From a virus: a stretch of 64,000 bases of DNA. Below the pieces are notes generated by a model. That model ran no database searches. It had not been told where the DNA came from and saw nothing but the letters and a program-made list of their open reading frames with translations. This document shows, one piece after another, positions 1 to 64,000 of this stretch (position 1 is its first letter; each line of letters opens with the position of its first letter). The stretch covers positions 32,001 to 96,000 of the IMG/VR virus record IMGVR_UViG_3300036773_000146. One strand, 5' to 3'. The position numbers and the translations under genes were made by a program.

Positions 1-97
1 TCGAGTCGAGCAGCAGGCCCAGCGTGCGCTCGGGCATGGTGGCGTACCGGGCCGCGTAGTCGGCGAGGTCGAGGATGAACGGCGGGTGGTGCAGCAT
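1..97 (-). CDS. hypothetical protein, 5' part (runs off window)
   Basis: ATG at 97 follows the CCGCACCGGAGG RBS and a promoter/operator. Confidence 0.6.
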   Translation of the reverse strand, partial: MLHHPPFILDLADYAARYATMPERTLGLLLDS

Positions 98-103
98 GTC
101 GGA

Positions 104-165
104 CCTCCGGTGCGGTCTGTTGAACTGACAAGACCGACCCTACCCGATCAGGTAGGGTCGGTCAA
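104..165 (-). promoter_or_regulatory. promoter/operator copy 1 plus start-associated motif
   Basis: TTGACC-N17-TAGGGT; palindrome 140-155 with 13-bp arms; CCGCACCGGAGG at 104-115. Confidence 0.85.
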
Positions 166-177
166 GGGCCTTTCTGC

Positions 178-666
178 TCAGCCCAGGTGCCAGGGGGCCC
201 GGCCGGACACGACGGCCTGCTGCATCCGGTCGGCGTACTTGCGGCGCAGGGTCTCGGCGATCGGCCCCACGACGGCGCTGTGCTGGGAGAAAGTGTCCAC
301 GTCCTTGTTGCCCGCCGGGTCGCTGCGGATCTCGATGCCGAAACAGGAGCTGCGCTTAGAGAGGTTGACGGCGCAGTGCATGACCCCGGCCGGGACGTAC
401 ATCACCGCCTCCGGCCCGTGCAGGTACGGCACCCACTCCTCGCCCTCGCGGACCAGGGTGGCGCCGTAGCCGTCCAGCAGGCGCACGGCGATCGGGCTTT
501 TCCAGTGCACGTGCGGGATGGAAATGCCGTCCGGCGGCATCCACACGTCGAGGATAGAAAACGGCGGGGTCTCCCCCGCCGTCTCCTCGGTCAAAATCGG
601 CCGCAGCTTCTGTCCCTGCGGCCCGGTGATCTGGTCGATACTGTTGATCTCGATACGCACAGTCAT
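178..666 (-). CDS. cupin-domain protein
   Basis: Cupin motifs PHVH...LLDG and YVPAGVMHCAVN. Confidence 0.75.
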   Translation of the reverse strand: MTVRIEINSIDQITGPQGQKLRPILTEETAGETPPFSILDVWMPPDGISIPHVHWKSPIAVRLLDGYGATLVREGEEWVPYLHGPEAVMYVPAGVMHCAVNLSKRSSCFGIEIRSDPAGNKDVDTFSQHSAVVGPIAETLRRKYADRMQQAVVSGRAPWHLG

Positions 667-694
667 GCGGTTACTTTCTCACGCGACCGGACGA

Positions 695-1027
695 TCAGGA
701 CTCCGTTGTGCGCCTGGCCCGCTCACGGGAGATCGCGGCGTCGTAGTCGATGTTCATCTCGACCACGTCGTAGTTGGCCGTGTAGACCTCGCCGTCGCCC
801 TTGTCGTAGTCCTGGAAGTCATCACGGACCTCGCCGTGATGATCAATCACCGGCAGGTGGCTGGGGATCTCGTCGCCCTCCAGGTAGACGACGGGCGGTG
901 GGGTCCACCCGGCCTTCAACAGAGCCTTGCGCAAGATGGCCGCGCGCTGGGCGGTGGATCCACCAAGCACGCTGGCCATCTTGCCAACGACCTCGTCGAG
1001 GTCGGTCTTGCGAACGGGTCTGGGCAC
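695..1027 (-). CDS. hypothetical protein
   Basis: GTG after GAAGGAGG; operon packing. Confidence 0.6.
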   Translation of the reverse strand: MPRPVRKTDLDEVVGKMASVLGGSTAQRAAILRKALLKAGWTPPPVVYLEGDEIPSHLPVIDHHGEVRDDFQDYDKGDGEVYTANYDVVEMNIDYDAAISRERARRTTES

Positions 1028-1038
1028 GTGGCCCTCCT

Positions 1039-1218
1039 TCAAATTCGGATCAGGCATTCGGTGGCGTAGCCGTGGCAGCCCACCAGCTGGATGGCCGTGC
1101 AGGAGGCCTCGATCCAGCTGGGTGCCTCGATCTGCACCCAGGCCCACTCGGCGACGAGCACGCCCTCCTGGAGCAGCTCGTGGGTGGTGATGCCCACGTC
1201 GAACTCGTAGACGGCCAC
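1039..1218 (-). CDS. hypothetical protein
   Basis: Short ORF in tight operon. Confidence 0.5.
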   Translation of the reverse strand: MAVYEFDVGITTHELLQEGVLVAEWAWVQIEAPSWIEASCTAIQLVGCHGYATECLIRI

Positions 1219-1309
1219 GGTCAGAACGCCTTCTTGAGCAGCACGTAGAGAGCGACCGCGACGATCGCGCCGAGCACGTAGACGAGGGTCCAGTCGAAGT
1301 CGGTCATGA

Positions 1310-1540
1310 TCAGACCACCTGCACCGGAGTGGCACTCCAGACGCGCCCTGCGCGGGTCAGTGCGAACTCGATCTGGACGTCGCGGAACTCGGGGTTCTCG
1401 ATGTCGTAGTTGATGCCCCCGTCGGACTGGGTCTGCAAGACCCGGCCGTCGGTGAGGAAGATCTTGAAGCGCGGGTTGCCGTTGACCGACAGCTTGAGCC
1501 GCTGAAGGGATTCGATACGACCCTGCGTGGTGTTCTGCAT
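1310..1540 (-). CDS. hypothetical protein (small beta-barrel-like)
   Basis: MQNTTQGRIESL..., GGAGG RBS. Confidence 0.65.
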   Translation of the reverse strand: MQNTTQGRIESLQRLKLSVNGNPRFKIFLTDGRVLQTQSDGGINYDIENPEFRDVQIEFALTRAGRVWSATPVQVV

Positions 1541-1545
1541 GATGA

Positions 1546-1905
1546 TCAGTCCTCCGGGTAGGCGGCGAGGATGCAGCCGTTGATGGCCTCGAAATGAAAG
1601 GCGTACTCGGCGGCTACGGCCTTGGCCGAGGCGGTCTGCGACCACTCGTAGGGCCAGTCGTAGACATCGCCCTCCCAGGCGATGGAGACGGCGCCCTGGG
1701 GCAGCTCTTCGTGCGTGTGGCCCGCCACGAAGAAATCGGTCACGTCGGCCCCGTAGTGCCGGGCCACGGCCAGCGCGACGGTGGCGGCCTTGGCCAGCTC
1801 CAGGCTGGTGCCCTCGCCGGTGCGCGGGCCCTGGCTGTACAGGCCCGTACCGCTGTCGCGCACGTAGGCGGTGTACTCGGGAAGGCTGATCTTGATTTCA
1901 TGCAT
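1546..1905 (-). CDS. hypothetical protein
   Basis: ATG directly after the CCGCACCGGAGG motif. Confidence 0.7.
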   Translation of the reverse strand: MHEIKISLPEYTAYVRDSGTGLYSQGPRTGEGTSLELAKAATVALAVARHYGADVTDFFVAGHTHEELPQGAVSIAWEGDVYDWPYEWSQTASAKAVAAEYAFHFEAINGCILAAYPED

Positions 1906-1910
1906 GCGGA

Positions 1911-1969
1911 CCTCCGGTGCGGCCTGAACGAACAAGACCCACCCTACCCGTTCAGGTAGAGTGGGTCAA
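1911..1969 (-). promoter_or_regulatory. promoter/operator copy 2 plus start-associated motif
   Basis: TTGACC-N17-TAGGGT; CTACCCGTTCAGGTAG 1944-1959. Confidence 0.85.
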
Positions 1970-1981
1970 GGCCCTGCGCGG

Positions 1982-2344
1982 TCAGGGCGTGTACGGGATG
2001 GTCGCGTGCAGGATCACCGTGGTGTTGGCCTGGATCTCGGAGAGCAGGAAGTAGTTCCCGAACGAGCTGTCCTTCGTCCACGCGTCCGGCTGCCGGGTCG
2101 ACTGCCAGATACCCGCGTCCGAGCCGGGGTTCTGGGCCACCCACTCGGCCGGGTTGTTCGTCAGCTCGCTCAACGGCGCCATGGCCAGCAGCTTACCCAG
2201 GTAGTCGCGCATGATCGGCCAGTTGGTGCCCGGGTCCGGCACGTCGGCGAAGGTCCCCACGATGAGGATCAGCGGCGTCTTGATCGTGTCCGACGCGCCG
2301 ATGGCGGTCAGCTCGGCTTCGGCGTGGTCGCCCAGTGCGGTCAT
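1982..2344 (-). CDS. hypothetical phage protein
   Basis: MTALGDHAEAEL...PLSELTNNPAEW...WQSTR; GGGAG RBS. Confidence 0.65.
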   Translation of the reverse strand: MTALGDHAEAELTAIGASDTIKTPLILIVGTFADVPDPGTNWPIMRDYLGKLLAMAPLSELTNNPAEWVAQNPGSDAGIWQSTRQPDAWTKDSSFGNYFLLSEIQANTTVILHATIPYTP

Positions 2345-2378
2345 GATGGTCTCCCTGGTCGGGAGGGCTTCCCCGCCC

Positions 2379-2792
2379 TCACCTATTCGTGCCGTCGCGC
2401 GGGTCCGGCGGCATGGGCTCGGGTCCGAAGCGCTGCTCGGTCCGGCCATCCGCCCAGTCGTTGGCGGCGGACTTGTCGGCGCCGTGATCACGCGAACCCT
2501 GGTAGTACTCCTCGTGGTGGGCCAGCCACTGGGTGCGGGTGAGGTCGGAGTGCTTGTCCGAGGCGCCGCACGTCGGGCAGAGGCCGAGGGGCTCCTTCCA
2601 GATGATCGCCTGGGTGATGGGATCCACCACCTCCACGGCAGGGGCCAGCTGGCCGAGCACCTCGGCGGTGCGCAGGTGCAGGTAGGCGAGGTCGGTCCAC
2701 GGCCCTCCCGGAGTGCCCAGACCGCCGTTCTCCCGGCGGCGAATGTAGCTCTGGGCCGCCTTCACGTGGTCCTGGGCGTTCATGTCGGTCAT
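2379..2792 (-). CDS. hypothetical protein (CxxC)
   Basis: ATGA overlap, GGAGG RBS. Confidence 0.6.
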   Translation of the reverse strand: MTDMNAQDHVKAAQSYIRRRENGGLGTPGGPWTDLAYLHLRTAEVLGQLAPAVEVVDPITQAIIWKEPLGLCPTCGASDKHSDLTRTQWLAHHEEYYQGSRDHGADKSAANDWADGRTEQRFGPEPMPPDPRDGTNR

Positions 2793-3151
2793 GCTTCCTC
2801 CAGCGCTGCTTCGGCGCGGAGCGTGGGCTCCACGCTGTCGGGACATCGGTAGCCGAGCGCACGCAGCGCGGCCACCCGGTCGGCGGCCGCGCTCGCAGTA
2901 GGCTCCTCGAAGGTCTCGCCCGCGTGCGGCAGGTCGAGATCCTCGTGGTGGTAGGGCAGTGTGCTCACGAGCTGATAGCGCGCGATGCACCGCTCGACGA
3001 AGTCCACCGAGCCAGTCGGCACCAGTGGTGGCAGCGGTTCGTCGAAGACCATCCGGCGCGCGGCGACGGCGACCCTCCAGCCGCCGCTCGCGTCCTCCCA
3101 GACGTACAGATCGCACTGGAAGTCGTCGGTGCTCCACCTGCAATAACTCAC
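2789..3151 (-). CDS. hypothetical phage protein
   Basis: VSYCRWSTDDFQCDLYVW; GTGA overlap. Confidence 0.65.
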   Translation of the reverse strand: MSYCRWSTDDFQCDLYVWEDASGGWRVAVAARRMVFDEPLPPLVPTGSVDFVERCIARYQLVSTLPYHHEDLDLPHAGETFEEPTASAAADRVAALRALGYRCPDSVEPTLRAEAALEEA

Positions 3152-3654
3152 CGCTCCTCCAGTGGCTCGGTCGGCGGCGTCGCGGGCTCGAAGGGCACTC
3201 CGGCGCCGCCGACTTCGGGATGCTGCCACCAGCGCTCGACCTTCATGCCGTCGCCTGGGTGGTTCCGCTCGGAAACCTCGTCGATCGCGTCGGCCCACAG
3301 GTTTTTCTGCTCAGTGGTCAGCTGCTTGGTGACGTAGTGCCACTTCACGTAAAGCCAGATGCTGGCCAGCAGCTCCTTGTACTCGTCAACCCGGGGCTTG
3401 AGCGCCTGGCCTCCGATGATCTCGCGAATCTCCTCGAAGGCCCGATGGTCGTTCGGATAGAACCCGATGCTGTCCAGCACCCCCTGGATCGCGTTGAGCT
3501 GCTGAGCCAGGAACGCCCCGTGCCGCGCGGCCTGCTTGAGCATGGCCTTCACGCCGTCGAGTTCGGCCTGCTGATGCCGGATGTGGGCGGCGTGCACCCG
3601 ACGGATCCGCTCCGACTGGGCCAGTTGTTCGCGCAGGTCGTCGATCTCGCTCAC
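3148..3654 (-). CDS. hypothetical coiled-coil protein
   Basis: Overlap-coupled ORF. Confidence 0.65.
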   Translation of the reverse strand: MSEIDDLREQLAQSERIRRVHAAHIRHQQAELDGVKAMLKQAARHGAFLAQQLNAIQGVLDSIGFYPNDHRAFEEIREIIGGQALKPRVDEYKELLASIWLYVKWHYVTKQLTTEQKNLWADAIDEVSERNHPGDGMKVERWWQHPEVGGAGVPFEPATPPTEPLEER

Positions 3655-4103
3655 GAGACGTGGCCTTTCTCGTCGTAGGTGCGCTTGCCGTCCATGACGT
3701 CACGCAGCTCCCGGACGCCGCGCTCGGCCTTCCGGAACGCCTCCTCGACGGCGTGCCGGTGGTCGGGCCGCACGTTGCGCATGTCGCTGTCGGCCTCGGT
3801 CATGGTCAGGTACTGCAACGCCATCTCCACGAAGTAACCGGTGATCATCCGACCTTGCGGGTCGTGGATGTCGCCGAAGAAGTCGGCCAGCTCCTTGCGG
3901 GTCTCCGGCAACGTGGCGTCCTTCGCGCCCGGAGCGCCGGGGATGGCCAGTTGCAGGCTGATCCACCGGGACAGCAGGCTGTAGGGGCTGCCGGAATTGG
4001 CGAAGACTCCGGCGAGGCCGTTGTCCACCAGCCAGACGTGGGTCTCGCTGATCAGCTTGATCAGCTCCTCGCGATTGAGCATGAGGCGCACGTTCTCGGT
4101 CAT
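3651..4103 (-). CDS. hypothetical protein
   Basis: ATGA overlap, GGAGGAG RBS. Confidence 0.65.
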   Translation of the reverse strand: MTENVRLMLNREELIKLISETHVWLVDNGLAGVFANSGSPYSLLSRWISLQLAIPGAPGAKDATLPETRKELADFFGDIHDPQGRMITGYFVEMALQYLTMTEADSDMRNVRPDHRHAVEEAFRKAERGVRELRDVMDGKRTYDEKGHVS

Positions 4104-4510
4104 GACTCCTCCACCAGAGTCTTGATGCGCTCCAGCGCGCGGATCGCGTCGGCGAGTTCCCGCTCGGCGCCGTCGGTGCGGGGATCATCGGCGTCCACGT
4201 CGAAGTAGAGGGCCAGGGCGGACCGCAGGGCGACCTTGCTGACACCCTGCTCCGGCAGCAGCAACACCCGCGACGACGGGTTCTTTATCGCCTCGTCCAG
4301 ACTGGCTAGCGTCTCGGCGGTGGGCGTCCAGTCCGCGTCGAGGCGCAGCGGCTGCGGTGCCGGGCCCGAGAGGATGAACTGCCCGACCGTGCCCTTGAGG
4401 TCCTCGACGAGGTTGCCGTGGGCCAGCTCGATGTCCTCGGTGGTGCCGTCGGCGTGCGTGACGTGCCAGACGCCCGTGAACTCGAACAGGTAGCTGTCGT
4501 CGGCGCTCAT
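4100..4510 (-). CDS. hypothetical protein
   Basis: ATGA overlap. Confidence 0.6.
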   Translation of the reverse strand: MSADDSYLFEFTGVWHVTHADGTTEDIELAHGNLVEDLKGTVGQFILSGPAPQPLRLDADWTPTAETLASLDEAIKNPSSRVLLLPEQGVSKVALRSALALYFDVDADDPRTDGAERELADAIRALERIKTLVEES

Positions 4511-4818
4511 GAACCCTCCTCGGTGTAGTCGGCCAGCTCCTGCTGGCAGGCCCGGTGCAACGCGAGCGACGCGCGCAGCTGATTCCACGTGCTCAGGGAG
4601 AGTGCGGACAGCAGCGCCACCGCTACGAGCTGGACCGCCTGGATGGCGTGGCTGGTGGGTGGCGGCGCGAAGCCGATCAGGAAAACCAGCTCGGCGATGA
4701 AGATCAGGCCGACGATCACCGTGGACACGATCCGGGTCCGCAGGATCTTGCGTGCGGTGTAGGCCTTGAGCGACAGCAGCCGCAGTTCGAGCGGCGGATA
4801 GCCATTGTCGATGTTCAT
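4507..4818 (-). CDS. membrane protein (2 TM)
   Basis: Two hydrophobic stretches. Confidence 0.6.
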   Translation of the reverse strand: MNIDNGYPPLELRLLSLKAYTARKILRTRIVSTVIVGLIFIAELVFLIGFAPPPTSHAIQAVQLVAVALLSALSLSTWNQLRASLALHRACQQELADYTEEGS

Positions 4819-5024
4819 TCGTCACCCACCAGCCTCCGCAGCTCGGCCCACTTGACGCCCAGCTCGCGCCGGACCTCGGCCAGCACGGGCTCGACCAGTG
4901 CGAAGTCGACGCCCTGATCCACGGCGTCGTCGACCGCCATGTACAGCATGTCCATGTCCGTACTGATCTCGCGGATGAACCGCGCGGCACGCTGAGTGTC
5001 ACTGGTCAACGGGCTCTTGCTCAT
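4815..5024 (-). CDS. hypothetical protein
   Basis: ATGA overlap. Confidence 0.55.
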   Translation of the reverse strand: MSKSPLTSDTQRAARFIREISTDMDMLYMAVDDAVDQGVDFALVEPVLAEVRRELGVKWAELRRLVGDE

Positions 5025-5199
5025 GAGATCACTCCTCGGGTTATGACCAGGGCCAAGGCCACCGCGACGACGCCGTGGCTCAGGCACAAGAACAGGGCGA
5101 GAGGTACGGCGGCCGGGATGGCCCGGCACCGCACTCCCCAGGTGGCGCTGACGAGCACGACGGCCACACACCAGATGGCCATGACCGCCAGCAAGACGT

Positions 5200-5394
5200 T
5201 CAGGTCGTCACCCCCTTGGTCGCGGCGATCGCGCAGACCGTGATGACGAAGCCGTTGATCACCAGCGAGATCACCAGCGAGATCACGGCGCCGGTGCCGG
5301 TGTATTTGACGACTTTCTTCTGCCCGGCCGAATACATGGCCGCGAGGATGTTCAAGCCGCAGAGGCCCGCGACAATCCACAGCAAGACGTTCAT
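5200..5394 (-). CDS. small membrane protein
   Basis: Two hydrophobic helices. Confidence 0.6.
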   Translation of the reverse strand: MNVLLWIVAGLCGLNILAAMYSAGQKKVVKYTGTGAVISLVISLVINGFVITVCAIAATKGVTT

Positions 5395-5500
5395 TCCCGA
5401 TCTCTTTTCCAGTCGATGACGATGGCCGCGACCAGCGCGACCAGGATGGCCAGGAGGATGAGCACGAAGGCCGAGCCGACGCCCCAGGCGACGGCCGGGC

Positions 5501-5791
5501 TCAACGCTTCGTCCAAGTGCGACGGGGTCGGGTCCATGCGTGCAGCGTGGCAGTGCCCTCGGCGGTGAGGCGCACGTAGTAGTGCGCAGCCACCGGGCCC
5601 GGTTCCAGCTCGGTCAGACCGGCCTCGCCCAGCTCGCGCATGGCGGCCGACGCGTGCTTGATCACGGGCTCGCCGAGACGGTCGGTCCAGCAGCCCTCCC
5701 AGTGGTGCCGGTTGCCCGCCGCCACCTGGTGCAGCTCGGCCTCGCGACGATCGGTGCGGGTGAAGGGCCGGGCCTCGGCCGGGGCGCTCAT
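5501..5791 (-). CDS. hypothetical protein (winged-helix-like end)
   Basis: ELGEAGLTE...VRLTAEGTATL. Confidence 0.55.
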   Translation of the reverse strand: MSAPAEARPFTRTDRREAELHQVAAGNRHHWEGCWTDRLGEPVIKHASAAMRELGEAGLTELEPGPVAAHYYVRLTAEGTATLHAWTRPRRTWTKR

Positions 5792-6021
5792 GAGCCGTTC
5801 CTGATCTCGTTGGCGAGGTCGCGCAGCTCGTCTCTCCGGTAGCTGGACACAGGCCAGTCCTCGTCTTCTTGAGCCAGCTCCGTCAGCACAGCAGCGACGG
5901 CCAGGGCCAGCTCGCGATCGAGAAATTGCCGGGTGCACAACAGGTGCGTTTGCGTGCAGCCGATCATGTCGTCGACTACCTCCGTGTGGGCGGCGCGCAC
6001 TAGCCGCTCCGGCAGGCTCAT
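5788..6021 (-). CDS. hypothetical protein
   Basis: ATGA overlap. Confidence 0.55.
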   Translation of the reverse strand: MSLPERLVRAAHTEVVDDMIGCTQTHLLCTRQFLDRELALAVAAVLTELAQEDEDWPVSSYRRDELRDLANEIRNGS

Positions 6022-6500
6022 ACCGCACCCCAGCGGTCGTGGTGGACGAGCCCGGACTGGGTTACGGTGACGTCGCCGGGGATCTCGCGCACGGACAGCA
6101 GACCGGCGCGCAGCAGGTCCGCCAGCGGCCGGGCGAGGTAGTGCCGGACCAGCGTGCCGGTGGCGTGCCGGAACTGGCCGTCGTAGTGCAGGGGCTCGGT
6201 CACGGCGGCGTGCAGCGCCGCATGCCGGGGCCGGGTGCCGTAGACGATCGGCGCGGGACTCTCCCAGTCGGCCATCGTGCGGCGGCCCTTGTCGGTGATG
6301 TGGGCGCGGAGCAGGCTCCCGGCCTCGGGTACCAGCTCGATCAGGCCGTCCTCCAGTATCTCGCGCAGGGCGCGGCTCTGGTGGCCGGTGACCACGTTGC
6401 TGTCGAGGTCGTACCACGAGGTCTCGAACTTGTCGCGCTCCTTGCGCTCGACGGCGCGGAGTTCGCTCAGTCTCAGGCGGGATGAGGGGATAACGCTCAC
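6018..6500 (-). CDS. tandem winged-helix-like protein
   Basis: Two LxxLLxxGL...(I/V)TxxG repeats; start motif at 6507-6518. Confidence 0.6.
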   Translation of the reverse strand: MSVIPSSRLRLSELRAVERKERDKFETSWYDLDSNVVTGHQSRALREILEDGLIELVPEAGSLLRAHITDKGRRTMADWESPAPIVYGTRPRHAALHAAVTEPLHYDGQFRHATGTLVRHYLARPLADLLRAGLLSVREIPGDVTVTQSGLVHHDRWGAV

Positions 6501-6537
6501 GAGGTGCCTCCAGTGCGGCAGTGGGGCGGATGGTCGG

Positions 6538-6834
6538 TCAAGCGAGGCTGCGGCAGAGCTTCTGAATCCGCACGGCGGGGCGGGAGACGAACTGGTCGGT
6601 GACGTGCATCCCGCGTGGACGAGGCAGCACCCAGGCAACCGGGGTGCCGTCGTGGTAGACGAGATAGGAGACGCTACCGTCCATCGCCTCGGCGATCAGC
6701 CGGGAGAACTCCAGGCCGCCCAGCTGGCCCTGGACGAGGCTGTCGGCGCTCGGCTGCACCTCGGCGCGGATGGGACCGCTCCGGAACGCCCGGCGGTGCA
6801 GGATGTGCTCTTCGATCTCGCGGTAGGTGGCCAT
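6538..6834 (-). CDS. hypothetical protein, paralog A
   Basis: VSYLVYHDGTPVAW; same length as and similar to 6841-7137. Confidence 0.7.
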   Translation of the reverse strand: MATYREIEEHILHRRAFRSGPIRAEVQPSADSLVQGQLGGLEFSRLIAEAMDGSVSYLVYHDGTPVAWVLPRPRGMHVTDQFVSRPAVRIQKLCRSLA

Positions 6835-6840
6835 CGTCGG

Positions 6841-7137
6841 TCAAAGCCCGAGGCCGTAGCGGCAGGTGTGCTGGAGCTGCGACGTGGTCTGCGAGAAACG
6901 CTGCGCGGTCACGTGCGCCTGGCCGTCGAGGATCCACGCGATCGGCGTGTAGTAGCTGTAGACGAGGTAGGAGACGCGACCCTCGGCGACGGCCGTGCGC
7001 AGCGCGGCGTACTCCCCCTCGTTGAGCTGGCCCTGACCCACGCTGCCGGGATGCACCTCGGCGTGCGAGGACGCGGCCTCATAGGCCTCGCGGTTCTGGA
7101 TACGGACCTCGTATTGACTGCGCGTGAGTCGCGGCAT
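6841..7137 (-). CDS. hypothetical protein, paralog B
   Basis: VSYLVYSYYTPIAW; ATG after start motif. Confidence 0.75.
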   Translation of the reverse strand: MPRLTRSQYEVRIQNREAYEAASSHAEVHPGSVGQGQLNEGEYAALRTAVAEGRVSYLVYSYYTPIAWILDGQAHVTAQRFSQTTSQLQHTCRYGLGL

Positions 7138-7142
7138 GGCTG

Positions 7143-7200
7143 CCTCCTGTGCGGCTGATGTGGTAAGACCGAGCCTACCTGATCGGGTAGGCTCGGTCAA
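7143..7200 (-). promoter_or_regulatory. promoter/operator copy 3 plus start-associated motif
   Basis: TTGACC-N17-TAGGCT; perfect 13-bp arms around 7180-7185. Confidence 0.85.
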
Positions 7201-7310
7201 GATCTGATCGAGGGGACGGCGACCGAGAGCAGGGTTGCGCCGCTCGCGCCCAACCAGCCCGGCGCGCTGCCCTCGGTTCTTATGTGGCTGTCCACGCCGC
7301 CCGGCGGCTC

Positions 7311-8123
7311 TCAGACGAGCCGGAAGTGCTCGTCGGTCAGCTCGGTCAGCGACTTGGGCCCGAGACGGCGGATCTTCTTGCCCTCGCGCTTGGCGTTCCA
7401 GGCCTGAGCCAGCAGGCCCAGGAACGGCTTGACCAGCTTGGAGCCCTGGGTCACCTGGTTCATCCGGACGATCGCGTTGCGCAAGGTCAGCTCCGGGTCG
7501 CCGTCGATGAGGCCGGAGCCCTTCTGCACACCGGTCCAGAAGTCGACCGCCAGGGCCGGGTCGATCTCGTGGGTGAGGAAGTACATCGCGGCGGCCGCGC
7601 TCGGGATCGCCCCGATCTCGTGCCGCAGGTTGACCCCGTACCGCACGGCATTGATCATCGGCTCGCGGTTCTTCACGCCGAACTCGACGATCTCGGAGTC
7701 GGTGGGCTTGTAGCCCTCTGACTTGATCTCCTCGATCTGCCACAGGAGCACGATGCGGGCGGTGGCCGCCACCAGCTTCGCCGAGGGCATCTGGAACCGC
7801 ATGGTCAGTTCGTCGGCGGCCGTGCGCTTGCGCTGCTTGTCCATCTTGTAACGGTGCTGGCGGTCGATGCCCTCGATGATGATGAACTCGATCTGGCGGC
7901 CGGACTGGACTACGGCGGACAGCCGGTGCTGGCCGTCGATGAGGTTGCCGTCCTGGTCGAACTTGATCGTCTCCCCGATGTTGGGGAAGTCGCCGTTGGC
8001 CATGTCGCGGGCGAGCTTGTCCACCCAGTCCTGCGACAAGGTGCGGTTCTCGCAGTTCGTGGACAGCCAGTCCTTGGCCATGCGCGGCGTGACGAGCAGT
8101 TTGCGGTGCTTGAGTTCGGTCAA
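7311..8123 (-). CDS. ParB-like / DGQHR-motif protein
   Basis: VTPxMAxxWL..NR...LARDM...LIDGQHRL. Confidence 0.8.
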   Translation of the reverse strand: MTELKHRKLLVTPRMAKDWLSTNCENRTLSQDWVDKLARDMANGDFPNIGETIKFDQDGNLIDGQHRLSAVVQSGRQIEFIIIEGIDRQHRYKMDKQRKRTAADELTMRFQMPSAKLVAATARIVLLWQIEEIKSEGYKPTDSEIVEFGVKNREPMINAVRYGVNLRHEIGAIPSAAAAMYFLTHEIDPALAVDFWTGVQKGSGLIDGDPELTLRNAIVRMNQVTQGSKLVKPFLGLLAQAWNAKREGKKIRRLGPKSLTELTDEHFRLV

Positions 8124-8133
8124 GGGGGTGCTC

Positions 8134-8192
8134 CCTCCAGTGCGGGGTCTGTACGGTGGTTGACACTACCCGACCGAGTAGGATCTTGGCAA
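8134..8192 (-). promoter_or_regulatory. promoter/operator copy 4 plus start-associated motif
   Basis: TTGCCA-N18-TAGTGT; CTACCCGACCGAGTAG 8166-8181. Confidence 0.75.
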
Positions 8193-8200
8193 ATGAAGAG

Positions 8201-8244
8201 GTCGGAAGCGGGATCTGATCACTCAGCGTCATCCCGCTCCCGAC
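8201..8244. terminator. stem-loop, probable terminator
   Basis: GTCGGAAGCGGGAT...ATCCCGCTCCCGAC. Confidence 0.5.
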
Positions 8245-8310
8245 CTGGGAAAAGGCTTCGGGTCGCTCCAGGGGCTACCTCGAAGGTTGAAGATCGATTG
8301 TGACGCTGTG

Positions 8311-8613
8311 TCACAACCTCTCGATGGCCTCGCCGACGAGGTCATCGGCAGCCCGGTAGTCCACGTTCTCGATGTCGCCGTCCTCGTCGAGGATGCCCTT
8401 GATGATTCCGGCCTTGATCAGGGCCGCGTACACCTCGTACTGCCAGCCGCTGTTGCCGAACGGGCGCTTGCCGTTGAAGGACTCTCCGTCCTCCCACACG
8501 CACGTCAGCAGCTTGATCAGATACGCCCGGACCGTGGTCGCACCGGCATCGTTGTCCATGGGGTCCATCGGCGCGGCCAGCACGGCGTCGAGCCTGGCGG
8601 GGTCGGTGCTCAT
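8311..8613 (-). CDS. hypothetical phage protein
   Basis: TVRAYLIKLL..VWEDGESFNGKRPFGNSGW. Confidence 0.7.
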   Translation of the reverse strand: MSTDPARLDAVLAAPMDPMDNDAGATTVRAYLIKLLTCVWEDGESFNGKRPFGNSGWQYEVYAALIKAGIIKGILDEDGDIENVDYRAADDLVGEAIERL

Positions 8614-8849
8614 GAATGCTCCTCGTCGTTTGCTCTGTCGCGGAAGCCATCGATCACCATGACGATGGTCCAGAAGCAGGTGTAGATCACGGCCGCGAAG
8701 GCGGCGTACACCAGGCCAGTCAGCGAGAACCCCGGCTCGGCGGCGCCAAGCAGGCCGCCCACGTCGGCGGTTGCCAGGATGAAGAACGTCAGCGAGAGCC
8801 AGCGCACCAGGAACGGCGGCGCGGTGACCTTGATCTTCTGCCCGCTCAC
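8610..8849 (-). CDS. membrane protein
   Basis: Two hydrophobic helices, GTGA overlap. Confidence 0.6.
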   Translation of the reverse strand: MSGQKIKVTAPPFLVRWLSLTFFILATADVGGLLGAAEPGFSLTGLVYAAFAAVIYTCFWTIVMVIDGFRDRANDEEHS

Positions 8850-9241
8850 TTGACCTCCAGGATGGGCACGCCGTAGCCGGTCACGCGGATCTGCACGAAG
8901 TGGCCGAGCGGGATGATGTCCAGGCCCGGCCGCGTGGTGAGGATCGCCGGGATGTCGTTGCCCTCGATCACCGCGTCCCGGGCCTCCAGCTCGTCCACGA
9001 CGGCGTACCGCACCGGCTCCCAGCCGACCACACTGCGGCCGTCCTTCGCGGCGTCTCCGGCGATCTGAGCCCGCATGTACGCCTCCACGCTCGCGTAGGT
9101 GCCCTCCTGGGCCACCAGGTTGCGCCCGATGACCTGCGCGGCGTCGTGCTTGGTCGTCTCGCTGGCATGCCGCATCACGTGCTCGGCGATCTTCTTGCCC
9201 ATGGCCTGGGCCGGGCGCTTGTTCGTGCGGGGGATGGTCAC
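8846..9241 (-). CDS. hypothetical protein
   Basis: Overlap-coupled ORF. Confidence 0.6.
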   Translation of the reverse strand: MTIPRTNKRPAQAMGKKIAEHVMRHASETTKHDAAQVIGRNLVAQEGTYASVEAYMRAQIAGDAAKDGRSVVGWEPVRYAVVDELEARDAVIEGNDIPAILTTRPGLDIIPLGHFVQIRVTGYGVPILEVK

Positions 9242-9555
9242 GAGAGCCTCCAGCTCGGGCGGAAGTCGGGGTGGTGCGGCCAGGCCATGACCATGTCGTC
9301 GAGCACGTCGCGGTAGGCCATGCGGACCATGTCGTTGGCCAGCGTGAGGTCGGCCTCGGCGCGCTCACCGCCTAGCTCGGCCGACGAGAGCCAGGGGAAC
9401 AGCTCCTTGGCCGTGGGGCCGCCGAGCAGCTCGTAGCGCCGGGCCCGGTCGAGTGTGCGGCGCTTGGCCTTGGCCTGGACGAAGTGTGCTGTTCGGTCTT
9501 CCTCGTCGAGCCGCGCGGCGATGAAGTCGATCTTCTCCAGGTAGTCCTCGCTCAC
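9238..9555 (-). CDS. DUF6221-like protein (short paralog)
   Basis: FIAARLDEE...WPHHPDFRPSWR. Confidence 0.65.
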   Translation of the reverse strand: MSEDYLEKIDFIAARLDEEDRTAHFVQAKAKRRTLDRARRYELLGGPTAKELFPWLSSAELGGERAEADLTLANDMVRMAYRDVLDDMVMAWPHHPDFRPSWRLS

Positions 9556-9815
9556 CGTTGCTCCCGATAGACGTGCGGGCGAATGCCGCTGTGCTGCTGC
9601 GCGAGTTCCTGATTGAGCCGCAGCACCGTATCGACCCACTCGAAGACGTCGTGGGTCTCCAGGTGCTGGCGCAAGATGGCCTTAAGCCATTGCCCGACCT
9701 GCGGCGCGCCATCGGCCCGGATCGGCGGGCGCTGCCGCTCGTAGGCCTCCTGGCTCAGGACCCAACCGCAGCCGTCGACCGGGCACTCGTAGACGGGGAT
9801 GTTCAGCATGCTCAC
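9552..9815 (-). CDS. C2H2-like zinc-finger protein
   Basis: CPVDGCGW...HLETH. Confidence 0.6.
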   Translation of the reverse strand: MSMLNIPVYECPVDGCGWVLSQEAYERQRPPIRADGAPQVGQWLKAILRQHLETHDVFEWVDTVLRLNQELAQQHSGIRPHVYREQR

Positions 9816-10234
9816 GGTCGCCAGCTCTCCTGGTAGTCCGGGTGGTGGGCCCAGGGCAGCGCGATCACCTGGACCGCCAGCTCCAGGGAGTCGGCCTTGA
9901 CGCTCCACGGCCGGTCCCCCGCGAGCGTGTAGTCCTCGCGGTAGTCGATCGCGTTCCTCCGCGCCTCGGCGTACAGCTCGACGAGCCTGCGCTTGGCCGC
10001 GAGGTCTTCCAGCACACGCTGCGGATCCTGGCTGGCGAAGAACTCGACGTCCGCCGGTTCGTACCAGGCCTGCCCCGTGTCGCGGGAGAAGCGGCCGTGG
10101 AAGAACGAGTCGAAGCGCGGAACCTCTCCCTCCTCGTGCGCGGCGCCCAGCGGCTTGACCGCGAGGGCCAGCCGCTCGGCGTGGTCGAGGCGGGCCAGTA
10201 CGAAGGCGACCAGCGCCTCGGCGCCGGTGCTCAC
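9812..10234 (-). CDS. DUF6221-like protein
   Basis: FVLARLD...DPQRVLEDLAAKRRLV...WAHHPDYQESWRP. Confidence 0.75.
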   Translation of the reverse strand: MSTGAEALVAFVLARLDHAERLALAVKPLGAAHEEGEVPRFDSFFHGRFSRDTGQAWYEPADVEFFASQDPQRVLEDLAAKRRLVELYAEARRNAIDYREDYTLAGDRPWSVKADSLELAVQVIALPWAHHPDYQESWRP

Positions 10235-10440
10235 AGTTCCTCGATCGTGACGCGCACGTCGTGGCCCTCGCAGCGGCCCAGCCAGCTGGTCCGGGTCAGT
10301 GTGTCGTCGCCGTTCCGCTCGTTGTCGAGCATCTCGATCACGAACGTGTTCTGGTCCACCAGGCCCTCGGTCGGATGGATCTCCACCGCCGAGATGGTGA
10401 CCAGCTTGATGGTCTCGGGGTTCACGGCGGGCTCAGCCAT
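10231..10440 (-). CDS. hypothetical protein
   Basis: GGAGG RBS, overlap. Confidence 0.55.
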   Translation of the reverse strand: MAEPAVNPETIKLVTISAVEIHPTEGLVDQNTFVIEMLDNERNGDDTLTRTSWLGRCEGHDVRVTIEEL

Positions 10441-10684
10441 GGTCTTCCTCCAGGGCGGCAGTGATGGCTTTAACGGTGTCGCAGGGCCACGCGTCGCCGG
10501 AGTGTTCGCAGACGGGCAGGGCAGATTCGTGCCAGTGGTCCTCGATCTCGATGGGCTTGTGGAGGTCGAGCACGGCACGGAGCGCGACGAACGCTTTCGG
10601 GGCTGCCCTCCGCTTGAACCCGGTCGCGGGCTCATCCGCGTACAAGTTGCCGTAGGTGTCGAGCAGTGCGCGCGGGTCAGCCAC
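10433..10684 (-). CDS. hypothetical phage protein
   Basis: LRAVLDLHKP...CEH...WPCDTV. Confidence 0.65.
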   Translation of the reverse strand: MADPRALLDTYGNLYADEPATGFKRRAAPKAFVALRAVLDLHKPIEIEDHWHESALPVCEHSGDAWPCDTVKAITAALEEDHG

Positions 10685-10922
10685 GGTCTTCCTCCCACAG
10701 CTCCAGGTACTCGGTGTGCATGTTGGGGTCGACGAGCACGACGCGGTCACCAATGATGTCGTTGCCCAGGACCCTGAACAGGCCGCCGGTGCCATGCGAG
10801 TCGATCAGCGCCTGGACGACCGAGACCTGCACGCGCGGGCAGATGATCACCCGGCGCTGCTCGTCGAGCTGCTTGGTCATCCGGTCCCAGGTGGCCATCA
10901 GCTCCTCGTAGTTCAGGCTCAC
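10677..10922 (-). CDS. hypothetical protein
   Basis: Overlap-coupled ORF. Confidence 0.55.
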   Translation of the reverse strand: MSLNYEELMATWDRMTKQLDEQRRVIICPRVQVSVVQALIDSHGTGGLFRVLGNDIIGDRVVLVDPNMHTEYLELWEEDRG

Positions 10923-11170
10923 ACCTGCTCCTCGTCGAACTCGATGAAGACGATCACGTGCTCGTCGGACGGCTTGATCTTGATCAGGTCGGACGCGGGC
11001 TCGTCGCCGTGCTTGACCTTGCCCAGCTCCACCAGCCGGTGGGTGGCGTAGGTGATGGCCAGCATCAGGTCGGTCCAGTCCGCGCCATCACCCCAGAAGC
11101 CGCCGGGCGTGGGCACATGCCACTCCACGCGCTGGCGGGTGAAGACCTTCTTCTCGATGTCGGCGGCCAT
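10919..11170 (-). CDS. hypothetical protein
   Basis: TGATG overlap. Confidence 0.6.
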   Translation of the reverse strand: MAADIEKKVFTRQRVEWHVPTPGGFWGDGADWTDLMLAITYATHRLVELGKVKHGDEPASDLIKIKPSDEHVIVFIEFDEEQV

Positions 11171-11373
11171 CAGTCCTTCACCAACTCGACCGGCCCCAGG
11201 GTGCGCTTGGCCAGCTTGCGGTAGTTCGGGATGCCCTCGAAGGTCACCGTCACGGCACGGGCGTCGGTCTCGCTCTGGCACTGGCAGAAGACCGGCGGCT
11301 CCTCACCGTCGTCGAGCACGAAGTCCCAGATCTCCTGCGGGTCGGGGTCGGCCACGAAGTACTCGTTGCTCAT
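11170..11373 (-). CDS. hypothetical protein
   Basis: ATG after start-motif variant. Confidence 0.6.
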   Translation of the reverse strand: MSNEYFVADPDPQEIWDFVLDDGEEPPVFCQCQSETDARAVTVTFEGIPNYRKLAKRTLGPVELVKD

Positions 11374-11380
11374 GATCACC

Positions 11381-11441
11381 TCTCCGGTGCGGGGTGTGGT
11401 TATACGAGACCGACCCTACCAGATTGGGTAGGGTCGGTCCA
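11381..11441 (-). promoter_or_regulatory. promoter/operator copy 5 plus start-associated motif
   Basis: TGGACC-N17-TAGGGT; 13-bp arms identical to copy 1. Confidence 0.8.
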
Positions 11442-11449
11442 GGGCTCGA

Positions 11450-11773
11450 TCAGGCGTTCAGGTCCCGTCCCAGGCACGCACGCAGCTCGCGCGCAACCCG
11501 GCGCAGACCCCACTTCTGCCCACGCTGCTCGGCCAGCGCCACCGGATCCGAAGCCGACACAGTGACCGGCCCATTGCCCTCGGTCTCCAGGCTCTCGATC
11601 ACGCTCAGGATGTTCTGCAAGGCCACGATGGCCCTGCCGCCGTGTTCGCCGCGCAGGCCGAGGAAGACCTTCACTGGTCCGGCGCCGTCGTCGGTAGGCA
11701 CCGTCAGCGTGATGTCCTCGCGGGCGTAGTCGCGCAGCCGCTGCCGCAGCTCCTCGGTGGTGGGGGCACTCAC
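11450..11773 (-). CDS. hypothetical protein
   Basis: GTGA overlap with the 50-aa ORF upstream. Confidence 0.55.
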   Translation of the reverse strand: MSAPTTEELRQRLRDYAREDITLTVPTDDGAGPVKVFLGLRGEHGGRAIVALQNILSVIESLETEGNGPVTVSASDPVALAEQRGQKWGLRRVARELRACLGRDLNA

Positions 11774-11922
11774 GCTTGCCTCGCCTTCTCGCGGTTGATC
11801 ACCTTGGCCGTGTGGCGATCGGACATGAGGTAATGCCACCGGCCGCCGGAGGTGAGCCGGAATTTGTAGCCGATCCGGACCGGCACGCCGCCGGGGAAGT
11901 AGTGCACATAATCGATCTTCAT
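11770..11922 (-). CDS. small hypothetical protein (50 aa)
   Basis: MKIDYVHYFPGG...; fills the gap with overlaps at both ends. Confidence 0.55.
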   Translation of the reverse strand: MKIDYVHYFPGGVPVRIGYKFRLTSGGRWHYLMSDRHTAKVINREKARQA

Positions 11923-12338
11923 GAGTCCTCCTGGTCAGTAGTGGGCCAGCTGTGCTCGCCGGGTTCGGCCTGCGCCGCGCGGATCTGGGCCATCCGCCGC
12001 TTGGTGTCGGCCCAGGGCACGGTATGGCTCATCGGCCGGTGTTCAGGCTCGGCGTCCTCGGTCTCGGGTTCGTCCTCGGCAATCGCGGGGATCTGGGTGG
12101 TGATCTCGGCCAGCCGGTGCTTGCCCGGCACCGGGTCGAAGCTGCCGGTCACGAGCTTGGTGTATGCCCGCCGGTCGGCCTCGTCGGCGATCTCGTCGCG
12201 TAAGGCGTCGATGGCGTTCATGGTTTCGTCGTGGTGATCCCGGGCCCGCCGCACGTGCACCGTGTAGGCGCCGAACAGCAACACCAGGAGGACTGCGATC
12301 AGGATGAGGATGATGAGCAGGCTCATGGGGCCGCTCAC
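11919..12338 (-). CDS. membrane-anchored protein
   Basis: N-terminal TM helix. Confidence 0.65.
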   Translation of the reverse strand: MSGPMSLLIILILIAVLLVLLFGAYTVHVRRARDHHDETMNAIDALRDEIADEADRRAYTKLVTGSFDPVPGKHRLAEITTQIPAIAEDEPETEDAEPEHRPMSHTVPWADTKRRMAQIRAAQAEPGEHSWPTTDQEDS

Positions 12339-12411
12339 CGCCTTTCACGGTGTGGGTGGGGACGTGGGGCCCGCAGAGGCGTTCAGAGCCTCTGCGGGCA
12401 TCTGAGAGGCT

Positions 12412-13827
12412 TTACAGCAGGGGAAGCTCGTCCCGCCCGGCTCGCTGAAGGATCAGCAGCGGCGTCAGCTCGGGGAACTGCGCGGGGGTCACGAAGGTGA
12501 TGATCTCGACCACGCGCCACCACGAGGACTCCTCCAGCGGCGGCGTGAAGTGCATCATGCTGCCCCGCTGCGGCTGCTCGGCCAGCGTCACGGGTTCCAC
12601 CTCCTGGGCGCCCACTTGCAGCTGAACGCGGTAGGTGCGCCCGGTCTTCGCCGCCACCTCGCCCTTCAACTGCTCGGCCAGCTCCTCGCGGGGCTCGGGG
12701 GTGTCGAACAGGGTCGGGTCCTCCTCGACCACCGGGCCCTGCGGCGTGGTGAACTCCGCCAGGTTGGTCAGAACCCGCGCACCGCCCAGGCCCGTCTCCT
12801 GCTCACGGGTCGGCACGAGACGCGGCTCGTCGTGGATGCGTTCGCTGGCGAAGTCCTGCACCACCGGCTTCGCGGCCTTCTCGGGCACGGCGGTCCACGT
12901 GGTGGCGGGCTCGACCGGGTCCCAGGTCAGCTGCGCGGGGGTCACGAACCGCTCCGGCACGTTGAAGGTCTCAGCGAGGGACTCCGGCTTGACGTAGTCC
13001 AGCGAGTCACGCTCCCACGCCTGCTGGTCTGCGCGCAGGTGCGCAGTGCTGTTGGACTTGCGGCTCTGGTTGTTGAAGTACTGAAGAGCCCGGGTGAACG
13101 ACTCGTAGGTGAGGGCCTCGGTGGGCGGCTCAGGCGGGGTCACGACCTTCGTGGAGTCGGCGAGTTCCTGCTCCAGGATCTTCCGGCGCTGGCGCACGGC
13201 GTCGATAGCATCCTGGCTCGCCACCCAGCTCAGCTCCGCCTTCTGGGCGGCCTGGTACATCCACACGTCGTCGCGGGTGATGCCGATCAACGCCACGATC
13301 TGGGTGAGGCGCGGGTACCCGCTGATTTCGGGGATCGTGGTGTAGATCAGGCCCGCCAGCCCGTCGATCCTTGTCTCGGCCTGGTGCCAGATCTTCTTCG
13401 GCAGCATGCCGAGCAGCTGGTGCTCCACGGAGGTGTACGGCGGGTTCTGCTTGACGGCGTAGGCCGGGGTCTGGTGCCGCTTCTCCAGCCGCTCCTTCAT
13501 CTCGGCCATGGCCTCACTACCAGAGAGGCGCTGCTCCTGCTGGGCCTTGGAGCTGGCCGTCTGGGCATCGAGCAGGGTCGTGGCGCGCTTGAGCACCGGT
13601 GCGTCCTCACCGTGGTAGGCGGCCACCAGGCCGAGCAGCGCGCTGTTCAGGGTGATGCCCGGCAGGTGGTACTTCGGCTCGATGTCCTTGAGTGCCGACA
13701 CCGGCCCGCGCCGGTTCACCTGGTCCTGCCAGTCCTGGGGCAGGACGGTGATGACCTCCTGCTGGGCCAGGGTGAAGGGCCACTGCTGGTCACCGCCGGG
13801 CGTGGGGTGGTTCGTTTCGTGGTTCAT
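12412..13827 (-). CDS. large hypothetical protein
   Basis: 471-aa ORF with AT-rich upstream region. Confidence 0.7.
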   Translation of the reverse strand: MNHETNHPTPGGDQQWPFTLAQQEVITVLPQDWQDQVNRRGPVSALKDIEPKYHLPGITLNSALLGLVAAYHGEDAPVLKRATTLLDAQTASSKAQQEQRLSGSEAMAEMKERLEKRHQTPAYAVKQNPPYTSVEHQLLGMLPKKIWHQAETRIDGLAGLIYTTIPEISGYPRLTQIVALIGITRDDVWMYQAAQKAELSWVASQDAIDAVRQRRKILEQELADSTKVVTPPEPPTEALTYESFTRALQYFNNQSRKSNSTAHLRADQQAWERDSLDYVKPESLAETFNVPERFVTPAQLTWDPVEPATTWTAVPEKAAKPVVQDFASERIHDEPRLVPTREQETGLGGARVLTNLAEFTTPQGPVVEEDPTLFDTPEPREELAEQLKGEVAAKTGRTYRVQLQVGAQEVEPVTLAEQPQRGSMMHFTPPLEESSWWRVVEIITFVTPAQFPELTPLLILQRAGRDELPLL

Positions 13828-13902
13828 GCGCCGCTCCAATGGAGTCTTATCCGGTGAGAAAAGCAGAACAAATGCGTGGTATTTAGTGGTGAATATATAT
13901 GA

Positions 13903-14334
13903 TCATTCCTGGGCATTGGTGGCGTGCAGGTGCGCGGTATCCTCCTCGGTGAGGGGCTGCCACTTGCCGCCGTTGCGGATCCGGCCCTCCCACGTCCAGG
14001 TGGCACCGTCCAGGATCAGCACGGGTGGCTGACTGATCCGCGCCCGGCGCACGTCGTGGGTGACGACGAGGACCAGGTCTCCCCGCCGGGTGAGCACCCC
14101 GGCCTCCCGCAGGCCTTCCACCCGGGTCTGCTGGGCTCGGGGCACCGGTTGCAGGGCGCGGGCGTGTGGGTAGGCGAGGACCTGGTGGTCCCGCAGCCGG
14201 TCCAGGGCGTCGGCCTTGTCGCGGGCCAGGACGTAGAAGCGGCCCTTGTACCGGCCGGTTCCGCCCAGGGCCGCCGTGACGGCGTCCGGCAGGGTGGCCG
14301 CCGTGTCGAAGTTGGTGAAGACGGTGAGGGCCAT
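13903..14334 (-). CDS. hypothetical protein (paralog of 16895-17287)
   Basis: GRFYVLA...LREAGVL..RG. Confidence 0.65.
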   Translation of the reverse strand: MALTVFTNFDTAATLPDAVTAALGGTGRYKGRFYVLARDKADALDRLRDHQVLAYPHARALQPVPRAQQTRVEGLREAGVLTRRGDLVLVVTHDVRRARISQPPVLILDGATWTWEGRIRNGGKWQPLTEEDTAHLHATNAQE

Positions 14335-14360
14335 CTGGGGCCGCCCTTCTCGTGGTGGGG

Positions 14361-14594
14361 TCATGCCGCCCGGCGGGCCTTGTGCGCGCAGTGGCGGCAC
14401 AGGGGTAGGCTGCGGATGTCTCGGGCCGGTCCCCGCCGGGTGCGCGGCGGGTAGATTTTGCCGATGGCCTTCTGGGTGTAGACCTCGATGGGCTTGCGCA
14501 GGCCTTCGGTGCACAGGGCCGACCCGATGCCGTCGCCGTTGACGGCGCGAGCGAGGTGCCGCTTGGTTTGCAGCAGGTTGGCCGTGTCGATCAC
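14361..14594 (-). CDS. Cys-containing hypothetical protein
   Basis: HLA...SALC...LCRHC. Confidence 0.55.
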   Translation of the reverse strand: MIDTANLLQTKRHLARAVNGDGIGSALCTEGLRKPIEVYTQKAIGKIYPPRTRRGPARDIRSLPLCRHCAHKARRAA

Positions 14595-14779
14595 TCGTCA
14601 CGCTCGATCTCGTCGGCGATGGAGTGGATCCACGTCCACATGGCTCCGGCGCCCTGGGAGTTCGCAAGGACGCGCAAGGCGGCGGTGGCCGCAGCCTCAG
14701 CCTCTCCGAGATGGGCCCGGTGGTGCTCGTCGATGGCGTTCCGTGTCGCGCGGACCACCCGCTTGGACAGGTCGCTCAC
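14591..14779 (-). CDS. hypothetical protein
   Basis: GTGA overlaps. Confidence 0.5.
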   Translation of the reverse strand: MSDLSKRVVRATRNAIDEHHRAHLGEAEAAATAALRVLANSQGAGAMWTWIHSIADEIERDE

Positions 14780-15012
14780 CACGACCCCTCCTCGTGCACA
14801 TCGCCATTGTCGTGCTGTGTCACGAAGTGCGTGGTGGCCATCACCATCGCGGCCGTCCAGGCGTCGGCCCACACAGCTGTCGTGACGCGGTTCGGGGCAC
14901 CGGCGGAATGCTGGCACGCCCACACCCAACAGCCCGCGATCTTGAACACGCGCGGCCGGGGCCACGTCGTCAGGTTCTCCGGCACGGCGGCTTCATCCGG
15001 CAGCTCGCTCAT
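14776..15012 (-). CDS. hypothetical protein
   Basis: ATGA overlap. Confidence 0.5.
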   Translation of the reverse strand: MSELPDEAAVPENLTTWPRPRVFKIAGCWVWACQHSAGAPNRVTTAVWADAWTAAMVMATTHFVTQHDNGDVHEEGSW

Positions 15013-15308
15013 GACTCGGCATCCAGGATGATGCGCGCACGCGCCACGTTTTCGTGGGCCGTGTAGCGGCGATCTTCCAGCACGTCGCGGATCGCGAGCA
15101 GCAGCTGGTCCCAATGTGCGAGAGCGGCGGACAGGTCGTCGATCCGTGCCAGCAGCCCGGCTACCGGGCCCAGCCGCACGGCGTCGGCGGGTAGCTCGGA
15201 CAGGTACGCCGATGCGCTGCGCCCGACGCGGTAGTAGCCACGTACTGGACCGGATTCAAGAACTCCGTGCTTCGGGCTCCACCACAGCTCGGGCGCCTCA
15301 TCGCTCAT
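15009..15308 (-). CDS. hypothetical protein
   Basis: ATGA overlap. Confidence 0.55.
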   Translation of the reverse strand: MSDEAPELWWSPKHGVLESGPVRGYYRVGRSASAYLSELPADAVRLGPVAGLLARIDDLSAALAHWDQLLLAIRDVLEDRRYTAHENVARARIILDAES

Positions 15309-15514
15309 CGGTGAACTCCTTCGAGGACTTCGGCGAGTTCGTCGATCTCTTCCTGGTGCCACCACTTGTCGGGGCGCTCAGCCATCTCCCGCAGCGCTGC
15401 TGCGATCCCCTTCCCCGTCGAGCAATCGGCGCCCAGGTTCGTCGCGTTGTTGCCCATCGCGTCATCGGTCGCCTTGACCATGCGCTCGGCCCAGGACTTG
15501 AACAGGTCGCTCAT
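15305..15514 (-). CDS. hypothetical protein
   Basis: ATGA overlap, GAGGAG RBS. Confidence 0.55.
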   Translation of the reverse strand: MSDLFKSWAERMVKATDDAMGNNATNLGADCSTGKGIAAALREMAERPDKWWHQEEIDELAEVLEGVHR

Positions 15515-16140
15515 CGGGCGGACTCCTCATCCTCCTCGTCGACCAGGCTCACCATCTCCGTGCTCGGCTTACGCTCGACGGCGGCTGTCGCCAGCTTCGG
15601 CGGGTCGGCGGTCGGGTTCGCTTCGAGCCACATCCGAGCACGCTCTGAGATCGGCGTGCCCTCGCGGGGTTCCGCAGAGGCGGCCGGACCCAGGTAGTCA
15701 TCGCTCTCCAGACAGCCGCTTAAGCATCGGCAGCATCCGCCGCACGGCCCTTGGTAGTCGGCCATTCCGCCGCATGTCCCGAGCTTGCAAGCACCGATCG
15801 CGCACGACTTCGCAGGGGCGGCAGCGGGGCGGGCGAGGATGGCGCGGATACGGCTCAGGAAGCGCGGCCCGTAGCTGGTGCTGGTGTCGACCTGGAATCG
15901 AGCCCGGGTGGCCGCGTCTTCGGCGAGCACCTTGTTGATCTCGTCGAGCCTCGCCCGGGCCTCGTCACGCTCGGCGCGGACGTTCGCCGCCGCCTCAACG
16001 AGGCCGTGCCACGGATCGGCTATCGAGAGACCGAGTGCGCCGAAGACGCGGCCGTACAGTTCCGTGCTCGCGATCTGCTCCTCCCGGAGCTTCGTCTCTG
16101 CGGCATCGTCGCGGGCAGGCTCGGTGGGCTCGTCGCTCAT
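15511..16140 (-). CDS. coiled-coil protein with Cys-rich segment
   Basis: CAIGACKLGTC...CGGCCRCLSGC. Confidence 0.6.
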   Translation of the reverse strand: MSDEPTEPARDDAAETKLREEQIASTELYGRVFGALGLSIADPWHGLVEAAANVRAERDEARARLDEINKVLAEDAATRARFQVDTSTSYGPRFLSRIRAILARPAAAPAKSCAIGACKLGTCGGMADYQGPCGGCCRCLSGCLESDDYLGPAASAEPREGTPISERARMWLEANPTADPPKLATAAVERKPSTEMVSLVDEEDEESAR

Positions 16141-16142
16141 GA

Positions 16143-16559
16143 TCACCATTCCCTGTTGGTCGGTACGGACGGGGTTGTCGTGGTCGTGCCGGGCGGGTTG
16201 GGCACGGCCGCCGTGAGCGGACCCAGGCCCATGACCAGTTGCTGCGTGGTCCTGGTCTGGTGCCAGGAGTTCACGCAGTGCCAGAGGCCGTCGACCAGCT
16301 CCCAGCCGAGGCGGTGCCGGTCACGGGCGTAGGTGAGCCCCTCGGGGATCTCTTCGATCGTGCTGAAGGTCTTGAACGTCCAGGAAGCGTTCATGACCTT
16401 CTTCGCGTGGTGCACGGTCGCGTCCACCAGCCGCTGCACCTCGCCGTAGTCGTAGCAGCGGGGGAAACCCGCCGCGTCGTGCTCGCACGGCAGGCTGTTG
16501 ACGATGCCCGTGCAGCGGGGCTTGTGCGGATGCCGCACTCTCTCACTCGACGTGGTCAT
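16143..16559 (-). CDS. hypothetical protein
   Basis: Operon packing. Confidence 0.55.
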   Translation of the reverse strand: MTTSSERVRHPHKPRCTGIVNSLPCEHDAAGFPRCYDYGEVQRLVDATVHHAKKVMNASWTFKTFSTIEEIPEGLTYARDRHRLGWELVDGLWHCVNSWHQTRTTQQLVMGLGPLTAAVPNPPGTTTTTPSVPTNREW

Positions 16560-16893
16560 CAGACCCCTTCTGGTAAACGGTCCCCTCGTGGCCGGTGCCG
16601 ATGAGGTACCGGCCCAGGTAGGCGCGCTGCTCCTCGGGGAGCCCGGCCGCCGAGTCGCAGAGCATCTCGGCGGTCAGGCGGGCCGAGGTGATGACTCGCT
16701 CCCGGTCGTCGGCCTGGGCCTGGTCGGTCATGGAGCGCAACAACGTGTCAAGGTGCCCCACACCGATCTGCCGGGCGAGCACGATGCTGTGGTCGAAGAG
16801 CCTGCCCAGGGACGCGGGATACTCGGTCAGCGCCGCGAGGTGGTACTGCTCGGACTCGGCGTGCAGAGCCAGCAGCTCGGCATAGAGGCCCAT
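16543..16893 (-). CDS. hypothetical protein
   Basis: GAGGAGG RBS. Confidence 0.6.
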   Translation of the reverse strand: MGLYAELLALHAESEQYHLAALTEYPASLGRLFDHSIVLARQIGVGHLDTLLRSMTDQAQADDRERVITSARLTAEMLCDSAAGLPEEQRAYLGRYLIGTGHEGTVYQKGSDDHVE

Positions 16894-16894
16894 C

Positions 16895-17287
16895 TCAACC
16901 CTCCTCGGGGATGAAGACGATCTCGCGGGACTTCGCGTCGTACTCGAAGTAGCCGATGGTCGCCCAGCCGCTGCCGGTGAACGTGACCACCCGCGAGTGA
17001 CTGTGGCTCCGGTGCACGATGACCTCGCCAGGCGTGGCCAAAAAGCCAGCGTCGCGCAGCCGCTGCGCGTCGTTGTGGAGGTGGGCCAGCACGCTCAGGT
17101 GGCGTGGGCTGTCCACGAAGGCGATCCCGACTCGCTCGGCCAGCTCGACGGCCTGCACTGCGGTGTGGGCGACGAGGTACCAGTTGCCCTGCTCACCGTG
17201 GCGCGTGGCCCCCACCAGCGCCTCGGTGCCGCGCGGGAGGTAGCTCTGACGGTGGTCCTTGTGCACGTAGACCTTAAGCTGCGACAT
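16895..17287 (-). CDS. hypothetical protein (paralog of 13903-14334)
   Basis: GNWYLVA...LRDAGFL..PG. Confidence 0.65.
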   Translation of the reverse strand: MSQLKVYVHKDHRQSYLPRGTEALVGATRHGEQGNWYLVAHTAVQAVELAERVGIAFVDSPRHLSVLAHLHNDAQRLRDAGFLATPGEVIVHRSHSHSRVVTFTGSGWATIGYFEYDAKSREIVFIPEEG

Positions 17288-17289
17288 GA

Positions 17290-17538
17290 TCAGTTCTCCT
17301 CGGTGGTGAGCCCGGCGGCGTGCAGGAAGGCAGTCACGCGGTACTCGGCCTCGGCCTGCGCCTCGGCGACGGTGGGGTAGACGGTGTGCGGGTAACGCTT
17401 ACCCGGCAGGGTGGTCTCGACGTCGAAGCGCTCGCTGCCGACAGCCTGCACGTAAGCCACCGGCACGGTGCCAAGCAGACCGACATCGCGAGGGGTGCCA
17501 CCGGAGGTGCGCCCGCTGGTCCAGGTGAGCTGCAACAT
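17290..17538 (-). CDS. hypothetical protein
   Basis: ATG after start motif. Confidence 0.65.
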   Translation of the reverse strand: MLQLTWTSGRTSGGTPRDVGLLGTVPVAYVQAVGSERFDVETTLPGKRYPHTVYPTVAEAQAEAEYRVTAFLHAAGLTTEEN

Positions 17539-17546
17539 GATCTTGA

Positions 17547-17605
17547 CCTCCGGTGCGGTCTGGAACTGATAACACCACCCTACCCGATCAGGTAGGGTGG
17601 TGCAA
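17547..17605 (-). promoter_or_regulatory. promoter/operator copy 6 plus start-associated motif
   Basis: TTGCAC-N17-TAGGGT; palindrome 17580-17595. Confidence 0.85.
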
Positions 17606-17609
17606 GGGG

Positions 17610-17822
17610 TCAGGCCTGGTCGGCGAACTTCTGCGCAGCAACCTTGGCGTCGTGCATCGTGCGCGCCGAGTCGTAGGAGATCAGGTTGCGGGTCGGCAGG
17701 GTCCAGATGCGCAGGTCCCACAGGTCGTTCGCGATCTTGTCGATCGCGAAGCTGTGCGTGTCAGTGCGGGCGTAGTAGGTACCGGACCAGGCCTGGCGGG
17801 TATATGTGAGCTTCACGATCAT
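17610..17822 (-). CDS. hypothetical protein
   Basis: Follows start motif at 17823-17834 (GTG at 17816 may be the true start). Confidence 0.6.
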   Translation of the reverse strand: MIVKLTYTRQAWSGTYYARTDTHSFAIDKIANDLWDLRIWTLPTRNLISYDSARTMHDAKVAAQKFADQA

Positions 17823-17866
17823 CCTCCGGTGCGGACGGGGGCGACCGGATGGCCGCCCCAGTTGGA

Positions 17867-18067
17867 TCAGTCGCAGAGCCTAGAGACGAGTTCCAGCCGA
17901 GCCGGGTCCGCGCCCAGCACCCGGCCGTCGCGGTTCCAGCGGACCGGAATTTCGTCCGGCTGGACGCTAATCTCGCTCCACTTGAGCGCAGGGTCCAGCT
18001 GGACGACTACGCCCACCTCATCGAGATCGGTGTGCCGGACCGTCATGCCCTCGGCAAACTCGATCAT
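17867..18067 (-). CDS. small SH3-like barrel protein
   Basis: FAEGMTVRH...GVVV...VRW. Confidence 0.6.
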   Translation of the reverse strand: MIEFAEGMTVRHTDLDEVGVVVQLDPALKWSEISVQPDEIPVRWNRDGRVLGADPARLELVSRLCD

Positions 18068-18363
18068 TTCGACCTCTCCTCGGTAGCGGGGTGTAGCTCG
18101 ACGTGGGCGTCCGAGGTCTTGATCCCCGGCGGCTGGCCTGGTTACCAGCCGCCCGTCTCTCCCTGTCAGTTCTCGCGGATGTCGCTCAGGTCATCCCAGG
18201 CGAGCCACCCTGCCTCGCCGTCTTCCCACCGGGCCAGCACCACAAACCGGCGCTCTTCCAGGATCTCGACGATCTGGTCGTTGTCGAACGTGGCAATCTT
18301 GGTCATGATCGGTTTCCTTCCCGGTCGGACCGGGGGCGACCGGGTGGCCGCCCCCGCTGGGGC

Positions 18364-18555
18364 TCAGGCGCAGTTCCACCACAGGCGGTCGCCCAGCTCG
18401 GTGAGCAGGTCCACCAGCACCGTCCGGCGGTCCGACTGATCCAGGCCGATCAACTCGCCGTAGGCGATCTTCTGCTCGTACCCCGCGATGTGCTCGCGGA
18501 GTTCGGCGATGTTGGCCGCGTTGGCGGCGAGCGGGTGGCGGGTGGTGTTCGACAT
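18364..18555 (-). CDS. hypothetical protein
   Basis: ATG after start motif. Confidence 0.6.
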   Translation of the reverse strand: MSNTTRHPLAANAANIAELREHIAGYEQKIAYGELIGLDQSDRRTVLVDLLTELGDRLWWNCA

Positions 18556-18560
18556 CTTGA

Positions 18561-18621
18561 CCTCCGGTGCGATCCTCAACCTGACAAAACCCATACTACC
18601 CGTTCGAGTAGTATGGGTCAA
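18561..18621 (-). promoter_or_regulatory. promoter/operator copy 7 plus start-associated motif
   Basis: TTGACC-N17-TAGTAT; palindrome 18596-18611. Confidence 0.85.
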
Positions 18622-18837
18622 GGGTCCGCTACGGCCGTATGTAAGGCACCTCGGCTTCAGCGTCGAACCAGCGCGGGGAGTGGCCGCCGTCGGCGTGCTG
18701 CACGCCGACAATCACCTACCTCGCACCGTTCGCCGGGTTGAATCCTCCGGATATGGCATCCGTGCGGACGGTGATCTGCACCAGGCCGCTCTCGTCGCGG
18801 TACTCGTCGCCCGCGCGCAAGTCCTGCGCCAGCATGG

Positions 18838-19215
18838 TCAGCTCTCCTTCACGGTGTCGAAGGCCCGCTGGGCATCGAAGGCCAGGACGAGGCCGGAGAG
18901 CACCTGGAGACGCTCGATCTTGCGCCACAGGCCCTCCAGGGTCTTCTGGGCGTGCTCGATGCTCCTGTCGATGTTCTGGGGCTGGAAACCGGCCACCTGG
19001 ACGTTCGCCCGGCGCCACACGGTGCCCTCTGAGGGGTAGTGGCGCGTCGTGGTGCCGTCGCGGAAGGCCAGCACCAGCTCCAGGGAGCGGGTGGCGGTGT
19101 CGGGCGCGATGCCGATCACCAGGGCCCAGCCGTTGGTCCCGGAGGCAAACCAGACGTTGTCGCCCAGCTTCAGCTCGGCGGTAGGAACCATGCTGGCGTC
19201 GCTCATGGCGGTCAA
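18838..19215 (-). CDS. hypothetical protein
   Basis: Overlap-coupled ORF. Confidence 0.55.
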   Translation of the reverse strand: MTAMSDASMVPTAELKLGDNVWFASGTNGWALVIGIAPDTATRSLELVLAFRDGTTTRHYPSEGTVWRRANVQVAGFQPQNIDRSIEHAQKTLEGLWRKIERLQVLSGLVLAFDAQRAFDTVKES

Positions 19216-19505
19216 ACCTCCAGGCCGGTGATGTGCTCGGCCAACCGGACCTGGGCGGCCTTGACGCCGTCATCGAAGGCCTCGTTGTACTGCGCGCTGT
19301 AACGCTGCTGCGGGGCGATGTCGTAAACCGCGCTCACGGCCTGCTTGTACTCGGCCAGCTCGGCCAACACGGCACGCAGATCGTGGGTGGTAAGCCAGAC
19401 GCCGGGGGTGGCGCGAGAGACGACGCCCTGGTGGTTGGGCTCCGGCCACTCAGCCAGGAACTGCTCGATGTTCTCGGCGGCCGCCTGGCCGGGAGAGTGC
19501 GACAT
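19212..19505 (-). CDS. hypothetical protein
   Basis: GAAGGA RBS. Confidence 0.6.
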   Translation of the reverse strand: MSHSPGQAAAENIEQFLAEWPEPNHQGVVSRATPGVWLTTHDLRAVLAELAEYKQAVSAVYDIAPQQRYSAQYNEAFDDGVKAAQVRLAEHITGLEV

Positions 19506-19559
19506 GATCTTGTCCTTCCAGGACGGGGGCCGGGCCCCGTGTGGAGCCCGGCGGGTGAG

Positions 19560-19811
19560 TCAGCCTTCGATCATCTTCAGGGCGGCGGCCTCGCACTTGG
19601 CGCACACCTTGCGCTGGCGGAGAAGCTTGGCGTAGGCCAGCGCCTCGGCCGGGGTCTCGAAGGTCGGGCCCTTGGCGAAGCGGGTCAGGCCCCGGGAGAG
19701 CGCCGAGCAGGCGGTCATCGCGTAGTCCAGGCCGTCGGCCGAGTCCTGCGAGGTGATGTCGAGGCCCTCGATGTGGTTGCTGGTCCGGTTGTAGCGGATG
19801 GTGAACGACAT
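19560..19811 (-). CDS. hypothetical phage protein (CxxC)
   Basis: MSFTIRYNRTSNHI...KVCAKC; follows start motif. Confidence 0.7.
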   Translation of the reverse strand: MSFTIRYNRTSNHIEGLDITSQDSADGLDYAMTACSALSRGLTRFAKGPTFETPAEALAYAKLLRQRKVCAKCEAAALKMIEG

Positions 19812-19816
19812 CGGGG

Positions 19817-19877
19817 CCTCCAGTGCGGCTCGTCTTGCTGACAGATTCATACTACCCGTTCAGGTAGCAGAGCGCAA
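19817..19877 (-). promoter_or_regulatory. promoter/operator copy 8 plus start-associated motif
   Basis: TTGCGC-N17-TAGTAT; palindrome 19852-19867. Confidence 0.8.
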
Positions 19878-19884
19878 GGGCCAA

Positions 19885-20184
19885 TCAGCTGCGCTGTCCC
19901 GAGCCGTTGCACTGGAAGCAATACTTCCGGCCGTGGCGGTAGTAGCGGCTGGCCCCGTCAAACTCTCCGGTGCCGAGGCACTTGCCGCATGCCCGCTCCT
20001 CCAGGGCCTCAACCTCCAGGCGGAGGTTGTCGACCAAGGCCTGGTACTGCGCAACCTGGGCGGCCAGGGTGTCGAACTCCTTGGCGGTGCACCGAGCCTG
20101 GAAGAACTCGGCGTCGAAGACGGCGTGCTTCTCGGCGTCGGCGAGCTGGTGGCGGGCAGTGGCGAGGGTGGCAACGAAGGTCAT
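19885..20184 (-). CDS. CxxCxGxG zinc-finger protein (leaderless)
   Basis: CGKCLGTG...CFQCNGSG; ATG 6 nt after the -10. Confidence 0.7.
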   Translation of the reverse strand: MTFVATLATARHQLADAEKHAVFDAEFFQARCTAKEFDTLAAQVAQYQALVDNLRLEVEALEERACGKCLGTGEFDGASRYYRHGRKYCFQCNGSGQRS

Positions 20185-20219
20185 ACCCTGAGACTACCCG
20201 ATTGGGTAGGGTGGCGCAA
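20185..20219 (-). promoter_or_regulatory. promoter/operator copy 9 (leaderless)
   Basis: TTGCGC-N17-TAGTCT; palindrome 20194-20209. Confidence 0.8.
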
Positions 20220-20222
20220 GAG

Positions 20223-20612
20223 TCAGCCGCAGGGATGCACCGACAGATACGTGTAGGTCACACTGCCGATCTCGATCCCTTCGTCCAGTTCGCGCCAGGT
20301 GGCCTCCTGGCCCCATTCCTGGGGCTCTCGCAGGCTCAGAACGCACTGCTGCTGGCGATCATTGCCCGGGAACCAGAAGGGCACCACAGAGCCGTTCAGC
20401 TCGCGCAGGAGCGCGTTCAGCCGGTGCGACTCTACGTTGCTCAGGTACAGGCGGATGTCAGCCAGCGACTGCGGGTTGCCCAGGGCCGGTGTGATGAACT
20501 GGTAGGCGGCCATGAGGCGCTCGGTCAGCTCGTCATACAGGTCCAGCGGGTCGACATTGAACTGGTACCGCCCTGCCGCTGCGTCCCAGTCGCCGTAGGT
20601 CTCGTTTGCCAT
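20223..20612 (-). CDS. hypothetical protein
   Basis: GGGAGGG RBS. Confidence 0.6.
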   Translation of the reverse strand: MANETYGDWDAAAGRYQFNVDPLDLYDELTERLMAAYQFITPALGNPQSLADIRLYLSNVESHRLNALLRELNGSVVPFWFPGNDRQQQCVLSLREPQEWGQEATWRELDEGIEIGSVTYTYLSVHPCG

Positions 20613-20614
20613 CG

Positions 20615-20782
20615 TCAAGCCCTCCCGATCGCCCATGGCTCGGGCAAGAAGCCGCCCTTGCTCAGCCAGTCGTCCAGGCCTTCGACCAGGTCGACCAGCG
20701 CCTCGGCCAGGGAGTCGTCCGGCTCCTGCTGCAATGCCTCGACCAGCTCGCGGATCTGGGCGAGGGCTACGTTCGGGTCCAT
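20615..20782 (-). CDS. small actinophage-type protein (MDPN...GGFLP.PW)
   Basis: MDPNVAL...LDDWLSKGGFLPEPW; AAGGAGG RBS. Confidence 0.7.
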   Translation of the reverse strand: MDPNVALAQIRELVEALQQEPDDSLAEALVDLVEGLDDWLSKGGFLPEPWAIGRA

Positions 20783-20858
20783 GCGGACCTCCTTCATGAT
20801 CGGGAATGGAGCCGGGTGACCCCTCCACCGGAGAGGCCGCCCGGAGTGTGGTGGCAGA

Positions 20859-21065
20859 TCAGCGGTGACCCATGGCCAGCAGGTCGGCGCCCCGAAAGTC
20901 CTCGTACAGGGCCCAGCCGTTGCCCTCATCCACGAAGACCTCCACGATCTCGGTGGTGGGCAGCGCGGCCTGCGCCTGGACGTAGTCGTAGGCGGCCGAC
21001 TGGCTGCGCTGGCGGACGCGGTCCCCCTTGTTGACGACGACGGCCCACTTCTTCCACGCGCTCAT
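20859..21065 (-). CDS. hypothetical protein
   Basis: Follows start-motif variant. Confidence 0.6.
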   Translation of the reverse strand: MSAWKKWAVVVNKGDRVRQRSQSAAYDYVQAQAALPTTEIVEVFVDEGNGWALYEDFRGADLLAMGHR

Positions 21066-21128
21066 GACGATCTCCAATGCGATCAGGACGGAAGGCCCGG
21101 GGGCGGTGGTGCCCCGGGCCGGGGGTAA

Positions 21129-21692
21129 TCAGGCGGGGGTCTGGTCGGCGAGCTGGCGCACGCCGTTGCGCACGGTGCTGTAGTCGCCGCGCCAGTAGGA
21201 CGAGCGCTCGGGCAGAGTCTCCCGCTGATCGCGGACGGTCTCGTCCATGCTCGCCTCACGGCGGACCTCGGCCTCCAGGCGTGCCTCGAACTCCGGCGAC
21301 AGCGCGCGGTTCTCGTGGATGTAGCCCGCGCCCATGTGGACCAGCTCGACCTCGTCGCAGCAGGGCGCGAACTCGGGGCCGGTCTCGCAGAACTTGTCGC
21401 CACCGTGGGTCTCGGCGGTCTGGACGCCGTGCTTCTCGCACCACCACTGGTTCGAGCTGTAGGAGCAGTCACTCAGGCCCTCGAAGCGCGCCGAGCCGAA
21501 CGCGTGGGTGATCTTCTTGACCTGGTCCTCGGTGGGGCCGTCGGTCCAGTTGACCGCGACCGAGCTGCCACCCGCGTACCGGTCGATGCGGACCGAGAAG
21601 AACCGCGCGGGCAGCTGCGGGAAGGCCAGCTTCAACTGACGGCGCATGAGCTTCGCGACCTCGGCGGTGTCGATGTGGCGGGCGTTCGACAT
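21129..21692 (-). CDS. LPD29-like (large polyvalent protein-associated) domain protein
   Basis: AKLMRRQLKLAFP...FSVR..YAGGSSV.V.WTDGPT..QV......F.G..D. Confidence 0.75.
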   Translation of the reverse strand: MSNARHIDTAEVAKLMRRQLKLAFPQLPARFFSVRIDRYAGGSSVAVNWTDGPTEDQVKKITHAFGSARFEGLSDCSYSSNQWWCEKHGVQTAETHGGDKFCETGPEFAPCCDEVELVHMGAGYIHENRALSPEFEARLEAEVRREASMDETVRDQRETLPERSSYWRGDYSTVRNGVRQLADQTPA

Positions 21693-21697
21693 GGTGT

Positions 21698-21762
21698 CCT
21701 CCGGTGCGGGGTGATCCCTGACTGACAAGACCCACACTACCCGTTCGAGTAGTGTGGGTCAA
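21698..21762 (-). promoter_or_regulatory. promoter/operator copy 10 plus start-associated motif
   Basis: TTGACC-N17-TAGTGT; palindrome 21737-21752. Confidence 0.85.
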
Positions 21763-21766
21763 GGAG

Positions 21767-22519
21767 TCAGCCGATCTGCTTGCGAGCACCACCGACACGG
21801 GTCGTGCCGATGTCGGCACGCTGACCGGCGTCGCCACCGCGTCCGTAGGCGGTGCCGTTGGCGACCCGGCGGTTGGCGGTGCTCACCTGAGGGAACGCAG
21901 TCACGAACATGGACTGCACCCGCTTGGTGCGGTCGACGACCACGAGGGCGGTGCTGACCTGGTGGCTGGCCTCGTAGTCCTGCCGGGCCCGGGCGGTGGC
22001 CTCGTACAGGCGCTTGCCGATGACCACGCTGAAGCCCTGCAAAAAGCTCTTGGTGTAGCTCACCCGGACCGAGCCCTTCTCGGCACCGGTCAGCCACGAC
22101 CAGGAGGGTGTGATCGTGGAGCCGGAGGTCCGGGCCACTTCACCGAAGGCCTGCAACAGCAGCGACGTCCACAGCATCTCGACCCGGTCCAGGTCGGCGG
22201 GGAACCCGACGATGTGCACGGTTGCCGAGCGGGTGATCCGCACCGTCTTGCAGCCCAGGCCCTCGGCCGTGTACTGCAACAGGAACTGCTTGTCGACCCG
22301 GTACGGGTTGGGCACGTGGAAGGTGCGCTGCTCGGGCTCCTCACGCTTGTGCCCGGCGGCGGCCACCATGGCCTCGTCGATGCCATGGGTGACCATCAGG
22401 GAGATGGCCTTGTTCCGGTAGTTCTCGGCGGCCTCGGTGTTGCCCTGCGTGGCCAGCGACTCGGCGGTGTCGAGCAGGCTCCGGACCTTGGCGAGCTTCG
22501 GGTTGGTGGCATCAGTCAT
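21767..22519 (-). CDS. DUF2786-domain protein
   Basis: KVRSLL..AE....EAE....KA..LM..HGID; SFLQGF; GYxAGxxADI-like tail. Confidence 0.8.
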   Translation of the reverse strand: MTDATNPKLAKVRSLLDTAESLATQGNTEAAENYRNKAISLMVTHGIDEAMVAAAGHKREEPEQRTFHVPNPYRVDKQFLLQYTAEGLGCKTVRITRSATVHIVGFPADLDRVEMLWTSLLLQAFGEVARTSGSTITPSWSWLTGAEKGSVRVSYTKSFLQGFSVVIGKRLYEATARARQDYEASHQVSTALVVVDRTKRVQSMFVTAFPQVSTANRRVANGTAYGRGGDAGQRADIGTTRVGGARKQIG

Positions 22520-22552
22520 GCGGTCATCCTCCAGTGCGGATGTGATCGGTGG

Positions 22553-22729
22553 TCAGGCGCAGAGCGGGCAGAGGTACAGCTCAGCCTGATAGCGGAGCGA
22601 CTCCGCGTGCCACACGGTCCGGCAGGAGTCACAGGTATCCGGGGTGACGTCCAGGCACTCGATGCTGATGACGCGACCGTGGTCGGTGGTGATCTGGTCG
22701 ATCCGGATGGCTGCGGCCGTGTTGCTCAC
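22553..22729 (-). CDS. small zinc-ribbon protein
   Basis: CDSC...LCPLC; follows start motif. Confidence 0.6.
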   Translation of the reverse strand: MSNTAAAIRIDQITTDHGRVISIECLDVTPDTCDSCRTVWHAESLRYQAELYLCPLCA

Positions 22730-22735
22730 GAGAAA

Positions 22736-22796
22736 CCTCCAGTGCGGCTCGGTTGGTGACACCACTGACACTACCCGTTCGGGTAAGATGAGTCAA
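22736..22796 (-). promoter_or_regulatory. promoter/operator copy 11 plus start-associated motif
   Basis: TTGACT-N17-TAGTGT; CTACCCGTTCGGGTAA 22771-22786. Confidence 0.8.
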
Positions 22797-22801
22797 GAAG
22801 G

Positions 22802-23044
22802 TCAGAGAACGATGTCGCCGTGGTGGTCGCCGAGCTGGATGACGATCGCGCCGGGCGCGACGTTCCCCACGACGTTGATCACGTCGGCGGTGAGGTCGTT
22901 GGCTCGCAGCTCGGTGCCGCCCACGTAGTCCACGGCCCCGGACTCGATCAGCTCACGCCGGATGACGGTGTCCTGCGGCTGCTCGCCGTCCTCGACGAGG
23001 GAGCGCAGCGCGGCCCGTGCGGCGGGGGTGAGGTTGATGTTCAC
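22802..23044 (-). CDS. small protein with C-terminal amyloid-signalling-like motif
   Basis: Ends VINVVGNVAPGAIVIQLGDHHGDIVL; AGGAGG RBS. Confidence 0.65.
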   Translation of the reverse strand: MNINLTPAARAALRSLVEDGEQPQDTVIRRELIESGAVDYVGGTELRANDLTADVINVVGNVAPGAIVIQLGDHHGDIVL

Positions 23045-23101
23045 GACATCCTCCTGGAACGAGAGACGGCGGAGCGTCGATCGACGCTCCGCCGGGATGG
23101 A

Positions 23102-23449
23102 TCAGTAGGTGATCGAGCCGCCGTCCATGCCGACCGGCATAACTCCGACCTTGGCCAGGCGGCGCGCCTCGTCGGCGTCCTCGGCGTACTCCCAGCCCTC
23201 GACCTCGCACACATCGGCGTGCACGTGCTCGTGACCGGCCTCGCAGACATAAGCCCGACCGTCGTCCCACGCCAGAGCGTCGCACTCGCGGACGATGCGG
23301 CGGCCGTCCTCGTCGGTCACGAAGCCCCAGCCATCACGCACCTCGTACTGCCAGCCGCAGGGATAAGCCTCTCCGGCATAACAGCGCCGAACGGCCTCGA
23401 CGGAGTGGTGGGTCTTCTTGCAGTTCCCGCAAGTGATGGTGCTCGACAT
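23102..23449 (-). CDS. Cys/His-rich hypothetical protein
   Basis: CGNCKKTHHSVEAVRRC; follows start motif. Confidence 0.7.
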   Translation of the reverse strand: MSSTITCGNCKKTHHSVEAVRRCYAGEAYPCGWQYEVRDGWGFVTDEDGRRIVRECDALAWDDGRAYVCEAGHEHVHADVCEVEGWEYAEDADEARRLAKVGVMPVGMDGGSITY

Positions 23450-23454
23450 GAATG

Positions 23455-23513
23455 CCTCCGGTGCGGCTCGTGCTGACGTCGCCGACACTACCTACCCGAT
23501 CAGGTAGTGTCAA
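23455..23513 (-). promoter_or_regulatory. promoter/operator copy 12 (operator shifted 4 nt) plus start-associated motif
   Basis: TTGACA-N17-TAGTGT; palindrome 23492-23507. Confidence 0.85.
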
Positions 23514-24109
23514 CCCCGGGAGGCAGACCACCTGTCAAGAGCCTGCCAGAGAGCCATCTCTCGGCCCCAGGTGGTGTCGATGACGTCCAGCGTGGCCGCC
23601 TGGTCGAGGTCGCGCACGGCCGCCGAGGAGACGTGCTGGAGCATGGTTTCCGTGGTCCAGCGGCCGCCGGTGACCACCACGCCGTCTTCCTTGGTCAGCG
23701 GCTCGTGATGGACCAGGCTGTCCAGGACAAGCATTCCGGCGCCCTCCAGGTGACGCCGAAACTCCAGCAGCTCCGTGCGCGCCAGGTACCCGCTGACGAA
23801 CGCGCGCTGCTCAACCAGGGTGTCGTTGATCCACCAGCGGCCGCCGGGCTGACTCTGGTCGGTGAAGAAGCCAGCCTCGTTGGCCCGCGCCAAATACGGC
23901 AGCAGGGACGTCGTCTCGTGATCCGGCACGTCGTACCCGCTCGGATGCGCCCCCAGCTCACCCCGAGCCCAGCGGGCGCCGCGCTCACTCAGCTCGGGCA
24001 AGGTACGGGCCCGGCACCACTCCCGGCGCAAACCTGCGTAGTAACGCATGTCATCGACCCCGACGACATCGAGCACATACCTGATCTTCCTCTTGAGCAT
24101 CGACAACAT
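23510..24109 (-). CDS. DUF6919-like protein
   Basis: W..ARTL.EL....ARW..G.....P.Y..PD.ET..L...L...N.AGF.T..SQPG...QRA.V.G. Confidence 0.7.
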   Translation of the reverse strand: MLSMLKRKIRYVLDVVGVDDMRYYAGLRREWCRARTLPELSERGARWARGELGAHPSGYDVPDHETTSLLPYLARANEAGFFTDQSQPGGRWWINDTLVEQRAFVSGYLARTELLEFRRHLEGAGMLVLDSLVHHEPLTKEDGVVVTGGRWTTETMLQHVSSAAVRDLDQAATLDVIDTTWGREMALWQALDRWSASRG

Positions 24110-24525
24110 CAGTCCTCCTGTGCGTAGATCTTCAACTGGTCTTCCAGAGCGTGCGCGACGCTGCGGCCGCTACCGATGATCAGCGCCTTGGCCTCGTCGT
24201 AGGGATCACGCGGCACCCAGAAGCGCACGCGGGTGCGCTTGGTCTTCGGTCGGAACGGCGGGCGCCGGGCCGGATCGCGATGGGGATCGGGCAGAGCCAG
24301 CACGGCCGCCCGGAACAGGGCCATGCGGCACACGGCGGTGAAGTCCACGCACTCGGCCTGGGCGATGGCCTGGGCCCGCTCGACGACGGCCAAGGCAATC
24401 TCCATGTCCGCCTCGAACGTAGGCAGCGACGGGTCGAGACCGTGGGCGGCGAGGATCTGCCGGAAGCTGGCCTGGATCCGCGCGATCTCCGCGTACCCGG
24501 CCGCGTAGCCCTCGACCCGACTCAC
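24109..24525 (-). CDS. putative ribbon-helix-helix regulator
   Basis: RVRFWVPRDPYDEAK......RSVAHALEDQL. Confidence 0.55.
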   Translation of the reverse strand: MSRVEGYAAGYAEIARIQASFRQILAAHGLDPSLPTFEADMEIALAVVERAQAIAQAECVDFTAVCRMALFRAAVLALPDPHRDPARRPPFRPKTKRTRVRFWVPRDPYDEAKALIIGSGRSVAHALEDQLKIYAQED

Positions 24526-24953
24526 TCCCCCTCGACTTCGGCGGGCACGGGAGCATCCAGCTGGACCAGGTCCACCAGCGGCCAGTCGTCGGAGTAGACG
24601 CCGTACATGTCGTGGCGCTTCTCGTGGGCCAGCACCTCCAGCCTGGCGCGCGTGAGCGGGTAGGTCACGAAGTCCACGCTCACGCCGCTGCCGAACACCG
24701 CGCGCCACTGCTCCTTGTCGTCGTGGGTGTAGGCGGCCCGCCACTTCACCGGCTGGCGGGTGACCGGCCGGGTCGGGTAGGCGACCCGGCCGCTGTGCAC
24801 CGGCTTGCCGTCGGCGTCCTGGCCCCATTCGAGCTTGCCGTGGCGGATCTGCTTCACCGGCCGGTTGGCGGCTCGGTCCGCCGTCTTGTCCAGCGCGCGG
24901 AACACGCCGCGCAGGGCCCGGCCGAGCCGCCGCGTCCACTTGCCCTTCGCCAT
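24522..24953 (-). CDS. hypothetical protein
   Basis: AGGAGG RBS; divergent from the plus-strand island. Confidence 0.65.
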   Translation of the reverse strand: MAKGKWTRRLGRALRGVFRALDKTADRAANRPVKQIRHGKLEWGQDADGKPVHSGRVAYPTRPVTRQPVKWRAAYTHDDKEQWRAVFGSGVSVDFVTYPLTRARLEVLAHEKRHDMYGVYSDDWPLVDLVQLDAPVPAEVEGE

Positions 24954-25022
24954 GGCTACCTCCTGAGGATCAAACGTGAGGGTAGGTTACCCCATAGCCT
25001 ACGGGGGCAGTACCATACGGTC

Positions 25023-25295
25023 ATGACCTACGACTCTGAGCGTGATGACGCCCCCAGCTACGAGGGCGAGGTGACCGAGGAATCAACCCGGCTCCGGCCC
25101 CGTACGTGGGCTGCGCTGATCGCGCTCGGGGCCGAAGGCATCTCCCTGCTGATGGGCAACTACCTGATCTCCGTCGGCCTGATCGTCTGCTACGTGGCCT
25201 GGATGTTCCTGCGGGACGCCCTGCGCCGCCGACGGCGAAACCGGGACTGGAACACCGTGGCCAACAACGTGATGGAGGGGGACGAGATCCGATGA
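25023..25295 (+). CDS. small membrane protein (Spd-like context)
   Basis: Two TM helices, ATGA overlap with next gene. Confidence 0.6.
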   Translation: MTYDSERDDAPSYEGEVTEESTRLRPRTWAALIALGAEGISLLMGNYLISVGLIVCYVAWMFLRDALRRRRRNRDWNTVANNVMEGDEIR

Positions 25296-26044
25296 CCGAG
25301 CACCAGAACCAGGCGGCCAACCTGCCCGGTGCCAAGGGCGTCGCGTGGGTGTGCTTTCTATTCGGCACGGTCGTGAGCGTGGCGTTCAACGTCATGGACT
25401 CGTTCATCCCGCCGGTCGGCGCACCTGCTGGCTGGACGCCAGGCCTGTGGGTGATCGTGTTCGCCGCGACGTGGCCCCTAGCACTGATCGGCTCGGTTGA
25501 GCTGCTGGCCCGGCTGGGCTGGAGCGACACCATCTTCGCCAAGATCGTGCGCTACGGGGTGATGAGCGCCGTGGCGGTCTTCGCGGCCGTTATCTCCTAC
25601 CAGCACATCCGCGAAGTCCTGCTCTCCTGGCGCTACAACGAGCTGTCCGCGAACGTCGGCCCGCTCGTCATCGACGGCCTGATGATCCTGGCTGGTTACG
25701 CCATGGTCATGGGGTCGAAGAACGGCGAGGCCAAGCCCTCACCGAAGACCTCTACCCAGGCCGCGCCGGAGCTTCCGGCCAAGTCCGAGCCGGGTCCGGC
25801 TCTGGGCGACATGCTGAAGCCCCTTCCGGTCCAGAAACCGCCGGTGCGCAACCGGACCAACGGGATCAAGCCCGCCCAGGCTCGCCGATCGGCTGGGCCC
25901 AGTACTCAAGACATCGTCAGCACCCTGCGCAAGCGCGGAGACGTCCCCACCAAGCGGGCGATCGTCGCTGAGTTCGGCGTGGGCTCGCTGAAAGCCCAAG
26001 AAGCTCGCAATCTGCTCAAGAGCGACGAAAAGGAGGAATTGTGA
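25292..26044 (+). CDS. DUF2637-like membrane protein
   Basis: SVAFNV...WPLALIGSVELL...AAVISYQHI.......PLVIDGL; C-terminal HTH-like segment. Confidence 0.75.
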   Translation: MTEHQNQAANLPGAKGVAWVCFLFGTVVSVAFNVMDSFIPPVGAPAGWTPGLWVIVFAATWPLALIGSVELLARLGWSDTIFAKIVRYGVMSAVAVFAAVISYQHIREVLLSWRYNELSANVGPLVIDGLMILAGYAMVMGSKNGEAKPSPKTSTQAAPELPAKSEPGPALGDMLKPLPVQKPPVRNRTNGIKPAQARRSAGPSTQDIVSTLRKRGDVPTKRAIVAEFGVGSLKAQEARNLLKSDEKEEL

Positions 26045-28050
26045 GCAAAGGCAAGAACTCAGTTTTCGGCATCGCCACCGGCGTCGCTCTCTCCCAGGGC
26101 CTGCCCGGCTTCATGAAGACGTTCCGCCGGTGGTCCTTCCGGTTCCGGCGCGTGCTCACCCCGGTGTGGACGGCCTTCCTCGTCTACCTAGTCGCCGTCG
26201 TCTGGCGCTGGCAGATCCCGCAGTGGTGGCCGGTGGTCCTGGTGCTGCCGCTGCTCGGCGTGGGCCTGGCCTGGGGTGGCCCGCACCTGAGCGAGCGCTG
26301 GTCCCGGGTGGTGATGAAGCTGGTCCCCGACGGGCTCGACAAGGGCCAGGACGGCATCCTGGACCGGCTCACCGAGCGGCTGTACCTGGCCATCCTGCTG
26401 AGCTACACCGGCGCCTACCTGGCCGTGCGGATCGTAGGCGGCGCGAGCTACGTGTCCGGCCTGCTCTGGCAAATCGGGCTGGGTGCCTTCGGGGTGACCT
26501 ACTGGTACCACCGCCGGGTGCGCAGCTTGGGCAAGGCGAACAAGTACGTGAAGAAGTGGGCGCGCTTCGCCGACCGCGAGACCTGCCCGCCGACGCTGAT
26601 CTCGCTGGTCGGCTCGAAGGTCGTCAAGCACGACGTCTCGCCCAACGGCAAGGCGATCACCCTCACGATCAAGCTGGCCGAGGGCGTCACCGCCGACCGC
26701 ATCGGTCACATGGCCGAGTCGCTGGACTCCTATTTCAACCTGCGCAAGGGCGCCACGACCATCACCGAGTACAAGGACCAGTCCCGGTATGCGGTGGCGA
26801 AGTTCGTGCCGAAGGACCCGTGGGAGGACAAGATCGAGCACCCGCTGCCCGGTCCGGACAAGATCAGTCTGGCGAGCAGCGGCGGCCGATTCTCGATGGG
26901 CATCTATGCGAACAGCGACGAGCTGATCTACCAGCTTCAGCACACGCTGCTGTGCGGCACCAACGGCTCGGGCAAGTCCGGCTGGCTGCACTCGCTGATC
27001 GCCTGGCTGGTCCCGTGCCGGGATGTGGTCCTGCTGGGCATCGACATGGCCCAGGGGGCGACCCTGAACGTCTGGCGCAAGACGTTCGCCCTGCCGATCG
27101 CCACGGACGTGGACAGCGCTCTGATCATCCTGGAGAAGGTCTTCGCGGTGATCAAATATCGCGAGGGCGTGCTGAGCAAGGCGAGCGAGGAGGACGACGA
27201 CGCGGCCGACTCGTTCGTGCCGTCGAAGAAGACCCCGTGGATCGTGCTGATCATCGAGGAGTTCCCGGACCTACTGGCCGAGGCCAAGAACACCGAGCGG
27301 TACGACTCCAAGGGCAACGTGATCGGGAACATGTACGACCTGCTCGTGCTGCTGCTCGGCCGGATCGCGAAGAAGGCCCGTAAGTGCGGTATCCGGCTGG
27401 TCTTCGCGACCCAGAACGGGACCAAGGTCGACACGGGCTCGAAGGAGATGCAGGGCCAGCTGAAGGCCACCGTGGGCCTGCGTCTGGACCAGAACCAGTC
27501 GAAGAACCTGTGGGGCGGCGGCAGCTTCGCTGGGCCCGGCTGGAACTCCACCGATCTGGGCCTGGGCGAGTTCCTGCTCCGCGACGAGGACCACTCGGTT
27601 CCGGACAAGGCCAAGGGGTACTGGGTCGACAACGCGGCCCGCCGCAAGATGGTCTCCGACAACGTGGGCCCGAGCGGTACCCGCGAGGTCTACCTGGAGC
27701 CGGACGCATGGTCTCTGCTGATGAGCGAGACCATGGGCCTGGACGTGGAGGCCGACGTTCCCGAGGCCGAGCGGACCGAGGCCGACGATCGCCGGGACCG
27801 CGTCGTGCGATACCTGGAGGACCACTGGACCGAGTACCGCAACGGCGTGAAGGCCCAGACCATCAGTGACGACCTGGAGATCCCGACCTCCACGCTCTAC
27901 CGGGATCTGGACGTACTCCGGAGTGACGACCCGGGCCCGTGCCGGGTCCAGGTGCTGAAGAAGTGGTACTACCCGGCGGGGAAGGCTCCCACGGAGTCCG
28001 GCCCGGCCCCGGTCATGGCGTCCATCCAGGGCGAGCAGACCGGCGGCTGA
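26041..28050 (+). CDS. traB: TraB/FtsK-SpoIIIE-family DNA translocase
   Basis: N-terminal TMs; Walker A GTNGSGKS; IDMAQG; LIIEEFPDL; KARKCGIRLVFATQ; C-terminal winged HTH. Confidence 0.8.
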   Translation: MSKGKNSVFGIATGVALSQGLPGFMKTFRRWSFRFRRVLTPVWTAFLVYLVAVVWRWQIPQWWPVVLVLPLLGVGLAWGGPHLSERWSRVVMKLVPDGLDKGQDGILDRLTERLYLAILLSYTGAYLAVRIVGGASYVSGLLWQIGLGAFGVTYWYHRRVRSLGKANKYVKKWARFADRETCPPTLISLVGSKVVKHDVSPNGKAITLTIKLAEGVTADRIGHMAESLDSYFNLRKGATTITEYKDQSRYAVAKFVPKDPWEDKIEHPLPGPDKISLASSGGRFSMGIYANSDELIYQLQHTLLCGTNGSGKSGWLHSLIAWLVPCRDVVLLGIDMAQGATLNVWRKTFALPIATDVDSALIILEKVFAVIKYREGVLSKASEEDDDAADSFVPSKKTPWIVLIIEEFPDLLAEAKNTERYDSKGNVIGNMYDLLVLLLGRIAKKARKCGIRLVFATQNGTKVDTGSKEMQGQLKATVGLRLDQNQSKNLWGGGSFAGPGWNSTDLGLGEFLLRDEDHSVPDKAKGYWVDNAARRKMVSDNVGPSGTREVYLEPDAWSLLMSETMGLDVEADVPEAERTEADDRRDRVVRYLEDHWTEYRNGVKAQTISDDLEIPTSTLYRDLDVLRSDDPGPCRVQVLKKWYYPAGKAPTESGPAPVMASIQGEQTGG

Positions 28051-28346
28051 CCCCCGTCCGCACCGTCAGCGCCCCCACTCGCCTCGTGCGCGTGGGGGCG
28101 CACTCGTGTGCCCGTCCACCTGCGCGCCTGCGGCCCCGCGCGTTTACACACAGCGTTATGTATCACGGGTGTGCGAGCACCTAGCGCCACGCATTCTCAC
28201 GCTGGGTGCGCCCTCGCGCGTAACGTGCGCAGGCGCGCGAGAGGGAATCTTACCCCGAACGGCCCGATGATCATGTTTTCGCAGGTCACCCCACCTCTAT
28301 GGCCTTCTCCAGCGTCCTGCCCTTTTCCCACCGTTCCCACACGCCA

Positions 28347-28380
28347 GAAGGCCCCGATGGGAGTAGCCATCGGGGCCTTC
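28347..28380. terminator. bidirectional terminator hairpin
   Basis: Perfect 14-bp stem GAAGGCCCCGATGG/CCATCGGGGCCTTC between convergent genes. Confidence 0.75.
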
Positions 28381-28402
28381 GTGGTGACGCTGTGTGAGGA
28401 GA

Positions 28403-28597
28403 TCAGAGGGTGTGGGCGCCGCACGGGAAGAGCCGGGTGGGGTGCCAGACCTGCCAATGGCCGCCCTTGGCGATCCACAGGCCGTCGTCGCGGTGGCACA
28501 CGGGGCACCGCTGCTCGTGCCGTTCTACCGCCGCGACGAGGTCTCTCTCGGGGTCGGCGCTCATGGCAATGCCGTGGTCTTCGGTGGCGATGCTCAT
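28403..28597 (-). CDS. small hypothetical protein
   Basis: ATGA overlap. Confidence 0.55.
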   Translation of the reverse strand: MSIATEDHGIAMSADPERDLVAAVERHEQRCPVCHRDDGLWIAKGGHWQVWHPTRLFPCGAHTL

Positions 28598-28920
28598 GCC
28601 CTCTCCGTCCAGTTCAGCTCGTAGCGCTCGGGCCCGGTCTGGTGCAGAGTCCCACCCAGGCCCAGCGCCGAGTCCGTCAGGCTCAGGACCGCCTCGGCCA
28701 GTCTCACCAGCGGTACCCGCTGCGGGTCCACGGGCACCTGGGCCCAGACGACCTGCGGGCCCGCGATCCCCAGGACCATGTCCGCCATGGTGTGGTACCG
28801 GAACATGGGACCGGAGTCGGGCTCGGTGTCCTCGTCGATGTCCCCGATGTACTCGCGCAGCTTCTGGTACCGCTGGGCCTCGGCGACTAACAGGACCCGG
28901 ATCGCATCGGGCTCGGACAT
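28594..28920 (-). CDS. hypothetical protein
   Basis: GGAGGAG RBS. Confidence 0.6.
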   Translation of the reverse strand: MSEPDAIRVLLVAEAQRYQKLREYIGDIDEDTEPDSGPMFRYHTMADMVLGIAGPQVVWAQVPVDPQRVPLVRLAEAVLSLTDSALGLGGTLHQTGPERYELNWTERA

Positions 28921-28959
28921 GACGGATCTCCTCCAGGTAGGTCTTCTCAGTATGGGCCT

Positions 28960-29664
28960 TCAGGCCAGTACCGAGGCCAGTCCCACCCACCAGGGACCAC
29001 CCTGGGCCCAGACCGTGAGGGCACCCAGGACTCCGACGAGACCACCCAGGCCCAGGGTCACCGCGCCCTCGCCGATGTTGATCCAGGCCCACCGCGAGTG
29101 GTCCTTCAGGCGCTTGTTCTCGTGGTGGGCTCCGACGCGGAAACGGGCCCGGCGCGGTACCAGCCAGACCGGTCCCCAGCGCTTCTCGGCGCGCTTCCAG
29201 AAGGGCGCCCAGAACGGGATCCCGCCGAGGGTGATGGCGTCGCCCCACAGGTGCGCGAAGTGCCCCACCACGACCGCCAGGGCGGCCCACAGAGCCCACG
29301 CGGACGCCGGGGTGGCCAGGACGCCCAGGAAGGTCGTGAGGCCCATCAGGACGCCCCACAAGGCCGTGTGCGTCAGGGTCCGGTGGCCCGGGTACATGCC
29401 GCCCCGGTCCTTCGGCGTCTTGGTTGCCTCGTAGACGATGATGGAGAGCTTGTTGATCAGCCAGGCCAGGATCCAGGTGACCGGCCCCAGCAGCTTCGAG
29501 GCCTTGGCGCCCGGCATGTCGAGGTCCGGCAGGAGCGCGCCGATCCCGGCCACCGCGACGAAGGCCACCGTCACGAGGATGTTGTTACCCGACGGGTGCG
29601 GGATGACAGGGGCGACGGCGAGCGCGGCCGCGTACCCGGTGAGTTGATGTCCGGTGTGTTCGAT
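28960..29664 (-). CDS. YdjM-like membrane metal-dependent hydrolase (probable ATC start)
   Basis: xEHTGH...GALLPDLD...HRTLTH...HLWGDAIT.GGIP. Confidence 0.8.
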   Translation of the reverse strand: MEHTGHQLTGYAAALAVAPVIPHPSGNNILVTVAFVAVAGIGALLPDLDMPGAKASKLLGPVTWILAWLINKLSIIVYEATKTPKDRGGMYPGHRTLTHTALWGVLMGLTTFLGVLATPASAWALWAALAVVVGHFAHLWGDAITLGGIPFWAPFWKRAEKRWGPVWLVPRRARFRVGAHHENKRLKDHSRWAWINIGEGAVTLGLGGLVGVLGALTVWAQGGPWWVGLASVLA

Positions 29665-29667
29665 GGT

Positions 29668-29889
29668 TCAGCCCTCCCACGTGCACAAGCCCGTGTGCGG
29701 ATGACCGGTCCCCCGGCAGTCCCAGCAGAGACCGCCGGTGGACTCGTCCCAGACGTCGCCGCCGGTGCCGTGGCACCTGTCGCAGCAAGGAGGGATGGAC
29801 CGCAGCAACTGCATGGCCTGCTCGACGACCTGGCCGCCGAGGAAACCGGCGACGAGCACGAGAGCCTCCAAGAAGGGCACGGTGATCAT
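29668..29889 (-). CDS. membrane-anchored CxxCxGxG zinc-finger protein
   Basis: CDRCHGTG...CWDCRGTG. Confidence 0.6.
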   Translation of the reverse strand: MITVPFLEALVLVAGFLGGQVVEQAMQLLRSIPPCCDRCHGTGGDVWDESTGGLCWDCRGTGHPHTGLCTWEG

Positions 29890-30065
29890 CAGCTCTCCTG
29901 GTCCAGGCAGAACAGCTGCCAGTCGCGGTCCGGGTGCTCATCCTCGAAGCGCAGCGCGGCGTCGGTGATGGCACCGATCAGCTTCCCGAAGAGCTTCTCC
30001 GGGAAGCCCTCGGGCGTGGTCACGGTGATGTGCGGGGTGCCCTGCGGGCCCTTGCCGTATTTCAC
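29889..30065 (-). CDS. hypothetical protein
   Basis: GTGA overlap. Confidence 0.5.
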   Translation of the reverse strand: MKYGKGPQGTPHITVTTPEGFPEKLFGKLIGAITDAALRFEDEHPDRDWQLFCLDQES

Positions 30066-30457
30066 TGGAACGTCCACCACCCGTCGAAGCACGGGGGGAC
30101 CGCTGGGAAGTTCTCCAGCATCGGGCGCAGGATCTCCAGGTGGGTCTGCACGATCTCCGGCACCTCCTCGCCCCAGTACCCGGTGCCGTCCCAGCGGGCC
30201 ACGGCGGCACCGCCGTACCGGCCGTCGTCCATCTGCTCCATCGCGTGCAGGCCGTCGCGGGGGATCTCGTCCACGAGGGCCGACAGCGACCCGGCCACGG
30301 ACACCGGGGCGTTCTTGCGGCCCCGGAACCAGAGGGCCTGCACCGTGCACCGGTAGAAGTCCGGCCGGTGCACGGTGGTGTGCGTGGTGATGTGCAGCGA
30401 GCCGAGGTCCACAGCATAGGGTCGGTGGCTGAACACGAACTTGTCCTCGCGGATCAT
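30062..30457 (-). CDS. hypothetical protein
   Basis: ATGA overlap. Confidence 0.6.
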   Translation of the reverse strand: MIREDKFVFSHRPYAVDLGSLHITTHTTVHRPDFYRCTVQALWFRGRKNAPVSVAGSLSALVDEIPRDGLHAMEQMDDGRYGGAAVARWDGTGYWGEEVPEIVQTHLEILRPMLENFPAVPPCFDGWWTFQ

Positions 30458-30942
30458 GACTCGTCCCCCACGGCCTCGGCGGCCACCGGCGGCTTCCGGC
30501 ATGCCCACTTCTCCCGCACGATGTCCTGGATGCGCGCGAGCATCGTCGTCGGCAGGGCCGGGCCCGCGTGCCGGAAGTCCTCCAGCGCCGTGTCGATCCG
30601 GTCGAGCCGGTTGCTGGCATCGTGGTACAGGCTGGCCGCGTTCAGGTGGACGCGCAGGTGCGCCATCACGAAACTGTGGCTCGTGCCGGGCCGCATTCCC
30701 ATCTCCGTGATGATCTCGGCCAGTCGCGCCTCCGCCACGGCCAGACGCTCGGCATCCACATCCGGGGCCGGGCGGTGCTGGCCGAAAAGCGGGACCATCC
30801 CCTCGGGCAGCTCGGCCGTCTCGATCCCGACGCCGTCACGGTCATCCTCGGCTCGCTCCCAGGCCTCCCACCAGTCGTTGACGTGGTCGTACACGTAGAC
30901 GTAGTCGGTCGACGGCGCGAAGAGCACGCGGTCCTCGGTCAT
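30454..30942 (-). CDS. hypothetical protein
   Basis: ATGA overlap, AGGAG RBS. Confidence 0.6.
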   Translation of the reverse strand: MTEDRVLFAPSTDYVYVYDHVNDWWEAWERAEDDRDGVGIETAELPEGMVPLFGQHRPAPDVDAERLAVAEARLAEIITEMGMRPGTSHSFVMAHLRVHLNAASLYHDASNRLDRIDTALEDFRHAGPALPTTMLARIQDIVREKWACRKPPVAAEAVGDES

Positions 30943-31142
30943 GATCCGCTCCTGAGGTCGGTTTCGGCGCGCTCGTACTCGGTGCCATCCGGAGTGGTGC
31001 AATCCACGACGGCATACATCCGCTCGCCGTCCTCGGTCGCGATCCAGGTGTCCACGGCCTGGCCGTCGACCTCCTGGCCGTAGGAGTTCCGGAAGATCAC
31101 GGTGTCCTTGTAGAGCGTGAACCGCTGCGCTTGCTCGCTCAT
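30939..31142 (-). CDS. hypothetical protein
   Basis: TGATG overlap. Confidence 0.55.
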   Translation of the reverse strand: MSEQAQRFTLYKDTVIFRNSYGQEVDGQAVDTWIATEDGERMYAVVDCTTPDGTEYERAETDLRSGS

Positions 31143-31408
31143 CAGCGCTCCTCGGGAAGGCCGTGTTCCGGCTCGACATCGGCGAGCCGGTAGCCGGTAC
31201 GGATCGGACGGAACCGGGCGATCTTGATCGTGCCCGAGTGGGCGGCCAGGACACCGCCGGGCTCGTCGTACCAGGTGGTCACCAGGGCGACGTTGTACTG
31301 CGGCACGTCGTCGGGGCGCAGGCCGTCCACCCGGACGTAGCGGGTCGCGCGATTGCGCGGGTCGTTGTCGATCCACAGCTGGCCGGGTTCGGGCCGGAAG
31401 TAGACCAT
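31142..31408 (-). CDS. hypothetical protein
   Basis: PGQLW.DNDPR...R...RFRP...GYRL. Confidence 0.65.
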   Translation of the reverse strand: MVYFRPEPGQLWIDNDPRNRATRYVRVDGLRPDDVPQYNVALVTTWYDEPGGVLAAHSGTIKIARFRPIRTGYRLADVEPEHGLPEER

Positions 31409-31566
31409 CAGTGCACCGCCCAGCTCGTGCCGTGCACGACGAGGTTCCGCAGGGAGCGGGTGACGCCGTCAAGGGTGTAGTGGCCGGTACGGTTGTCCGT
31501 GCGGTGCCTGCCCATGGTCGGGGGCGTGGCCCACAACCGGGTGGCGAGACCGAGCAGCTTGGTCAT
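31408..31566 (-). CDS. small hypothetical protein
   Basis: GAAGGA RBS, overlap. Confidence 0.5.
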   Translation of the reverse strand: MTKLLGLATRLWATPPTMGRHRTDNRTGHYTLDGVTRSLRNLVVHGTSWAVH

Positions 31567-31621
31567 GAGAGTCCTTCGGGTAGAGGAAGGCCCCCGGCCG
31601 GTGAGGGCCGGGGGTCGTGGA

Positions 31622-31882
31622 TCAGGCGCGAGCCCGGGAGAGGGCGCGCCGCTCGTCTTCGGTGAAGCCGCCGAAGACACCGTCGTCGAGACCGTTGTCG
31701 AGTGCGAACGCCAGGCATTCCTCGCGCACCGGGCAGCGCGCGCAGACGGCCTTGGCCTCGGCGATCTGCCGCTCGGCCGGACCGACCTCGGAGATCGGGA
31801 AGAACAGCTCGCCGTCCTCCCACTGGCAGGCGGCGTCCTGCATCCAGCGCACCTGGCGCATGTCGAACTCGAACGTGAACAC
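31622..31882 (-). CDS. whiB: WhiB family transcriptional regulator
   Basis: W..DAAC...LFFP...AKAVCARCPVREECL..AL.....GVFGG.TEDER. Confidence 0.95.
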   Translation of the reverse strand: MFTFEFDMRQVRWMQDAACQWEDGELFFPISEVGPAERQIAEAKAVCARCPVREECLAFALDNGLDDGVFGGFTEDERRALSRARA

Positions 31883-31889
31883 GATGTCG

Positions 31890-31950
31890 CCTCCGGTGCG
31901 GCTTGAGTGCTTGCCTGTTTAGGCTACCTGATCGGGTAGGGTCAGCACAA
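31890..31950 (-). promoter_or_regulatory. promoter/operator copy 13 plus start-associated motif
   Basis: TTGTGC-N18-TAGCCT; palindrome 31924-31939. Confidence 0.8.
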
Positions 31951-32045
31951 GTCTCATTTACGACGGCGCAGGGCTACTACCCAGCCCCATACATAGCCGC
32001 CCAGCAACAGCACGGCTCCGGTCAGGCCGAGGATCTCCCAGGCGG

Positions 32046-32321
32046 TCACACCTGGCCCCGGAAGAGGTCTTCCGGCTCGGCCTGGGCAGTCGGCGGCCGC
32101 GCGACATGGGCGAGCCGGGCCGTCAGGGCCTCGTTCTCCTGCCGGAGGACGGTGTTCTGGGCCGTCAGCTGGCCCACGAGCGTCATCAGCTCGTCGAAGG
32201 CCTTCCGCTGCCGGGCGGCCGCCTCGAAGGCCGTCACGGCCGTTTCGTCGGCGAACACGGCGGGCAGCTCGGCCGAGCGCCCGGTCTTCTGCTGGTCGTG
32301 CCAGCTCTGTGGCTGCGGCAT
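32046..32321 (-). CDS. coiled-coil hypothetical protein
   Basis: GGAGG RBS. Confidence 0.6.
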   Translation of the reverse strand: MPQPQSWHDQQKTGRSAELPAVFADETAVTAFEAAARQRKAFDELMTLVGQLTAQNTVLRQENEALTARLAHVARPPTAQAEPEDLFRGQV

Positions 32322-32324
32322 GGG

Positions 32325-32546
32325 TCAGTCCTCCGTGAGCAGGGCGATGTCCAGGCCGAGGATGTCGGCCAGGTGGCGGAAGTCCTCGGCGTCGGCGGCG
32401 AAGTGGGCCAGCTTCTTCACGGCCGCCTTCTCCGTCTCGTGCCGGGCCACGACGTCGGCGGCATACTGCTCCAGCTCGGCATCGGACACCACGCCAAACA
32501 GCGGGGACGTGTGATAGCCCGCCGTGGTGATGCGGTCGAAGCTCAC
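32325..32546 (-). CDS. hypothetical protein
   Basis: GTGA overlap; ends LADILGL. Confidence 0.55.
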   Translation of the reverse strand: MSFDRITTAGYHTSPLFGVVSDAELEQYAADVVARHETEKAAVKKLAHFAADAEDFRHLADILGLDIALLTED

Positions 32547-32773
32547 GCGGCACCGTCCAGGGCGAGGGCTTCGACGGTCTCGGGCAGCCGGTCGTGGAAC
32601 CCGCCGCGCTCGTCGAGCGGGTATCCGTGCCAGCCCCGGTCCCAGGCGCGCCAGCAGTTCACCGCCTGGCTCTCGTGGTACGGGTTCTCGGAGTCCGGCA
32701 GGCCAAGCAGGTTGGCCGTGTCGCCCTGCCGCCAGGCAAGCTCGGTCGCTTCCGTGCGGGGAATGACTGTCAC
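32543..32773 (-). CDS. RMF/CrpP-fold-like small protein
   Basis: AWRQG..A...G....NPY........AW.RGW. Confidence 0.6.
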   Translation of the reverse strand: MTVIPRTEATELAWRQGDTANLLGLPDSENPYHESQAVNCWRAWDRGWHGYPLDERGGFHDRLPETVEALALDGAA

Positions 32774-32856
32774 GTTGTGTCCCTTCAGTGTTGGACATGA
32801 ACATGGAAGCGCCCTCCACCCGACGGCCCCAGGACATCCGCCGAGCAGAGGGTCGC

Positions 32857-33225
32857 TCATCCTGATTCGTGGTACCTCAGCGGCCCATGAACCAGGACGT
32901 ACTTGGCAAGGACGTCCCGCGAGATCCGGCCGCGCTCGTTCACCTTGAGCCCCTGCTTGGCCGCCCACGCCCGGATGGCGAGGGACTCGGCCTTGTGGGC
33001 CTCCTTGGGCGTCATGCCCTCGGTGATCTGCAAGTCCATCACGGGCGTGGCCGCGTCGACGAACTCCTGCAGGCGCTGGCGCAGGTCGGTCGCGTTCTCC
33101 TTGCTCAGATCGATCATGTAGTTGATCCCGTCCAGGCCGAAGATGAGCTGCTCGTCGGCCACCACCTGGTGGCCCCGCGCGCGTTCGAGGTCGTCCACCT
33201 TCTGCCGGATGACCTGCTCTGCCAT
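32857..33225 (-). CDS. lsr2: Lsr2-like nucleoid-associated protein
   Basis: VDDL...FGLDGINY.IDLS.ENA..L...L...IRAWA...G..V..RGRI. Confidence 0.95.
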   Translation of the reverse strand: MAEQVIRQKVDDLERARGHQVVADEQLIFGLDGINYMIDLSKENATDLRQRLQEFVDAATPVMDLQITEGMTPKEAHKAESLAIRAWAAKQGLKVNERGRISRDVLAKYVLVHGPLRYHESG

Positions 33226-33359
33226 CGTCTGCCTTTCGAGCGAGTTTCGCGTGTAATTTCCCAGAGTTCTGAGGAGATCCGAGCGTATCTCGATCACCTC
33301 TTTCACCGCAATGGCACCGGTATAAGCAGTGCCTTTTCGAGCTGATAAGAGTACTAATT

Positions 33360-33389
33360 GAGCCCGGGAGGAGTGGCCCTCCCGGGCTC
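33360..33389 (-). terminator. terminator hairpin
   Basis: GAGCCCGGGAGG/CCTCCCGGGCTC 12-bp stem after the endonuclease stop. Confidence 0.7.
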
Positions 33390-33394
33390 GGGGA

Positions 33395-34243
33395 CTACAG
33401 GCGCGAGCGGCACACCGGGCCGATCCCGGCCGTGTCCTGGAGGTACTTCAACAGCTTGGCCACACGGTCCGGGCAGTCAGCGACCATGCCAGCCGAAGAG
33501 TTGCACGCTCCGCACAGCAAGCCCCTGAACTCCCCGGTGGAGTGATCATGATCGACGTGAACCCGATTGCCCGGCTCGGGCGTCCCTTCCCACCCGCAGG
33601 CTTCGCAGCGATTGCCCACCTGCGCCAACCTGTCCAGCACCGCGTCTGCGTCCACTTTGAGCGTTCTGGCACTTTGCCGGAGAGCGCGGTAGAGCCACCT
33701 TTCTGGGTCGGCCTTCCACAGCTCCCGGTCTTTGTCCCTAGCCGCCTTCCTGCGCTCCTCGTACACGTCCGGGCTGTCAGCTTTTAGAGTGCGGAGCCGA
33801 TCCCTGGTCTCGCGAGCAGCGCAGTCCCGGCATCGGGACCGAAGCCTGGTACTCCCGTGCGTGGTCTTCCGCCACCCGAATTCCTCGACCGGCTTGGTCA
33901 ACCCGCAACCGGTGCACTCCTTCTCCGCCTTCGGCGGCTCGAAAGACTTCTCGTAGCAGATGGCGCAGACGTTGCTGCCCTTTCGCTTCTCCCGGCCGCA
34001 GGGGCAGGCATCGCTGCGCACCGACTGGTCGTAGTGCCGAGCGCAAAGGCCCTTGCTGCGCACCGGCTCTCCGCAGTCATCCAGCACGCAGACGCGCCCT
34101 TTGGCTGGCTGGTACTTCGGCAGTGTCGGCCCGACGTCCTTGCGACCGCTTCGGATCCAACGGTCGTAGTGGAGGGCGCAGAGCCCCTTGGTCCTCGGCG
34201 GCTCTGCGCATCCGCCCACTTCGCATTCTGTGGAATCTGTCAC
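33395..34243 (-). CDS. endonuclease VII-like (HNH) homing endonuclease
   Basis: CEACG...VHVDHDHSTGEFRGLLCGACN; N-terminal CxxxxC..GLCxxHY repeats. Confidence 0.88.
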   Translation of the reverse strand: MTDSTECEVGGCAEPPRTKGLCALHYDRWIRSGRKDVGPTLPKYQPAKGRVCVLDDCGEPVRSKGLCARHYDQSVRSDACPCGREKRKGSNVCAICYEKSFEPPKAEKECTGCGLTKPVEEFGWRKTTHGSTRLRSRCRDCAARETRDRLRTLKADSPDVYEERRKAARDKDRELWKADPERWLYRALRQSARTLKVDADAVLDRLAQVGNRCEACGWEGTPEPGNRVHVDHDHSTGEFRGLLCGACNSSAGMVADCPDRVAKLLKYLQDTAGIGPVCRSRL

Positions 34244-34821
34244 GAGAGGTTAGTGTAACAAGTCGGGCCGATGCCTCGGCTTCTGGACACCTCGTCGGTG
34301 AGCGTCCGGCCGCAAACGCCGCACTCGCCGATCTCCTTGCCGTAGCGGGCCGTCGCCTCCAGGACGCCATCCGACTCGATCTTCCGGAGCACGGAGCGGG
34401 CGACCACGAACGGCAGCTCGCGCTCCTCGTCCGAAGCCATCACCGCGACGGTGACGTAGCCGGTCTTGGACACCCGCACCCGGTAGAAGGCGGTCTCGCC
34501 GTCCTTGTTGTCCACGGCGTAGCGGCCGTCCGGCACCTCGGGCAGCTTTGGGCGCGGCGTGCGGTCCTCGCGAGGGTCGACCTGCTGGCCCAGCCGGTGC
34601 TCGTTGCGCTCGTCCTTCAGCGCGCTGATGGTGTCGCTGGCCTTGGCGGCGGTGAGCTGACCGGCCTGGTCCTGGGCGCGCAGCTCGAACCACAGCTGAC
34701 GGCCGCGCTCCACGTCGTACTCGGCGATCTGGGTAAGCAGGTCCGTCAAGAAGTCGATCTGGCCCTGGCTGCGCTGGCGCGGGGCGCTGGCGGTGCGGGG
34801 GAAGTTGCGGGTCGAGTTCAT
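34240..34821 (-). CDS. DUF6011-domain protein
   Basis: GRYAV...FYRV...CGVCGRTLTDEVSRSRGIGPTC. Confidence 0.8.
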   Translation of the reverse strand: MNSTRNFPRTASAPRQRSQGQIDFLTDLLTQIAEYDVERGRQLWFELRAQDQAGQLTAAKASDTISALKDERNEHRLGQQVDPREDRTPRPKLPEVPDGRYAVDNKDGETAFYRVRVSKTGYVTVAVMASDEERELPFVVARSVLRKIESDGVLEATARYGKEIGECGVCGRTLTDEVSRSRGIGPTCYTNLS

Positions 34822-34826
34822 CGTGG

Positions 34827-34886
34827 CCTCCGGTGCGGCTGCGTGCTGACCTCGTTGACACTACCCTTCCGGGTAGTCTTCGTCAA
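34827..34886 (-). promoter_or_regulatory. promoter/operator copy 14 plus start-associated motif
   Basis: TTGACG-N17-TAGTGT; palindrome 34861-34876. Confidence 0.8.
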
Positions 34887-35250
34887 CACTGATCATGATA
34901 GTCAGCTTGTCGGATCCCATCGGCTCGACCAGGAAGGACCGGCCCCAGTCGTTCGCCTCGGTGCCGATCCGGCGCTGCACGACGTCCACCCACACCCAGA
35001 ATGCGGCCCAGTCGCCGGGCCGGACCCGCGAGGAGATCTTCAGGTCCGCAAGCCACGGATACTGCTCGCAGACATGCCTATCGGCCATGTCGAGCAGGAG
35101 GCTCGGGAGGAACCGCGCGGGGATGGGCAGACCGGTCAGGTGGGTCATCAGCGCGGAAAGAGAACGCGTCTCGCCCGGCACGAGCAGGATCGTGCGCATC
35201 CGCAGGGCCAGCAGGTCGGCCAGGTGGAAACCGGCCTGCTCGCGGATCAT
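34861..35250 (-). CDS. hypothetical phage protein
   Basis: FHLADLL...LMTHLTG...EQYPWL. Confidence 0.65.
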   Translation of the reverse strand: MIREQAGFHLADLLALRMRTILLVPGETRSLSALMTHLTGLPIPARFLPSLLLDMADRHVCEQYPWLADLKISSRVRPGDWAAFWVWVDVVQRRIGTEANDWGRSFLVEPMGSDKLTIMISVDEDYPEG

Positions 35251-35591
35251 GCCCGGCCCCAAGCCAGATCGACCACCTTCTCCAGCGGCTCGCCCGCGCG
35301 ATCGCGATCCAGCGCGGTATTGAGTGCGTCGATTCCCTCGGCGAGCGATTCGCCGACCCGCTCCTCGGTCACCCCGGGTGGCATCATGACCGTCCGGGAG
35401 TGCCAGTAACCGTCGATCGACACCGTCGGCGTGGCCACGTGCAGAACGGGGACGGAGATGACGCCACCGGGCGCCGACGGATTGGGCAGCATGGTCATGA
35501 AGACCGTCCAGTCGAGGTCGAAGGACGGCGGCTCGGCCTTCAGCCGGGCCCGGACGGACTCGCTCAGGGCGAGCACGGTTTCGCGGTTCAT
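35247..35591 (-). CDS. hypothetical protein
   Basis: GAGGAGG RBS. Confidence 0.6.
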   Translation of the reverse strand: MNRETVLALSESVRARLKAEPPSFDLDWTVFMTMLPNPSAPGGVISVPVLHVATPTVSIDGYWHSRTVMMPPGVTEERVGESLAEGIDALNTALDRDRAGEPLEKVVDLAWGRA

Positions 35592-35592
35592 G

Positions 35593-35838
35593 TCAGTCCT
35601 CCTCGTCGTCGAACAGCAGGGTCTCCACTTGATCGAAGTTCAAGCGGACATGTCCCTTGCCGTCGCGGGTCGGGGCGACCACTTCCGGCTCGACCCCGAT
35701 CTCCCGCAACCAGGAGCGGATCTCCCGGGCGTGCTCGGCGTGCTGGCGGGCCTCGGGCGTGTCCGGCACGCGCTGTTCGCGCGCTGTGCGGACACGCTGG
35801 CGGCCACGCGGATATGCGGGATGGTCGACGCCACTCAT
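35593..35838 (-). CDS. hypothetical protein
   Basis: ATG after start motif at 35847. Confidence 0.6.
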   Translation of the reverse strand: MSGVDHPAYPRGRQRVRTAREQRVPDTPEARQHAEHAREIRSWLREIGVEPEVVAPTRDGKGHVRLNFDQVETLLFDDEED

Positions 35839-35914
35839 CGCTGCCTCCTCCAGTGCGGAATTCAACTACCCGTCATCCTCTCACACGGACGCGGCCAGCC
35901 ACGGTCACGCGAGA

Positions 35915-38722
35915 TCATCGGACGGCCGGACTGTTGCTCCAGTCGGCCGGGGCGGCCAGCGACTCGGGGTGCTCCGCAGCACGCTGGTGGCACAGGAACA
36001 GCTCCTGCATGAGTCCTTTTTGGTCCAGTGCCTTCTCGACGGCGTTCCTCGCGTCCCACCAGCCCTCGCCCTGCGGGCCGAAGGCGTCCGAGCGGTTGCT
36101 GTGCACGAACTCCCACAGCGCGCTGCCGTTCTGCGTCCGGTACGGCTCGGGCATCTTGAGGATGCCCTCGGCCATCAGGATGATCCCGTGCACCTCGTCG
36201 GCGAGTCCCTGGCCCTCGGGGAAGCTGGCCATGGACCAGTCGGGCAGGTCCGGCGGCCGGACGATCCAGGTCTCGGTCACCACGTCCCAGGCCGCGTACG
36301 GCCGGATCAGCCGGATGTCCCAGCCGAGCAGGTTGGCAAACCAGGTTTCGTCCCACACGCCCTCGATACCGGGAAAGCGCTTCTGCGGGTCGTTCAGCTC
36401 GGCGTGCATCTGCTGGGTCAGCCCGGTGGCGATCTGGTCGTCGGTGGCGCCCAGGAAGCTCGGATTACTCTCCCGGAAGCGCATGTAGTGGATCCCGATC
36501 GAGAGGTCGAAGTCGTTGTTCCCGTGCAGGGTCTTCGAGGTCCAGGTGGAGGCCTCTGATCCGAAGAACACGACCTTCGCCCAGGTCTCGTGACCGACGT
36601 AGCCGTGCCGCGTGCAGAACGCGTCGAAGGAGGCCATGATGTCGGTGCGCACCGGCTCCTTGAGCCGCGCGTCTTCCCAGATGCGGGTGTCCAGGCCGTA
36701 GGTCCGGCCGAACAGCCGCTCCCTGGGCGCGGTGTAGCGGGCCTCGTGCGGGATGGGGCTCCGCGTGAGCCGGGAGAAGGTTCCCGCCGCGTCCGGGCCG
36801 AGGTGCTGGTGGTAGAGCTGGTGCGCGGCCTGCTGGAACTCCGGCCCGTGGCCGCCCGCTCCCTCACCGGTGCCTGTGAGGATGTGGGCCATCTCGTGCA
36901 ACAGGGTCAGGTCGTTCGTGTGCTCGCCGGACAGCCCGATGTGGTTGAGCCCGTCCGTGGTGGCCTGGCCGGAGTCCGGCTTCCGCAGGTCCCAGTGTTT
37001 CGGGTGCACCTGGATGCCGCCGGGATGTCCATGCTCAGCCAGCACACCGTTGACGAACTCGTGCACAGGCCGGTGCGCCTCGGCGCGCGCGGGGTTGTCC
37101 CAATGCATGGCGGGCACGTGCCAATCCCGGCCCGCGTGCCCGGCGCGTTCCATGGCCTCCTCGGCCACCGACACGCGATCCTCGTCGGAGAGCACGGCGT
37201 TGCGCCGGATGCCCTGCTCATAGGTCTCGTCGTGGTTGCCCGCGCTGAGCACGTGCAGCTCGTCGCCGACGGTGCGGTGCACCACGCGGGTCTTGAAGTT
37301 GAGGTTGGTGGCCTGCCAGCCCTTCAGCGGCCCGTTGAGCGCGTGCGTGGACGCGTGGCTGTTCCCGCGCCGCAGGTCGTCCACGCGGTCGTGGTAGGCC
37401 AGCTGGACGGGCTTGGACAGACGCCGGAGGTCGGAGGCGACCTTCGGGTGTTCGGCTAGCGCCTTGAGCGGCGCGCCGATGGAGTCCCGGCCGGAACCCG
37501 GGGCCACGTCCGATGGTCGTCCCGCGTCCTCATCGTCAGCTCGGCGCGCCACGTCGGGTGCATCGTGACGTGGCTTGCCTTTGCCTGCCGTACGGCCATG
37601 GTTCTCCTCTTTGTGGCGCGGGTCCAGGTGCTCCCAGTGGTCCACCGTGACCGGGGTGTCGTGGAAGGCGATCGCCGACTTGTGGCTCTCCGGCCCCTCG
37701 TGGGAGTTGCCGTAGACGATCCCGTCGTGGCCCCGGTCCTTCAGGTGGGCCAGGAAGCCGTCGGAAATCGCGTGGCGCTTCGGGTGGTGCCCGAGCCACG
37801 TCTCTTTCTGGTGCAGAGAGGCGTCCTCGGTGCCGAACTCGTCGATCTCGTCCACGTTCGGGTCCGGGTGACGGCCGTGATGCAGGCCGCGATCCCGGGC
37901 CCAGCCGATCGCGTGGTCGGTCAGCTCGTGCTCGTTCTCGTAGTCGGCCGGGTTGGCCATGTGCAGCCGCGCGTGCGCGACCCGGCTGTCCGGCGAGGCG
38001 CCCTTGCGGATGGCGATCTGCTTGGCCACGTCGCGCAGGGCCGTGTAGTGGGTGCCGAGGTCGGTGGACCAGTTCTCCGCGTGAGCACCCTCGTAATCCC
38101 AGCGCGGCGACTTCGGCGCACCCTCGTACGGCGTCGCGGTGCCGTGGTACCAGTGCTTGCCCTCCGGGCCGCCAAGGCCGTGCCCGAGATCCGCGTAGGG
38201 GTTGGGGTGCGACGGCGGCACCTCGGCCGCCGCGCGGCTAAAACCCAGACGGCGGTTGGTGACGTCCAGGGATTCGACGCCATTCCGGTGGGCCATCCGA
38301 TCCGCGAGGATCCGGTGGTGCCCCCCCGCGATCCAGTGCTGGCCCTCGTGTTCCCAGGTGTGAGGCTCGCCCGGTCGGGGCCCGATTCCGCCCCCGCCGG
38401 TGTACGGATGGCGGATGTAGTGCTCCAGGCCACTTTTGTACAGCGTGTCCTGCGAGGTGTGCAACGGGACGTCCGGCCGATGGTGCACAGGGACGCCTTC
38501 GTGCTGGGGGACCGCGTGGTCGTCGTCGACCTCTCCGGCCTCCCAGGGGTCCTCGTCGTGCAGATGAATGTTGTGCTCGCGCATCAACTGCGCGGCGTCG
38601 CGGCCCTGGATCAGCTCGTCGAGGCCGTCCAGGCGGTACAGGGCATGCCGCTGCGCGTCGTCGAGCCCATCGGACGCCGTGACGTACCGGTGCAGCGCGG
38701 CCCGCCCGCGCTTGATCCTCAT
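35915..38722 (-). CDS. polyvalent multi-effector protein (ParB-like, ART-like, RelE-like, zincin, nucleotidyltransferase)
   Basis: WIAGGHHRI; WYHGT...GTHYT...GHDGIVYGN; THALNGPLKGW...RVVHR...GNHDETY; LLHEMAH...HGPEF; FFGSEAS...NNDFDL. Confidence 0.8.
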   Translation of the reverse strand: MRIKRGRAALHRYVTASDGLDDAQRHALYRLDGLDELIQGRDAAQLMREHNIHLHDEDPWEAGEVDDDHAVPQHEGVPVHHRPDVPLHTSQDTLYKSGLEHYIRHPYTGGGGIGPRPGEPHTWEHEGQHWIAGGHHRILADRMAHRNGVESLDVTNRRLGFSRAAAEVPPSHPNPYADLGHGLGGPEGKHWYHGTATPYEGAPKSPRWDYEGAHAENWSTDLGTHYTALRDVAKQIAIRKGASPDSRVAHARLHMANPADYENEHELTDHAIGWARDRGLHHGRHPDPNVDEIDEFGTEDASLHQKETWLGHHPKRHAISDGFLAHLKDRGHDGIVYGNSHEGPESHKSAIAFHDTPVTVDHWEHLDPRHKEENHGRTAGKGKPRHDAPDVARRADDEDAGRPSDVAPGSGRDSIGAPLKALAEHPKVASDLRRLSKPVQLAYHDRVDDLRRGNSHASTHALNGPLKGWQATNLNFKTRVVHRTVGDELHVLSAGNHDETYEQGIRRNAVLSDEDRVSVAEEAMERAGHAGRDWHVPAMHWDNPARAEAHRPVHEFVNGVLAEHGHPGGIQVHPKHWDLRKPDSGQATTDGLNHIGLSGEHTNDLTLLHEMAHILTGTGEGAGGHGPEFQQAAHQLYHQHLGPDAAGTFSRLTRSPIPHEARYTAPRERLFGRTYGLDTRIWEDARLKEPVRTDIMASFDAFCTRHGYVGHETWAKVVFFGSEASTWTSKTLHGNNDFDLSIGIHYMRFRESNPSFLGATDDQIATGLTQQMHAELNDPQKRFPGIEGVWDETWFANLLGWDIRLIRPYAAWDVVTETWIVRPPDLPDWSMASFPEGQGLADEVHGIILMAEGILKMPEPYRTQNGSALWEFVHSNRSDAFGPQGEGWWDARNAVEKALDQKGLMQELFLCHQRAAEHPESLAAPADWSNSPAVR

Positions 38723-39147
38723 CGCCGCCACGTCCGGTGCTGCCAGTCGTCGCCGTCCCGGTCGTACAGCTCCGCCACATCCGGCGGCGGCTCCATCTCG
38801 TGGCTGACGACGAACCCGACGGGACTGCGCGCATCACCGGACCGTGGGTAGCGCTGGCGACCTTGTGCGTCCAGCTCCGGATCGGACTCCACATGATGGT
38901 CGCTGCCGATCGGGTGCACGGCGTAGACCCGGGGCCGCCCGGGACTCACGGGATCACGATCGGAATGCTGCCCATGTGCCTCGCTGGCGTACTCCCAGGC
39001 GTCCTGGAGGTTCGTGGTGGCGTAGGCGTAATTCGGGTCGGACAGGTGATGGTCGTGCAAGGTGCCCGCGCCGTGCTGCGTCGCCGGGAGGATGTGCGTC
39101 ACGTGCGGAACCGACGTGCCGTGGTAGTAGAAGTCCAGCTCCGGCAT
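38719..39147 (-). CDS. Arr-like (rifampin ADP-ribosyltransferase family) ART
   Basis: FYYHGT...YATT.L..A..YA...GRPRVY.V.P.G.....DP......RS..GF.V..E. Confidence 0.75.
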   Translation of the reverse strand: MPELDFYYHGTSVPHVTHILPATQHGAGTLHDHHLSDPNYAYATTNLQDAWEYASEAHGQHSDRDPVSPGRPRVYAVHPIGSDHHVESDPELDAQGRQRYPRSGDARSPVGFVVSHEMEPPPDVAELYDRDGDDWQHRTWRR

Positions 39148-39157
39148 ACCCGCTCCT

Positions 39158-39970
39158 CTACAGTCCGTGCCGCTGGCGCAGCGTGTCCAGCACCCACTTG
39201 CCGTCGCGGAATTGCCCGACCGGCCGACCGGCCAGCGGGGTCTCCTGCTTCGGCGTCGGCTGCTTGGCTGCCAGCTTCTCGCCCTTGGCGGCCCAGTGGG
39301 TCTTCTGTTCGTCAGTGGCCGGGTAAAGGTGCGCGAACGAGTGGTATCCCTCAGGCGGGTTCTCGCGTTCGTGCTCGGGCAGGTGCGAGTACTTCTGCTG
39401 CCAGCCGCCGTGATCCTTCATCGCATCCGGATCGAGCTTCGGGTGCAGGTACTTTTCCGAGAAGTCGTGCAGGTCGAAGTAGGCCTTTTGCCGCTGATCG
39501 ACGGCGAACTTGCGCACGTCGCCCTCGTCCTTGAAGTGCCTGCTGGCGTCGAGGTAGACCTTGTTCTCCGCGCGGTCGAGCCAGCCGCCCTGGTAGCTGT
39601 CCGGCTTGGCCAGGTGCTCGGCGGCGGCCTGCCGGTGCGCGGCGATGTGCTCGGGCTGGATGTCCTTCAGATCATGGACGGTGGCCATCCCCGAGCCCTC
39701 GGGCGCGTGGTAGGAGGCCATGAAGCCGGACGACGGAGCACCACCGCGCGCCGGGTGACTGGAGAAGCCGCCGTTGGCCACCAGGTCGTGCAGACGGCCG
39801 TGGTCGTACTCGTTACTGCCCGAGGGCGCGGTGGCCGTCCGATGACCGGCTGAGGCCCCCGCAATGGCATTCAGTGCCTCCTGCGGGTCATCCGGCAGGA
39901 ACAGGTGGACGAAGCGGCCGCCGGACTTGGCGGCCGTGTGCAGTCCCCACAGCGAGGGCTCGAAGGTCAT
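39158..39970 (-). CDS. His-rich phage protein (possible SAM-lyase-like fold)
   Basis: GGFS.....P.SGFM...YQGGW......YLD.S........Q.AYFDL. Confidence 0.6.
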   Translation of the reverse strand: MTFEPSLWGLHTAAKSGGRFVHLFLPDDPQEALNAIAGASAGHRTATAPSGSNEYDHGRLHDLVANGGFSSHPARGGAPSSGFMASYHAPEGSGMATVHDLKDIQPEHIAAHRQAAAEHLAKPDSYQGGWLDRAENKVYLDASRHFKDEGDVRKFAVDQRQKAYFDLHDFSEKYLHPKLDPDAMKDHGGWQQKYSHLPEHERENPPEGYHSFAHLYPATDEQKTHWAAKGEKLAAKQPTPKQETPLAGRPVGQFRDGKWVLDTLRQRHGL

Positions 39971-40020
39971 GGGGGCTCCCGAGGCAGAAGAGGCGGTCTT
40001 CGCCTGTTGGTGCGCCGAGG

Positions 40021-40647
40021 TCAGTCCTCGTGCAGGTGATGCAGGTGGTGGCCGACGGCCTTGATGGCCACGTAACCGCCGACGATGGCGCCGGTGGCGA
40101 TCAGCGCGTTGCGCCGCTCGATCCGCTCCTGGTCGGAGAAGAACTCGTCGAACCGGGCACCGAGCTGCTTGGTGTAGTCGACCTCGGCGGCCTTGCGGCG
40201 CTTGCGGCCGATCCACAGGGCGACGAACGGCAGGGCGAACCAGGTGTAGACGACCACCGGGCCGACGGCGCCGATCAGGCCGCACGAGAGCACGAGGTAG
40301 ATCCCCACCCAGCGCAGAGCGTAGGTCCAGCGCTTGGCGTCGGCGGCCGCGCGGCGCTCGAAGCGGGCGTTGATCCGGCGTGCGTTCTTCAGGCTCGGCA
40401 TGCCGTACTGACGGCCGTCGCGGCGATCGCGGTACCAGTACACGCCGTGGCTCTCGGCCTCGAAAACCAGGTGCTGGCGGGCGTCGGCCGCGCGGTGCGG
40501 GTAGGTCTCGTCCCACACCTGCCACTCCGGTGCTTCCTGCTCCGGCTCCTCGACGGTGAACTCGGCGTCCTCGATCGGGTGCTCGGCGCGGTGCATCGCC
40601 ATGACCTCGTCCCAGCTGAGCGGGCGGAAGTCGTTCGTGTCGGTCAT
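40021..40647 (-). CDS. membrane protein
   Basis: 2-3 hydrophobic helices. Confidence 0.65.
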   Translation of the reverse strand: MTDTNDFRPLSWDEVMAMHRAEHPIEDAEFTVEEPEQEAPEWQVWDETYPHRAADARQHLVFEAESHGVYWYRDRRDGRQYGMPSLKNARRINARFERRAAADAKRWTYALRWVGIYLVLSCGLIGAVGPVVVYTWFALPFVALWIGRKRRKAAEVDYTKQLGARFDEFFSDQERIERRNALIATGAIVGGYVAIKAVGHHLHHLHED

Positions 40648-40919
40648 GCCGTTGCCCTTCGTTGTTCCAACCGGCTCACGGCCCGGAGGATGCTGTGCCA
40701 CTGCATGCCCATGCGGGCGACGATCTCGTCCTTGGTGCAGCCCTGCGACTGGAGTTCGCGCAGGTCCTGCTCCACATCCTCCGCCCGGTGCGACCGGCGG
40801 GGGAAGTCGACGTGCTGGCCCCGGTCGTAGAGGTAGCCGTAGCAGCGCAGGCACATCCCGCGCGCGGCGACGGGGCATTTCTTCCCGCACCGCGCGCAGG
40901 GGGCCTTCGGGCCGTACAT
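40644..40919 (-). CDS. zinc-finger plus HTH protein
   Basis: CARCG...RGMCLRCY; TKDEIVARMGM..HSI.R. Confidence 0.7.
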   Translation of the reverse strand: MYGPKAPCARCGKKCPVAARGMCLRCYGYLYDRGQHVDFPRRSHRAEDVEQDLRELQSQGCTKDEIVARMGMQWHSILRAVSRLEQRRATA

Positions 40920-41107
40920 CAGGCCAGGTCCAGCTCGCGCTCGGCCAGGGCCTCGTCGAGCAGGCTGCGGAGGCTGGCCTTACCGGCGGCGCGGAGGCTG
41001 CGGCGGCTCTTGGCCTTGACCGAGGACGGCGCCATCGAGAGGCAGTCGATCCGGTAGTGCGAGAAGTGGCGGGCTTCGCGGTCACGGTGGGTGGCAATGG
41101 CGTTCAC
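40919..41107 (-). CDS. hypothetical protein
   Basis: GTG after start motif. Confidence 0.55.
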   Translation of the reverse strand: MNAIATHRDREARHFSHYRIDCLSMAPSSVKAKSRRSLRAAGKASLRSLLDEALAERELDLA

Positions 41108-41113
41108 GAGGGA

Positions 41114-41174
41114 CCTCCTGTGCGGTCTTCTTGGTGACACCACTGATACTACCCGTCCGGGTAGTGACACGCAA
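41114..41174 (-). promoter_or_regulatory. promoter/operator copy 15 plus start-associated motif
   Basis: TTGCGT-N17-TAGTAT; palindrome 41149-41164. Confidence 0.8.
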
Positions 41175-41178
41175 GGGC

Positions 41179-43164
41179 CTATCTGCGGCCACGCCGATGG
41201 GCGTTGCGCGCCGGGTTCAGGCCGCCGCCGCGCACCATGTTCCGCACGGCCGGAGAGAGCTGATTGATCAGCGCCTGGTCCGGCGCCTGCTGCCGGGCGT
41301 ACGGGTTGAAGCCGCCCTGCTGGCCGAAGACCGGCTTCAGCTCGGAGAGCATGCCCTTGGACCAGGCCTGGACCTGGTCGGCCAGCAGGCGCCAGGTGAC
41401 CTCCATCATCGACTTGGCCACGTCGTCATGGACCACCGGGCCGGTGTCCTGGTGCACAACCCGGTTCGTCGTGGCCGTGGTCTTGAGCTGGAGGAACTTC
41501 AACTCCAGCTCGGCCGTCTCGTACTCCGGGGCCTCGACCCAGCCCTGGTTGATCGCGACCTTGAAGCACTCGGCCACCTGCCAGTTGTGCTGGGAGGTGG
41601 CCGTTTCTTCGTGGACGTCCATCCGCTTGGGCGCGCGGTGCTCGCGGACCCGGCGGACCAGGGTGGCGATCGGCATGGCGCTGTTGTGCTGGTCGAAGGT
41701 GAACTCGTCGACCTTGAACGCCCAGATCATGTCCCAGAGCCGATCAGTGACCTCCAGGTAGTCGATCGTGTTGTCCGGGAACTCCGACGGCATCCAGTGG
41801 TGGATCACGTCGAACCGGACCTTCATCAGGCCGGAGTCGTCGCCGAGGGGGACGGTGTGCGCGATGGCGAGGCCGAAATTGTCGTTGACCTTCGAGGGGT
41901 CGGCGTGGCCCGCGTATCGCATGGTCAGGTTCTCCGCCTCGGAGCGCATGGCCAGGTCCGGGTGGAAGATCGCCTCGACCTTGCGGGGATCCAGATAGGC
42001 GTCGACCACGGATTGCCACTGCGACCGGCGCTCGACGGCGAACGTGTCGGGATTCGAGCGCTCCAGCTTCTCCATGCGGTCGTCGAATTCCTGCACGGCG
42101 CCCTTGAGCGGCAGGAAACCCGGCTGCGCCTGGTCGACGTACTCATCGAGGTCCCCGCAGAAGTCCTCGGGGAACATCGGCAGCAGGTGCGCCTGGGCCC
42201 AGTCGTAGTAGATCTCCCAGCTGGTCAGCTGCAACATCATCATGTACGGGTAGACCGGCTCGTCGTCCTCGTCGGTCTCCAGGCTCATCTGCCAGTTCGC
42301 GTAGAACTGGCCGACCTGCTGCCAGGGCGAGCTGGGGTCGATGATGAAGCCGTCCAGCTTGAACTGGTCGAGCGACGGCGTGGCACTGGAGTACACCTCT
42401 TCGGCCGAGCGGTTGGCGCCGACGTTGACCACGTGCGCCATCTCGTCGAAGGCCAGCACGCAGGAGGCCGGGCCACGCGCGGACATCAGCGTGGCCTCCT
42501 TCGGCTGGATCGTGAAGGTCGCCAGGTCGCTCACGGTCTGGATGCCGCGCTTGGCGATCTTCTTCATCCGGACGAAGTCGTGCGGCGCGAAGACGGTGAG
42601 GTTCTCCCCCAGGGCCCGCGAGATGTACGGGGTGAAGCAGGGCGCGCCCCGGACGACGGCGACGACGTCCTTCCACAGGTTCTCCCGGGCCTGCTGCTTC
42701 TTGCCCGCGTAGACGAACAGCGCCAGCTGCTTGTCCCGGTCGATGCCGTAGTGGCCCTGCGGGTCGCCCTTGGCCATGAACTTCCAGAGCACGTAGCTCA
42801 TCGCCAGGGCACTGACGTAGCCCTTTCCGGCGCGGCGCCCGAGCACCAGCAGGACTTCGCGGAAGTAGTTGTAGCCCTGCAAGGCGAGGCTGGCCATGCG
42901 TGTCCGGATGCCAGGAGTGATGCCGTTGTTGCCGCTCTTGCGGAAGCTCTCCTCCCACTCGTCGAGCACCATGTGGTCGTACTCGGTGAGCAGGTCGTTA
43001 CGGAGGAAGATGACCTTGAGCAGAGTCGCCTGGCGCGGATACAGCTGCGGCCGGTTGCACCACTGCGGGCTGACCACGAATGTGATCGGGTCCGGGACGT
43101 CCAGCCCGGTAAAAAGCTGAAAGTCCAGCGGCTTGAGCTGCGGCAGCGCCAGGCGAGTCGGCAT
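41179..43164 (-). CDS. terL: terminase large subunit
   Basis: LYPRQ; GRRAGKG Walker A; VLAFDEMAH Walker B; nuclease GHADPS...FDQ...HDD. Confidence 0.9.
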   Translation of the reverse strand: MPTRLALPQLKPLDFQLFTGLDVPDPITFVVSPQWCNRPQLYPRQATLLKVIFLRNDLLTEYDHMVLDEWEESFRKSGNNGITPGIRTRMASLALQGYNYFREVLLVLGRRAGKGYVSALAMSYVLWKFMAKGDPQGHYGIDRDKQLALFVYAGKKQQARENLWKDVVAVVRGAPCFTPYISRALGENLTVFAPHDFVRMKKIAKRGIQTVSDLATFTIQPKEATLMSARGPASCVLAFDEMAHVVNVGANRSAEEVYSSATPSLDQFKLDGFIIDPSSPWQQVGQFYANWQMSLETDEDDEPVYPYMMMLQLTSWEIYYDWAQAHLLPMFPEDFCGDLDEYVDQAQPGFLPLKGAVQEFDDRMEKLERSNPDTFAVERRSQWQSVVDAYLDPRKVEAIFHPDLAMRSEAENLTMRYAGHADPSKVNDNFGLAIAHTVPLGDDSGLMKVRFDVIHHWMPSEFPDNTIDYLEVTDRLWDMIWAFKVDEFTFDQHNSAMPIATLVRRVREHRAPKRMDVHEETATSQHNWQVAECFKVAINQGWVEAPEYETAELELKFLQLKTTATTNRVVHQDTGPVVHDDVAKSMMEVTWRLLADQVQAWSKGMLSELKPVFGQQGGFNPYARQQAPDQALINQLSPAVRNMVRGGGLNPARNAHRRGRR

Positions 43165-43451
43165 CAGAGCAGACCGATCTCCGCGCCGTGCCGGGCGAGG
43201 AACTCGGGCCAGGACATCTCCACTCCGTCGGAAGTGCGCACCCGGCGCGGTGCCTCCTCGCCCTCGGGGGTCTCGACGAGGTCCCACGCCACGGCGAACA
43301 GCTCGCCGAGGCGCTTGCCGACCTTCTCCGCGCGGGCGATCGCGGCCGCCTTGTCGTCGGCCTTCACCTCGGTCATGCCGAAGGCGGTACCGCCGGGCAG
43401 GCCGGTGGTCTTCGAGGTGCGGCGATAGATCGCCGTCGCCTGGATGGTCAT
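43164..43451 (-). CDS. hypothetical protein
   Basis: TGATG overlaps at both ends. Confidence 0.6.
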   Translation of the reverse strand: MTIQATAIYRRTSKTTGLPGGTAFGMTEVKADDKAAAIARAEKVGKRLGELFAVAWDLVETPEGEEAPRRVRTSDGVEMSWPEFLARHGAEIGLL

Positions 43452-43696
43452 CAGTGCTGGCGTCCCTTCATCACAGGCGGGTTGAGCCGGAACAGCAGGT
43501 ACGTAAAGGCCGCAACCGAGAGGAAGGCTGCGCCCGAAATCAGGTCCGACCTGAAGGCGTAATGCAGCGCACCGCTGGGGTCGCTCCCCTGGATATGGGA
43601 AAAATCCAGGACGGCCGAGTACAGCACGCCGCACCCCACCAGGAAGAAGACCTGCGCCAGGAGCAGCAATCGCGGCACGGAACGGAAGGCGCTCAT
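43451..43696 (-). CDS. small membrane protein flanked by direct repeats
   Basis: Two TM helices; 26-bp imperfect repeats at both junctions. Confidence 0.6.
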   Translation of the reverse strand: MSAFRSVPRLLLLAQVFFLVGCGVLYSAVLDFSHIQGSDPSGALHYAFRSDLISGAAFLSVAAFTYLLFRLNPPVMKGRQH

Positions 43697-44112
43697 CAGT
43701 GCTGGTGCCCCTTCGTCATCTCGCGGACGATCTGGTCGAGGTTCTTCTCCGCCTTGATCTGGCCGGGCTGCGCGCCCGGCAGCTGCAAGATGTTCGACTG
43801 CACCTCGTGGGCCATCTGCTCGTGGTCGAACTCGTGGGCATCGATCCGGCCGTTAACGGTGATGTCGAAGGACCAGAGGCCCTTGACCTCTTCCACCATC
43901 GGCTCGCGGGTGATCGGGTGGTAGCCCTTGACCTCGCCGGTGTAGAAGGTGTTCACGGCCACGTCGAAGCCGATTGCGGCGAACTTCTCCTTGGCCATGT
44001 CCACGAAGTCCTGCGGGTTCATCCGGGAGTCGCGTAGGGCGTTCAGCTCCCGGATCACCGCCTCCATCTTGAGGATCTCGGTGTCGTAGGGCATGGCGAT
44101 CGAGTGGGTCAC
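43696..44112 (-). CDS. hypothetical protein
   Basis: GTGA overlap. Confidence 0.65.
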   Translation of the reverse strand: MTHSIAMPYDTEILKMEAVIRELNALRDSRMNPQDFVDMAKEKFAAIGFDVAVNTFYTGEVKGYHPITREPMVEEVKGLWSFDITVNGRIDAHEFDHEQMAHEVQSNILQLPGAQPGQIKAEKNLDQIVREMTKGHQH

Positions 44113-44798
44113 AGGGTCTCCTCGACGATCTCGGCGTCCAGCGGCTGCTGGGCTTCCTGACGGGTGCGGATGGACTTGAGCACGGGACTCGTGTTCAGGG
44201 CATGGCCGAAGGCCTGCCACTGATCGTCGGTCATGATCTCTCGGGCCTTCTCGAAGAACTCGGTGATCGCCTCGTCCCAGACGTCGCCGTCGACATCACC
44301 ATCACCGTCGCCCTTCACCGCCTGCAACAGCTTGGCCGCGTTGAGGCCGTCGGTGATGGTCGGGCGCAGGGAGCCGTCGGCGATGCCCAGCTGGGTCATC
44401 GCCACCACCTGCTCGGCCAGATTGAGGCCGTCGATGATCCGCTCGGTCTCCTGCTCGTAGTGCTCGGAGAGCGCCTTGGCGCGACGGTCGGTGATGTCCC
44501 GCAGCACGGCCGCCTCGACGGGCAGGTGCCGCTCGGTGTGGTGCCGCCAGATGGCCGTGTAGTCCAGCGTCGGGTAGGTCTTGGTCTCGCCGCGATCCTC
44601 GTACTCCACCCCGGAGTACTGCTCGGCGATCGTGCGGTAGGGCACCTGGGAAAGGATCTTGTGCTCGATCTCGATCCGGGCCGGGTGGGTGCAGGTCTTG
44701 CAGTTCGGCACCCGGCGGGCGTCGTAGGTGCGGCCCGCGATCTGCACCTGGATCAGGGAACCGCGCAGGGTGGTGACCTCACGGGATTCCTCAGCCAT
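44109..44798 (-). CDS. putative terminase small subunit / HTH protein
   Basis: CKTC.HP.R..IE......YR.IA...IWRH...H; helical C-terminus; upstream of terL. Confidence 0.5.
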   Translation of the reverse strand: MAEESREVTTLRGSLIQVQIAGRTYDARRVPNCKTCTHPARIEIEHKILSQVPYRTIAEQYSGVEYEDRGETKTYPTLDYTAIWRHHTERHLPVEAAVLRDITDRRAKALSEHYEQETERIIDGLNLAEQVVAMTQLGIADGSLRPTITDGLNAAKLLQAVKGDGDGDVDGDVWDEAITEFFEKAREIMTDDQWQAFGHALNTSPVLKSIRTRQEAQQPLDAEIVEETL

Positions 44799-45186
44799 GG
44801 GTATCCGTGCCCGAGAAGCTCGTCATCGCGATGGACATGTCCTGCTTGGCCGCCGACTGGGCGATCCCGTCGCGGGAGTTGAGGTAGGGCTTGGCGCGGT
44901 TGAGCACCCGGCCGTACATCCCCTGGCGGATGCTGGAGTCCGGGAACCCCGCCGCCGTGTAGACCTCGTGCCCGATGCGGTTCTTTTCCTTCCAGGGCGT
45001 CAGGATGTCCGACTTTGCCTCGCGGCTGGTGATCTGCTTCAGATGTGCGAAGAGGATGGCGTCGGCCTCCTCCTCCAGCGCGAGACTCGTGCCGTAGCGC
45101 ACCCGGCCGCCGTGCCCCGCGATGAGTCGTGACTCGAACTCCTCCTCGTCGACCTGATCCGTGTCGTCGTCCCATACTGCCGTCAT
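44791..45186 (-). CDS. hypothetical protein
   Basis: ATGA overlap. Confidence 0.6.
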   Translation of the reverse strand: MTAVWDDDTDQVDEEEFESRLIAGHGGRVRYGTSLALEEEADAILFAHLKQITSREAKSDILTPWKEKNRIGHEVYTAAGFPDSSIRQGMYGRVLNRAKPYLNSRDGIAQSAAKQDMSIAMTSFSGTDTHG

Positions 45187-45887
45187 CGCTGCCTCCCGAT
45201 CGTGCCCGCGCCCGCACCCGCGCGCCTGAGCATCCCGTGTTCGAAGTTCACGCACGCCTGGTCGAACTCGTCCATCGCCTGATGGCAGACGGTATAGCCC
45301 GGCGGAATCATCCCCCGGTGCGCCACGTACGTGACGAGCAGCGGGTGGACGTAAAAAAAGCCCGACGCCGTGGCGCGGGACCTGAGTCGTATGCGGGGCT
45401 CTTGACCGGGTGCGGTGAGCGTGTAGCGCAGGCAGCCGTCCATCACCCGGGTCGTGCTGGTCTTGATTCTGCCTGCCAACGCGGCCATGCTGCCGATCGC
45501 CTGGTGGTAGTGCGCGTGCTGCCAGTCGTCGGTATGACTGCGGAACCGGGCAATGCCGCCGGTCTCGATGAATTCGACGAGCTTCCGCAATCCGAGCGTG
45601 GCGTACATGCCGACGGGATTAGTCGGCGAAACACCCATCAGCTGCGCGGCGTCCTGCTCACGATGATCTTGTACGAGGAAGAGCTTGATGGCTGTGTACT
45701 GAGAGTGAGTGAGCAGTCGCGGAGCCTGTTCGAAGAGATACTCCAGGTCCCAGAGCGACCACTCGCGACCGGACGGGGAGATGATCTCATCGATCCCCTC
45801 GGTCTCGTAGAGGCTGCGAAACTCCTGCAAATACCTGAACAAAACACGCAATTCCGACACTGCTGGCAAGGATTGACTGGACGTCAC
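45183..45887 (-). CDS. sigma-4-like HTH fused to degenerate HNH/His-Cys module
   Basis: LTHSQ..AI.L......EQDAAQLMGVS; GCL.Y...YVH...G.IPPGYTVCH....ACVN.EH. Confidence 0.6.
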   Translation of the reverse strand: MTSSQSLPAVSELRVLFRYLQEFRSLYETEGIDEIISPSGREWSLWDLEYLFEQAPRLLTHSQYTAIKLFLVQDHREQDAAQLMGVSPTNPVGMYATLGLRKLVEFIETGGIARFRSHTDDWQHAHYHQAIGSMAALAGRIKTSTTRVMDGCLRYTLTAPGQEPRIRLRSRATASGFFYVHPLLVTYVAHRGMIPPGYTVCHQAMDEFDQACVNFEHGMLRRAGAGAGTIGRQR

Positions 45888-46034
45888 GGTGGCGGAGCCC
45901 TTCGACCCTGGTGGCCCTGCCTGATATGGCAAGGCGGGCGGTCTGCTGGACCGCCCGCCACCCATAGTGATCGAGAGTCACCCACTTGGCAAGAACACCG
46001 ACCCTGTGGGTGACAAACACGCATCTTATTCTCG

Positions 46035-46733
46035 TTAATTAGCCACGTGAATGTCCTTGATTCGCTGATTAAGTCTCTCCATTGAGCGGACGATTGCGTC
46101 GGCTTTTCGGGAGTAATAGGTCTTGAAAATGGCCAGGAACTGGTCCTCGGCAGCCACCATCTTGGCCCGCGCCGTCCGGCCCTCGATGGTGTCCTTGCTG
46201 CCCGAGGGCAGGTCATCGTAGCCGGAGGAGAACTGCTGCTCCCAGATGACCTTGGCGTACATGCTCTCGGCCCAGGCCTCGGCACCACGCTGCTCCCAGA
46301 CGATCATCCGGGTGGTGATCTGGTAGAGGAACCGTTCGCGTTCCTTGGCGTTGAGCCTGCCCCAGTCCTCCACGAAGTCACCGGTACCCTGCTTGCGCTT
46401 CCACTCGACCGAGCCATCGTGGTTGATGATCGGCTCGCCGTTGAGCATGGCAGGCGTGCGCACCAGAAGAAACAGCTCCTCCTGGAGCGCGAAGGCGTCG
46501 GCGAAGGCCTTCTTGAGCTGGTCGTCGATGTTGCGGTGCATGATCCGCACGAACTGGGCCTGCTCGCTGTTCCAGTCGGTCTTCATCCGGGAGAACCCGG
46601 TCGTCTGGAACCGGCGCTCGCGCTCGTCGGGCAGCTCGACGTTCGGCTGCTCGGTCAACTCCTTGGCCTGCTCGGCGGTGACTTCTTCGTTGGTGGTCTT
46701 GCCGCTGGCGCGGGTCTTGTCGTCATCAGCCAT
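46035..46733 (-). CDS. helical protein, possible recombination mediator
   Basis: Coiled-coil C-terminus; located in recombination cluster. Confidence 0.55.
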   Translation of the reverse strand: MADDDKTRASGKTTNEEVTAEQAKELTEQPNVELPDERERRFQTTGFSRMKTDWNSEQAQFVRIMHRNIDDQLKKAFADAFALQEELFLLVRTPAMLNGEPIINHDGSVEWKRKQGTGDFVEDWGRLNAKERERFLYQITTRMIVWEQRGAEAWAESMYAKVIWEQQFSSGYDDLPSGSKDTIEGRTARAKMVAAEDQFLAIFKTYYSRKADAIVRSMERLNQRIKDIHVAN

Positions 46734-47445
46734 GATCCTTTTCCTCCTGAAGCCTGCACGCCTTGCATGCGGTGACGATGGTGGTGGGGTTGGTCTTGCG
46801 GGCGATGGACCGGCCCCTGCGCAGACCGGTCTTGTGACCGCACTCCAGCCGGAGGACCGTCCGGTTGATCACTTGGCCGGTCTGGGTCTGGCCCATGGGA
46901 ACCTCTTCGAAGGCCACGCCGCACCGCTTGATCGTGTCGTCACGCTTCTTGCCGTCCGGCCGCGTGGGCACCTCTTGCTCGGTCAGAATCTGGCGCACCC
47001 GCGATTCGTTGACGAAGAAGAACTCGGCGATCCGGCTGGTCGACCAGCCCGCGAGGTACAGCCGGACGACCTCCTCAGAACTCAGGTATGAAGGCGGTGG
47101 CCCGGACCGCTCCCGCAGCGGAATATCGTGCTGCTCCAGTGAGGCCTTGACTCTCTGCAAACCCACACCCAGAGCGCTCGCCACGTCGATCATGCTGCGG
47201 CCCTGGCGCACGTACATCCGCTCCAGCAGCTCCTTGTTCAGCGGAGGCAGCGCGCGGCTCCCCGGCAGTGTCAGCCGGTGCCCGGCATTGTTCTTGAGCG
47301 GGATCTCCAGCCTGATCAGCGCGTTGCGCACGGTCGTCGGCATCACGCCGTGCGCCACGGCGATCTGGCCCATCGAGAGGCCCTGCTCGTGGTAAAGCCG
47401 CGTCAGCTCCTCGCGGGTCGGATCGAACTTGCGTCGGGCGCTCAC
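46726..47445 (-). CDS. triple-HTH DNA-binding protein with C-terminal zinc ribbon
   Basis: Three L.RLY....S...IA...GV....V...L....IP.R repeats; LECGH...CKAC. Confidence 0.75.
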   Translation of the reverse strand: MSARRKFDPTREELTRLYHEQGLSMGQIAVAHGVMPTTVRNALIRLEIPLKNNAGHRLTLPGSRALPPLNKELLERMYVRQGRSMIDVASALGVGLQRVKASLEQHDIPLRERSGPPPSYLSSEEVVRLYLAGWSTSRIAEFFFVNESRVRQILTEQEVPTRPDGKKRDDTIKRCGVAFEEVPMGQTQTGQVINRTVLRLECGHKTGLRRGRSIARKTNPTTIVTACKACRLQEEKDHG

Positions 47446-48104
47446 GGCTTCTCCCGGCTCAGCTGGAAAACCGCGACAGAGAGCGCGTCGCGCAGGTCGG
47501 CGTTCGTGATGAGGTCCAGCCCCTGCACGCCCCAGCTGGCCGCCAGCGGCATGAGCACCGCGTGGTGGGCCTTCTTGTTGAAGCCCTTCTTCCGGGCGGC
47601 CGGGCCGCAGACGAAGGCCTTGTGCGTCTGCGGCTGGACCATCGGCTGACACCGTGGCGGGAGGTGGTCGTTGCGGTCCAGGGCGAACCGCAGGGCCGCG
47701 CCGCCGAGCAGGGTGGCTTCCGGCCGGATCAGGGATCCACCGCCGACCGGTGGGCCTTCGTGCACGAACTCGATGCGCGACGGGACATACCCGGCAGCGG
47801 CGGTGAACACCCAGTCCTCGATCAGGTGCGACAGCTCCAGCGTCTTGCGCAGGCTCTCCTCGTAACCTCCGGCGCCGTGATCGGAGGTGGTGAACTTCTT
47901 CGCCGCCAGCACCTTGAGCTGCGGCTTGCCCCAGACCAGGCCGAAGGTCAGGAGCACCCCGGCGCAGCCGGACAGCGACGGGTCGAAGGCGAAGACCTGG
48001 CGGCCGTAGTAGTCGCCGGGATCCATGCCTTCCAGCGTCGGCGGCGCCCACTCGGGCTTGGCCGGGCGTCCGGCGGCGAATGACTCCAGTGCGTCGGTGT
48101 TCAC
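47442..48104 (-). CDS. ruvC: RuvC-like resolvase
   Basis: FAFDPSLSG.A; VHE; K.F..G; NADLRDA. Confidence 0.75.
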   Translation of the reverse strand: MNTDALESFAAGRPAKPEWAPPTLEGMDPGDYYGRQVFAFDPSLSGCAGVLLTFGLVWGKPQLKVLAAKKFTTSDHGAGGYEESLRKTLELSHLIEDWVFTAAAGYVPSRIEFVHEGPPVGGGSLIRPEATLLGGAALRFALDRNDHLPPRCQPMVQPQTHKAFVCGPAARKKGFNKKAHHAVLMPLAASWGVQGLDLITNADLRDALSVAVFQLSREKP

Positions 48105-48907
48105 GTGAGGACCTTCCCGATCGGGCAGAAGCGTGCCGACGGGCACGTCTTGGACTCCTTGGATCCGATGCCGCAGCACGCTTCCGGCAGGGTGCCACGC
48201 GACGCGTGCTCGATGGCGGTGCGGTACTTCGCCCGCTGGGCCGCCTGGAAGCGCGGGTCCGCGTGCACCACGAACTCCTCCATCGGGAAGCCCGGGACCA
48301 TGCCGAGCACCAGGTATCGGGTCTTGGCCAGGCCGGTGACGGCGAGGTAGTCCTGGGTCTGCGAGTAGTAGCCGTACGGGTTCTTCTCCCGCAGGTAGGC
48401 CTCGCCGCCGTCGCGGTAGCTCTTGACGATCCGGTCGCTCGACGTGGTCTTGAACTCGAACAACTCGTCGTCGGCGGTGGCCATCCGGCCGTCGGCGTGG
48501 CCCAGGACGTTGTGGTGGGGGTCCCGGATCGGGATCTCGGCCTGCTTCTCGATCGGGTCCTTCCACTTGGTGCCCGGGTTGCGGCGCAGGATCTCCCCGC
48601 GCAGCAGGATCCGCTGGAACAGCTCATGCCAGAAGGATCCCTGGGTGACGGCGAGGACGAAGTGCACGTCCGGCCGCTCCTGCGGCATCTGGCCCCCGTG
48701 CATCAGGTAAAGGGCCAGCTGCCGGGCCGTCCAGGTGGCGTGGGTGGACGGGTGGAACCAGCCGTCGAACTCGCGCTGACCCTCCTGCCAGCCGCGCACG
48801 GTGACGTCGAAGCCCTTGAAGCCGGGGGCAGCCATCTCCGCGCGGATGTGCGGGACGATCACCTGCCCCTTGGCGGCGGCGGACAGGGTCCGCTGGAAGT
48901 TAGCCAT
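48101..48907 (-). CDS. Cas4-like / PD-(D/E)XK exonuclease
   Basis: HPS...GS.WH...GHADG...EFKT...Q..Y...C....CP...FC. Confidence 0.8.
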   Translation of the reverse strand: MANFQRTLSAAAKGQVIVPHIRAEMAAPGFKGFDVTVRGWQEGQREFDGWFHPSTHATWTARQLALYLMHGGQMPQERPDVHFVLAVTQGSFWHELFQRILLRGEILRRNPGTKWKDPIEKQAEIPIRDPHHNVLGHADGRMATADDELFEFKTTSSDRIVKSYRDGGEAYLREKNPYGYYSQTQDYLAVTGLAKTRYLVLGMVPGFPMEEFVVHADPRFQAAQRAKYRTAIEHASRGTLPEACCGIGSKESKTCPSARFCPIGKVLT

Positions 48908-49115
48908 CCGAGCCCCGCAGGTAGCCGCTGAGGACGTCGCTCAGCTCCGCGAGCGAGGTGGAGGCGTCGTCGGCCAGCTTCGCGATGTCGTCGCCTCCAG
49001 GCCAGCCTGAGGCCTCCGTTTCGAGGTCCTGGATGTTGCCGAGCGCGTCGTCCACGCGCTTCTGCGCGTAGATCACGTCCCGGAGCAGCTGGGCCTCGTC
49101 GATGGGGTCGCTCAC
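48900..49115 (-). CDS. hypothetical protein
   Basis: Overlap-coupled ORF. Confidence 0.6.
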   Translation of the reverse strand: MSDPIDEAQLLRDVIYAQKRVDDALGNIQDLETEASGWPGGDDIAKLADDASTSLAELSDVLSGYLRGSDG

Positions 49116-49549
49116 AGGAACTCACCCCAGTACTCCTCCGCGATGCTCTCGCCCTCGCTCTGGTGCTCGGCCTCGCGCTCCAGCGACTTCCGGTAAGCGC
49201 GAGCATCCGCGAGAAGCTCGGCAAAGTCGTTGGCCTCTATGGCGATGAGGTCCAGCTCCGGGCGCAGCGCGTTGCCCGGGGAGTACCAGCGCAGGGCCAA
49301 CACCGTGGTCAGGCCGTGACTCTGCTCGACGGCCTTGGCCCACATGTCCCGGGTCACGCCGACCGACTTGCCCCGGGTGGCCTTGCCGTCCCAGGCCAGC
49401 GGATGCGCCTGTTCGTGCCGGTCGTTCTTGCCGTCCATCTGGTCGGCGAACTGGTTGCCGGAGCCCTTAGTGCGGCGGCCGCCGAGCAGCTCGGCCAGGT
49501 AGATCTCGTGGCGATCACTGAGCTTGCGGGTGGTCGGGTCAGCGGCCAT
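49112..49549 (-). CDS. Hjc-like PD-(D/E)XK Holliday junction resolvase
   Basis: HE..LA..LGG....GSG......D.......DGK.T..KS. Confidence 0.7.
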   Translation of the reverse strand: MAADPTTRKLSDRHEIYLAELLGGRRTKGSGNQFADQMDGKNDRHEQAHPLAWDGKATRGKSVGVTRDMWAKAVEQSHGLTTVLALRWYSPGNALRPELDLIAIEANDFAELLADARAYRKSLEREAEHQSEGESIAEEYWGEFL

Positions 49550-49952
49550 GGACGATCGCCTCCAGGTCGCCGGGCTGACAGGACAGGCAGTTCTGGAAGC
49601 TGACCCCGAGCGGGAGCCGGGTCTGCTTGTTCAGCAGCGGGGTCTGCCAGAACCACTGGCCGGGCAGGATTTCCCGCTCGCAGGTCAGGCAGTGCATCGC
49701 GCTCTCGAAGTCCTCCGGCCGGTATTGCAGGCGTTCGGACTCGCCCCAGGCCGTGGTCGGCGCTCCGATGATCTGCGCCAGCGCACGGTCCATGATCCGG
49801 TGGTCCGGCAGCTCGACCTGGTCCGGCTCCTCAACGTCGACGACCGGGGGTGGAGTCATGTGCTTGCCGACGTTGCCGACGACGAGTGCGACGACCGCGA
49901 TCACAGCAATCGCCAGCGCGCCGATCAGCATCTCGACGGTGTTCGCGTTCAC
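49539..49952 (-). CDS. membrane-anchored CxxC protein
   Basis: N-terminal TM; CLTC...CLSC. Confidence 0.6.
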   Translation of the reverse strand: MNANTVEMLIGALAIAVIAVVALVVGNVGKHMTPPPVVDVEEPDQVELPDHRIMDRALAQIIGAPTTAWGESERLQYRPEDFESAMHCLTCEREILPGQWFWQTPLLNKQTRLPLGVSFQNCLSCQPGDLEAIVHGR

Positions 49953-51022
49953 CCTTCCTCCAGTGGGTTCGTGACGACCTCGTGCGCCTTGGTGGCCAGG
50001 GTCTTCTCCCGGATCGGGTCGACGGCGGCCGGGTTCTCGCGCAGGTAGGCCAGCACGGCGGCCTCACCGTTGTGCTCGGAGCCGTCGGGCAGGTCGTACC
50101 AGGCGCCGCGTCGTCCGAACACCCCCGCGCGTTTGGCCGTGGCGAACACATCAAACGGCACATCCAGGCCGACCGGACCGTACTTCTCGGTGACCTGGTT
50201 GTAGAAGGTCATCTCCGCCGTCCGGCGCGGCGGCGCGACCTTGTTCTTCTCGATCAGGACGGCAAGCTTCTGCCCGACCTGCTCCTCCTCGCCCTTGCCG
50301 CCGATCATGATCGGCTTGTCCGCACGGCGAAATTTCAACCGGTGCGTGGTCACGTGGGAGAGCGCGAAGCCGCCGGTGCGCGTGATGTCGCCGCCGTAGG
50401 ACAGGTTGGCCCGGACCTGATTGATGATCCACAGCATCCCGGCCGTCTGGTTCAGGTCGGCCGCCGCGATCTTCACCATGCGGGTGACGGTCTTGGCCAC
50501 CAGGGCCATCGTGGCCTCGTCGGCGGCCTTGTCCTTCTCCTGCTGGGGAATCATGGCGCCGACCGAGTCCAGGACGATCGGACCGAACATCGGCTCGTTG
50601 CCGTCCTTGGCGTTGATCAGCTCCTTGACCAGGTCGGCCGTCTCCTCGGCGTTGTTCGGCTGCACGAGCAGGAATCGGTTCGAGTCCAGGCTGACCCCGT
50701 GCGCACGGGCCCAGTCCAGATCGAAGGTGTTCTCCGCGTCGATCCAGCCGACCATGCGCTTCGGGTGCTGGCGCTGGTACTCGGCGACGGACCAGGTGAG
50801 CAGGGTGGACTTGCCGGTCTGCTCCGGGCCCCACAGCTCCGAGACGCGGCCCTTCACGAAGCCGCCGCCCATCGCATAGTCCAGAGCCAGGGAGCCGGTG
50901 GAGGCGAACTCGGGGCCGGGACCGGAGGTGTCGCGGATGTTCACTTCCTCGTGTCGCTTGGTGAAGCCGTCCATGAAGCGGCCCAGCGCGGCCGCACCGG
51001 GACCCTCGGTCTTCTTGGGCAT
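49949..51022 (-). CDS. recA: RecA-like recombinase
   Basis: STGSLALDYAMGGG; GPEQTGKST; IDAE; LDSV; INQVR; KNKVAPP. Confidence 0.95.
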   Translation of the reverse strand: MPKKTEGPGAAALGRFMDGFTKRHEEVNIRDTSGPGPEFASTGSLALDYAMGGGFVKGRVSELWGPEQTGKSTLLTWSVAEYQRQHPKRMVGWIDAENTFDLDWARAHGVSLDSNRFLLVQPNNAEETADLVKELINAKDGNEPMFGPIVLDSVGAMIPQQEKDKAADEATMALVAKTVTRMVKIAAADLNQTAGMLWIINQVRANLSYGGDITRTGGFALSHVTTHRLKFRRADKPIMIGGKGEEEQVGQKLAVLIEKNKVAPPRRTAEMTFYNQVTEKYGPVGLDVPFDVFATAKRAGVFGRRGAWYDLPDGSEHNGEAAVLAYLRENPAAVDPIREKTLATKAHEVVTNPLEEG

Positions 51023-51030
51023 GGCGCTCC

Positions 51031-54000
51031 TCATTCGGTGTCGTCGATCGGCAGATAGACCTTCAGGGTCTGGCCCCGGTCGGTCTTCAACATGCTGGTG
51101 TAGACCAATCCGCCCTTGCGGAATTGGGGGGAGAACTGCTCCCACTCGTCCGGGAAGCAGACGGCGGAAACGGTGCCGCGCGGAGTGGTGAGTTTGACGA
51201 AGCCCATGTCCTGACGGTTCTTCGCGTGGTAGTGATCTTGCAGCAGTGCGGCGACCATGTAGGTGCCGTTCGGGCCGGACTCGACGTCCTCGGCGGTGGC
51301 GAACTCCGCCAGGTCCTCGGCCGGGATCGCGTCGAACGGCGTGGAGGACAGGTAGATGCCGAGCATGTCCTGCTCGATCTCGCGGATCTGCTTGTCGGTG
51401 TAGGGCGCCACGGTGCCTACGGCATCATCCACCGTGATCGGCTGCCATTGGCGGCAGGCCTTCGAGCACTTCTTCGGCGGCGGCTTGCGCCGGACCTTCT
51501 TGCCGGTGGCTGCATTGACCTCGTCCGGCTCGGTGGCCCAGTCGTAGCCGCAGGGGATGGCCCAGTCGATCTTCTCGGGCTCTTGCGAGGCCCCGCGCTT
51601 GGGCGTGGGCAGCCAGACGACATCCGACGTGGCCGGTCCACGGTGGACGCACTTCTCAGCGTCCTTGATCGCTCCGTGCTCCAGCACCCGTTCCAGGTAC
51701 CGCCGGTTGGGCACCAGCGAATCCAGGGCGCCGATCCGGACGAGGGTCTTCACCACGCCGACGTTGGCGCCGGAGCGCTCACAGAAGTCCTCCCAGGACG
51801 CGTACGGCTGGCCACCCAGGATGCTCTCCACGGCGGCCGGGCCGACACCCTTGATCGAGTCAATCCCGAAGCGGATGTCGAGACCGGTGTCGCCGAGAGA
51901 GAAGCCACGCCCGGACAGGTTGATGTCCGGCGGCAGCACCTTGTACCCCATCCGCCGCGCCTCCTCGATGAAGGCCGGGTACTTCTCGGCGTCCACGATG
52001 GACAGTGCGGCGGTCAGGAAGTACAGCGGGTAATGGAATTTGAACCACGCCGTCCACACGCCGAGGATGGCATAGGCCAAGGCATGCGCATACCCGAACG
52101 AGTAGCGGGCGAACTCCTCCATCTGCTCCCAAAGGTCGCGCGTCACGTGCTCGGCGGTACCGTTGCCCATGGCCCGCTCGATGAAGTCGACGCCGAGCTT
52201 CTTGGCCTCCTCGACCTTCTTCTTGCCGAGCACCTTGCGCACCTTGTCGGCCTGCACGTCGTCGTAGCCCGCGAGCACCATGCACAGCTTCATCAGCTGC
52301 TCCTGGTAGATCATCGCGCCCCAGGTCTTGGCCAGCACGTCCTCCATACGCGGGTCGGCGTAGGAGACCTCCATTTCGCCCTTGCGGCGAGCCAGGTAGA
52401 GGTCGGTCAGCCCGGATCGCGACGGGCCCGGCCGGACCAGAGTGACGAGGTCGGCCAGTTCGTGCAGGTCCCTCGGCTTCATCCGGCGGGACATCGCGGT
52501 GCCGATCACCGAGCCGATCTGGAACAGCCCGAGGGTGTGGCCCTCGCTGATCTGCTCGTAGAGGTACGGGTCCTCCAGCTCGTCGACCCAGGCATAGGGA
52601 TTGATCACCTTGCCGGTGCGCTCGCGAATGAGGTCCATGGCCTTTTGCAGCATGTCCAGGTTGGAGATGTTGAGCAGGTCGAATTTCACGTAGCCGAGCA
52701 TCTCCAGCACCTTGAGGTCGAACTGGGCGATCATCTGCCCGTCCTCGCCCATCCGCAGGGGCAGGTTCTCGGTCAACGGCGCGTCGGGGTCGATGATGAC
52801 GCCCGCCGGGTGCTTGCCGTAGCTCTTCAGGCGGCCGTGGAACTGCTCGGCCAGCTCGAACACCTGCGGGTACTTGTCCGCGTAGGTCTGCAACAGCTCG
52901 CCTGCGCGATCCCACAGGTCATCCCAGGACAGCCCCAGACCGGCCGTGTCGCCCTCGGCGGCCTCGATGATGGCCGAGCACGCCTGGATGTCGATCCAGT
53001 GGTCCTCGGGCAGCTGAGACTTCAGCGCGCGGGCCACGGCCTGGATGGCCGACTTGCTCTTGAGTCGCATGTGCGTGCCGACGGTGGCGACATTGTCGGC
53101 GCCCCAGCGCCGCGCCACGTAGCCGTACATCTCGGACTTCTTGCTCGACGGGAAGTCGATGTCGAAGTCCGGCAGCTCGGTGCGACCCTTGGTCATGAAC
53201 CGCTCGAACAGCACGTCGTGCTCGACCGGGTCGATCTCGGTGATGCCGAGCAGGTAGGCCACCAGCGAGCCGCCGCCGGAGCCACGCCCCGGCCCGACCA
53301 GAATGCCGGTCTGCTTCGCGTAGCCGACCAGGTCGGCGACCATCAGGAAGTAGCCCGCGAAGCCCTTCTCGGCGATCAGGCCGAACTCGGTCTCGAACCG
53401 GGCCATGTAGGCGTCGGCGTCCAGCCGCTTGCCGAGGGTGCGCTCGTCCCAGCGGGTCAGGCAGTCGTCCAGCAGCCGGGTGATGTCCTGTTGGGCCGGG
53501 TCCGGAATCTCGGCGGTCTTCCGCGAGTAGACCGGGTTGTGGCTGGCCAGGGTGATCTCGGCGGTGCACCGGTCGGCGACGACCATCGTGTTGGCCACCA
53601 GCCGGTCGACGTGCGCGCCCAGGTAGGCCACCGACGCGCGGGCGTCGGCCTCGGTCATCAGGTGGTAGTCCTCGTCGCCCTCGAACATGGTCGAATCGGC
53701 CAGCTCGTCCAGCGTCTTGCCGATCGCGCTGGCCACCCAGACCTTGTGCGAGTGCTTGTCGTCCGGCATCGGGTAGTGCGAGTCGCAGGCGAGAATCGGC
53801 TCAATGCCGTAGGCGGTGGCCGCGTCGAGCAGCCACTGGTTGCCGCTGACCTGCTCGGGCGCGCTGCCCGGCTGGATCTCCAGGTAGAGCCGGTCGCCGA
53901 AGATCTCGTGCAGGCGCAGCAGATTGCTGGTGGCCAGCTCCTCGTCACCCCGGTTCAGCGGCTTAAGCACGGGGCCGCCGAGGCACGCGGTGGTGGCGAT

Positions 54001-54396
54001 GACGCCCTTGTTCAGGCGTTGCAGGGTGTCCCAGTCGAGCCGGGCGTACTTGCCCCACAGGCCGTCACGGTAGGACTCGGTGGACATGGACCACAGGTTG
54101 CGCAGGCCCTCGTCGTCCATGGCCAGCAGGATCAGGTGCCAGTAGTCGGACGGCTTCTTGCCCCCCTCCTTGCGCTCGAACCGGTCATCGACGAAGTAGG
54201 CCTCCAGGCCGAAGATCGGCTTGATGCCCTCGGCCTTGCAGGCCAGCTGGAAGTCCGGATGCGCCGCGCAGATGCCGTGATCGGTGATGGCGAGCGCGGT
54301 CTGGCCGTCGGCGGCCGCGAGCTTGGCCAGCTCCTTCGGTGTGGAAAGGCCGTCCAACGCGGAATATTCTGAGTGCACGTGCAAATGGGTGAACAT
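51031..54396 (-). CDS. dnaE: DNA polymerase III alpha subunit
   Basis: HLHVHSEYSALDG PHP domain; GRGSGGGS; PDFDIDF; KFDLL; YQEQ; OB fold. Confidence 0.97.
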   Translation of the reverse strand: MFTHLHVHSEYSALDGLSTPKELAKLAAADGQTALAITDHGICAAHPDFQLACKAEGIKPIFGLEAYFVDDRFERKEGGKKPSDYWHLILLAMDDEGLRNLWSMSTESYRDGLWGKYARLDWDTLQRLNKGVIATTACLGGPVLKPLNRGDEELATSNLLRLHEIFGDRLYLEIQPGSAPEQVSGNQWLLDAATAYGIEPILACDSHYPMPDDKHSHKVWVASAIGKTLDELADSTMFEGDEDYHLMTEADARASVAYLGAHVDRLVANTMVVADRCTAEITLASHNPVYSRKTAEIPDPAQQDITRLLDDCLTRWDERTLGKRLDADAYMARFETEFGLIAEKGFAGYFLMVADLVGYAKQTGILVGPGRGSGGGSLVAYLLGITEIDPVEHDVLFERFMTKGRTELPDFDIDFPSSKKSEMYGYVARRWGADNVATVGTHMRLKSKSAIQAVARALKSQLPEDHWIDIQACSAIIEAAEGDTAGLGLSWDDLWDRAGELLQTYADKYPQVFELAEQFHGRLKSYGKHPAGVIIDPDAPLTENLPLRMGEDGQMIAQFDLKVLEMLGYVKFDLLNISNLDMLQKAMDLIRERTGKVINPYAWVDELEDPYLYEQISEGHTLGLFQIGSVIGTAMSRRMKPRDLHELADLVTLVRPGPSRSGLTDLYLARRKGEMEVSYADPRMEDVLAKTWGAMIYQEQLMKLCMVLAGYDDVQADKVRKVLGKKKVEEAKKLGVDFIERAMGNGTAEHVTRDLWEQMEEFARYSFGYAHALAYAILGVWTAWFKFHYPLYFLTAALSIVDAEKYPAFIEEARRMGYKVLPPDINLSGRGFSLGDTGLDIRFGIDSIKGVGPAAVESILGGQPYASWEDFCERSGANVGVVKTLVRIGALDSLVPNRRYLERVLEHGAIKDAEKCVHRGPATSDVVWLPTPKRGASQEPEKIDWAIPCGYDWATEPDEVNAATGKKVRRKPPPKKCSKACRQWQPITVDDAVGTVAPYTDKQIREIEQDMLGIYLSSTPFDAIPAEDLAEFATAEDVESGPNGTYMVAALLQDHYHAKNRQDMGFVKLTTPRGTVSAVCFPDEWEQFSPQFRKGGLVYTSMLKTDRGQTLKVYLPIDDTE

Positions 54397-54430
54397 CTGG
54401 GCATCCTCTGGTACGGATGCGATGTGCGAG

Positions 54431-54463
54431 CGCCGGAGCCCCTACCTGGGCGAGGCTCCGGCG
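54431..54463 (-). terminator. stem-loop between ssb and dnaE
   Basis: CGCCGGAGCC...GGCTCCGGCG. Confidence 0.5.
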
Positions 54464-54495
54464 ATCGGCTACATCGTATCGGACAGGTGAGTGGA

Positions 54496-55572
54496 TCAGT
54501 CCGCCGATGCGGTGGAGACGTTCTTGAGACGGGCCTTCATCGCTTCCATCCGGTCCCGGGTGGTCGAACCCGAGGAGGCGTCGCCCTCCTCCGGAAGAGC
54601 GCCCGCCATGTCGCCGTCGTGGCTGGAGTCGGGCTCGCTGACCGGCTCCGCGCGCTTGGCCACGCGCTGCTTCGGCGTGGCCTTCTGCTCGTCCTTGGAC
54701 TCGTCGTCGTCCTTGGTCCCGAGGACCGGGAACGGGTGCCGGGTGTCGAAGAACTTGTCGTAGTGGTTGTCGGCGGCCTGCTCCTCGATCACGGCTTCGA
54801 GGTCGAGGATCTTCGCGTACGACTCGCGCACCGCCGGGTCCTGAAGGGTGTACGGCTTGCCGTCGTCGTTGAAGATCTTGTCCAGGGGGACGATGTCGAA
54901 GTCGGTGTCCTTGCCGGAGCCCACCTTGGTGATCTTGTAGTCCCGGTCGAGGACCGTGCCGTAGGTCTCCGCGCAGGCCTGGAATTTCTGGAAGAAGTTG
55001 CTCATCGCCTGGTTGAGAACGATGACCTCCTTCTCCTTCTTGGTCTTGCCCGTCGACTCGCCCTTGACGTCGGTCTCCTCGATCTCGACCTCGCGGTCCT
55101 GGTAGCCGACCGGCAGTCCGACCTGGTACTCCTCGATCTCACCGCGCGCGAGCATGGCCTTCGTACCGATGATCTCGTCGCGCAGAACCGCGCGGGCCCA
55201 GACCCGGATCTGCGGGAAGTACTTGCCCCGCTTGTTGTTGGGGTTGGTCATCTCGTCGCAGATGAAGCACTCGCCGTCGAACTCGGGGAAGACCAGGTCG
55301 CCTTCCTTGGTCTTCGACTTGCGGCAGACGGCACCCATGGTCTCGGGCCACTTCTTGCCCGACTCGGACTTGAAGTCCGGCGGCGTGCCCTTGGTGGGGA
55401 CGAAGCTGTGCTGGTGGATCCAGATCCACTCTTCGTGATCGTCGACCAGCCGCACGATCGCGGACTCGTCCTCTGCCAGCCGGAGGTAGTTGGTCTTGCG
55501 GAAGCCGGAGCGGGCGGCCTGCTCTTTGACCGCTTCGCGGGCGGACTTGCCACCCTTGTTGAAATTCGCCAT
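54496..55572 (-). CDS. gp32-like single-stranded DNA-binding protein
   Basis: L...ESAIVR....H......C.......C.IC; DRDYKIT..G.G.DT; acidic tail. Confidence 0.75.
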   Translation of the reverse strand: MANFNKGGKSAREAVKEQAARSGFRKTNYLRLAEDESAIVRLVDDHEEWIWIHQHSFVPTKGTPPDFKSESGKKWPETMGAVCRKSKTKEGDLVFPEFDGECFICDEMTNPNNKRGKYFPQIRVWARAVLRDEIIGTKAMLARGEIEEYQVGLPVGYQDREVEIEETDVKGESTGKTKKEKEVIVLNQAMSNFFQKFQACAETYGTVLDRDYKITKVGSGKDTDFDIVPLDKIFNDDGKPYTLQDPAVRESYAKILDLEAVIEEQAADNHYDKFFDTRHPFPVLGTKDDDESKDEQKATPKQRVAKRAEPVSEPDSSHDGDMAGALPEEGDASSGSTTRDRMEAMKARLKNVSTASAD

Positions 55573-55639
55573 TTTCGTGCCATTTCCTTCGCGTGTGGTG
55601 TCGTATTTTTGTCGTGTAACGCGTGGAGGTGTCGTGTTT

Positions 55640-56476
55640 TTAGTTTCCGTCCAGGAGTGCGGCGGCCGCTGCGGCTGCCATGTCCTGGTCGGGTTCGTGG
55701 TCTTCCCGGAGGTAGGCCGTGCTCATACCGTACGTGCGGTGTACGACAAAACGTGAGTCCGTGCGGCTGCGCCCGCAAAATCCGACGCAGAAACGGATCG
55801 ACACCTCCTGTGCGGCGAGCTGACTGACGATCATCGACTGCCAGCGAGCCAGACGCCCGGTTTCCGGACACCCACTCGACCACCGGTAGTAGCCCCAGAG
55901 CCACGGCTGCTGATCGAGACCTTCATCATGCACGAGATCCGGCTCTTTGTCATCCCCTTCCGGGTAGTGGCGGGGTGACGAGTCACTCTCGGGCTCCAGA
56001 CCCATCTCACGCATGATCTCGTGCTGCGTGGCCCGGGTGTCCGGAGACGGATTCCGGCGCATCGCCTCGCGCTTGATCCGCTCTTCGAGCAGCCGCTTCT
56101 GGACGCGGTCGAGGTGCGTCTCGCCGAGCGGGGCCCGGTTGTAGGCCCGGCGGGCGTCCTCGTCCAGCAGCAGCTGGAACACCTCGGTCAGGTACGGGTC
56201 GTCCGGTCCCCCGGCGGCCGCGTAGTGCTCCCGCAGACTCCGGCGGGTGATGCCCTCGTAGGGGAAGGAGAACCCCAGCGCGCGGTAGTAGCCGTTCACG
56301 TCGAAGACGACCATGGGCACGATGGCCAGCACCGTGCACGAGGACGCCTCCAGAGGCCCGCTGCCCGCACGCCGGGGTCGGTCGTACCAGCCGGGCTCCA
56401 CGACCGCCTGCGGGGCAGCTGAGGGCCCGTACTGGTACCCGGAGAGATCCAGCGGCGGGCCGAATCCCCCGCTCAT
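55640..56476 (-). CDS. J-domain-like protein (GPD in place of HPD)
   Basis: YYRALG......SLREHY...GGPD....EVFQLLLDEDARRAYN. Confidence 0.7.
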   Translation of the reverse strand: MSGGFGPPLDLSGYQYGPSAAPQAVVEPGWYDRPRRAGSGPLEASSCTVLAIVPMVVFDVNGYYRALGFSFPYEGITRRSLREHYAAAGGPDDPYLTEVFQLLLDEDARRAYNRAPLGETHLDRVQKRLLEERIKREAMRRNPSPDTRATQHEIMREMGLEPESDSSPRHYPEGDDKEPDLVHDEGLDQQPWLWGYYRWSSGCPETGRLARWQSMIVSQLAAQEVSIRFCVGFCGRSRTDSRFVVHRTYGMSTAYLREDHEPDQDMAAAAAAALLDGN

Positions 56477-56649
56477 GCGCCTTCGGGATCAGCGACGGAC
56501 CACTCCTGCGGCTCCTCGTCGTCCCAGTCGCCCGCCGGGGCGGCCGGGCGACCGTCGCCGGAGAGGCTGGCGCTCAGGGTGATGCCCTCGGGCAGCTCCT
56601 CGCCGCCCTCCTGCTGCTCCGCCTGGTGCTCGGTGCCGTACTTGCGCAT
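56473..56649 (-). CDS. small acidic hypothetical protein
   Basis: AAGGA RBS, ATGA overlap. Confidence 0.5.
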   Translation of the reverse strand: MRKYGTEHQAEQQEGGEELPEGITLSASLSGDGRPAAPAGDWDDEEPQEWSVADPEGA

Positions 56650-56654
56650 GGCGA

Positions 56655-58763
56655 TCATCCTTCTTTCCATTCGGTGAGAGCCGTGGGCCGCTGCCAGAGC
56701 GACCAGGGCACGGCGGTCTTGACGAACCGATCCACCACGTCGTCGGGCAGGTCGGCGGGATCCTTCCCACGGTAGGGGAACTCGACTACCCGGACCGGCA
56801 CATACCGCGTCAGGGCACCGAGGAGTCGTTCGGTGCCCTCCCAGCCGCCGGGGTCCGGGTCGAACCAGACCGTCAGCGACCGGGCTCGTTGCAGGATGCG
56901 CACCTGCTCGTCGGTGACCACCTTGCCGAAGCTGGCGATCATCGGCTGGTGATGGCAGTGCCGCAGGACCGACATCGGGCTCTCCACGAGCACCTGGTCG
57001 AGGTTCGGGCCATCCCAGCCGTAGATGATCCGGTTACGCGGGCAGCCGACGGAGTTCCGGTACTTCTCCGGGTGCGCGTCCTGCGGGCGGATAGCGCGAG
57101 CCTGCCAGCCGACCAGACGGCCCTCCCACCGGATCGGGATGATGATCCGCTCTTGGGGGTCGCGCGGCACCGGCGATCCGTCATAGTCACGCAGAACCGC
57201 ACCGGCCTCGTCGCGCTCGTATCCCATCGGATAGTGCTCGGCGTAGCCGATGCCGAAGCGGCGGCAGTTCTCTTCTGGGATCCCCCGGCAGGTGATGTCG
57301 CCGTAGGTCGCCTCGTCGGTCATGTACGGGTGGACGTTGTCCCAGGTCCACGGGTCCATGGTGGAATCCGGATAGACGGGCATCTCCTCGGCGCGCAGGG
57401 CCTGTCGGTTGAAGATCGCGTCGAGCTGCTCCAGGATCTTCGTCTTGTCCAGGACGTGCCCGTCGAGGCCCGTCTGCTCACCCAGCCATGCCCGTGCCGC
57501 CGTGTGGTCGTGCTCGCCGCGCACCAGGGCGATGAACCACAGCATGCCGCCGCGCGCACCGCAGCCGAGGCAGTTCCCCGTGAGCACGTTCCCGGCGAGC
57601 ACGAAGGACTGCGTGGTCGGCACCTCGGCACAGTAGACATCCTCGATCCGGTCGGTCTCTTCCACAGAGACCACCCACCAGTGCGTCCGCTCGTATCGAC
57701 GTCGCTCCTTGGCCTCCTCGAACCGCACCCGATGTGCGGGGATGAGGAAAAATTCAGGAGTCAGCGTGGAGTTGCGGAACGACAGCGCAGAAAGCTGGCC
57801 CTCTCGGCCGTGGATTCCAACTCGTGTCTTGGTCGAGAGTGAATAGGTGGCGACTCCGAGGCGATCACAGAGTGCCACGATGAAACGCAATGTCTCTTCC
57901 GATGCGCAGCTCAAGGTGATATGCCCGTCATCTGCCACGCACCCGTCGGCCGCGAAGTACCCGGCCAACCAGCCCCAGAGGTAGCTTGCCCCCTCGTTCA
58001 ATGAAGGGAGGCTCTTCCAGGAGCGGGGAAGTCCTCGGGTGATCACAGATCGGTCAGAGTAGTGCTTCACCTCATGGCCTGCGAAGTGCGGCAACATGGC
58101 CGCATCTTTTGCTCCGAAGAAGTTCGCTCGTGCGCCGTGTTCGGTCTGCTGACCATCTCCGTAAACAAATCCGGCCATGATCCCGATGGGCGACAGTCCG
58201 GTGCGGCCCGTGCGCGTCATGGCCCACACTGACGGGATTCGCTGACGGGGTTTGAGCTGGACCGTAGTGGTCTCCACCAGCCTGCTTTCGCGCCCCTTGG
58301 GCCGGATGTACCAGCGATGCTCGCCCGTGGTCTCCACGACGCGCTGGACACCGTTGCGTGACATCGTGACGCGGTAGATCCGATCGCGCCCATAGTGCTT
58401 GACCGGCGCATCCACCCACTTGCCATTGCCGTCAAGCAGCCGCACAGTCTGCCCAGCCAGCTTCGCGATCGGCACCTCGCCGTCGTAGGTCTTCACCAGG
58501 GTGTCCCCGGTGAGGCAGTGAAAGGCGAGCTTTTTGTAATTAAGTGACGCCGAAGGGTTACGGTCACCGTGGGCATGCGCATCCGGCACCGGGCAGCTGT
58601 GCACGATCTCGCCACGCGCCGTCGGCTGGCGGATGTTCTGGGCCCCGATCTCGGCCAGCAGATCCAGGCAAAGCTGCTTCTTGGTCTCGTCGTCGAGCAG
58701 GCCTGCATCGAACAGTCCCGCGCCCTGCGGCAGCGTCGCGGCACCCCGGTTGAAGTTAGCCAT
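56655..58763 (-). CDS. dnaG: DnaG-like primase with intein
   Basis: CP..H.D..PS...FH[intein]CLGCG zinc finger; RIIIPI; TOPRIM LVE...FDPDPGG...KDP. Confidence 0.9.
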   Translation of the reverse strand: MANFNRGAATLPQGAGLFDAGLLDDETKKQLCLDLLAEIGAQNIRQPTARGEIVHSCPVPDAHAHGDRNPSASLNYKKLAFHCLTGDTLVKTYDGEVPIAKLAGQTVRLLDGNGKWVDAPVKHYGRDRIYRVTMSRNGVQRVVETTGEHRWYIRPKGRESRLVETTTVQLKPRQRIPSVWAMTRTGRTGLSPIGIMAGFVYGDGQQTEHGARANFFGAKDAAMLPHFAGHEVKHYSDRSVITRGLPRSWKSLPSLNEGASYLWGWLAGYFAADGCVADDGHITLSCASEETLRFIVALCDRLGVATYSLSTKTRVGIHGREGQLSALSFRNSTLTPEFFLIPAHRVRFEEAKERRRYERTHWWVVSVEETDRIEDVYCAEVPTTQSFVLAGNVLTGNCLGCGARGGMLWFIALVRGEHDHTAARAWLGEQTGLDGHVLDKTKILEQLDAIFNRQALRAEEMPVYPDSTMDPWTWDNVHPYMTDEATYGDITCRGIPEENCRRFGIGYAEHYPMGYERDEAGAVLRDYDGSPVPRDPQERIIIPIRWEGRLVGWQARAIRPQDAHPEKYRNSVGCPRNRIIYGWDGPNLDQVLVESPMSVLRHCHHQPMIASFGKVVTDEQVRILQRARSLTVWFDPDPGGWEGTERLLGALTRYVPVRVVEFPYRGKDPADLPDDVVDRFVKTAVPWSLWQRPTALTEWKEG
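57573..58517 (-). mobile_element. intein (315 aa) with LAGLIDADG homing endonuclease
   Basis: CLTGDT block A; GEHRW block B; AGFVYGDG and LAGYFAADG; ends VYCAEV...LTGN/C. Confidence 0.92.
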
Positions 58764-60072
58764 CGGTCGCCTCCGACAGGGCGCGGATGTCGCCGACCCC
58801 GAGGCGCCAGGCCATGTTCCAGGCGTTCGGCATGGGTTCCACACGACGGCCCTTGAGCTTCTGCCAGAGCACGCCGTCCTCGTTGTCCTCGGTCGGTTGC
58901 AGCATGGCGGTGTGCACGTGGTCGGCGCTGCGCTCGACCTCGGAGGACTCGGCGAAATCCTCCATGTGGTGCCGCCCGCCCTTGCGCGCGTTCTTGATGC
59001 CCTCACGGTTGATCTGGGCCATCACCATCAGCGAGAGCTTGTCCGCGCCCGAGGAGACCAGTCGCTTGAATCCGCGCATGATCTGCGCGACTTCCTCGTT
59101 GCGCTTGTAGGTGCGGGAGCCGGGCATCGGCTCGACGTGCGAGAGCTGGTCGACGATCAGCGACTCGGCCCCGACGGAGAGGGCCCGGCGGACGATGGCC
59201 ACGGGGTCGCGGTCGCCCTCGTCGGGCATGACCGCGATCGGGCCGTGCTCGGTGTCGGACACCTGGCGCCGTGCCACGTGGAAGCGCAACAGCGAGCCCT
59301 CGTCGAGCTTGCCTTGCTGGAACCGGGCGTAGGAGATGCCCGCCAGCACGCAGGCCATCCGGTCGTAGGTCATCTCCAGGTCGTTCTCCAGGGTGACCAG
59401 CATGCAGCGGCGCCCCCGGCGCCAGTCGGCCACGGCCGCCTTGATCGCGACCCAGCTCTTGCCGACGCCGGAGCCCGCGCCGAAGATGGCGATCTCGCCG
59501 GGCCAGATGCCCATCAGGTGCTCGTCGATCAGCGGCAGGCCGAAGGTCAGGCCTTTGACGTGGTTGCGCGCCGTGGCGCGCTCCTGGTAGCGGATCCAGG
59601 CGTCGTCCAGGCCGATGTCGGCGGCCATCTCCTGGTGATGGCTGGTGACCCGCTGAGAGAGGTCGTAGAGCTGCCCCGCATAAGTCCGGACCAATTCCGG
59701 CCGGTCGGGTGCCGGAGCGTCGGCCATCTCGACCGCCAGGGCCTTGACGAACACCTGCACCACGTGGTTGGCGTACTGGCTGCGCAGCTCCTCGACGGCC
59801 CACTGGATCGAGTCGTCGTCGTACTCGTCGTCCACGACCAGGCCGAGCCGCTCCATCTCGCGGCCCCAGGTGGTGGTGATGCCCTCTTTCGTGGGCGCGA
59901 GCTTGCGGCCGCTCTTGTGGTACTGGTCGAGTGTCCAGGCCACGAGATCGCGACCCAGCTCGGTGGGGATGCACTCGCGGTTGTGTTCGCTGGAGAAGCC
60001 CTCGCGGACGAGATAGTCCAGCGAATCGGTGGTGGTGAGGTTGTTGTAGAGGACTTCCTCGGCGTGGTTCAT
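58756..60072 (-). CDS. dnaB: DnaB-like replicative helicase
   Basis: GAGSGVGKSW; TLEN; IVDQL; AQINR; SSEVERSAD. Confidence 0.93.
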   Translation of the reverse strand: MNHAEEVLYNNLTTTDSLDYLVREGFSSEHNRECIPTELGRDLVAWTLDQYHKSGRKLAPTKEGITTTWGREMERLGLVVDDEYDDDSIQWAVEELRSQYANHVVQVFVKALAVEMADAPAPDRPELVRTYAGQLYDLSQRVTSHHQEMAADIGLDDAWIRYQERATARNHVKGLTFGLPLIDEHLMGIWPGEIAIFGAGSGVGKSWVAIKAAVADWRRGRRCMLVTLENDLEMTYDRMACVLAGISYARFQQGKLDEGSLLRFHVARRQVSDTEHGPIAVMPDEGDRDPVAIVRRALSVGAESLIVDQLSHVEPMPGSRTYKRNEEVAQIMRGFKRLVSSGADKLSLMVMAQINREGIKNARKGGRHHMEDFAESSEVERSADHVHTAMLQPTEDNEDGVLWQKLKGRRVEPMPNAWNMAWRLGVGDIRALSEATDG

Positions 60073-60165
60073 TGCGGCTCCGGTGCGCCTGTGCCTGTGG
60101 GCATGAACATGGTGCTGCTCCTGATCACTGCCCCCGCCCTGATGGAGCGGGGGCCCTCGGCGAGG

Positions 60166-60597
60166 TCAGAGCATGGACGAAATCCTGGCGGCGAACACGG
60201 GGTCACTGGTCTTGTGGAAGCGAGCCACCGAGACCGGCGCGCCGAGCCACTCGCCACCGGCCTGCTCGAAGGCGTACCGGGCGATGTCCATCCCCAGTCC
60301 CTCCCAGCGAGCGGCGAACCCCATGAAAACGGTGTTTTCCTTGCGGACGTCACGCGGGAACGGCCCGTGGACGGCCAGCAGCTGTTCGATCACGTAGTCG
60401 CGGACGTGTTCCCACTCGTAGGAGCCGGACGCGTCTACGTCATTCTTCGGGTCGTGGGCGGGCTCCTGGGGTGCAGGAGCGACGGCCGGGATGACCGTGA
60501 CCCGCTCCTGCACCATGGGAACCTCAGCCCGGACTGTCTGGACCTCTGCGGCTTGGGTCGTCCGCGCACGGTCCGTATCGGTCTGGAAGTTCAGCAC
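60166..60597 (-). CDS. hypothetical protein
   Basis: GAGGAG RBS. Confidence 0.65.
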   Translation of the reverse strand: MLNFQTDTDRARTTQAAEVQTVRAEVPMVQERVTVIPAVAPAPQEPAHDPKNDVDASGSYEWEHVRDYVIEQLLAVHGPFPRDVRKENTVFMGFAARWEGLGMDIARYAFEQAGGEWLGAPVSVARFHKTSDPVFAARISSML

Positions 60598-60647
60598 CGG
60601 TTCTCCTCATGGTCGAATGCTTATCTGCCCAGGTCAGAGCAGTCTTC

Positions 60648-61031
60648 CTAACGCCTGTCGAAGACGTTCTTGGTGATCCAGGTCCGGAACCGGATGATCA
60701 AGATATCCATCTCGCCCTTGAGGGGCTCCTGATCATAGGTGCGGTCCGTGTGGATCTCCAGGTGCGGGACACTGTCTCGAAGCAGGAGATGATGACGCAA
60801 GATCTGCTTCTCCTGTTGCGGGGTGTGCTCCGGCTGGAGGATGAACCAGCAATCGTCGTCGTATCCGGCGAAGTAGCCGGACACGCTGGCGGCCTCTGAA
60901 CCACGGATGTAAGCCGTGATCTTCTGGCCCCTGATCGTGGCCCGGCCGAGCTGACGGAGCATCGTCGTCGCGGTGTCCCGCAACGGTGTCAGCTCCTCGT
61001 CCGTGCCAGGATCGATCGGCGTGCTGGGCAC
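60648..61031 (-). CDS. hypothetical protein (Sm-like barrel?)
   Basis: AGGAGG RBS; VSGYFAGYDD. Confidence 0.6.
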   Translation of the reverse strand: MPSTPIDPGTDEELTPLRDTATTMLRQLGRATIRGQKITAYIRGSEAASVSGYFAGYDDDCWFILQPEHTPQQEKQILRHHLLLRDSVPHLEIHTDRTYDQEPLKGEMDILIIRFRTWITKNVFDRR

Positions 61032-61085
61032 AACGTCCTCCTGGTGTCATATCCCTGGGGCACCCATTGGGTGCTCCGGAAGTGG

Positions 61086-62036
61086 CTAGGGCTGGCTACC
61101 ACTCCTCTCCGCCCGGTCGCGGCGCAACGAATGCCCCGGCAGCCGGGTCTTGATCCAGAGCCGGTTCGCCTGGTGGCGGGCCAGCAGGGTGGTCAGTTCA
61201 TACCGGCGGAAAAAGATCTCCACCGGGTCACCCGGAGTGGCCTCGTCGTGCTGACGCAGCCGGGTGGGTTCGGGGGCGGGCAGGAGCGGCGTCGCCACGA
61301 GCAGGTCCACCAGTTCGACGTTCGTGAGGATCCGGTCCCGCTCGGAGGGGTATTCCTCCCGCAGGGCGCGGTCGAGATTCCAGTCGTACCGGGCCAGCAG
61401 GGCCAGGGCACGCTTGGGGCCGACCCCGGCGATACCGATGACATTGTCGGAGGAGTCGCCGCGCAGCGCGGTCACCAGCGGCCAGCGGCGGGGCGTGCAG
61501 CCCAGCTCGGCCTCGACCCGGTCGGCGTCCCAGTAGTCCGGGCCGGTACTCAGGTCGGGGAATCGCCGGACGATGGTGTGCCCGTCGAACGGATTCTGCC
61601 CGGCCAGCTGGAGCAGGTCCTTGTCCCCGGAGACGATGATGATCTCCTCTTCGCCGACGATGGAATTCCACCAGCCCGCGATGAGGTCATCCGCCTCCTC
61701 ATCCGGGCGCCAGGCGCTCTGGATACCCGCGCGGGTGAGGAAGTCCCGCATGGCCGCGAAGGTGGCGTCCTTGGCGAACTCAGGGGCCTCTTTCCGGTTG
61801 CCCTTGTAGCTCGCCGACAACGCGAGCCGCCGAACACTGCGGCCGTCCCAGGCCACGGCCACGTGGCTGGCGTCCTCTCCGCCGACGATCTTCGTGAGCA
61901 TGTTGACGAAGATCATCAAGGCACCGGTCGGCACACCGTCATCCGTGGACAGCGCCGTACCCGAGGCCGAGGCCGCATGCACGGCCCGCATGGCCAGATT
62001 GTTGCCGTCGATAAGCAGATACTTGCTCACGGTCAC
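61086..62036 (-). CDS. 5'-3' exonuclease / flap endonuclease
   Basis: LLIDGNNL; YKGNR; EADD; SGDKDLLQL; GDSSDNVIGIAGVGPK. Confidence 0.93.
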   Translation of the reverse strand: MTVSKYLLIDGNNLAMRAVHAASASGTALSTDDGVPTGALMIFVNMLTKIVGGEDASHVAVAWDGRSVRRLALSASYKGNRKEAPEFAKDATFAAMRDFLTRAGIQSAWRPDEEADDLIAGWWNSIVGEEEIIIVSGDKDLLQLAGQNPFDGHTIVRRFPDLSTGPDYWDADRVEAELGCTPRRWPLVTALRGDSSDNVIGIAGVGPKRALALLARYDWNLDRALREEYPSERDRILTNVELVDLLVATPLLPAPEPTRLRQHDEATPGDPVEIFFRRYELTTLLARHQANRLWIKTRLPGHSLRRDRAERSGSQP

Positions 62037-62443
62037 TCGCCTCTTTCCGGCTGGGCCAGCCCCGAAAGGACTTTCAGTGCGATGTGATTGAGCAGGTCCT
62101 GCAAGAGAACGGGCGCGGAATCACGCCGTTGCGGGCCGGTGCTGGGCAGCCGCTCGGACTCGTTGAGCCGCTCCAGGCACATCTCCAGGGCGCGGGACAG
62201 TTCCTCGCGGACGACGTCCTGCGGGTCCGGGCGCGGCCCGTGCACCGTCGGCGCGATGTGCTGGCACTGTGCGCACAGCGGGGTGCCGTCATGCGGGCAC
62301 TCGTAGAGCGCCTCGTACTTTTCACAGCTGGCGCAGATCAAACCCAGGTGCGCAGGGCACCGGTGCTCGTCGCCCTCGGGCATGCTCTTGCAGTACGAGC
62401 TGTCCCGCAGGCCGTAGCCGCAGATCCCTCGGTCGCCGGTCAC
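62033..62443 (-). CDS. Cys/His-rich zinc-binding protein
   Basis: C..HRCPAH...CASC...CP...LCAQC.H. Confidence 0.65.
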   Translation of the reverse strand: MTGDRGICGYGLRDSSYCKSMPEGDEHRCPAHLGLICASCEKYEALYECPHDGTPLCAQCQHIAPTVHGPRPDPQDVVREELSRALEMCLERLNESERLPSTGPQRRDSAPVLLQDLLNHIALKVLSGLAQPERGE

Positions 62444-63069
62444 TCGGACTCCTTGTCGTTCAGGAAGGTGATGTCGCGCTCGGCGCGCAGCAGGGCCGTG
62501 GAGGCCTTCTTGATGTCGGCGCCGTAGCTCGGCATCGGCCGGTCGTCGTCGGCGTGCTCCATCTGGTCCAGGACCAGGGTGATCACCTGGCGGCGCACCT
62601 GGGACGCGCCGTTCCAGTGCTTGACCAGGAATCCGCCGTCACCGATCTCGTACAAGTTCAGGATGGCCACGGCCTTGACCACACGGATGGTCATGGCGAA
62701 CTGCAAGGCGCTGATCGCCCGGTCGGCGAGCAGGATGTGCGCGAGGTTCTCGACGTCGTGCAGGCCGAAGCGGCGATGGCCGGAATCGGTGCGGGGCGGG
62801 TCGTAGGTACCCCGGCGCTCGACCAGCCGCTGACGCAACCACACGGTGCTCTTGCCGAAGAAGACGTGTGCGACTTCCATCGCGGTGAACGTCGGCTTCT
62901 GACCGGCGGCCAGGAACATCTCCTCGGTCACCCAGCGCGGTCTGTCCGGCGGAGTGAGGACGCCTTCGCCGGAGACGACGAACGGCTCGATCGGGTATTG
63001 CATGGGCCCTCCAGGCGAGGCGAAGGGCCGCCCGGCATCCCCCTGCGGAGCCGGGCGGCCCGAGATCAC
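62440..63069 (-). CDS. MerR-like HTH DNA-binding protein (alternative start 63003)
   Basis: FTAMEVA.VFFGKS..WLR...RT.SGHRRF.L.DVE. Confidence 0.75.
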   Translation of the reverse strand: MISGRPAPQGDAGRPFASPGGPMQYPIEPFVVSGEGVLTPPDRPRWVTEEMFLAAGQKPTFTAMEVAHVFFGKSTVWLRQRLVERRGTYDPPRTDSGHRRFGLHDVENLAHILLADRAISALQFAMTIRVVKAVAILNLYEIGDGGFLVKHWNGASQVRRQVITLVLDQMEHADDDRPMPSYGADIKKASTALLRAERDITFLNDKESE

Positions 63070-63740
63070 TTCTTGTCGCGCAGTTGCAGCGCGGCGGTGG
63101 CGCGGTCGCGCTTGGCGGCCTTGGCCAGCGCCTCGGCGCGGCCCGGGTTCTTCCGGATCCAGGCCAGCGTCGCGGCCTCGTCCAGGACGCGTCGCGGCGA
63201 GGTCATCTCCAGGTATTCCTGGTGGGTGATCTCGCCGTCCGCCTCCAGCTGGCGCAGGCCGTCCTCGCCGAGGTTCAGCGAGCCCAGGCGCGGCTCGCGC
63301 ACGGCGTTGTGGTGGTCGCCCTCGATCACGCCCTCGGTGATCGCCCAGCCCTCCTTGGTGAAGAGGGTCTCCTCGGTGATCCGGCCGTTCGCGCGCTCGA
63401 CCTCATCGAGGTGGTTGAACAGGGTGGCCTTGAGCTGTGCCTCGCTGACCTTCAGGGCCTTGGCGACCGGCTTGAGCGAGGCCAGCGCGCCGACCACAGC
63501 CTTCTGCTCGGCCGGAGAGAGCTGACGGTGGCCGTCGGGCAGGGCCAGATTCGCCAGCTGGCTGGCCAGGTCGAGCAGTGCAGCCGAGGACGCGTTCAGC
63601 TCCGGGCTCTGCGGCAGCGGCGTGGTGGGCGCCTTTTCCGCGACCGGCTCGGGCAGCGCGGCCTTGAGCACGTCGGAGACGGTGGCCTTTGGCTTGGCGA
63701 GGGCCAGGCTCACGGACGGGGTCGGGACGAGTTCGGACAT
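63066..63740 (-). CDS. hypothetical protein
   Basis: ATG after start motif at 63746-63757. Confidence 0.7.
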   Translation of the reverse strand: MSELVPTPSVSLALAKPKATVSDVLKAALPEPVAEKAPTTPLPQSPELNASSAALLDLASQLANLALPDGHRQLSPAEQKAVVGALASLKPVAKALKVSEAQLKATLFNHLDEVERANGRITEETLFTKEGWAITEGVIEGDHHNAVREPRLGSLNLGEDGLRQLEADGEITHQEYLEMTSPRRVLDEAATLAWIRKNPGRAEALAKAAKRDRATAALQLRDKK

Positions 63741-63811
63741 CTGCGCCTCCTGTGCGGCTGTGGTGTCTGCCGAGTCAGCATAGCGCACTCACTCAGAATT
63801 TCAAGTGAGGG

Positions 63812-64000
63812 TCAGTAGCCCAGGATCTCGCGGCGGTCGGCGGCGGAGACGTAGTTCTCCTCGCCGCCCTCGGTAGTGAGTGCGTCGTGGTCGCGGTTGC
63901 GGGTCAGCACCTTGCGCACGATGCCCTCCTCCACGGTGTTCTCGGCGATCAGGGTGTAGCAGGTCACCGACGGGTGACCGGAGCCGATGCGGTGCACCCG
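63812..64000 (-). CDS. SNF2-family helicase, C-terminal end (partial)
   Basis: RVHRIG....V..Y.LI..NTVEE.I. Confidence 0.8.
   Translation of the reverse strand, partial: RVHRIGSGHPSVTCYTLIAENTVEEGIVRKVLTRNRDHDALTTEGGEENYVSAADRREILGY

Follow-up and report, generated by a model that had tools for sequence, protein, structure and literature searches.

Blocks of small accessory genes in this phage genome are, judging from the sequence, driven from about 26 near-identical host-type promoters that have a 16-bp palindrome, CTACCC-N4-GGGTAG, built into them. The genome (149.7 kb, complete, with direct terminal repeats) belongs to an uncultured phage of high-GC bacteria that is known from metagenomes alone. 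Its capsid is about 60% identical to that of the lytic Bxz1/Myrna/E3-type myoviruses, and the phage is probably a lytic myovirus of the Bxz1/E3 type infecting an actinobacterium. The best explanation that we can offer for these units, which as a whole we hold at about an even chance, combines early gene cassettes, the operator of a phage regulator and hairpins formed in read-through RNA.

The search for CTACCCGATCGGGTAG, allowing up to three mismatches, in the window (the whole stretch analysed here, 64 kb) returned 18 matches, versus 0.33 ± 0.57 expected from 100 dinucleotide shuffles. The 15 palindromes reported in the initial annotation were all recovered at their positions, with one to three mismatches each (their starts are the first palindrome coordinates in the list below). 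The remaining three matches (48113, 50006 and 52090) fall within ORFs of the replication block, with no promoter around them, so the earlier statement that the 41.2–64 kb block carries no unit stands. All units of the window are on the minus strand; where three elements are joined by hyphens, they are the -35, the spacer length in nt and the -10:

95–165 (minus): unit 1, hairpin type; -35 TTGACC 160–165, palindrome 140–155, -10 TAGGGT 137–142, leader CCGCACCGGAGG, ATG 97; outer arms paired 8/8, RNA fold -28.4 kcal/mol
1903–1969 (minus): unit 2, hairpin type; TTGACC-17-TAGGGT, palindrome 1944–1959, leader, ATG 1905
7135–7200 (minus): unit 3, hairpin type; TTGACC-17-TAGGCT, palindrome 7175–7190, leader, ATG 7137; arms GACCGAGC/GCTCGGTC paired 8/8
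8121–8192 (minus): unit 4, plain; TTGCCA-18-TAGTGT, palindrome 8166–8181, leader, start codon 8123; separate long hairpin directly upstream
11371–11441 (minus): unit 5, hairpin type; TGGACC-17-TAGGGT, palindrome 11416–11431, leader CCGCACCGGAGA, ATG 11373
17536–17605 (minus): unit 6, hairpin type; TTGCAC-17-TAGGGT, palindrome 17580–17595, leader, ATG 17538; arms paired 7/8 plus one G-T
18553–18621 (minus): unit 7, hairpin type; TTGACC-17-TAGTAT, palindrome 18596–18611, leader TCGCACCGGAGG, ATG 18555; also found by the promoter scan
19809–19877 (minus): unit 8, plain; TTGCGC-17-TAGTAT, palindrome 19852–19867, leader, ATG 19811
20182–20219 (minus): unit 9, leaderless; TTGCGC-17-TAGTCT, palindrome 20194–20209, ATG 20184, no CCGCAC leader
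21690–21762 (minus): unit 10, hairpin type; TTGACC-17-TAGTGT, palindrome 21737–21752, leader, ATG 21692; arms GACCCACA/TGTGGGTC paired 8/8
22727–22796 (minus): unit 11, plain; TTGACT-17-TAGTGT, palindrome 22771–22786 with left half TTACCC, leader, GTG 22729
23447–23513 (minus): unit 12, class II register; TTGACA 23508–23513 abutting palindrome 23492–23507, -10 TAGTGT 23485–23490, GTCAG 8 nt on, leader, ATG 23449
31880–31950 (minus): unit 13, plain; TTGTGC-18-TAGCCT, palindrome 31924–31939, leader, GTG 31882; first gene encodes a WhiB-like factor
34819–34886 (minus): unit 14, plain; TTGACG-17-TAGTGT, palindrome 34861–34876, leader, ATG 34821
41105–41174 (minus): unit 15, plain; TTGCGT-17-TAGTAT, palindrome 41149–41164, leader CCGCACAGGAGG, GTG 41107; first unit after the replication block

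The family is not confined to the 15 units of the window, with about 26 in the genome; these occupy genome positions 11.7–73.2 kb, together with one plus-strand copy that precedes the only plus-strand helicase gene (genome position 102648). Altogether, 84 units are present in five related metagenomic phage contigs and none in the next relatives beyond these. The units do head gene blocks, but the blocks are not uniformly the short cassettes first described, as 1 to 15 called genes separate successive units.

In 14 of the 15 copies, as had been claimed, the palindrome lies inside a minus-strand promoter and supplies the TAG of its -10 element, the -35 hexamer (TTGACC, TTGACG, TTGACT, TTGCAC, TTGCGC, TTGCGT, TTGCCA, TTGTGC or TGGACC) being followed after 17–18 nt by TAGnnT. 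The exception is the copy at 23492, in which the palindrome directly follows TTGACA and precedes a separate TAGTGT; the original wording, that the palindrome "normally" supplies the TAG, had allowed for this. All window units, and 76 of the 84 units overall, retain the -35, the -10 and the distance between them, in agreement with the definition that we used for promoters of group-1 sigma factors (TTGACN and TAnnnT, 16–19 nt apart, upstream of and co-oriented with a gene). The last -10 position is a T conserved at more than 90% even though it falls outside the palindrome. Among class I units, 29 of 65 have the tetranucleotide TCAG beginning 7–8 nt after the -10; among class II units, 9 of 11 have it 8 nt past their separate -10. 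The standard leader order is GTCAG ... CCGCACNGGAGG ... ATG; the leader CCGCAC[N]GGAGG is present in 14 window units, with the start codon 4–9 nt further on, and only the copy at 20194 is leaderless, its ATG lying 7 nt past the -10 TAGTCT. These features make it very probable that the units form a family of early promoters read by the host sigma-A (HrdB-type) factor.

Each unit would thus consist of a strong host sigma-A promoter (TTGACN-N17/18-TAGnnT), a standard transcript start, GTCAG, predicted about 7–8 nt after the -10, and a standard leader containing the ribosome-binding site. Since promoter, start and leader are shared, dozens of small genes, including anti-defence genes, would be switched on together: the host RNA polymerase may turn on these otherwise unrelated genes jointly, directly after infection.

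The palindrome core is nearly invariant across the 84 units, whereas the flanking arms are variable, and it always sits within the spacer, 0–5 nt from the -35. In the class II register GGGTAG is not the -10, yet 8 of 11 palindromes are perfect, and mismatches amount to 4 in 132 positions versus 41 in 780 for class I. Because the same sequence is kept in two registers relative to the -10, the palindrome is a separate element within the core promoter. Tandem double palindromes occur at orthologous promoters in two phages. A conserved dyad-symmetric site thus overlaps the RNA-polymerase binding site at many promoters, as in repressor-operator regulons, and the spacer is a position where a dimeric repressor would act. 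Although the invariant core could reflect recombination between units (concerted evolution) instead of protein recognition, we consider it probable that the palindrome is read by a protein. Most likely, the palindrome serves a dimeric phage regulator as operator; this regulator would shut these promoters off together and so produce an early pulse of expression rather than lysogenic immunity.

The two helix-turn-helix (HTH) proteins initially put forward as repressors turned out to be weak candidates: the product of 46726–47445 resembles the tandem HTH module with which HNH homing endonucleases bind DNA, and that of 62440–63003 has only a sub-threshold match to DUF7229 in Pfam and none in PHROGs. 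A better candidate reader is encoded at genome positions 11810–12139, 20 kb before the window start. This 109-aa protein is a stand-alone NarL/GerE-type HTH domain (Pfam GerE, E=1.2e-9) whose best solved relative is the C-terminal domain of NarL (PDB 1je8, E=1.9e-5). Of the motif-bearing genomes, three (G000, G001 and G007) cover the region, and all of them encode a GerE-type HTH, which is absent from the motif-less genomes G002 (complete) and G003; this co-occurrence amounts to three genomes versus two and is shared by many other genes. The promoter of the HTH gene itself carries a weaker variant of the palindrome, CTGCCC-N4-GGGTAG, conserved in G000 and G007. The recognition helix is only conservatively kept among the orthologues (K-M-N-V-K, K-S-H-I-R and K-I-H-A-R).

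The output domain of NarL dimerises on inverted heptamers (engineered site TACCCCTAAAGGGGTA), and in isolation it is a constitutive repressor of frdA, its site overlapping the promoter (PMC4549865). The pentamer TACCC is identical in the NarL and phage half-sites. The palindrome is nevertheless not a NarL 7-2-7 operator (inverted TACYYMT heptamers, 2 bp apart), since its pentamers are separated by 4 nt and not by 6, i.e., they stand 2 bp closer. The candidate also differs from NarL in lacking a receiver domain and in its low identity, and its binding to the palindrome is a prediction. The resemblance is best taken as likeness of mechanism, not membership, and we name this protein as the reader of the palindrome only tentatively.

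About one quarter of the units carry a longer version of the palindrome, a 30–32-bp inverted repeat with compensatory changes, which suggests that the hairpin matters in those units. The long stems (arms of 13–16 bp, -21 to -34 kcal/mol) are found in 21 of 81 units, and outer-arm pairing is bimodal, these 21 having at least 7 of 8 pairs, whereas the null gives 2.4 on average and 7 at most. The well-paired units comprise at least 10 arm types; 75.7% of cells are paired, versus 69.7 ± 0.9 in shuffles (0/500) and 33–43% after sliding, and one orthologous pair displays a CC>GG/GG>CC compensatory swap. Among 26 strong hairpins, 18 fold more stably as the sense strand and 2 as the antisense strand (p=0.0016); the outer arms show a weak wobble asymmetry (7 versus 1), which is reversed at the loop-adjacent position. 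The other three quarters have a 6–8-bp core stem alone (about -3 to -17 kcal/mol for the 36-nt fold). Long arms are not rarer at units with a separate upstream hairpin. This hairpin-capable quarter of the units had been missed in the initial annotation. The hairpins have no proper U-tract, the usual tail being TTGTCAG, and do not have the form of intrinsic terminators (GC-rich hairpin directly followed by a U-run): between window positions 1 and 20000, the terminator scan passes just the unit at 1944. The predicted transcript start comes after both arms, which could therefore fold only in read-through RNA from the cassette above. Whether they act as RNA hairpins we judge an evenly balanced matter; if so, they most likely end, insulate or stabilise this RNA.

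The closest known system is the promoter-early stem-loop (PeSL) cassette of the T4-type phages RB49 and phi1, whose stem-loops, placed over the -35 and -10 or in the gap separating them, terminate transcription effectively (Arbiol et al., 2010; PMC2839356). Both systems comprise dozens of repeated units per genome, each with a strong early promoter of host sigma-70 type, a stem-loop between or over the -35 and -10, then a Shine-Dalgarno sequence and start codon, and with the stop codon of the previous gene just upstream. In both, the units are concentrated in a hyperplastic array of small ORFans, are rare in core modules and coincide with mosaic junctions; here they are modestly enriched at the junctions where close relatives differ by insertion, deletion or replacement. 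The present phage differs in belonging to a Bxz1/E3-like lineage with a high-GC actinobacterial host, and its units lack an AT-rich upstream region, contain one invariant 16-bp palindrome in every unit of every phage of the clade, form a long stem in only about 26% of cases without U-tract (promoter and terminator activities being sequence predictions), and are accompanied by a fixed start-associated leader and the co-occurring NarL/GerE-type candidate.

In one alternative, the units are PeSL-type cassettes and nothing else, the palindrome, core included, being a nucleic-acid stem-loop that serves no dedicated DNA-binding regulator. The stem-loop would be a terminator, attenuator, RNase III site or 3′ stabiliser of read-through RNA, the unit a recombination linker, and the core uniform because units recombine with each other. 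In RB49/phi1 the stem-loops most often overlap the -10 or occupy the spacer that separates it from the -35; one of them, when tested, lowered lacZ expression to an extent similar to that of the strong rrnB T1 terminator (PMC2839356). The arm covariation, compensatory swaps and sense-strand bias described above fit this alternative, as do the homology breakpoints between G001 and G006, which fall at 14 of 22 unit-bearing gene starts versus 33 of 91 without a unit (odds ratio 3.1, p=0.03); 17 of 66 breakpoints are within 80 nt of a unit, versus 4.5 expected. However, a hairpin alone would not require one particular sequence, but it is only the arms that drift here, with compensation, and the core does not change; where the core is displaced from the -10 it is no less perfect, it never leaves its place in the spacer next to the -35, and three quarters of the units have only the short core stem and no U-tract. 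We regard this alternative as rather unlikely.

It is very unlikely that the palindrome binds an activator or a sigma-appropriating factor, the units then being delayed-early or middle promoters in need of a phage protein. MerR-type spacer activators work on spacers of 19–20 nt; the present -35, -10 and spacing are already near the host consensus, with optimal 17–18-nt spacers, and a site that lies in the spacer and covers the -10 is placed for a repressor. In favour of activation, the region encodes a WhiB-like sigma-A-binding factor, and proteins of the NarL/GerE type are capable of both activation and repression (PMC4549865). Equally improbable is a recombination role of the unit, as speculated for the GGGG...CCCC stems of PeSLs (PMC2839356), for which the breakpoint enrichment and the conservation of units amid highly variable array gene content between G000 and G001 could be cited; no recombinase or integrase was found in the genome, conserved islands would give the same modest enrichment, and the fixed position inside the promoter would be left unexplained.

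The analogues first proposed, the phiC31 conserved inverted repeats and the L5 stoperators, remain as a second comparison behind the PeSL cassettes. Together with the P1 C1 operators, they are multi-copy operators of temperate phages, bound by immunity repressors. They share with our units a short conserved site repeated about 15–30 times in intergenic DNA, through which one protein governs many transcription units; the phage sites studied here are dyads, always in the core promoter, and the phage looks lytic. The L5 stoperators are asymmetric, orientation-dependent 13-mers that act on elongation within transcribed operons, and the palindrome, a dyad found in nearly every copy in a promoter spacer, is not of this type. 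The original regulon reading holds insofar as host-type promoters head blocks of accessory genes, are absent from the replication block and contain a separate conserved element. Its other part, an immunity repressor silencing dozens of genes in a prophage or phage-plasmid state, is scarcely tenable: such multi-copy operators and an FtsK/SpoIIIE-like gene on the opposite strand would suit it, but the complete genome encodes no tyrosine integrase, serine recombinase, resolvase or Cro/CI-type HTH_3 protein, no prophage copies of the unit occur in 596 Gb of bacterial genomes (three isolated chance-level matches in 185,579 species genomes), and the relatives are lytic myoviruses, including Rhodococcus phage Finch, which shares the architecture of this phage and is predicted to be lytic (PMC13313380).

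The units also recall the SAS/ESAS repeats of Cluster K mycobacteriophages, described in 2011 (PMC3203893) and still unexplained in function in 2025 (PMC12699233). The SAS, asymmetric and about 12–13 bp long, is a repeat that contains the Shine-Dalgarno sequence and lies a few bases upstream of the start codon in some non-structural genes; about half of the copies have an inverted repeat just upstream, and all have one orientation (PMC3203893). The sequences differ (GGGATAGGAGCCC in Cluster K versus CCGCACNGGAGG here), the Cluster K inverted repeats (17 bp, with 4–13-bp spacers) are not tied to a readable -35/-10, and the Cluster K phages are temperate siphoviruses.

The palindrome-promoter unit is real, although phage control units of its kind are familiar; our analysis adds a specific candidate for the reader of the palindrome. 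A more far-reaching possibility, which we think improbable, is that a single element of about 32 bp performs four jobs: in DNA as host-type promoter and as operator of a stand-alone NarL-type output-domain repressor, in read-through RNA as terminator or insulator of the preceding cassette, and, being conserved, as linker for cassette shuffling. If this were true, the expression cassettes of actinophages would be self-contained units, movable whole, and the same principle might account for the SAS/ESAS repeats of the Cluster K mycobacteriophages.

All fifteen copies of the 16-bp palindrome CTACCC-N4-GGGTAG reported in the initial annotation are present in the window (18 matches against 0.33 expected), each within a minus-strand promoter of the form TTGACN-N17/18-TAGnnT, and the family of units formed by such promoters is more extensive than first noted. 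This promoter form reportedly matches the Strohl (1992) streptomycete/actinobacterial promoter consensus. The genome carries ~26 units within 11.7-73.2 kb, as well as a plus-strand unit before the plus-strand helicase gene. As proposed earlier, units are absent from the replication block, where three weak palindrome matches fall inside ORFs. The units also head gene cassettes, but these are not uniformly short, comprising 1-15 called genes each. Despite its position outside the palindrome, the final T of the -10 is conserved in >90% of units. A second conserved block that the initial annotation did not describe, TCAG (usually GTCAG), is located 7-8 nt after the -10 and probably corresponds to the transcript start. 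It is followed by a leader, CCGCAC[N]GGAGG, with the start codon 4-9 nt further on. The copy at 20194 is leaderless, with an ATG 7 nt after the -10, and its predicted transcript would have the usual geometry of leaderless actinobacterial mRNAs.

The leader CCGCACNGGAGG was also found without a palindrome promoter, in the window and at genome positions 13302, 24413 and 10751 (sequence pieces L095 and L096), and is thus a separable module. Several of these palindrome-free copies lie directly behind an ordinary GC-rich hairpin. In the window, the first gene of the replication block combines the same leader (CCGCACAGGAGG) with another promoter, TTGAAA-17-TATGCT, in which a different inverted repeat, CTCACT...AGTGAG, flanks the -35; this promoter may represent a second regulatory class. 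An Rfam search of the window gave no match.

The window covers bases 32001-96000 of a complete virus record (149,735 bp, direct terminal repeats, 67% G+C), for which a GC3-based gene call yielded 234 genes, nearly all on the minus strand. Along the direction of transcription, virion genes are followed by the replication block, which encodes a DnaE-type polymerase, DnaB, RecA and a 5′-3′ exonuclease, and then by ~60 kb of small, mostly orphan genes. Rhodococcus phage Finch, predicted to be lytic, has the same layout, with one-way genes except for a helicase gene and a 40-kb array of small orphans (PMC13313380). The major capsid protein is ~60% identical to its homologues in Rhodococcus phage E3, Mycobacterium phage Myrna and Gordonia phage Stormageddon, which are large myoviruses of the Bxz1/E3 type. 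The presence of WhiB-like and Lsr2-like genes in the phage points to an actinobacterial host. The features discussed here are listed below, G000 being the present genome and G001, G002, G003, G006 and G007 related metagenomic phage contigs.

Features of the window, the genome and a related contig
Window 1982-2344 (-): 120-aa protein matching Tad3, a type I Thoeris inhibitor (Pfam, E=1.6e-10), 68% conserved in G001
Window 17816-17860: leader without a palindrome promoter
Window 25023-28050 (+): sole plus-strand island of the window, with a 90-aa ORF, a DUF2637 protein and a 669-aa FtsK/SpoIIIE-like ATPase, conserved in G001 and G006
Window 31622-31882 (-): WhiB-like transcription factor (Pfam, E=1.1e-24), first gene of the cassette headed by the unit at 31924; conserved in G001, G003 and G006
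Window 32857-33225 (-): Lsr2-like protein, a phage copy of the actinobacterial xenogeneic silencer with both dimerisation and DNA-binding domains, also in G001 and G002
Window 63700-63790 (-): leader and TTGAAA-17-TATGCT promoter of the first replication-block gene
Genome 11680-12260 (L095, outside the window): promoter of a 109-aa HTH gene, with three half-sites, GGGTAC-TGCCC-N4-GGGTAG
Genome 18845-18877 (L095): tandem palindromes, the second symmetrically changed to GTACCC...GGGTAC
G001 130886-130918: orthologous tandem palindromes

The Tad3-like protein is an anti-defence protein, which fits an early host-takeover role of the small-gene array. WhiB-type proteins bind region 4 of sigma-A, so the phage WhiB-like factor could itself retune the host polymerase.

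The complete relative G001 (155 kb, PolIII 69% identical) contains 33-34 units and three other metagenomic contigs contain 19, 6 and 1, for a total of 84 units with leader across the motif-bearing contigs. Few genes of the small-gene array are common to G000 and G001, yet the units are conserved. The palindrome, the leader and any other repeated dyad are all absent from G002 (complete, PolIII 52%) and G003 (PolIII 46%). At its gene starts, G002 (pieces L082-L089) has instead 18 copies of CTGATCATG, which are overlapping stop/start codons (TGA/ATG) and suggest translational coupling, not repeated promoters. Neither a 7-kb piece nor a single unit gave a usable match in nucleotide searches of phage isolates, the unit being found in no isolate, and scanning 185,579 genomes of bacterial species for the unit gave just three isolated, chance-level matches.

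The palindrome occurs in two main registers relative to the promoter. In class I (65 units), its start lies 4-5 nt downstream of the -35, and its TAG opens the -10. In class II (11 units, including the window copy at 23492), the palindrome directly adjoins TTGACA and is followed after 1-2 nt by a separate TAnnnT; this -10 is validated by the TCAG located 8 nt downstream in 9 of the 11 units. GGGTAG is not the -10 in class II, yet the palindrome is kept at least as well as in class I, with 8/11 copies perfect and mismatches at 4/132 positions versus 41/780. Intermediate offsets also exist, the element always lying within the spacer, and in one pair of orthologous promoters, palindromes stand in tandem with their starts 17 bp apart (G000 18845/18862, G001 130886/130903). 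Genes downstream of these tandem copies include one for a protein with a GmrSD_C-like nuclease domain. On this basis, conservation of the palindrome is not a by-product of the -10. Either its sequence is read, or recombination keeps it uniform.

The main rival to a protein-read operator takes the second option: no protein would be involved, and the whole palindrome would be a stem-loop held uniform by recombination. Among 81 distinct units, pairing between the eight positions to either side of the 16-mer is bimodal, with at least 7/8 Watson-Crick pairs in 21, six in none and 1-5 in the remainder; shuffling right arms among units gave a mean of 2.4 units at ≥7/8 (maximum 7). The long-armed units have at least ten different arm sequences. 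For the 14-pair helix of the ungapped alignment A1, 75.7% of cells are paired, against 69.7 ± 0.9 after shuffling (0/500) and 33-43% when slid, and the covariation score is 0.228 against 0.157, all figures of a kind that relatedness inflates. Between the orthologous units G001 87146 and G006 23193, the left arm changes from CC to GG and the right arm from GG to CC. Because the left arm overlaps the -35 (at its GACC) and the right arm overlaps the discriminator and the final bases of the -10, each -35 variant goes with a particular sequence beyond the -10 (TTGACC/GGTC, TTGCGC/GCG), a covariation that is explicable by base pairing and not by a protein. Since the whole stem is upstream of the predicted start, its RNA form would occur solely in transcripts that read through from the preceding cassette. 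Of the 26 strongest hairpins, 18 fold more stably as the sense strand and 2 as the antisense strand (p=0.0016), an asymmetry that leans towards an RNA role and is partly confounded by the constraint that the promoter places on the right half. Wobble counts (G-T versus A-C) were discarded as an RNA-versus-DNA test: the core is confounded by the same constraint, and wobble-rescued outer arms number just 7 sense versus 1 antisense, with the loop-adjacent position running the opposite way. No proper U-run was found after the hairpins. The prediction of a terminator role, i.e., long arms in units without a separate upstream hairpin, was not significant by folding energy (p=0.39), and stem length revealed no such trade-off either.

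The best reading of the units is that they would be early expression cassettes similar to the promoter-early stem-loop (PeSL) cassettes of the T4-type phages RB49 and phi1, which number ~50 per genome, are located in hyperplastic ORFan regions and combine a strong sigma-70-type early promoter with a stem-loop, mostly placed in the -35/-10 spacer or over the -10 (Arbiol et al. 2010; PMC2839356). One PeSL stem-loop terminated transcription in a lacZ reporter about as strongly as the rrnB T1 terminator, PeSL units serve as linkers for modular shuffling, and protein binding to their conserved stem was a speculation of the authors (PMC2839356). By their arrangement, the present units fit this description, in another phage lineage and with hosts of another phylum, but differ by their invariant core, their fixed leader and the rarity of long stems (~26%). 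Between G001 and G006, 17 of 66 homology breakpoints lie ≤80 nt from a unit (4.5 expected), and breakpoints occur at 14/22 gene starts with a unit versus 33/91 without (p=0.03), a modest enrichment. In these PeSL-like cassettes, the invariant dyad is probably the operator for a coordinated early shut-off, to which the long-armed subset would add a read-through hairpin. The underlying principle is not new, palindromes being common on phage early promoters. The leader is similar to the start-associated sequences (SAS/ESAS repeats) of Cluster K mycobacteriophages (PMC3203893, PMC12699233).

Pfam or PHROGs searches with ~190 proteins, singly or via two pooled alignments, detected only four DNA-binding candidates. 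The 182 early- and middle-region proteins of the two pooled alignments include one classical dimeric HTH, a 109-aa stand-alone GerE/LuxR-type domain (genome 11810-12139, minus strand), encoded 20 kb ahead of the window. Among solved structures, its best relative is the C-terminal domain of NarL (1je8), with which the two recognition-helix lysines are aligned; we take these lysines to be base-contacting residues. Orthologues are present in G001 and G007 and absent from the motif-less G002 and G003, the G006 fragment not covering the region; homologues are rare among phage isolates. As a dimer, the NarL output domain recognises inverted heptamers (engineered site TACCCCTAAAGGGGTA), and in isolated form it represses frdA constitutively (PMC4549865). 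The phage half-site (C)TACCC contains the same pentamer, but the pentamers are 4 bases apart in the phage and 6 in NarL sites. The promoter of the 109-aa HTH gene itself contains CTGCCC-N4-GGGTAG, a variant with an additional GGGTAC in front of it and conserved in G000 and G007, as would be expected of a weaker autoregulatory operator. The leader of this gene is long and non-standard, and a 15-bp-stem hairpin lies 3′ of the gene, directly before the next unit at 11724. We regard this NarL/GerE-type protein as a candidate reader of the palindrome, i.e., a lead and not a demonstration. The two readers suggested earlier fared less well: the protein at 46726-47445 (-), with three tandem HTH repeats of ~60 aa, a Cys-rich tail and no detected nuclease domain, best matches the DNA-binding parts of HNH homing endonucleases, and the one at 62440-63003 has only a sub-threshold Pfam match to DUF7229 and no PHROGs match. 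Pfam and PHROGs found no HTH in the three genes after the double palindrome.

The initial annotation also placed the palindromes under the repressor of a temperate or phage-plasmid state. This framing and a lysogenic immunity repressor are unlikely, because no tyrosine integrase, serine recombinase or HTH_3 protein was found in the complete genome. The analogy with integron attC sites was rejected because an integrase is absent, and N4-type hairpin and Frpo-type single-strand promoters because the linear -35/-10 is intact and folding would separate its two elements.

The units provide a readable early-expression grammar for large uncultured actinophages (promoter, embedded palindrome, fixed predicted transcript start and fixed leader), which can be used to annotate the starts and operons of orphan genes, including anti-defence genes. 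With these units, the PeSL idea of regulatory cassettes that double as linkers for shuffling reaches beyond T4-type coliphages, to phages of an unrelated lineage whose hosts belong to another phylum. Finally, the units offer a concrete testable pair, the 16-mer and the 109-aa NarL/GerE-type protein, and suggest a testable reading of the Cluster K SAS/ESAS repeats.

Follow-up and report, generated by a model that had tools for sequence, protein, structure and literature searches.

A TraB-like DNA pump cassette, probably derived from a conjugation module, in an uncultured actinomycete phage

The window analysed here, a 64-kb stretch of DNA, is part of a complete, circularly assembling 149.7-kb genome of an uncultured tailed phage (myovirus). 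The genes and non-coding elements at the locus are as follows.

23510-24109, minus strand: DUF6919 gene (third-position GC and translation)
24109-24525, minus strand: 138-aa gene, second in the divergent operon (GC3 phase)
24522-24953, minus strand: 143-aa gene of unassigned family, first in the divergent operon (GC3 0.93)
24981-25016, both strands: bidirectional promoter-operator (by inspection, and conservation over six loci)
25023-25295, plus strand: gene for a 90-aa small membrane protein (GC3 phase, translation)
25292-26044, plus strand: gene for a 250-aa DUF2637 protein (Pfam PF10935)
26041-28050, plus strand: gene for a 669-aa TraB-like FtsK-family pump (Pfam, NCBIfam, model, trees)
28069-28101, plus strand: hairpin right behind the pump stop codon (14-nt arms, 93% complementary)
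28218-28237, no strand: conserved non-coding block 1, GCGTAAC..GCGCAGGCGCG (single copy in the genome)
28268-28288, no strand: conserved non-coding block 2, TGATCATGTTTnCGCAGGTCA (single copy in the genome)
28347-28380, no strand: bidirectional hairpin terminator between the pump gene and 28403-28597 (perfect 14-bp stem, 6-nt loop)
28403-28597, minus strand: gene convergent to the pump gene

Three genes constitute the plus-strand operon, which spans 25023-28050. Their start and stop codons overlap as ATGA and GTGA, and the genes are therefore translationally coupled, as an initial sequence-only reading of this DNA had noted. The same reading described the operon as the sole one on the plus strand, and it is indeed the only multi-gene plus-strand unit of the window; a second such unit in the genome is a replication initiator/DnaC-like/helicase operon (G000 100449-104659). 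The module had been placed at 24109-28380. The operon itself is genuine, but its own start lies at 25023, and the earlier start at 24109 therefore takes in both divergent minus-strand genes (24109-24953). In the operon's first gene product, the 90-aa protein, a hydrophobic stretch separates an acidic N-terminus from a tail rich in Arg. The protein is 49-59% identical in the relatives L001, L005 and L006, and a one-TM gene of 56-102 aa occupies the same position in most relatives.

As for the divergent RHH-like gene described earlier, divergent genes are present, two in number, and the RHH label on 24109-24525 is weakly supported. The 138-aa protein encoded there is a candidate regulator because of its C-terminal beta-helix-helix (RHH-like) pattern; some of its language-model neighbours at 0.88-0.89 carry RHH_3 or ParG, which is a lead only, and Pfam and PDB sequence searches returned no match. 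It is 54-60% identical in L001, L005 and L006. The 143-aa gene is preceded by a GGAGG Shine-Dalgarno sequence, and its product is kept at 29-33% identity in relatives, with no match in family and structure (PDB) searches. Neither GntR nor any other family was matched by either divergent gene in Pfam and NCBIfam.

The plus-strand promoter was assigned by inspection: a -35 element, TTACCC (24987-24992), and a -10 element, TACCAT (25011-25016), are separated by an 18-nt spacer, in which lies a near-palindrome, ACCCCATAG-C-CTACGGGGG, at 24989-25007. The operon mRNA is probably leaderless, because the ATG at 25023 comes just after the -10 element. The promoter-operator is nearly invariant over six loci, though the proteins of these loci are only ~50% identical. 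It occurs as a single copy in the 149.7-kb genome, and the operator differs from the 16-bp CTACCnGAnCGGGTAG palindrome found at neighbouring minus-strand promoters. At the other end, the perfect terminator said to close the operon was borne out by the 14-bp perfect stem at 28347-28380, for which relative L028 shows three compensatory pairs. A consensus promoter/terminator scan picked up neither the operon promoter nor this hairpin, the latter because a T-run is absent.

Between the pump gene and the terminator, block 1 is kept in L027 and L028 as well as in the distant L001, L005 and L006, and is a candidate cis site; block 2 has an extra copy directly behind the pump gene in L001, L005 and L006. 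No clt/TRS 8-mer array was found beside the pump gene or elsewhere in the genome. No 7- or 8-mer is present three or more times in 28051-28346, no 8-mer cluster lies near the cassette, and no enriched 6-8-mers were detected downstream of the pump gene. Genome-wide, there were no over-represented or skewed 8-mers, and no KOPS-like words were skewed more than codon effects explain, the word skew matching the expectation from one-strand coding. No Rfam family was found in 24850-28500.

The 669-aa protein matched Pfam FtsK_SpoIIIE (PF01580) at 45.8 bits (cut-off 24; E 6e-12). Its AlphaFold model (pLDDT 83) comprises a helical membrane domain (8-177), a motor (283-541) and a winged helix (580-645) of H-H-H-beta-beta order, besides a beta domain. 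The TraB layout attributed to the ATPase, namely membrane domain, FtsK motor and C-terminal winged helix, is thus found entire in the model, and C-terminal wHTH Pfam families occur in pump homologues. Over 44 homologues, the Walker A motif (G306-x-x-G-x-GKS313), the Walker B motif (D406-E407) and further residues of the motor do not vary, and in two pump homologues the P-loop is split by canonical inteins (Cys1, His-Asn, +1 Ser). Foldseek placed FtsK motor domains best (E ~1e-18), with TcpA, a conjugative coupling protein, and EccC next. Judged from the model, the FtsK-fold motor of the pump is intact and lies between a membrane domain at the N-terminus and a winged helix at the C-terminus. 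Its best NCBIfam family is plasmid_TraB (NF041214; 42.6 bits, E 2.8e-11), above FtsK PRK10263 (17.6 bits). The equivalog cut-off of NF041214 is 800 bits, and by these scores the pump is TraB-like yet no TraB equivalog.

The 250-aa protein matched Pfam DUF2637 (PF10935) at 26.9 bits (cut-off 22.8), and the family was also matched by 17 of the 18 proteins at the same position in related loci (best E 2e-36). In its model, four TM helices (12-146) are joined by a disordered linker rich in Pro to a three-helix HTH at the C-terminus (205-249); this last domain gave weak fold matches to the DNA-binding domains of GntR, DasR and AraR. A Foldseek search of the model against PDB gave no significant match. 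Neither megablast of the region nor tblastn of the DUF2637 protein found a match in 50,697 phage and 72,556 plasmid records, and two further DUF2637 queries found none in the phage records. As modelled, the protein is SpdB-like, and its four membrane helices are combined with an HTH of the DNA-binding type.

Pump trees were built with FastTree (117 rows) and IQ-TREE (44 rows) and rooted on a single FtsK outgroup. The phage pumps formed one clade (99), sister to a clade of Amycolatopsis islands, and both fell within a clade (100) with an AICE bearing helicase/HTH_36-tra-xis-int genes; PGAP-named plasmid TraB falls in the neighbouring clades. The phylogeny proposed as a check of the sequence-only reading thus grouped the pump with AICE/plasmid TraB and away from chromosomal FtsK, as far as the single FtsK outgroup can tell. 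Consistent with this placement, the plasmid_TraB model was matched by 70 of the 76 nearest non-phage representatives of the pump (best E 1e-111). Amycolatopsis loci have the order [small TM][DUF2637][TraB-like][GntR/UTRA], while Streptomyces plasmids have GntR-DUF2637-TraA-TraB or GntR-TraA-TraB-x-DUF2637. The description of the cassette as an actinomycete conjugation module therefore holds for two components and the gene order, which are homologous to Tra/Spd transfer modules. DUF2637 genes adjoin traB in annotated Streptomyces plasmids, and the homology is therefore taken to extend to the whole module. On these sequence comparisons, the cassette is very probably a conjugation-derived pump module in both homology and architecture.

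The replicon itself is a phage. The terminase that had pointed to a phage was confirmed as TerL and is accompanied by portal, capsid, sheath and baseplate genes, and the replication genes are of phage type (DnaE-like polymerase, DnaB, primase and O-like initiator). No integrase had been seen next to the cassette, and Tyr/Ser recombinases (PF00589, PF07508) turned out to be absent from the whole 149.7-kb record, as was ParB (PF02195); no tRNA gene was found within the 64-kb window. We rejected an AICE or conjugative plasmid, since none of these three families is matched in the complete genome and virion genes are present. A phage-plasmid, which the earlier reading had admitted, was likewise rejected: the label is unsupported because integrase and ParB are both missing, Tyr integrase is also absent from the five complete relatives checked, and replication genes are phage-type. 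A 127-bp terminal repeat of the genome resembles an assembler overlap. The WhiB and Lsr2 genes, 3.6 to 5.3 kb from the cassette, indicate that the host is an actinomycete. The nearest cellular kin of the pump, Amycolatopsis, is an indirect pointer to the host, which may be non-mycelial.

In each of the 22 related loci for which DNA was at hand, the cassette has one and the same gene order and inverted orientation; identity falls as low as 32%, and the phages concerned include complete (CheckV) genomes of ~60 kb and ~150 kb. Conservation in related phages had been suggested as a check, and absence from relatives together with decay as grounds for doubt; in none of the uncultured relatives examined was the module missing, broken or out of its gene order. 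On this conservation of order and orientation, the cassette is probably a core function, long kept within one lineage of virulent-type phages of actinomycetes. NG86 dN/dS values against L027 were 0.38-0.67 across five genes, crude figures since GC3 exceeds 90%, and carry no weight here.

What that function is can be proposed with about even confidence: the cassette would be a conjugation-derived apparatus for septal or intercellular translocation of phage dsDNA. Host RNA polymerase would transcribe the operon from the sigma-70-like promoter into a leaderless mRNA, under a repressor acting on the unique palindrome and perhaps encoded by the divergent operon. Six pump subunits would form a pore at the tips or cross-walls of hyphae, where the DUF2637 protein and the small membrane protein would assist or target it in the manner of Spd proteins. 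Its winged helix would recognise a cis site on the phage genome, for which the conserved blocks at 28218-28288 are candidates, and the motor would drive phage dsDNA, once replicated, into adjoining hyphae or compartments. The yield of a single adsorption event would thereby extend through the mycelium, beyond the compartment first infected. To our knowledge, the plasmid TraB/Spd system is the only dsDNA cell-to-cell pump in these hosts. Weighing against this reading of the cassette are the negative searches for an 8-mer TRS array and for KOPS-like words, the missing GntR-type regulator, the low score on the curated TraB model, a genome some tenfold larger than TraB cargo plasmids usually are, a tree root set by one outgroup, and a host that may be non-mycelial.

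The pump could instead handle DNA of the host or of the phage at septa, vegetative or sporulation, much as the host FtsK/SffA does with SmeA; we consider such a developmental or host-takeover role unlikely. In a variant of this idea, phage genomes might be loaded into spores (a carrier state), or segregation of the host chromosome might be disturbed. In SmeA-SffA, too, an FtsK-family pump has a small membrane protein as its partner, and the cassette recalls this pair, the resemblance being one of layout only. The proximity of WhiB and Lsr2 to the cassette would fit as well, and papers on Streptomyces phages group phage FtsK-like genes with WhiB and Lsr2 and regard them all as imitating developmental factors of the host. 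Nevertheless, the pump groups with AICE/plasmid TraB and not with chromosomal FtsK, in the trees as well as by score (42.6 against 17.6 bits), and its DUF2637 partner belongs to a plasmid transfer-region family.

It is less probable still that the cassette serves exclusion or defence, as a membrane complex that blocks or expels the DNA of competitors (phages, conjugative elements) or hampers transfer of a resident AICE. Accessory defence genes turn over fast, whereas this cassette is fixed in order and position down to 32% identity and in two genome size classes, and a presumed sequence-reading winged helix with private cis blocks better fits recognition of the phage's own DNA. The idea draws on the moron-typical appearance of an autonomous, separately regulated, inverted cassette in an accessory-gene region, and on PHROGs, where phage FtsK/SpoIIIE-like proteins are classed under 'moron, auxiliary metabolic gene and host takeover'.

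A genome-entry motor, an early-made pump that pulls the rest of a large genome through the thick envelope in a two-step injection, seems very unlikely. The host-type promoter and leaderless mRNA, both read by inspection, suggest very early expression, and the pump is predicted to be membrane-located. Nevertheless, the 60-kb relatives also keep the cassette, and the terminal repeat, which resembles an assembler overlap, does not serve to place the physical genome ends. We know of no precedent for such a pump. Finally, an inert passenger, a captured AICE remnant that plays no part in the life cycle of the phage, would agree with the ancestry from a conjugative element seen in the trees, but is scarcely credible against the deep synteny, invariant catalytic residues, intact frames, inteins and conserved regulatory DNA.

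Little is known of phage spread within a compartmentalised mycelium. Returning to translocation of phage dsDNA, the broader proposal, that this phage lineage (~60 and ~150 kb) moves naked genomes through cross-walls or touching hyphae by a TraB/Spd apparatus, is tentative, at a little under even by our estimate. If true, it would represent virion-independent, contact-dependent infection of multicellular bacteria by a route that avoids their receptors and envelope defences; the boundary between infection and conjugation would be blurred, and plaque formation, burst size and receptor-based resistance in Streptomyces-like bacteria would have to be read differently. The full module (pump with its presumed sequence-reading domain, small membrane protein, DUF2637 partner, and private operator and cis blocks) is a conserved core of a phage clade in which we found no lysogeny or plasmid genes. 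Movement of phage DNA without virions has been proposed in one sentence by Thoma et al. 2015 (PMC4447253), for the SpdB2 homologues of phiC31 and VWB. That one-line speculation now becomes a concrete hypothesis with named parts.

With TraB of conjugative plasmids and AICEs of Streptomyces (pSVH1, pIJ101 Tra, pSAM2 TraSA; NF041214), the phage pump shares the membrane domain, FtsK-fold motor and C-terminal winged helix, and both are encoded in an operon with small, translationally coupled membrane proteins and a divergent regulated promoter. Nevertheless, the proteins are only ~25% identical, and the phage pump, unlike TraB, resides in a virulent-type 150-kb myovirus without int, rep or par (ParB) genes. 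The adjacent GntR repressor (TraR/KorA) of the cellular and plasmid relatives is absent at the phage locus, which has its unique palindromic operator; the 8-mer TRS/clt array of TraB systems was not detected in the phage, and typical TraB cargo plasmids are ~10x smaller than the 150-kb phage genome. SpdB2/DUF2637 of plasmid spread operons is, like the phage protein, a four-helix membrane protein encoded beside the pump, and the DUF2637 family is annotated within tra/spd regions of Streptomyces plasmids. SpdB2 binds dsDNA and TraB (PMC4447253), and the phage protein likewise has a predicted DNA-binding-type feature in its C-terminal HTH; SpdB2 of pSVH1 has 409 aa and the phage protein, a putative counterpart, 250 aa.

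The nearest cellular relative, at 36% identity, is the Amycolatopsis chromosomal island cassette (L035, L032). Its small TM, DUF2637 and TraB-like winged-helix genes have the same order as in the phage; unlike the phage cassette, it is chromosomal, lies beside comEC and holA, and includes a GntR/UTRA regulator and a Fic gene, with no integrase within the 8-kb flanks. FtsK_SpoIIIE motors of unassigned role are also encoded by cultured Streptomyces phages (Gilgamesh gp10) and Bacillus SPO1-like phages, and such translocases of cultured phages are at most 27% identical to the pump described here. Gilgamesh gp10 forms a separate deep clade together with a protein of a 131-kb Streptomyces plasmid, and the Gilgamesh DUF2637 gene lies ~68 kb from gp10, not in a cassette. 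On these placements, the actinophage 'FtsK-like' genes go back to two or more separate origins.

The sequence-only reading of positions 24109-28380 had proposed a conjugation module inside a phage, carried by a plus-strand operon. Gene calls at this locus, made from third-position GC phase and direct reading of the sequence, bear out the operon, albeit the interval actually holds two units and includes minus-strand genes.

Genes at the cassette locus (window positions, strand, product)
23510-24109, minus strand, DUF6919 gene, continuing the minus-strand unit of the next two genes
24109-24525, minus strand, 138-aa protein
24522-24953, minus strand, 143-aa protein
25023-25295, plus strand, 90-aa protein
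25292-26044, plus strand, 250-aa DUF2637 protein
26041-28050, plus strand, 669-aa pump

The three plus-strand genes (hereafter the cassette) are translationally coupled, given their overlaps of ATGA and GTGA. Coding periodicity is absent in the following 352 bases (28051-28402), and this spacer is terminated by a perfect 14-bp hairpin (28347-28380), on which the pump gene and the adjacent minus-strand gene converge. Nearly all of the ~234 genes called in the whole replicon lie on the minus strand, and the cassette is indeed, as had been claimed, the only multi-gene plus-strand unit called within the window; the second such unit of the genome is a replication initiator/DnaC-like/helicase operon (100449-104659 of the complete record, G000). 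All four genomic copies of GTAACAGC fall inside the replication-initiator (O-like) gene, within 200 bp and beyond the window end (G000:C1:101007-101207, equal to L023:5007-5207), an arrangement resembling that of lambda, with origin iterons placed inside the initiator's coding sequence. Also encoded near the cassette, in the accessory region, are an Endonuclease VII domain protein (33395-34219) and a protein with an LPD29 (large polyvalent protein-associated) domain (21129-21737).

The window corresponds to bases 32001-96000 of a single IMG/VR virus record of 149,735 bp with a CheckV completeness of 100%. The nominal direct terminal repeat of this record measures exactly 127 bp and resembles a typical assembler k-mer overlap, so that the assembly is circular. 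Genes for a portal, major head protein, prohead protease, tail sheath, baseplate wedge and minor tail proteins, together with those for a large terminase, DnaE-type polymerase, DnaB-like helicase, primase, UvsX-like protein and SSB, identify it as a contractile-tailed phage. Judged from its genes for WhiB (31622-31882) and Lsr2 (32857-33306), the host is actinobacterial. Known phages are distant, the DnaE-type polymerase being ~31% identical to its best match. No tyrosine recombinase, serine recombinase or ParB was found in the complete genome, and a tyrosine integrase is likewise absent from five complete relatives.

The 669-aa protein matches FtsK_SpoIIIE in Pfam as well as phage FtsK/SpoIIIE-like PHROGs. 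Modelled by AlphaFold from 44 homologues (pLDDT 83), it has a helical membrane domain at residues 8-177, then a beta domain (193-255) and the motor (283-541), and, towards the C-terminus, a winged helix of helix-helix-helix-beta-beta order (580-645). FtsK motor domains were ranked top by Foldseek (E ~1e-18), followed by TcpA (a conjugative coupling protein) and EccC, and a profile-to-PDB search was in accord with this ranking. Without exception, homologues retain Walker A (G306..GKS313), Walker B (D406 E407) and a number of other motor residues. The 250-aa protein belongs to DUF2637 by Pfam, as do 17 of the 18 proteins at the equivalent position in relatives (best E 2e-36). In its model, four membrane helices are joined by a disordered, proline-rich linker to a three-helix domain at the C-terminus, the latter modelled with confidence. 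Fold matches to this domain were all weak, and all were to DNA-binding domains from regulators of the GntR type. In one relative (L016:4887-5915) the disordered linker of the DUF2637 protein carries an in-frame insert with His/Cys-rich motifs, which looks like an HNH endonuclease when the translation is inspected by eye. The 90-aa protein contains a single hydrophobic stretch and, after it, an arginine-rich tail, and is conserved in closer relatives.

The pump falls short of the curated TraB equivalog, scoring 42.6 bits where the cut-off is 800, yet TraB is still its best curated family, with FtsK scoring 17.6 bits. An exhaustive phmmer search against 1.84 billion representatives gave 861 matches; the TraB model was matched by 70 of the 76 nearest full-length non-phage representatives (best E 1e-111). 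The sampled genomic contexts of the latter were mobile-element-like, namely (i) an island encoding both a GntR regulator and a serine recombinase, (ii) an AICE with UvrD-like helicase/HTH_36-tra-xis-int, and (iii) a DUF2637-TraB pair. Two trees (FastTree, 117 rows; IQ-TREE, 44 rows) both placed every protein with a phage context in one clade (support 99). The sister of this clade contains an Amycolatopsis chromosomal copy, and both are nested in a clade (support 100) containing the AICE protein, with PGAP-named plasmid TraB in neighbouring clades. The FtsK-like gp10 of Gilgamesh, a cultured Streptomyces phage, grouped elsewhere, in another deep clade that also holds a protein encoded by a 131-kb Streptomyces plasmid; there have thus been at least two acquisitions of such pumps by actinophages. 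As both trees were rooted on a single outgroup, E. coli FtsK, they do not prove the direction of transfer.

As a whole, the phage module is homologous to cellular and plasmid counterparts. The nearest cellular relatives (36% identity) reside in two Amycolatopsis genomes, where a small membrane protein, a 152-aa protein, a DUF2637 protein (E 9e-22) and a TraB-like protein with a winged helix are encoded in this order, with a GntR/UTRA regulator next in line and comEC and holA adjoining the island. In Amycolatopsis sp. WAC 01376 (L035) the island spans 6606-17481, beside comEC, a PALP-family gene and holA; besides the TraB-like cassette and the GntR/UTRA regulator, it contains a Fic protein and ~10 genes without family, and no integrase was seen within 8 kb. 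A PALP gene also lies immediately upstream of the cassette in the locus L031. The annotated order is GntR, small protein, DUF2637, TraA and TraB in a 13.5-kb Streptomyces plasmid, and GntR, TraA, TraB, one further gene and DUF2637, with kilB nearby, in a 29.5-kb one. TraB and Spd proteins form the apparatus for intramycelial plasmid spread, in which SpdB2, a four-helix, DNA-binding and pore-forming membrane protein, co-purifies with TraB (Thoma et al. 2015, PMC4447253). The phage DUF2637 protein, also with four membrane helices in its model, may correspond to SpdB2.

Some 50 pump homologues (39-76% identity), all metagenomic, were recovered. The sequence-only reading had named absence from relatives, or decay, as telling against the module; instead, the three-gene order is kept in 22 of 22 related loci with DNA, always on the strand opposite to the neighbours. 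Wherever a locus reaches far enough, a convergent YdjM gene is present at most ~3.5 kb downstream. The complete genomes behind these loci fall into two size classes (~60 kb and ~150-155 kb), and the presence of the cassette and YdjM in both (G001-G005, the genomes behind L006, L007, L012, L015 and L020) suggests a core shared by genomes very unequal in size. Two homologues carry class-1 inteins at the identical site in the Walker A P-loop (GTNG|SGKSG), both with Cys1, terminal His-Asn and +1 Ser: a 158-aa mini-intein (P0003 residues 311-468; L028:6001-8466) and a 389-aa intein (P0051 residues 303-691), the latter probably carrying a homing endonuclease.

The 69-bp divergent spacer is nearly invariant across six loci of which the proteins are only ~50% identical. 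By inspection, the plus-strand promoter consists of a -35 TTACCC, an 18-nt spacer and a -10 TACCAT six bases before the ATG, suggesting that the host polymerase transcribes a leaderless mRNA from it; its mirror image serves as promoter on the side of the divergent operon. The shared spacer holds a near-palindrome (24989-25007; one copy in the genome), distinct from the 16-bp palindrome CTACCnGAnCGGGTAG of 15 neighbouring minus-strand promoters. The latter resembles a regulon operator, and is placed between TTGAC-like and TAGnnT elements (window 140, 1944, 7175, 8166, 11416, 17580, 18596, 19852, 20194, 21737, 22771, 23492, 31924, 34861 and 41149). Downstream of the pump gene, two genome-unique blocks (28218-28237 and 28268-28288) are kept even in distant relatives and are candidate cis sites. 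They occupy the position of clt in Streptomyces plasmids but are not 8-mer arrays, and no clt-type array was found anywhere in the genome.

We see an even chance that the phage has kept a dsDNA pump of conjugation type for moving its own genome, in which case the pump would drive replicated phage dsDNA through septal cross-walls or into contacting hyphae. The lack of a clt array and of a GntR regulator, a host that may not be mycelial and the large genome weaken this reading; what favours it over every rival is the evidence from profiles and trees, together with the plasmid-type partner and the cis elements private to the cassette. Of these, a role at developmental septa, either SffA/SmeA-like or in spore carriage, is unlikely though the strongest, exclusion of competing DNA is more doubtful, and a motor for the second step of DNA entry is improbable. 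That the cassette is an inert remnant is scarcely credible.

FtsK-like genes in actinophages are already in the literature, with no tested function, as is the suggestion that SpdB2 homologues serve in spreading (Thoma et al. 2015, PMC4447253). What is new here is that a phage clade without integrase or ParB carries a complete Tra/Spd-type cassette, conserved over great distances, that the pump falls within the AICE TraB radiation, that the cassette has an operator and candidate cis blocks of its own, and that inteins occur in the P-loop; we found no description of any of these in the searchable literature. Gilgamesh (MN234216.1) also possesses both families, albeit not as a cassette, its DUF2637 gene (75985-76440; E 8e-17) lying ~68 kb from gp10 (6956-8869).
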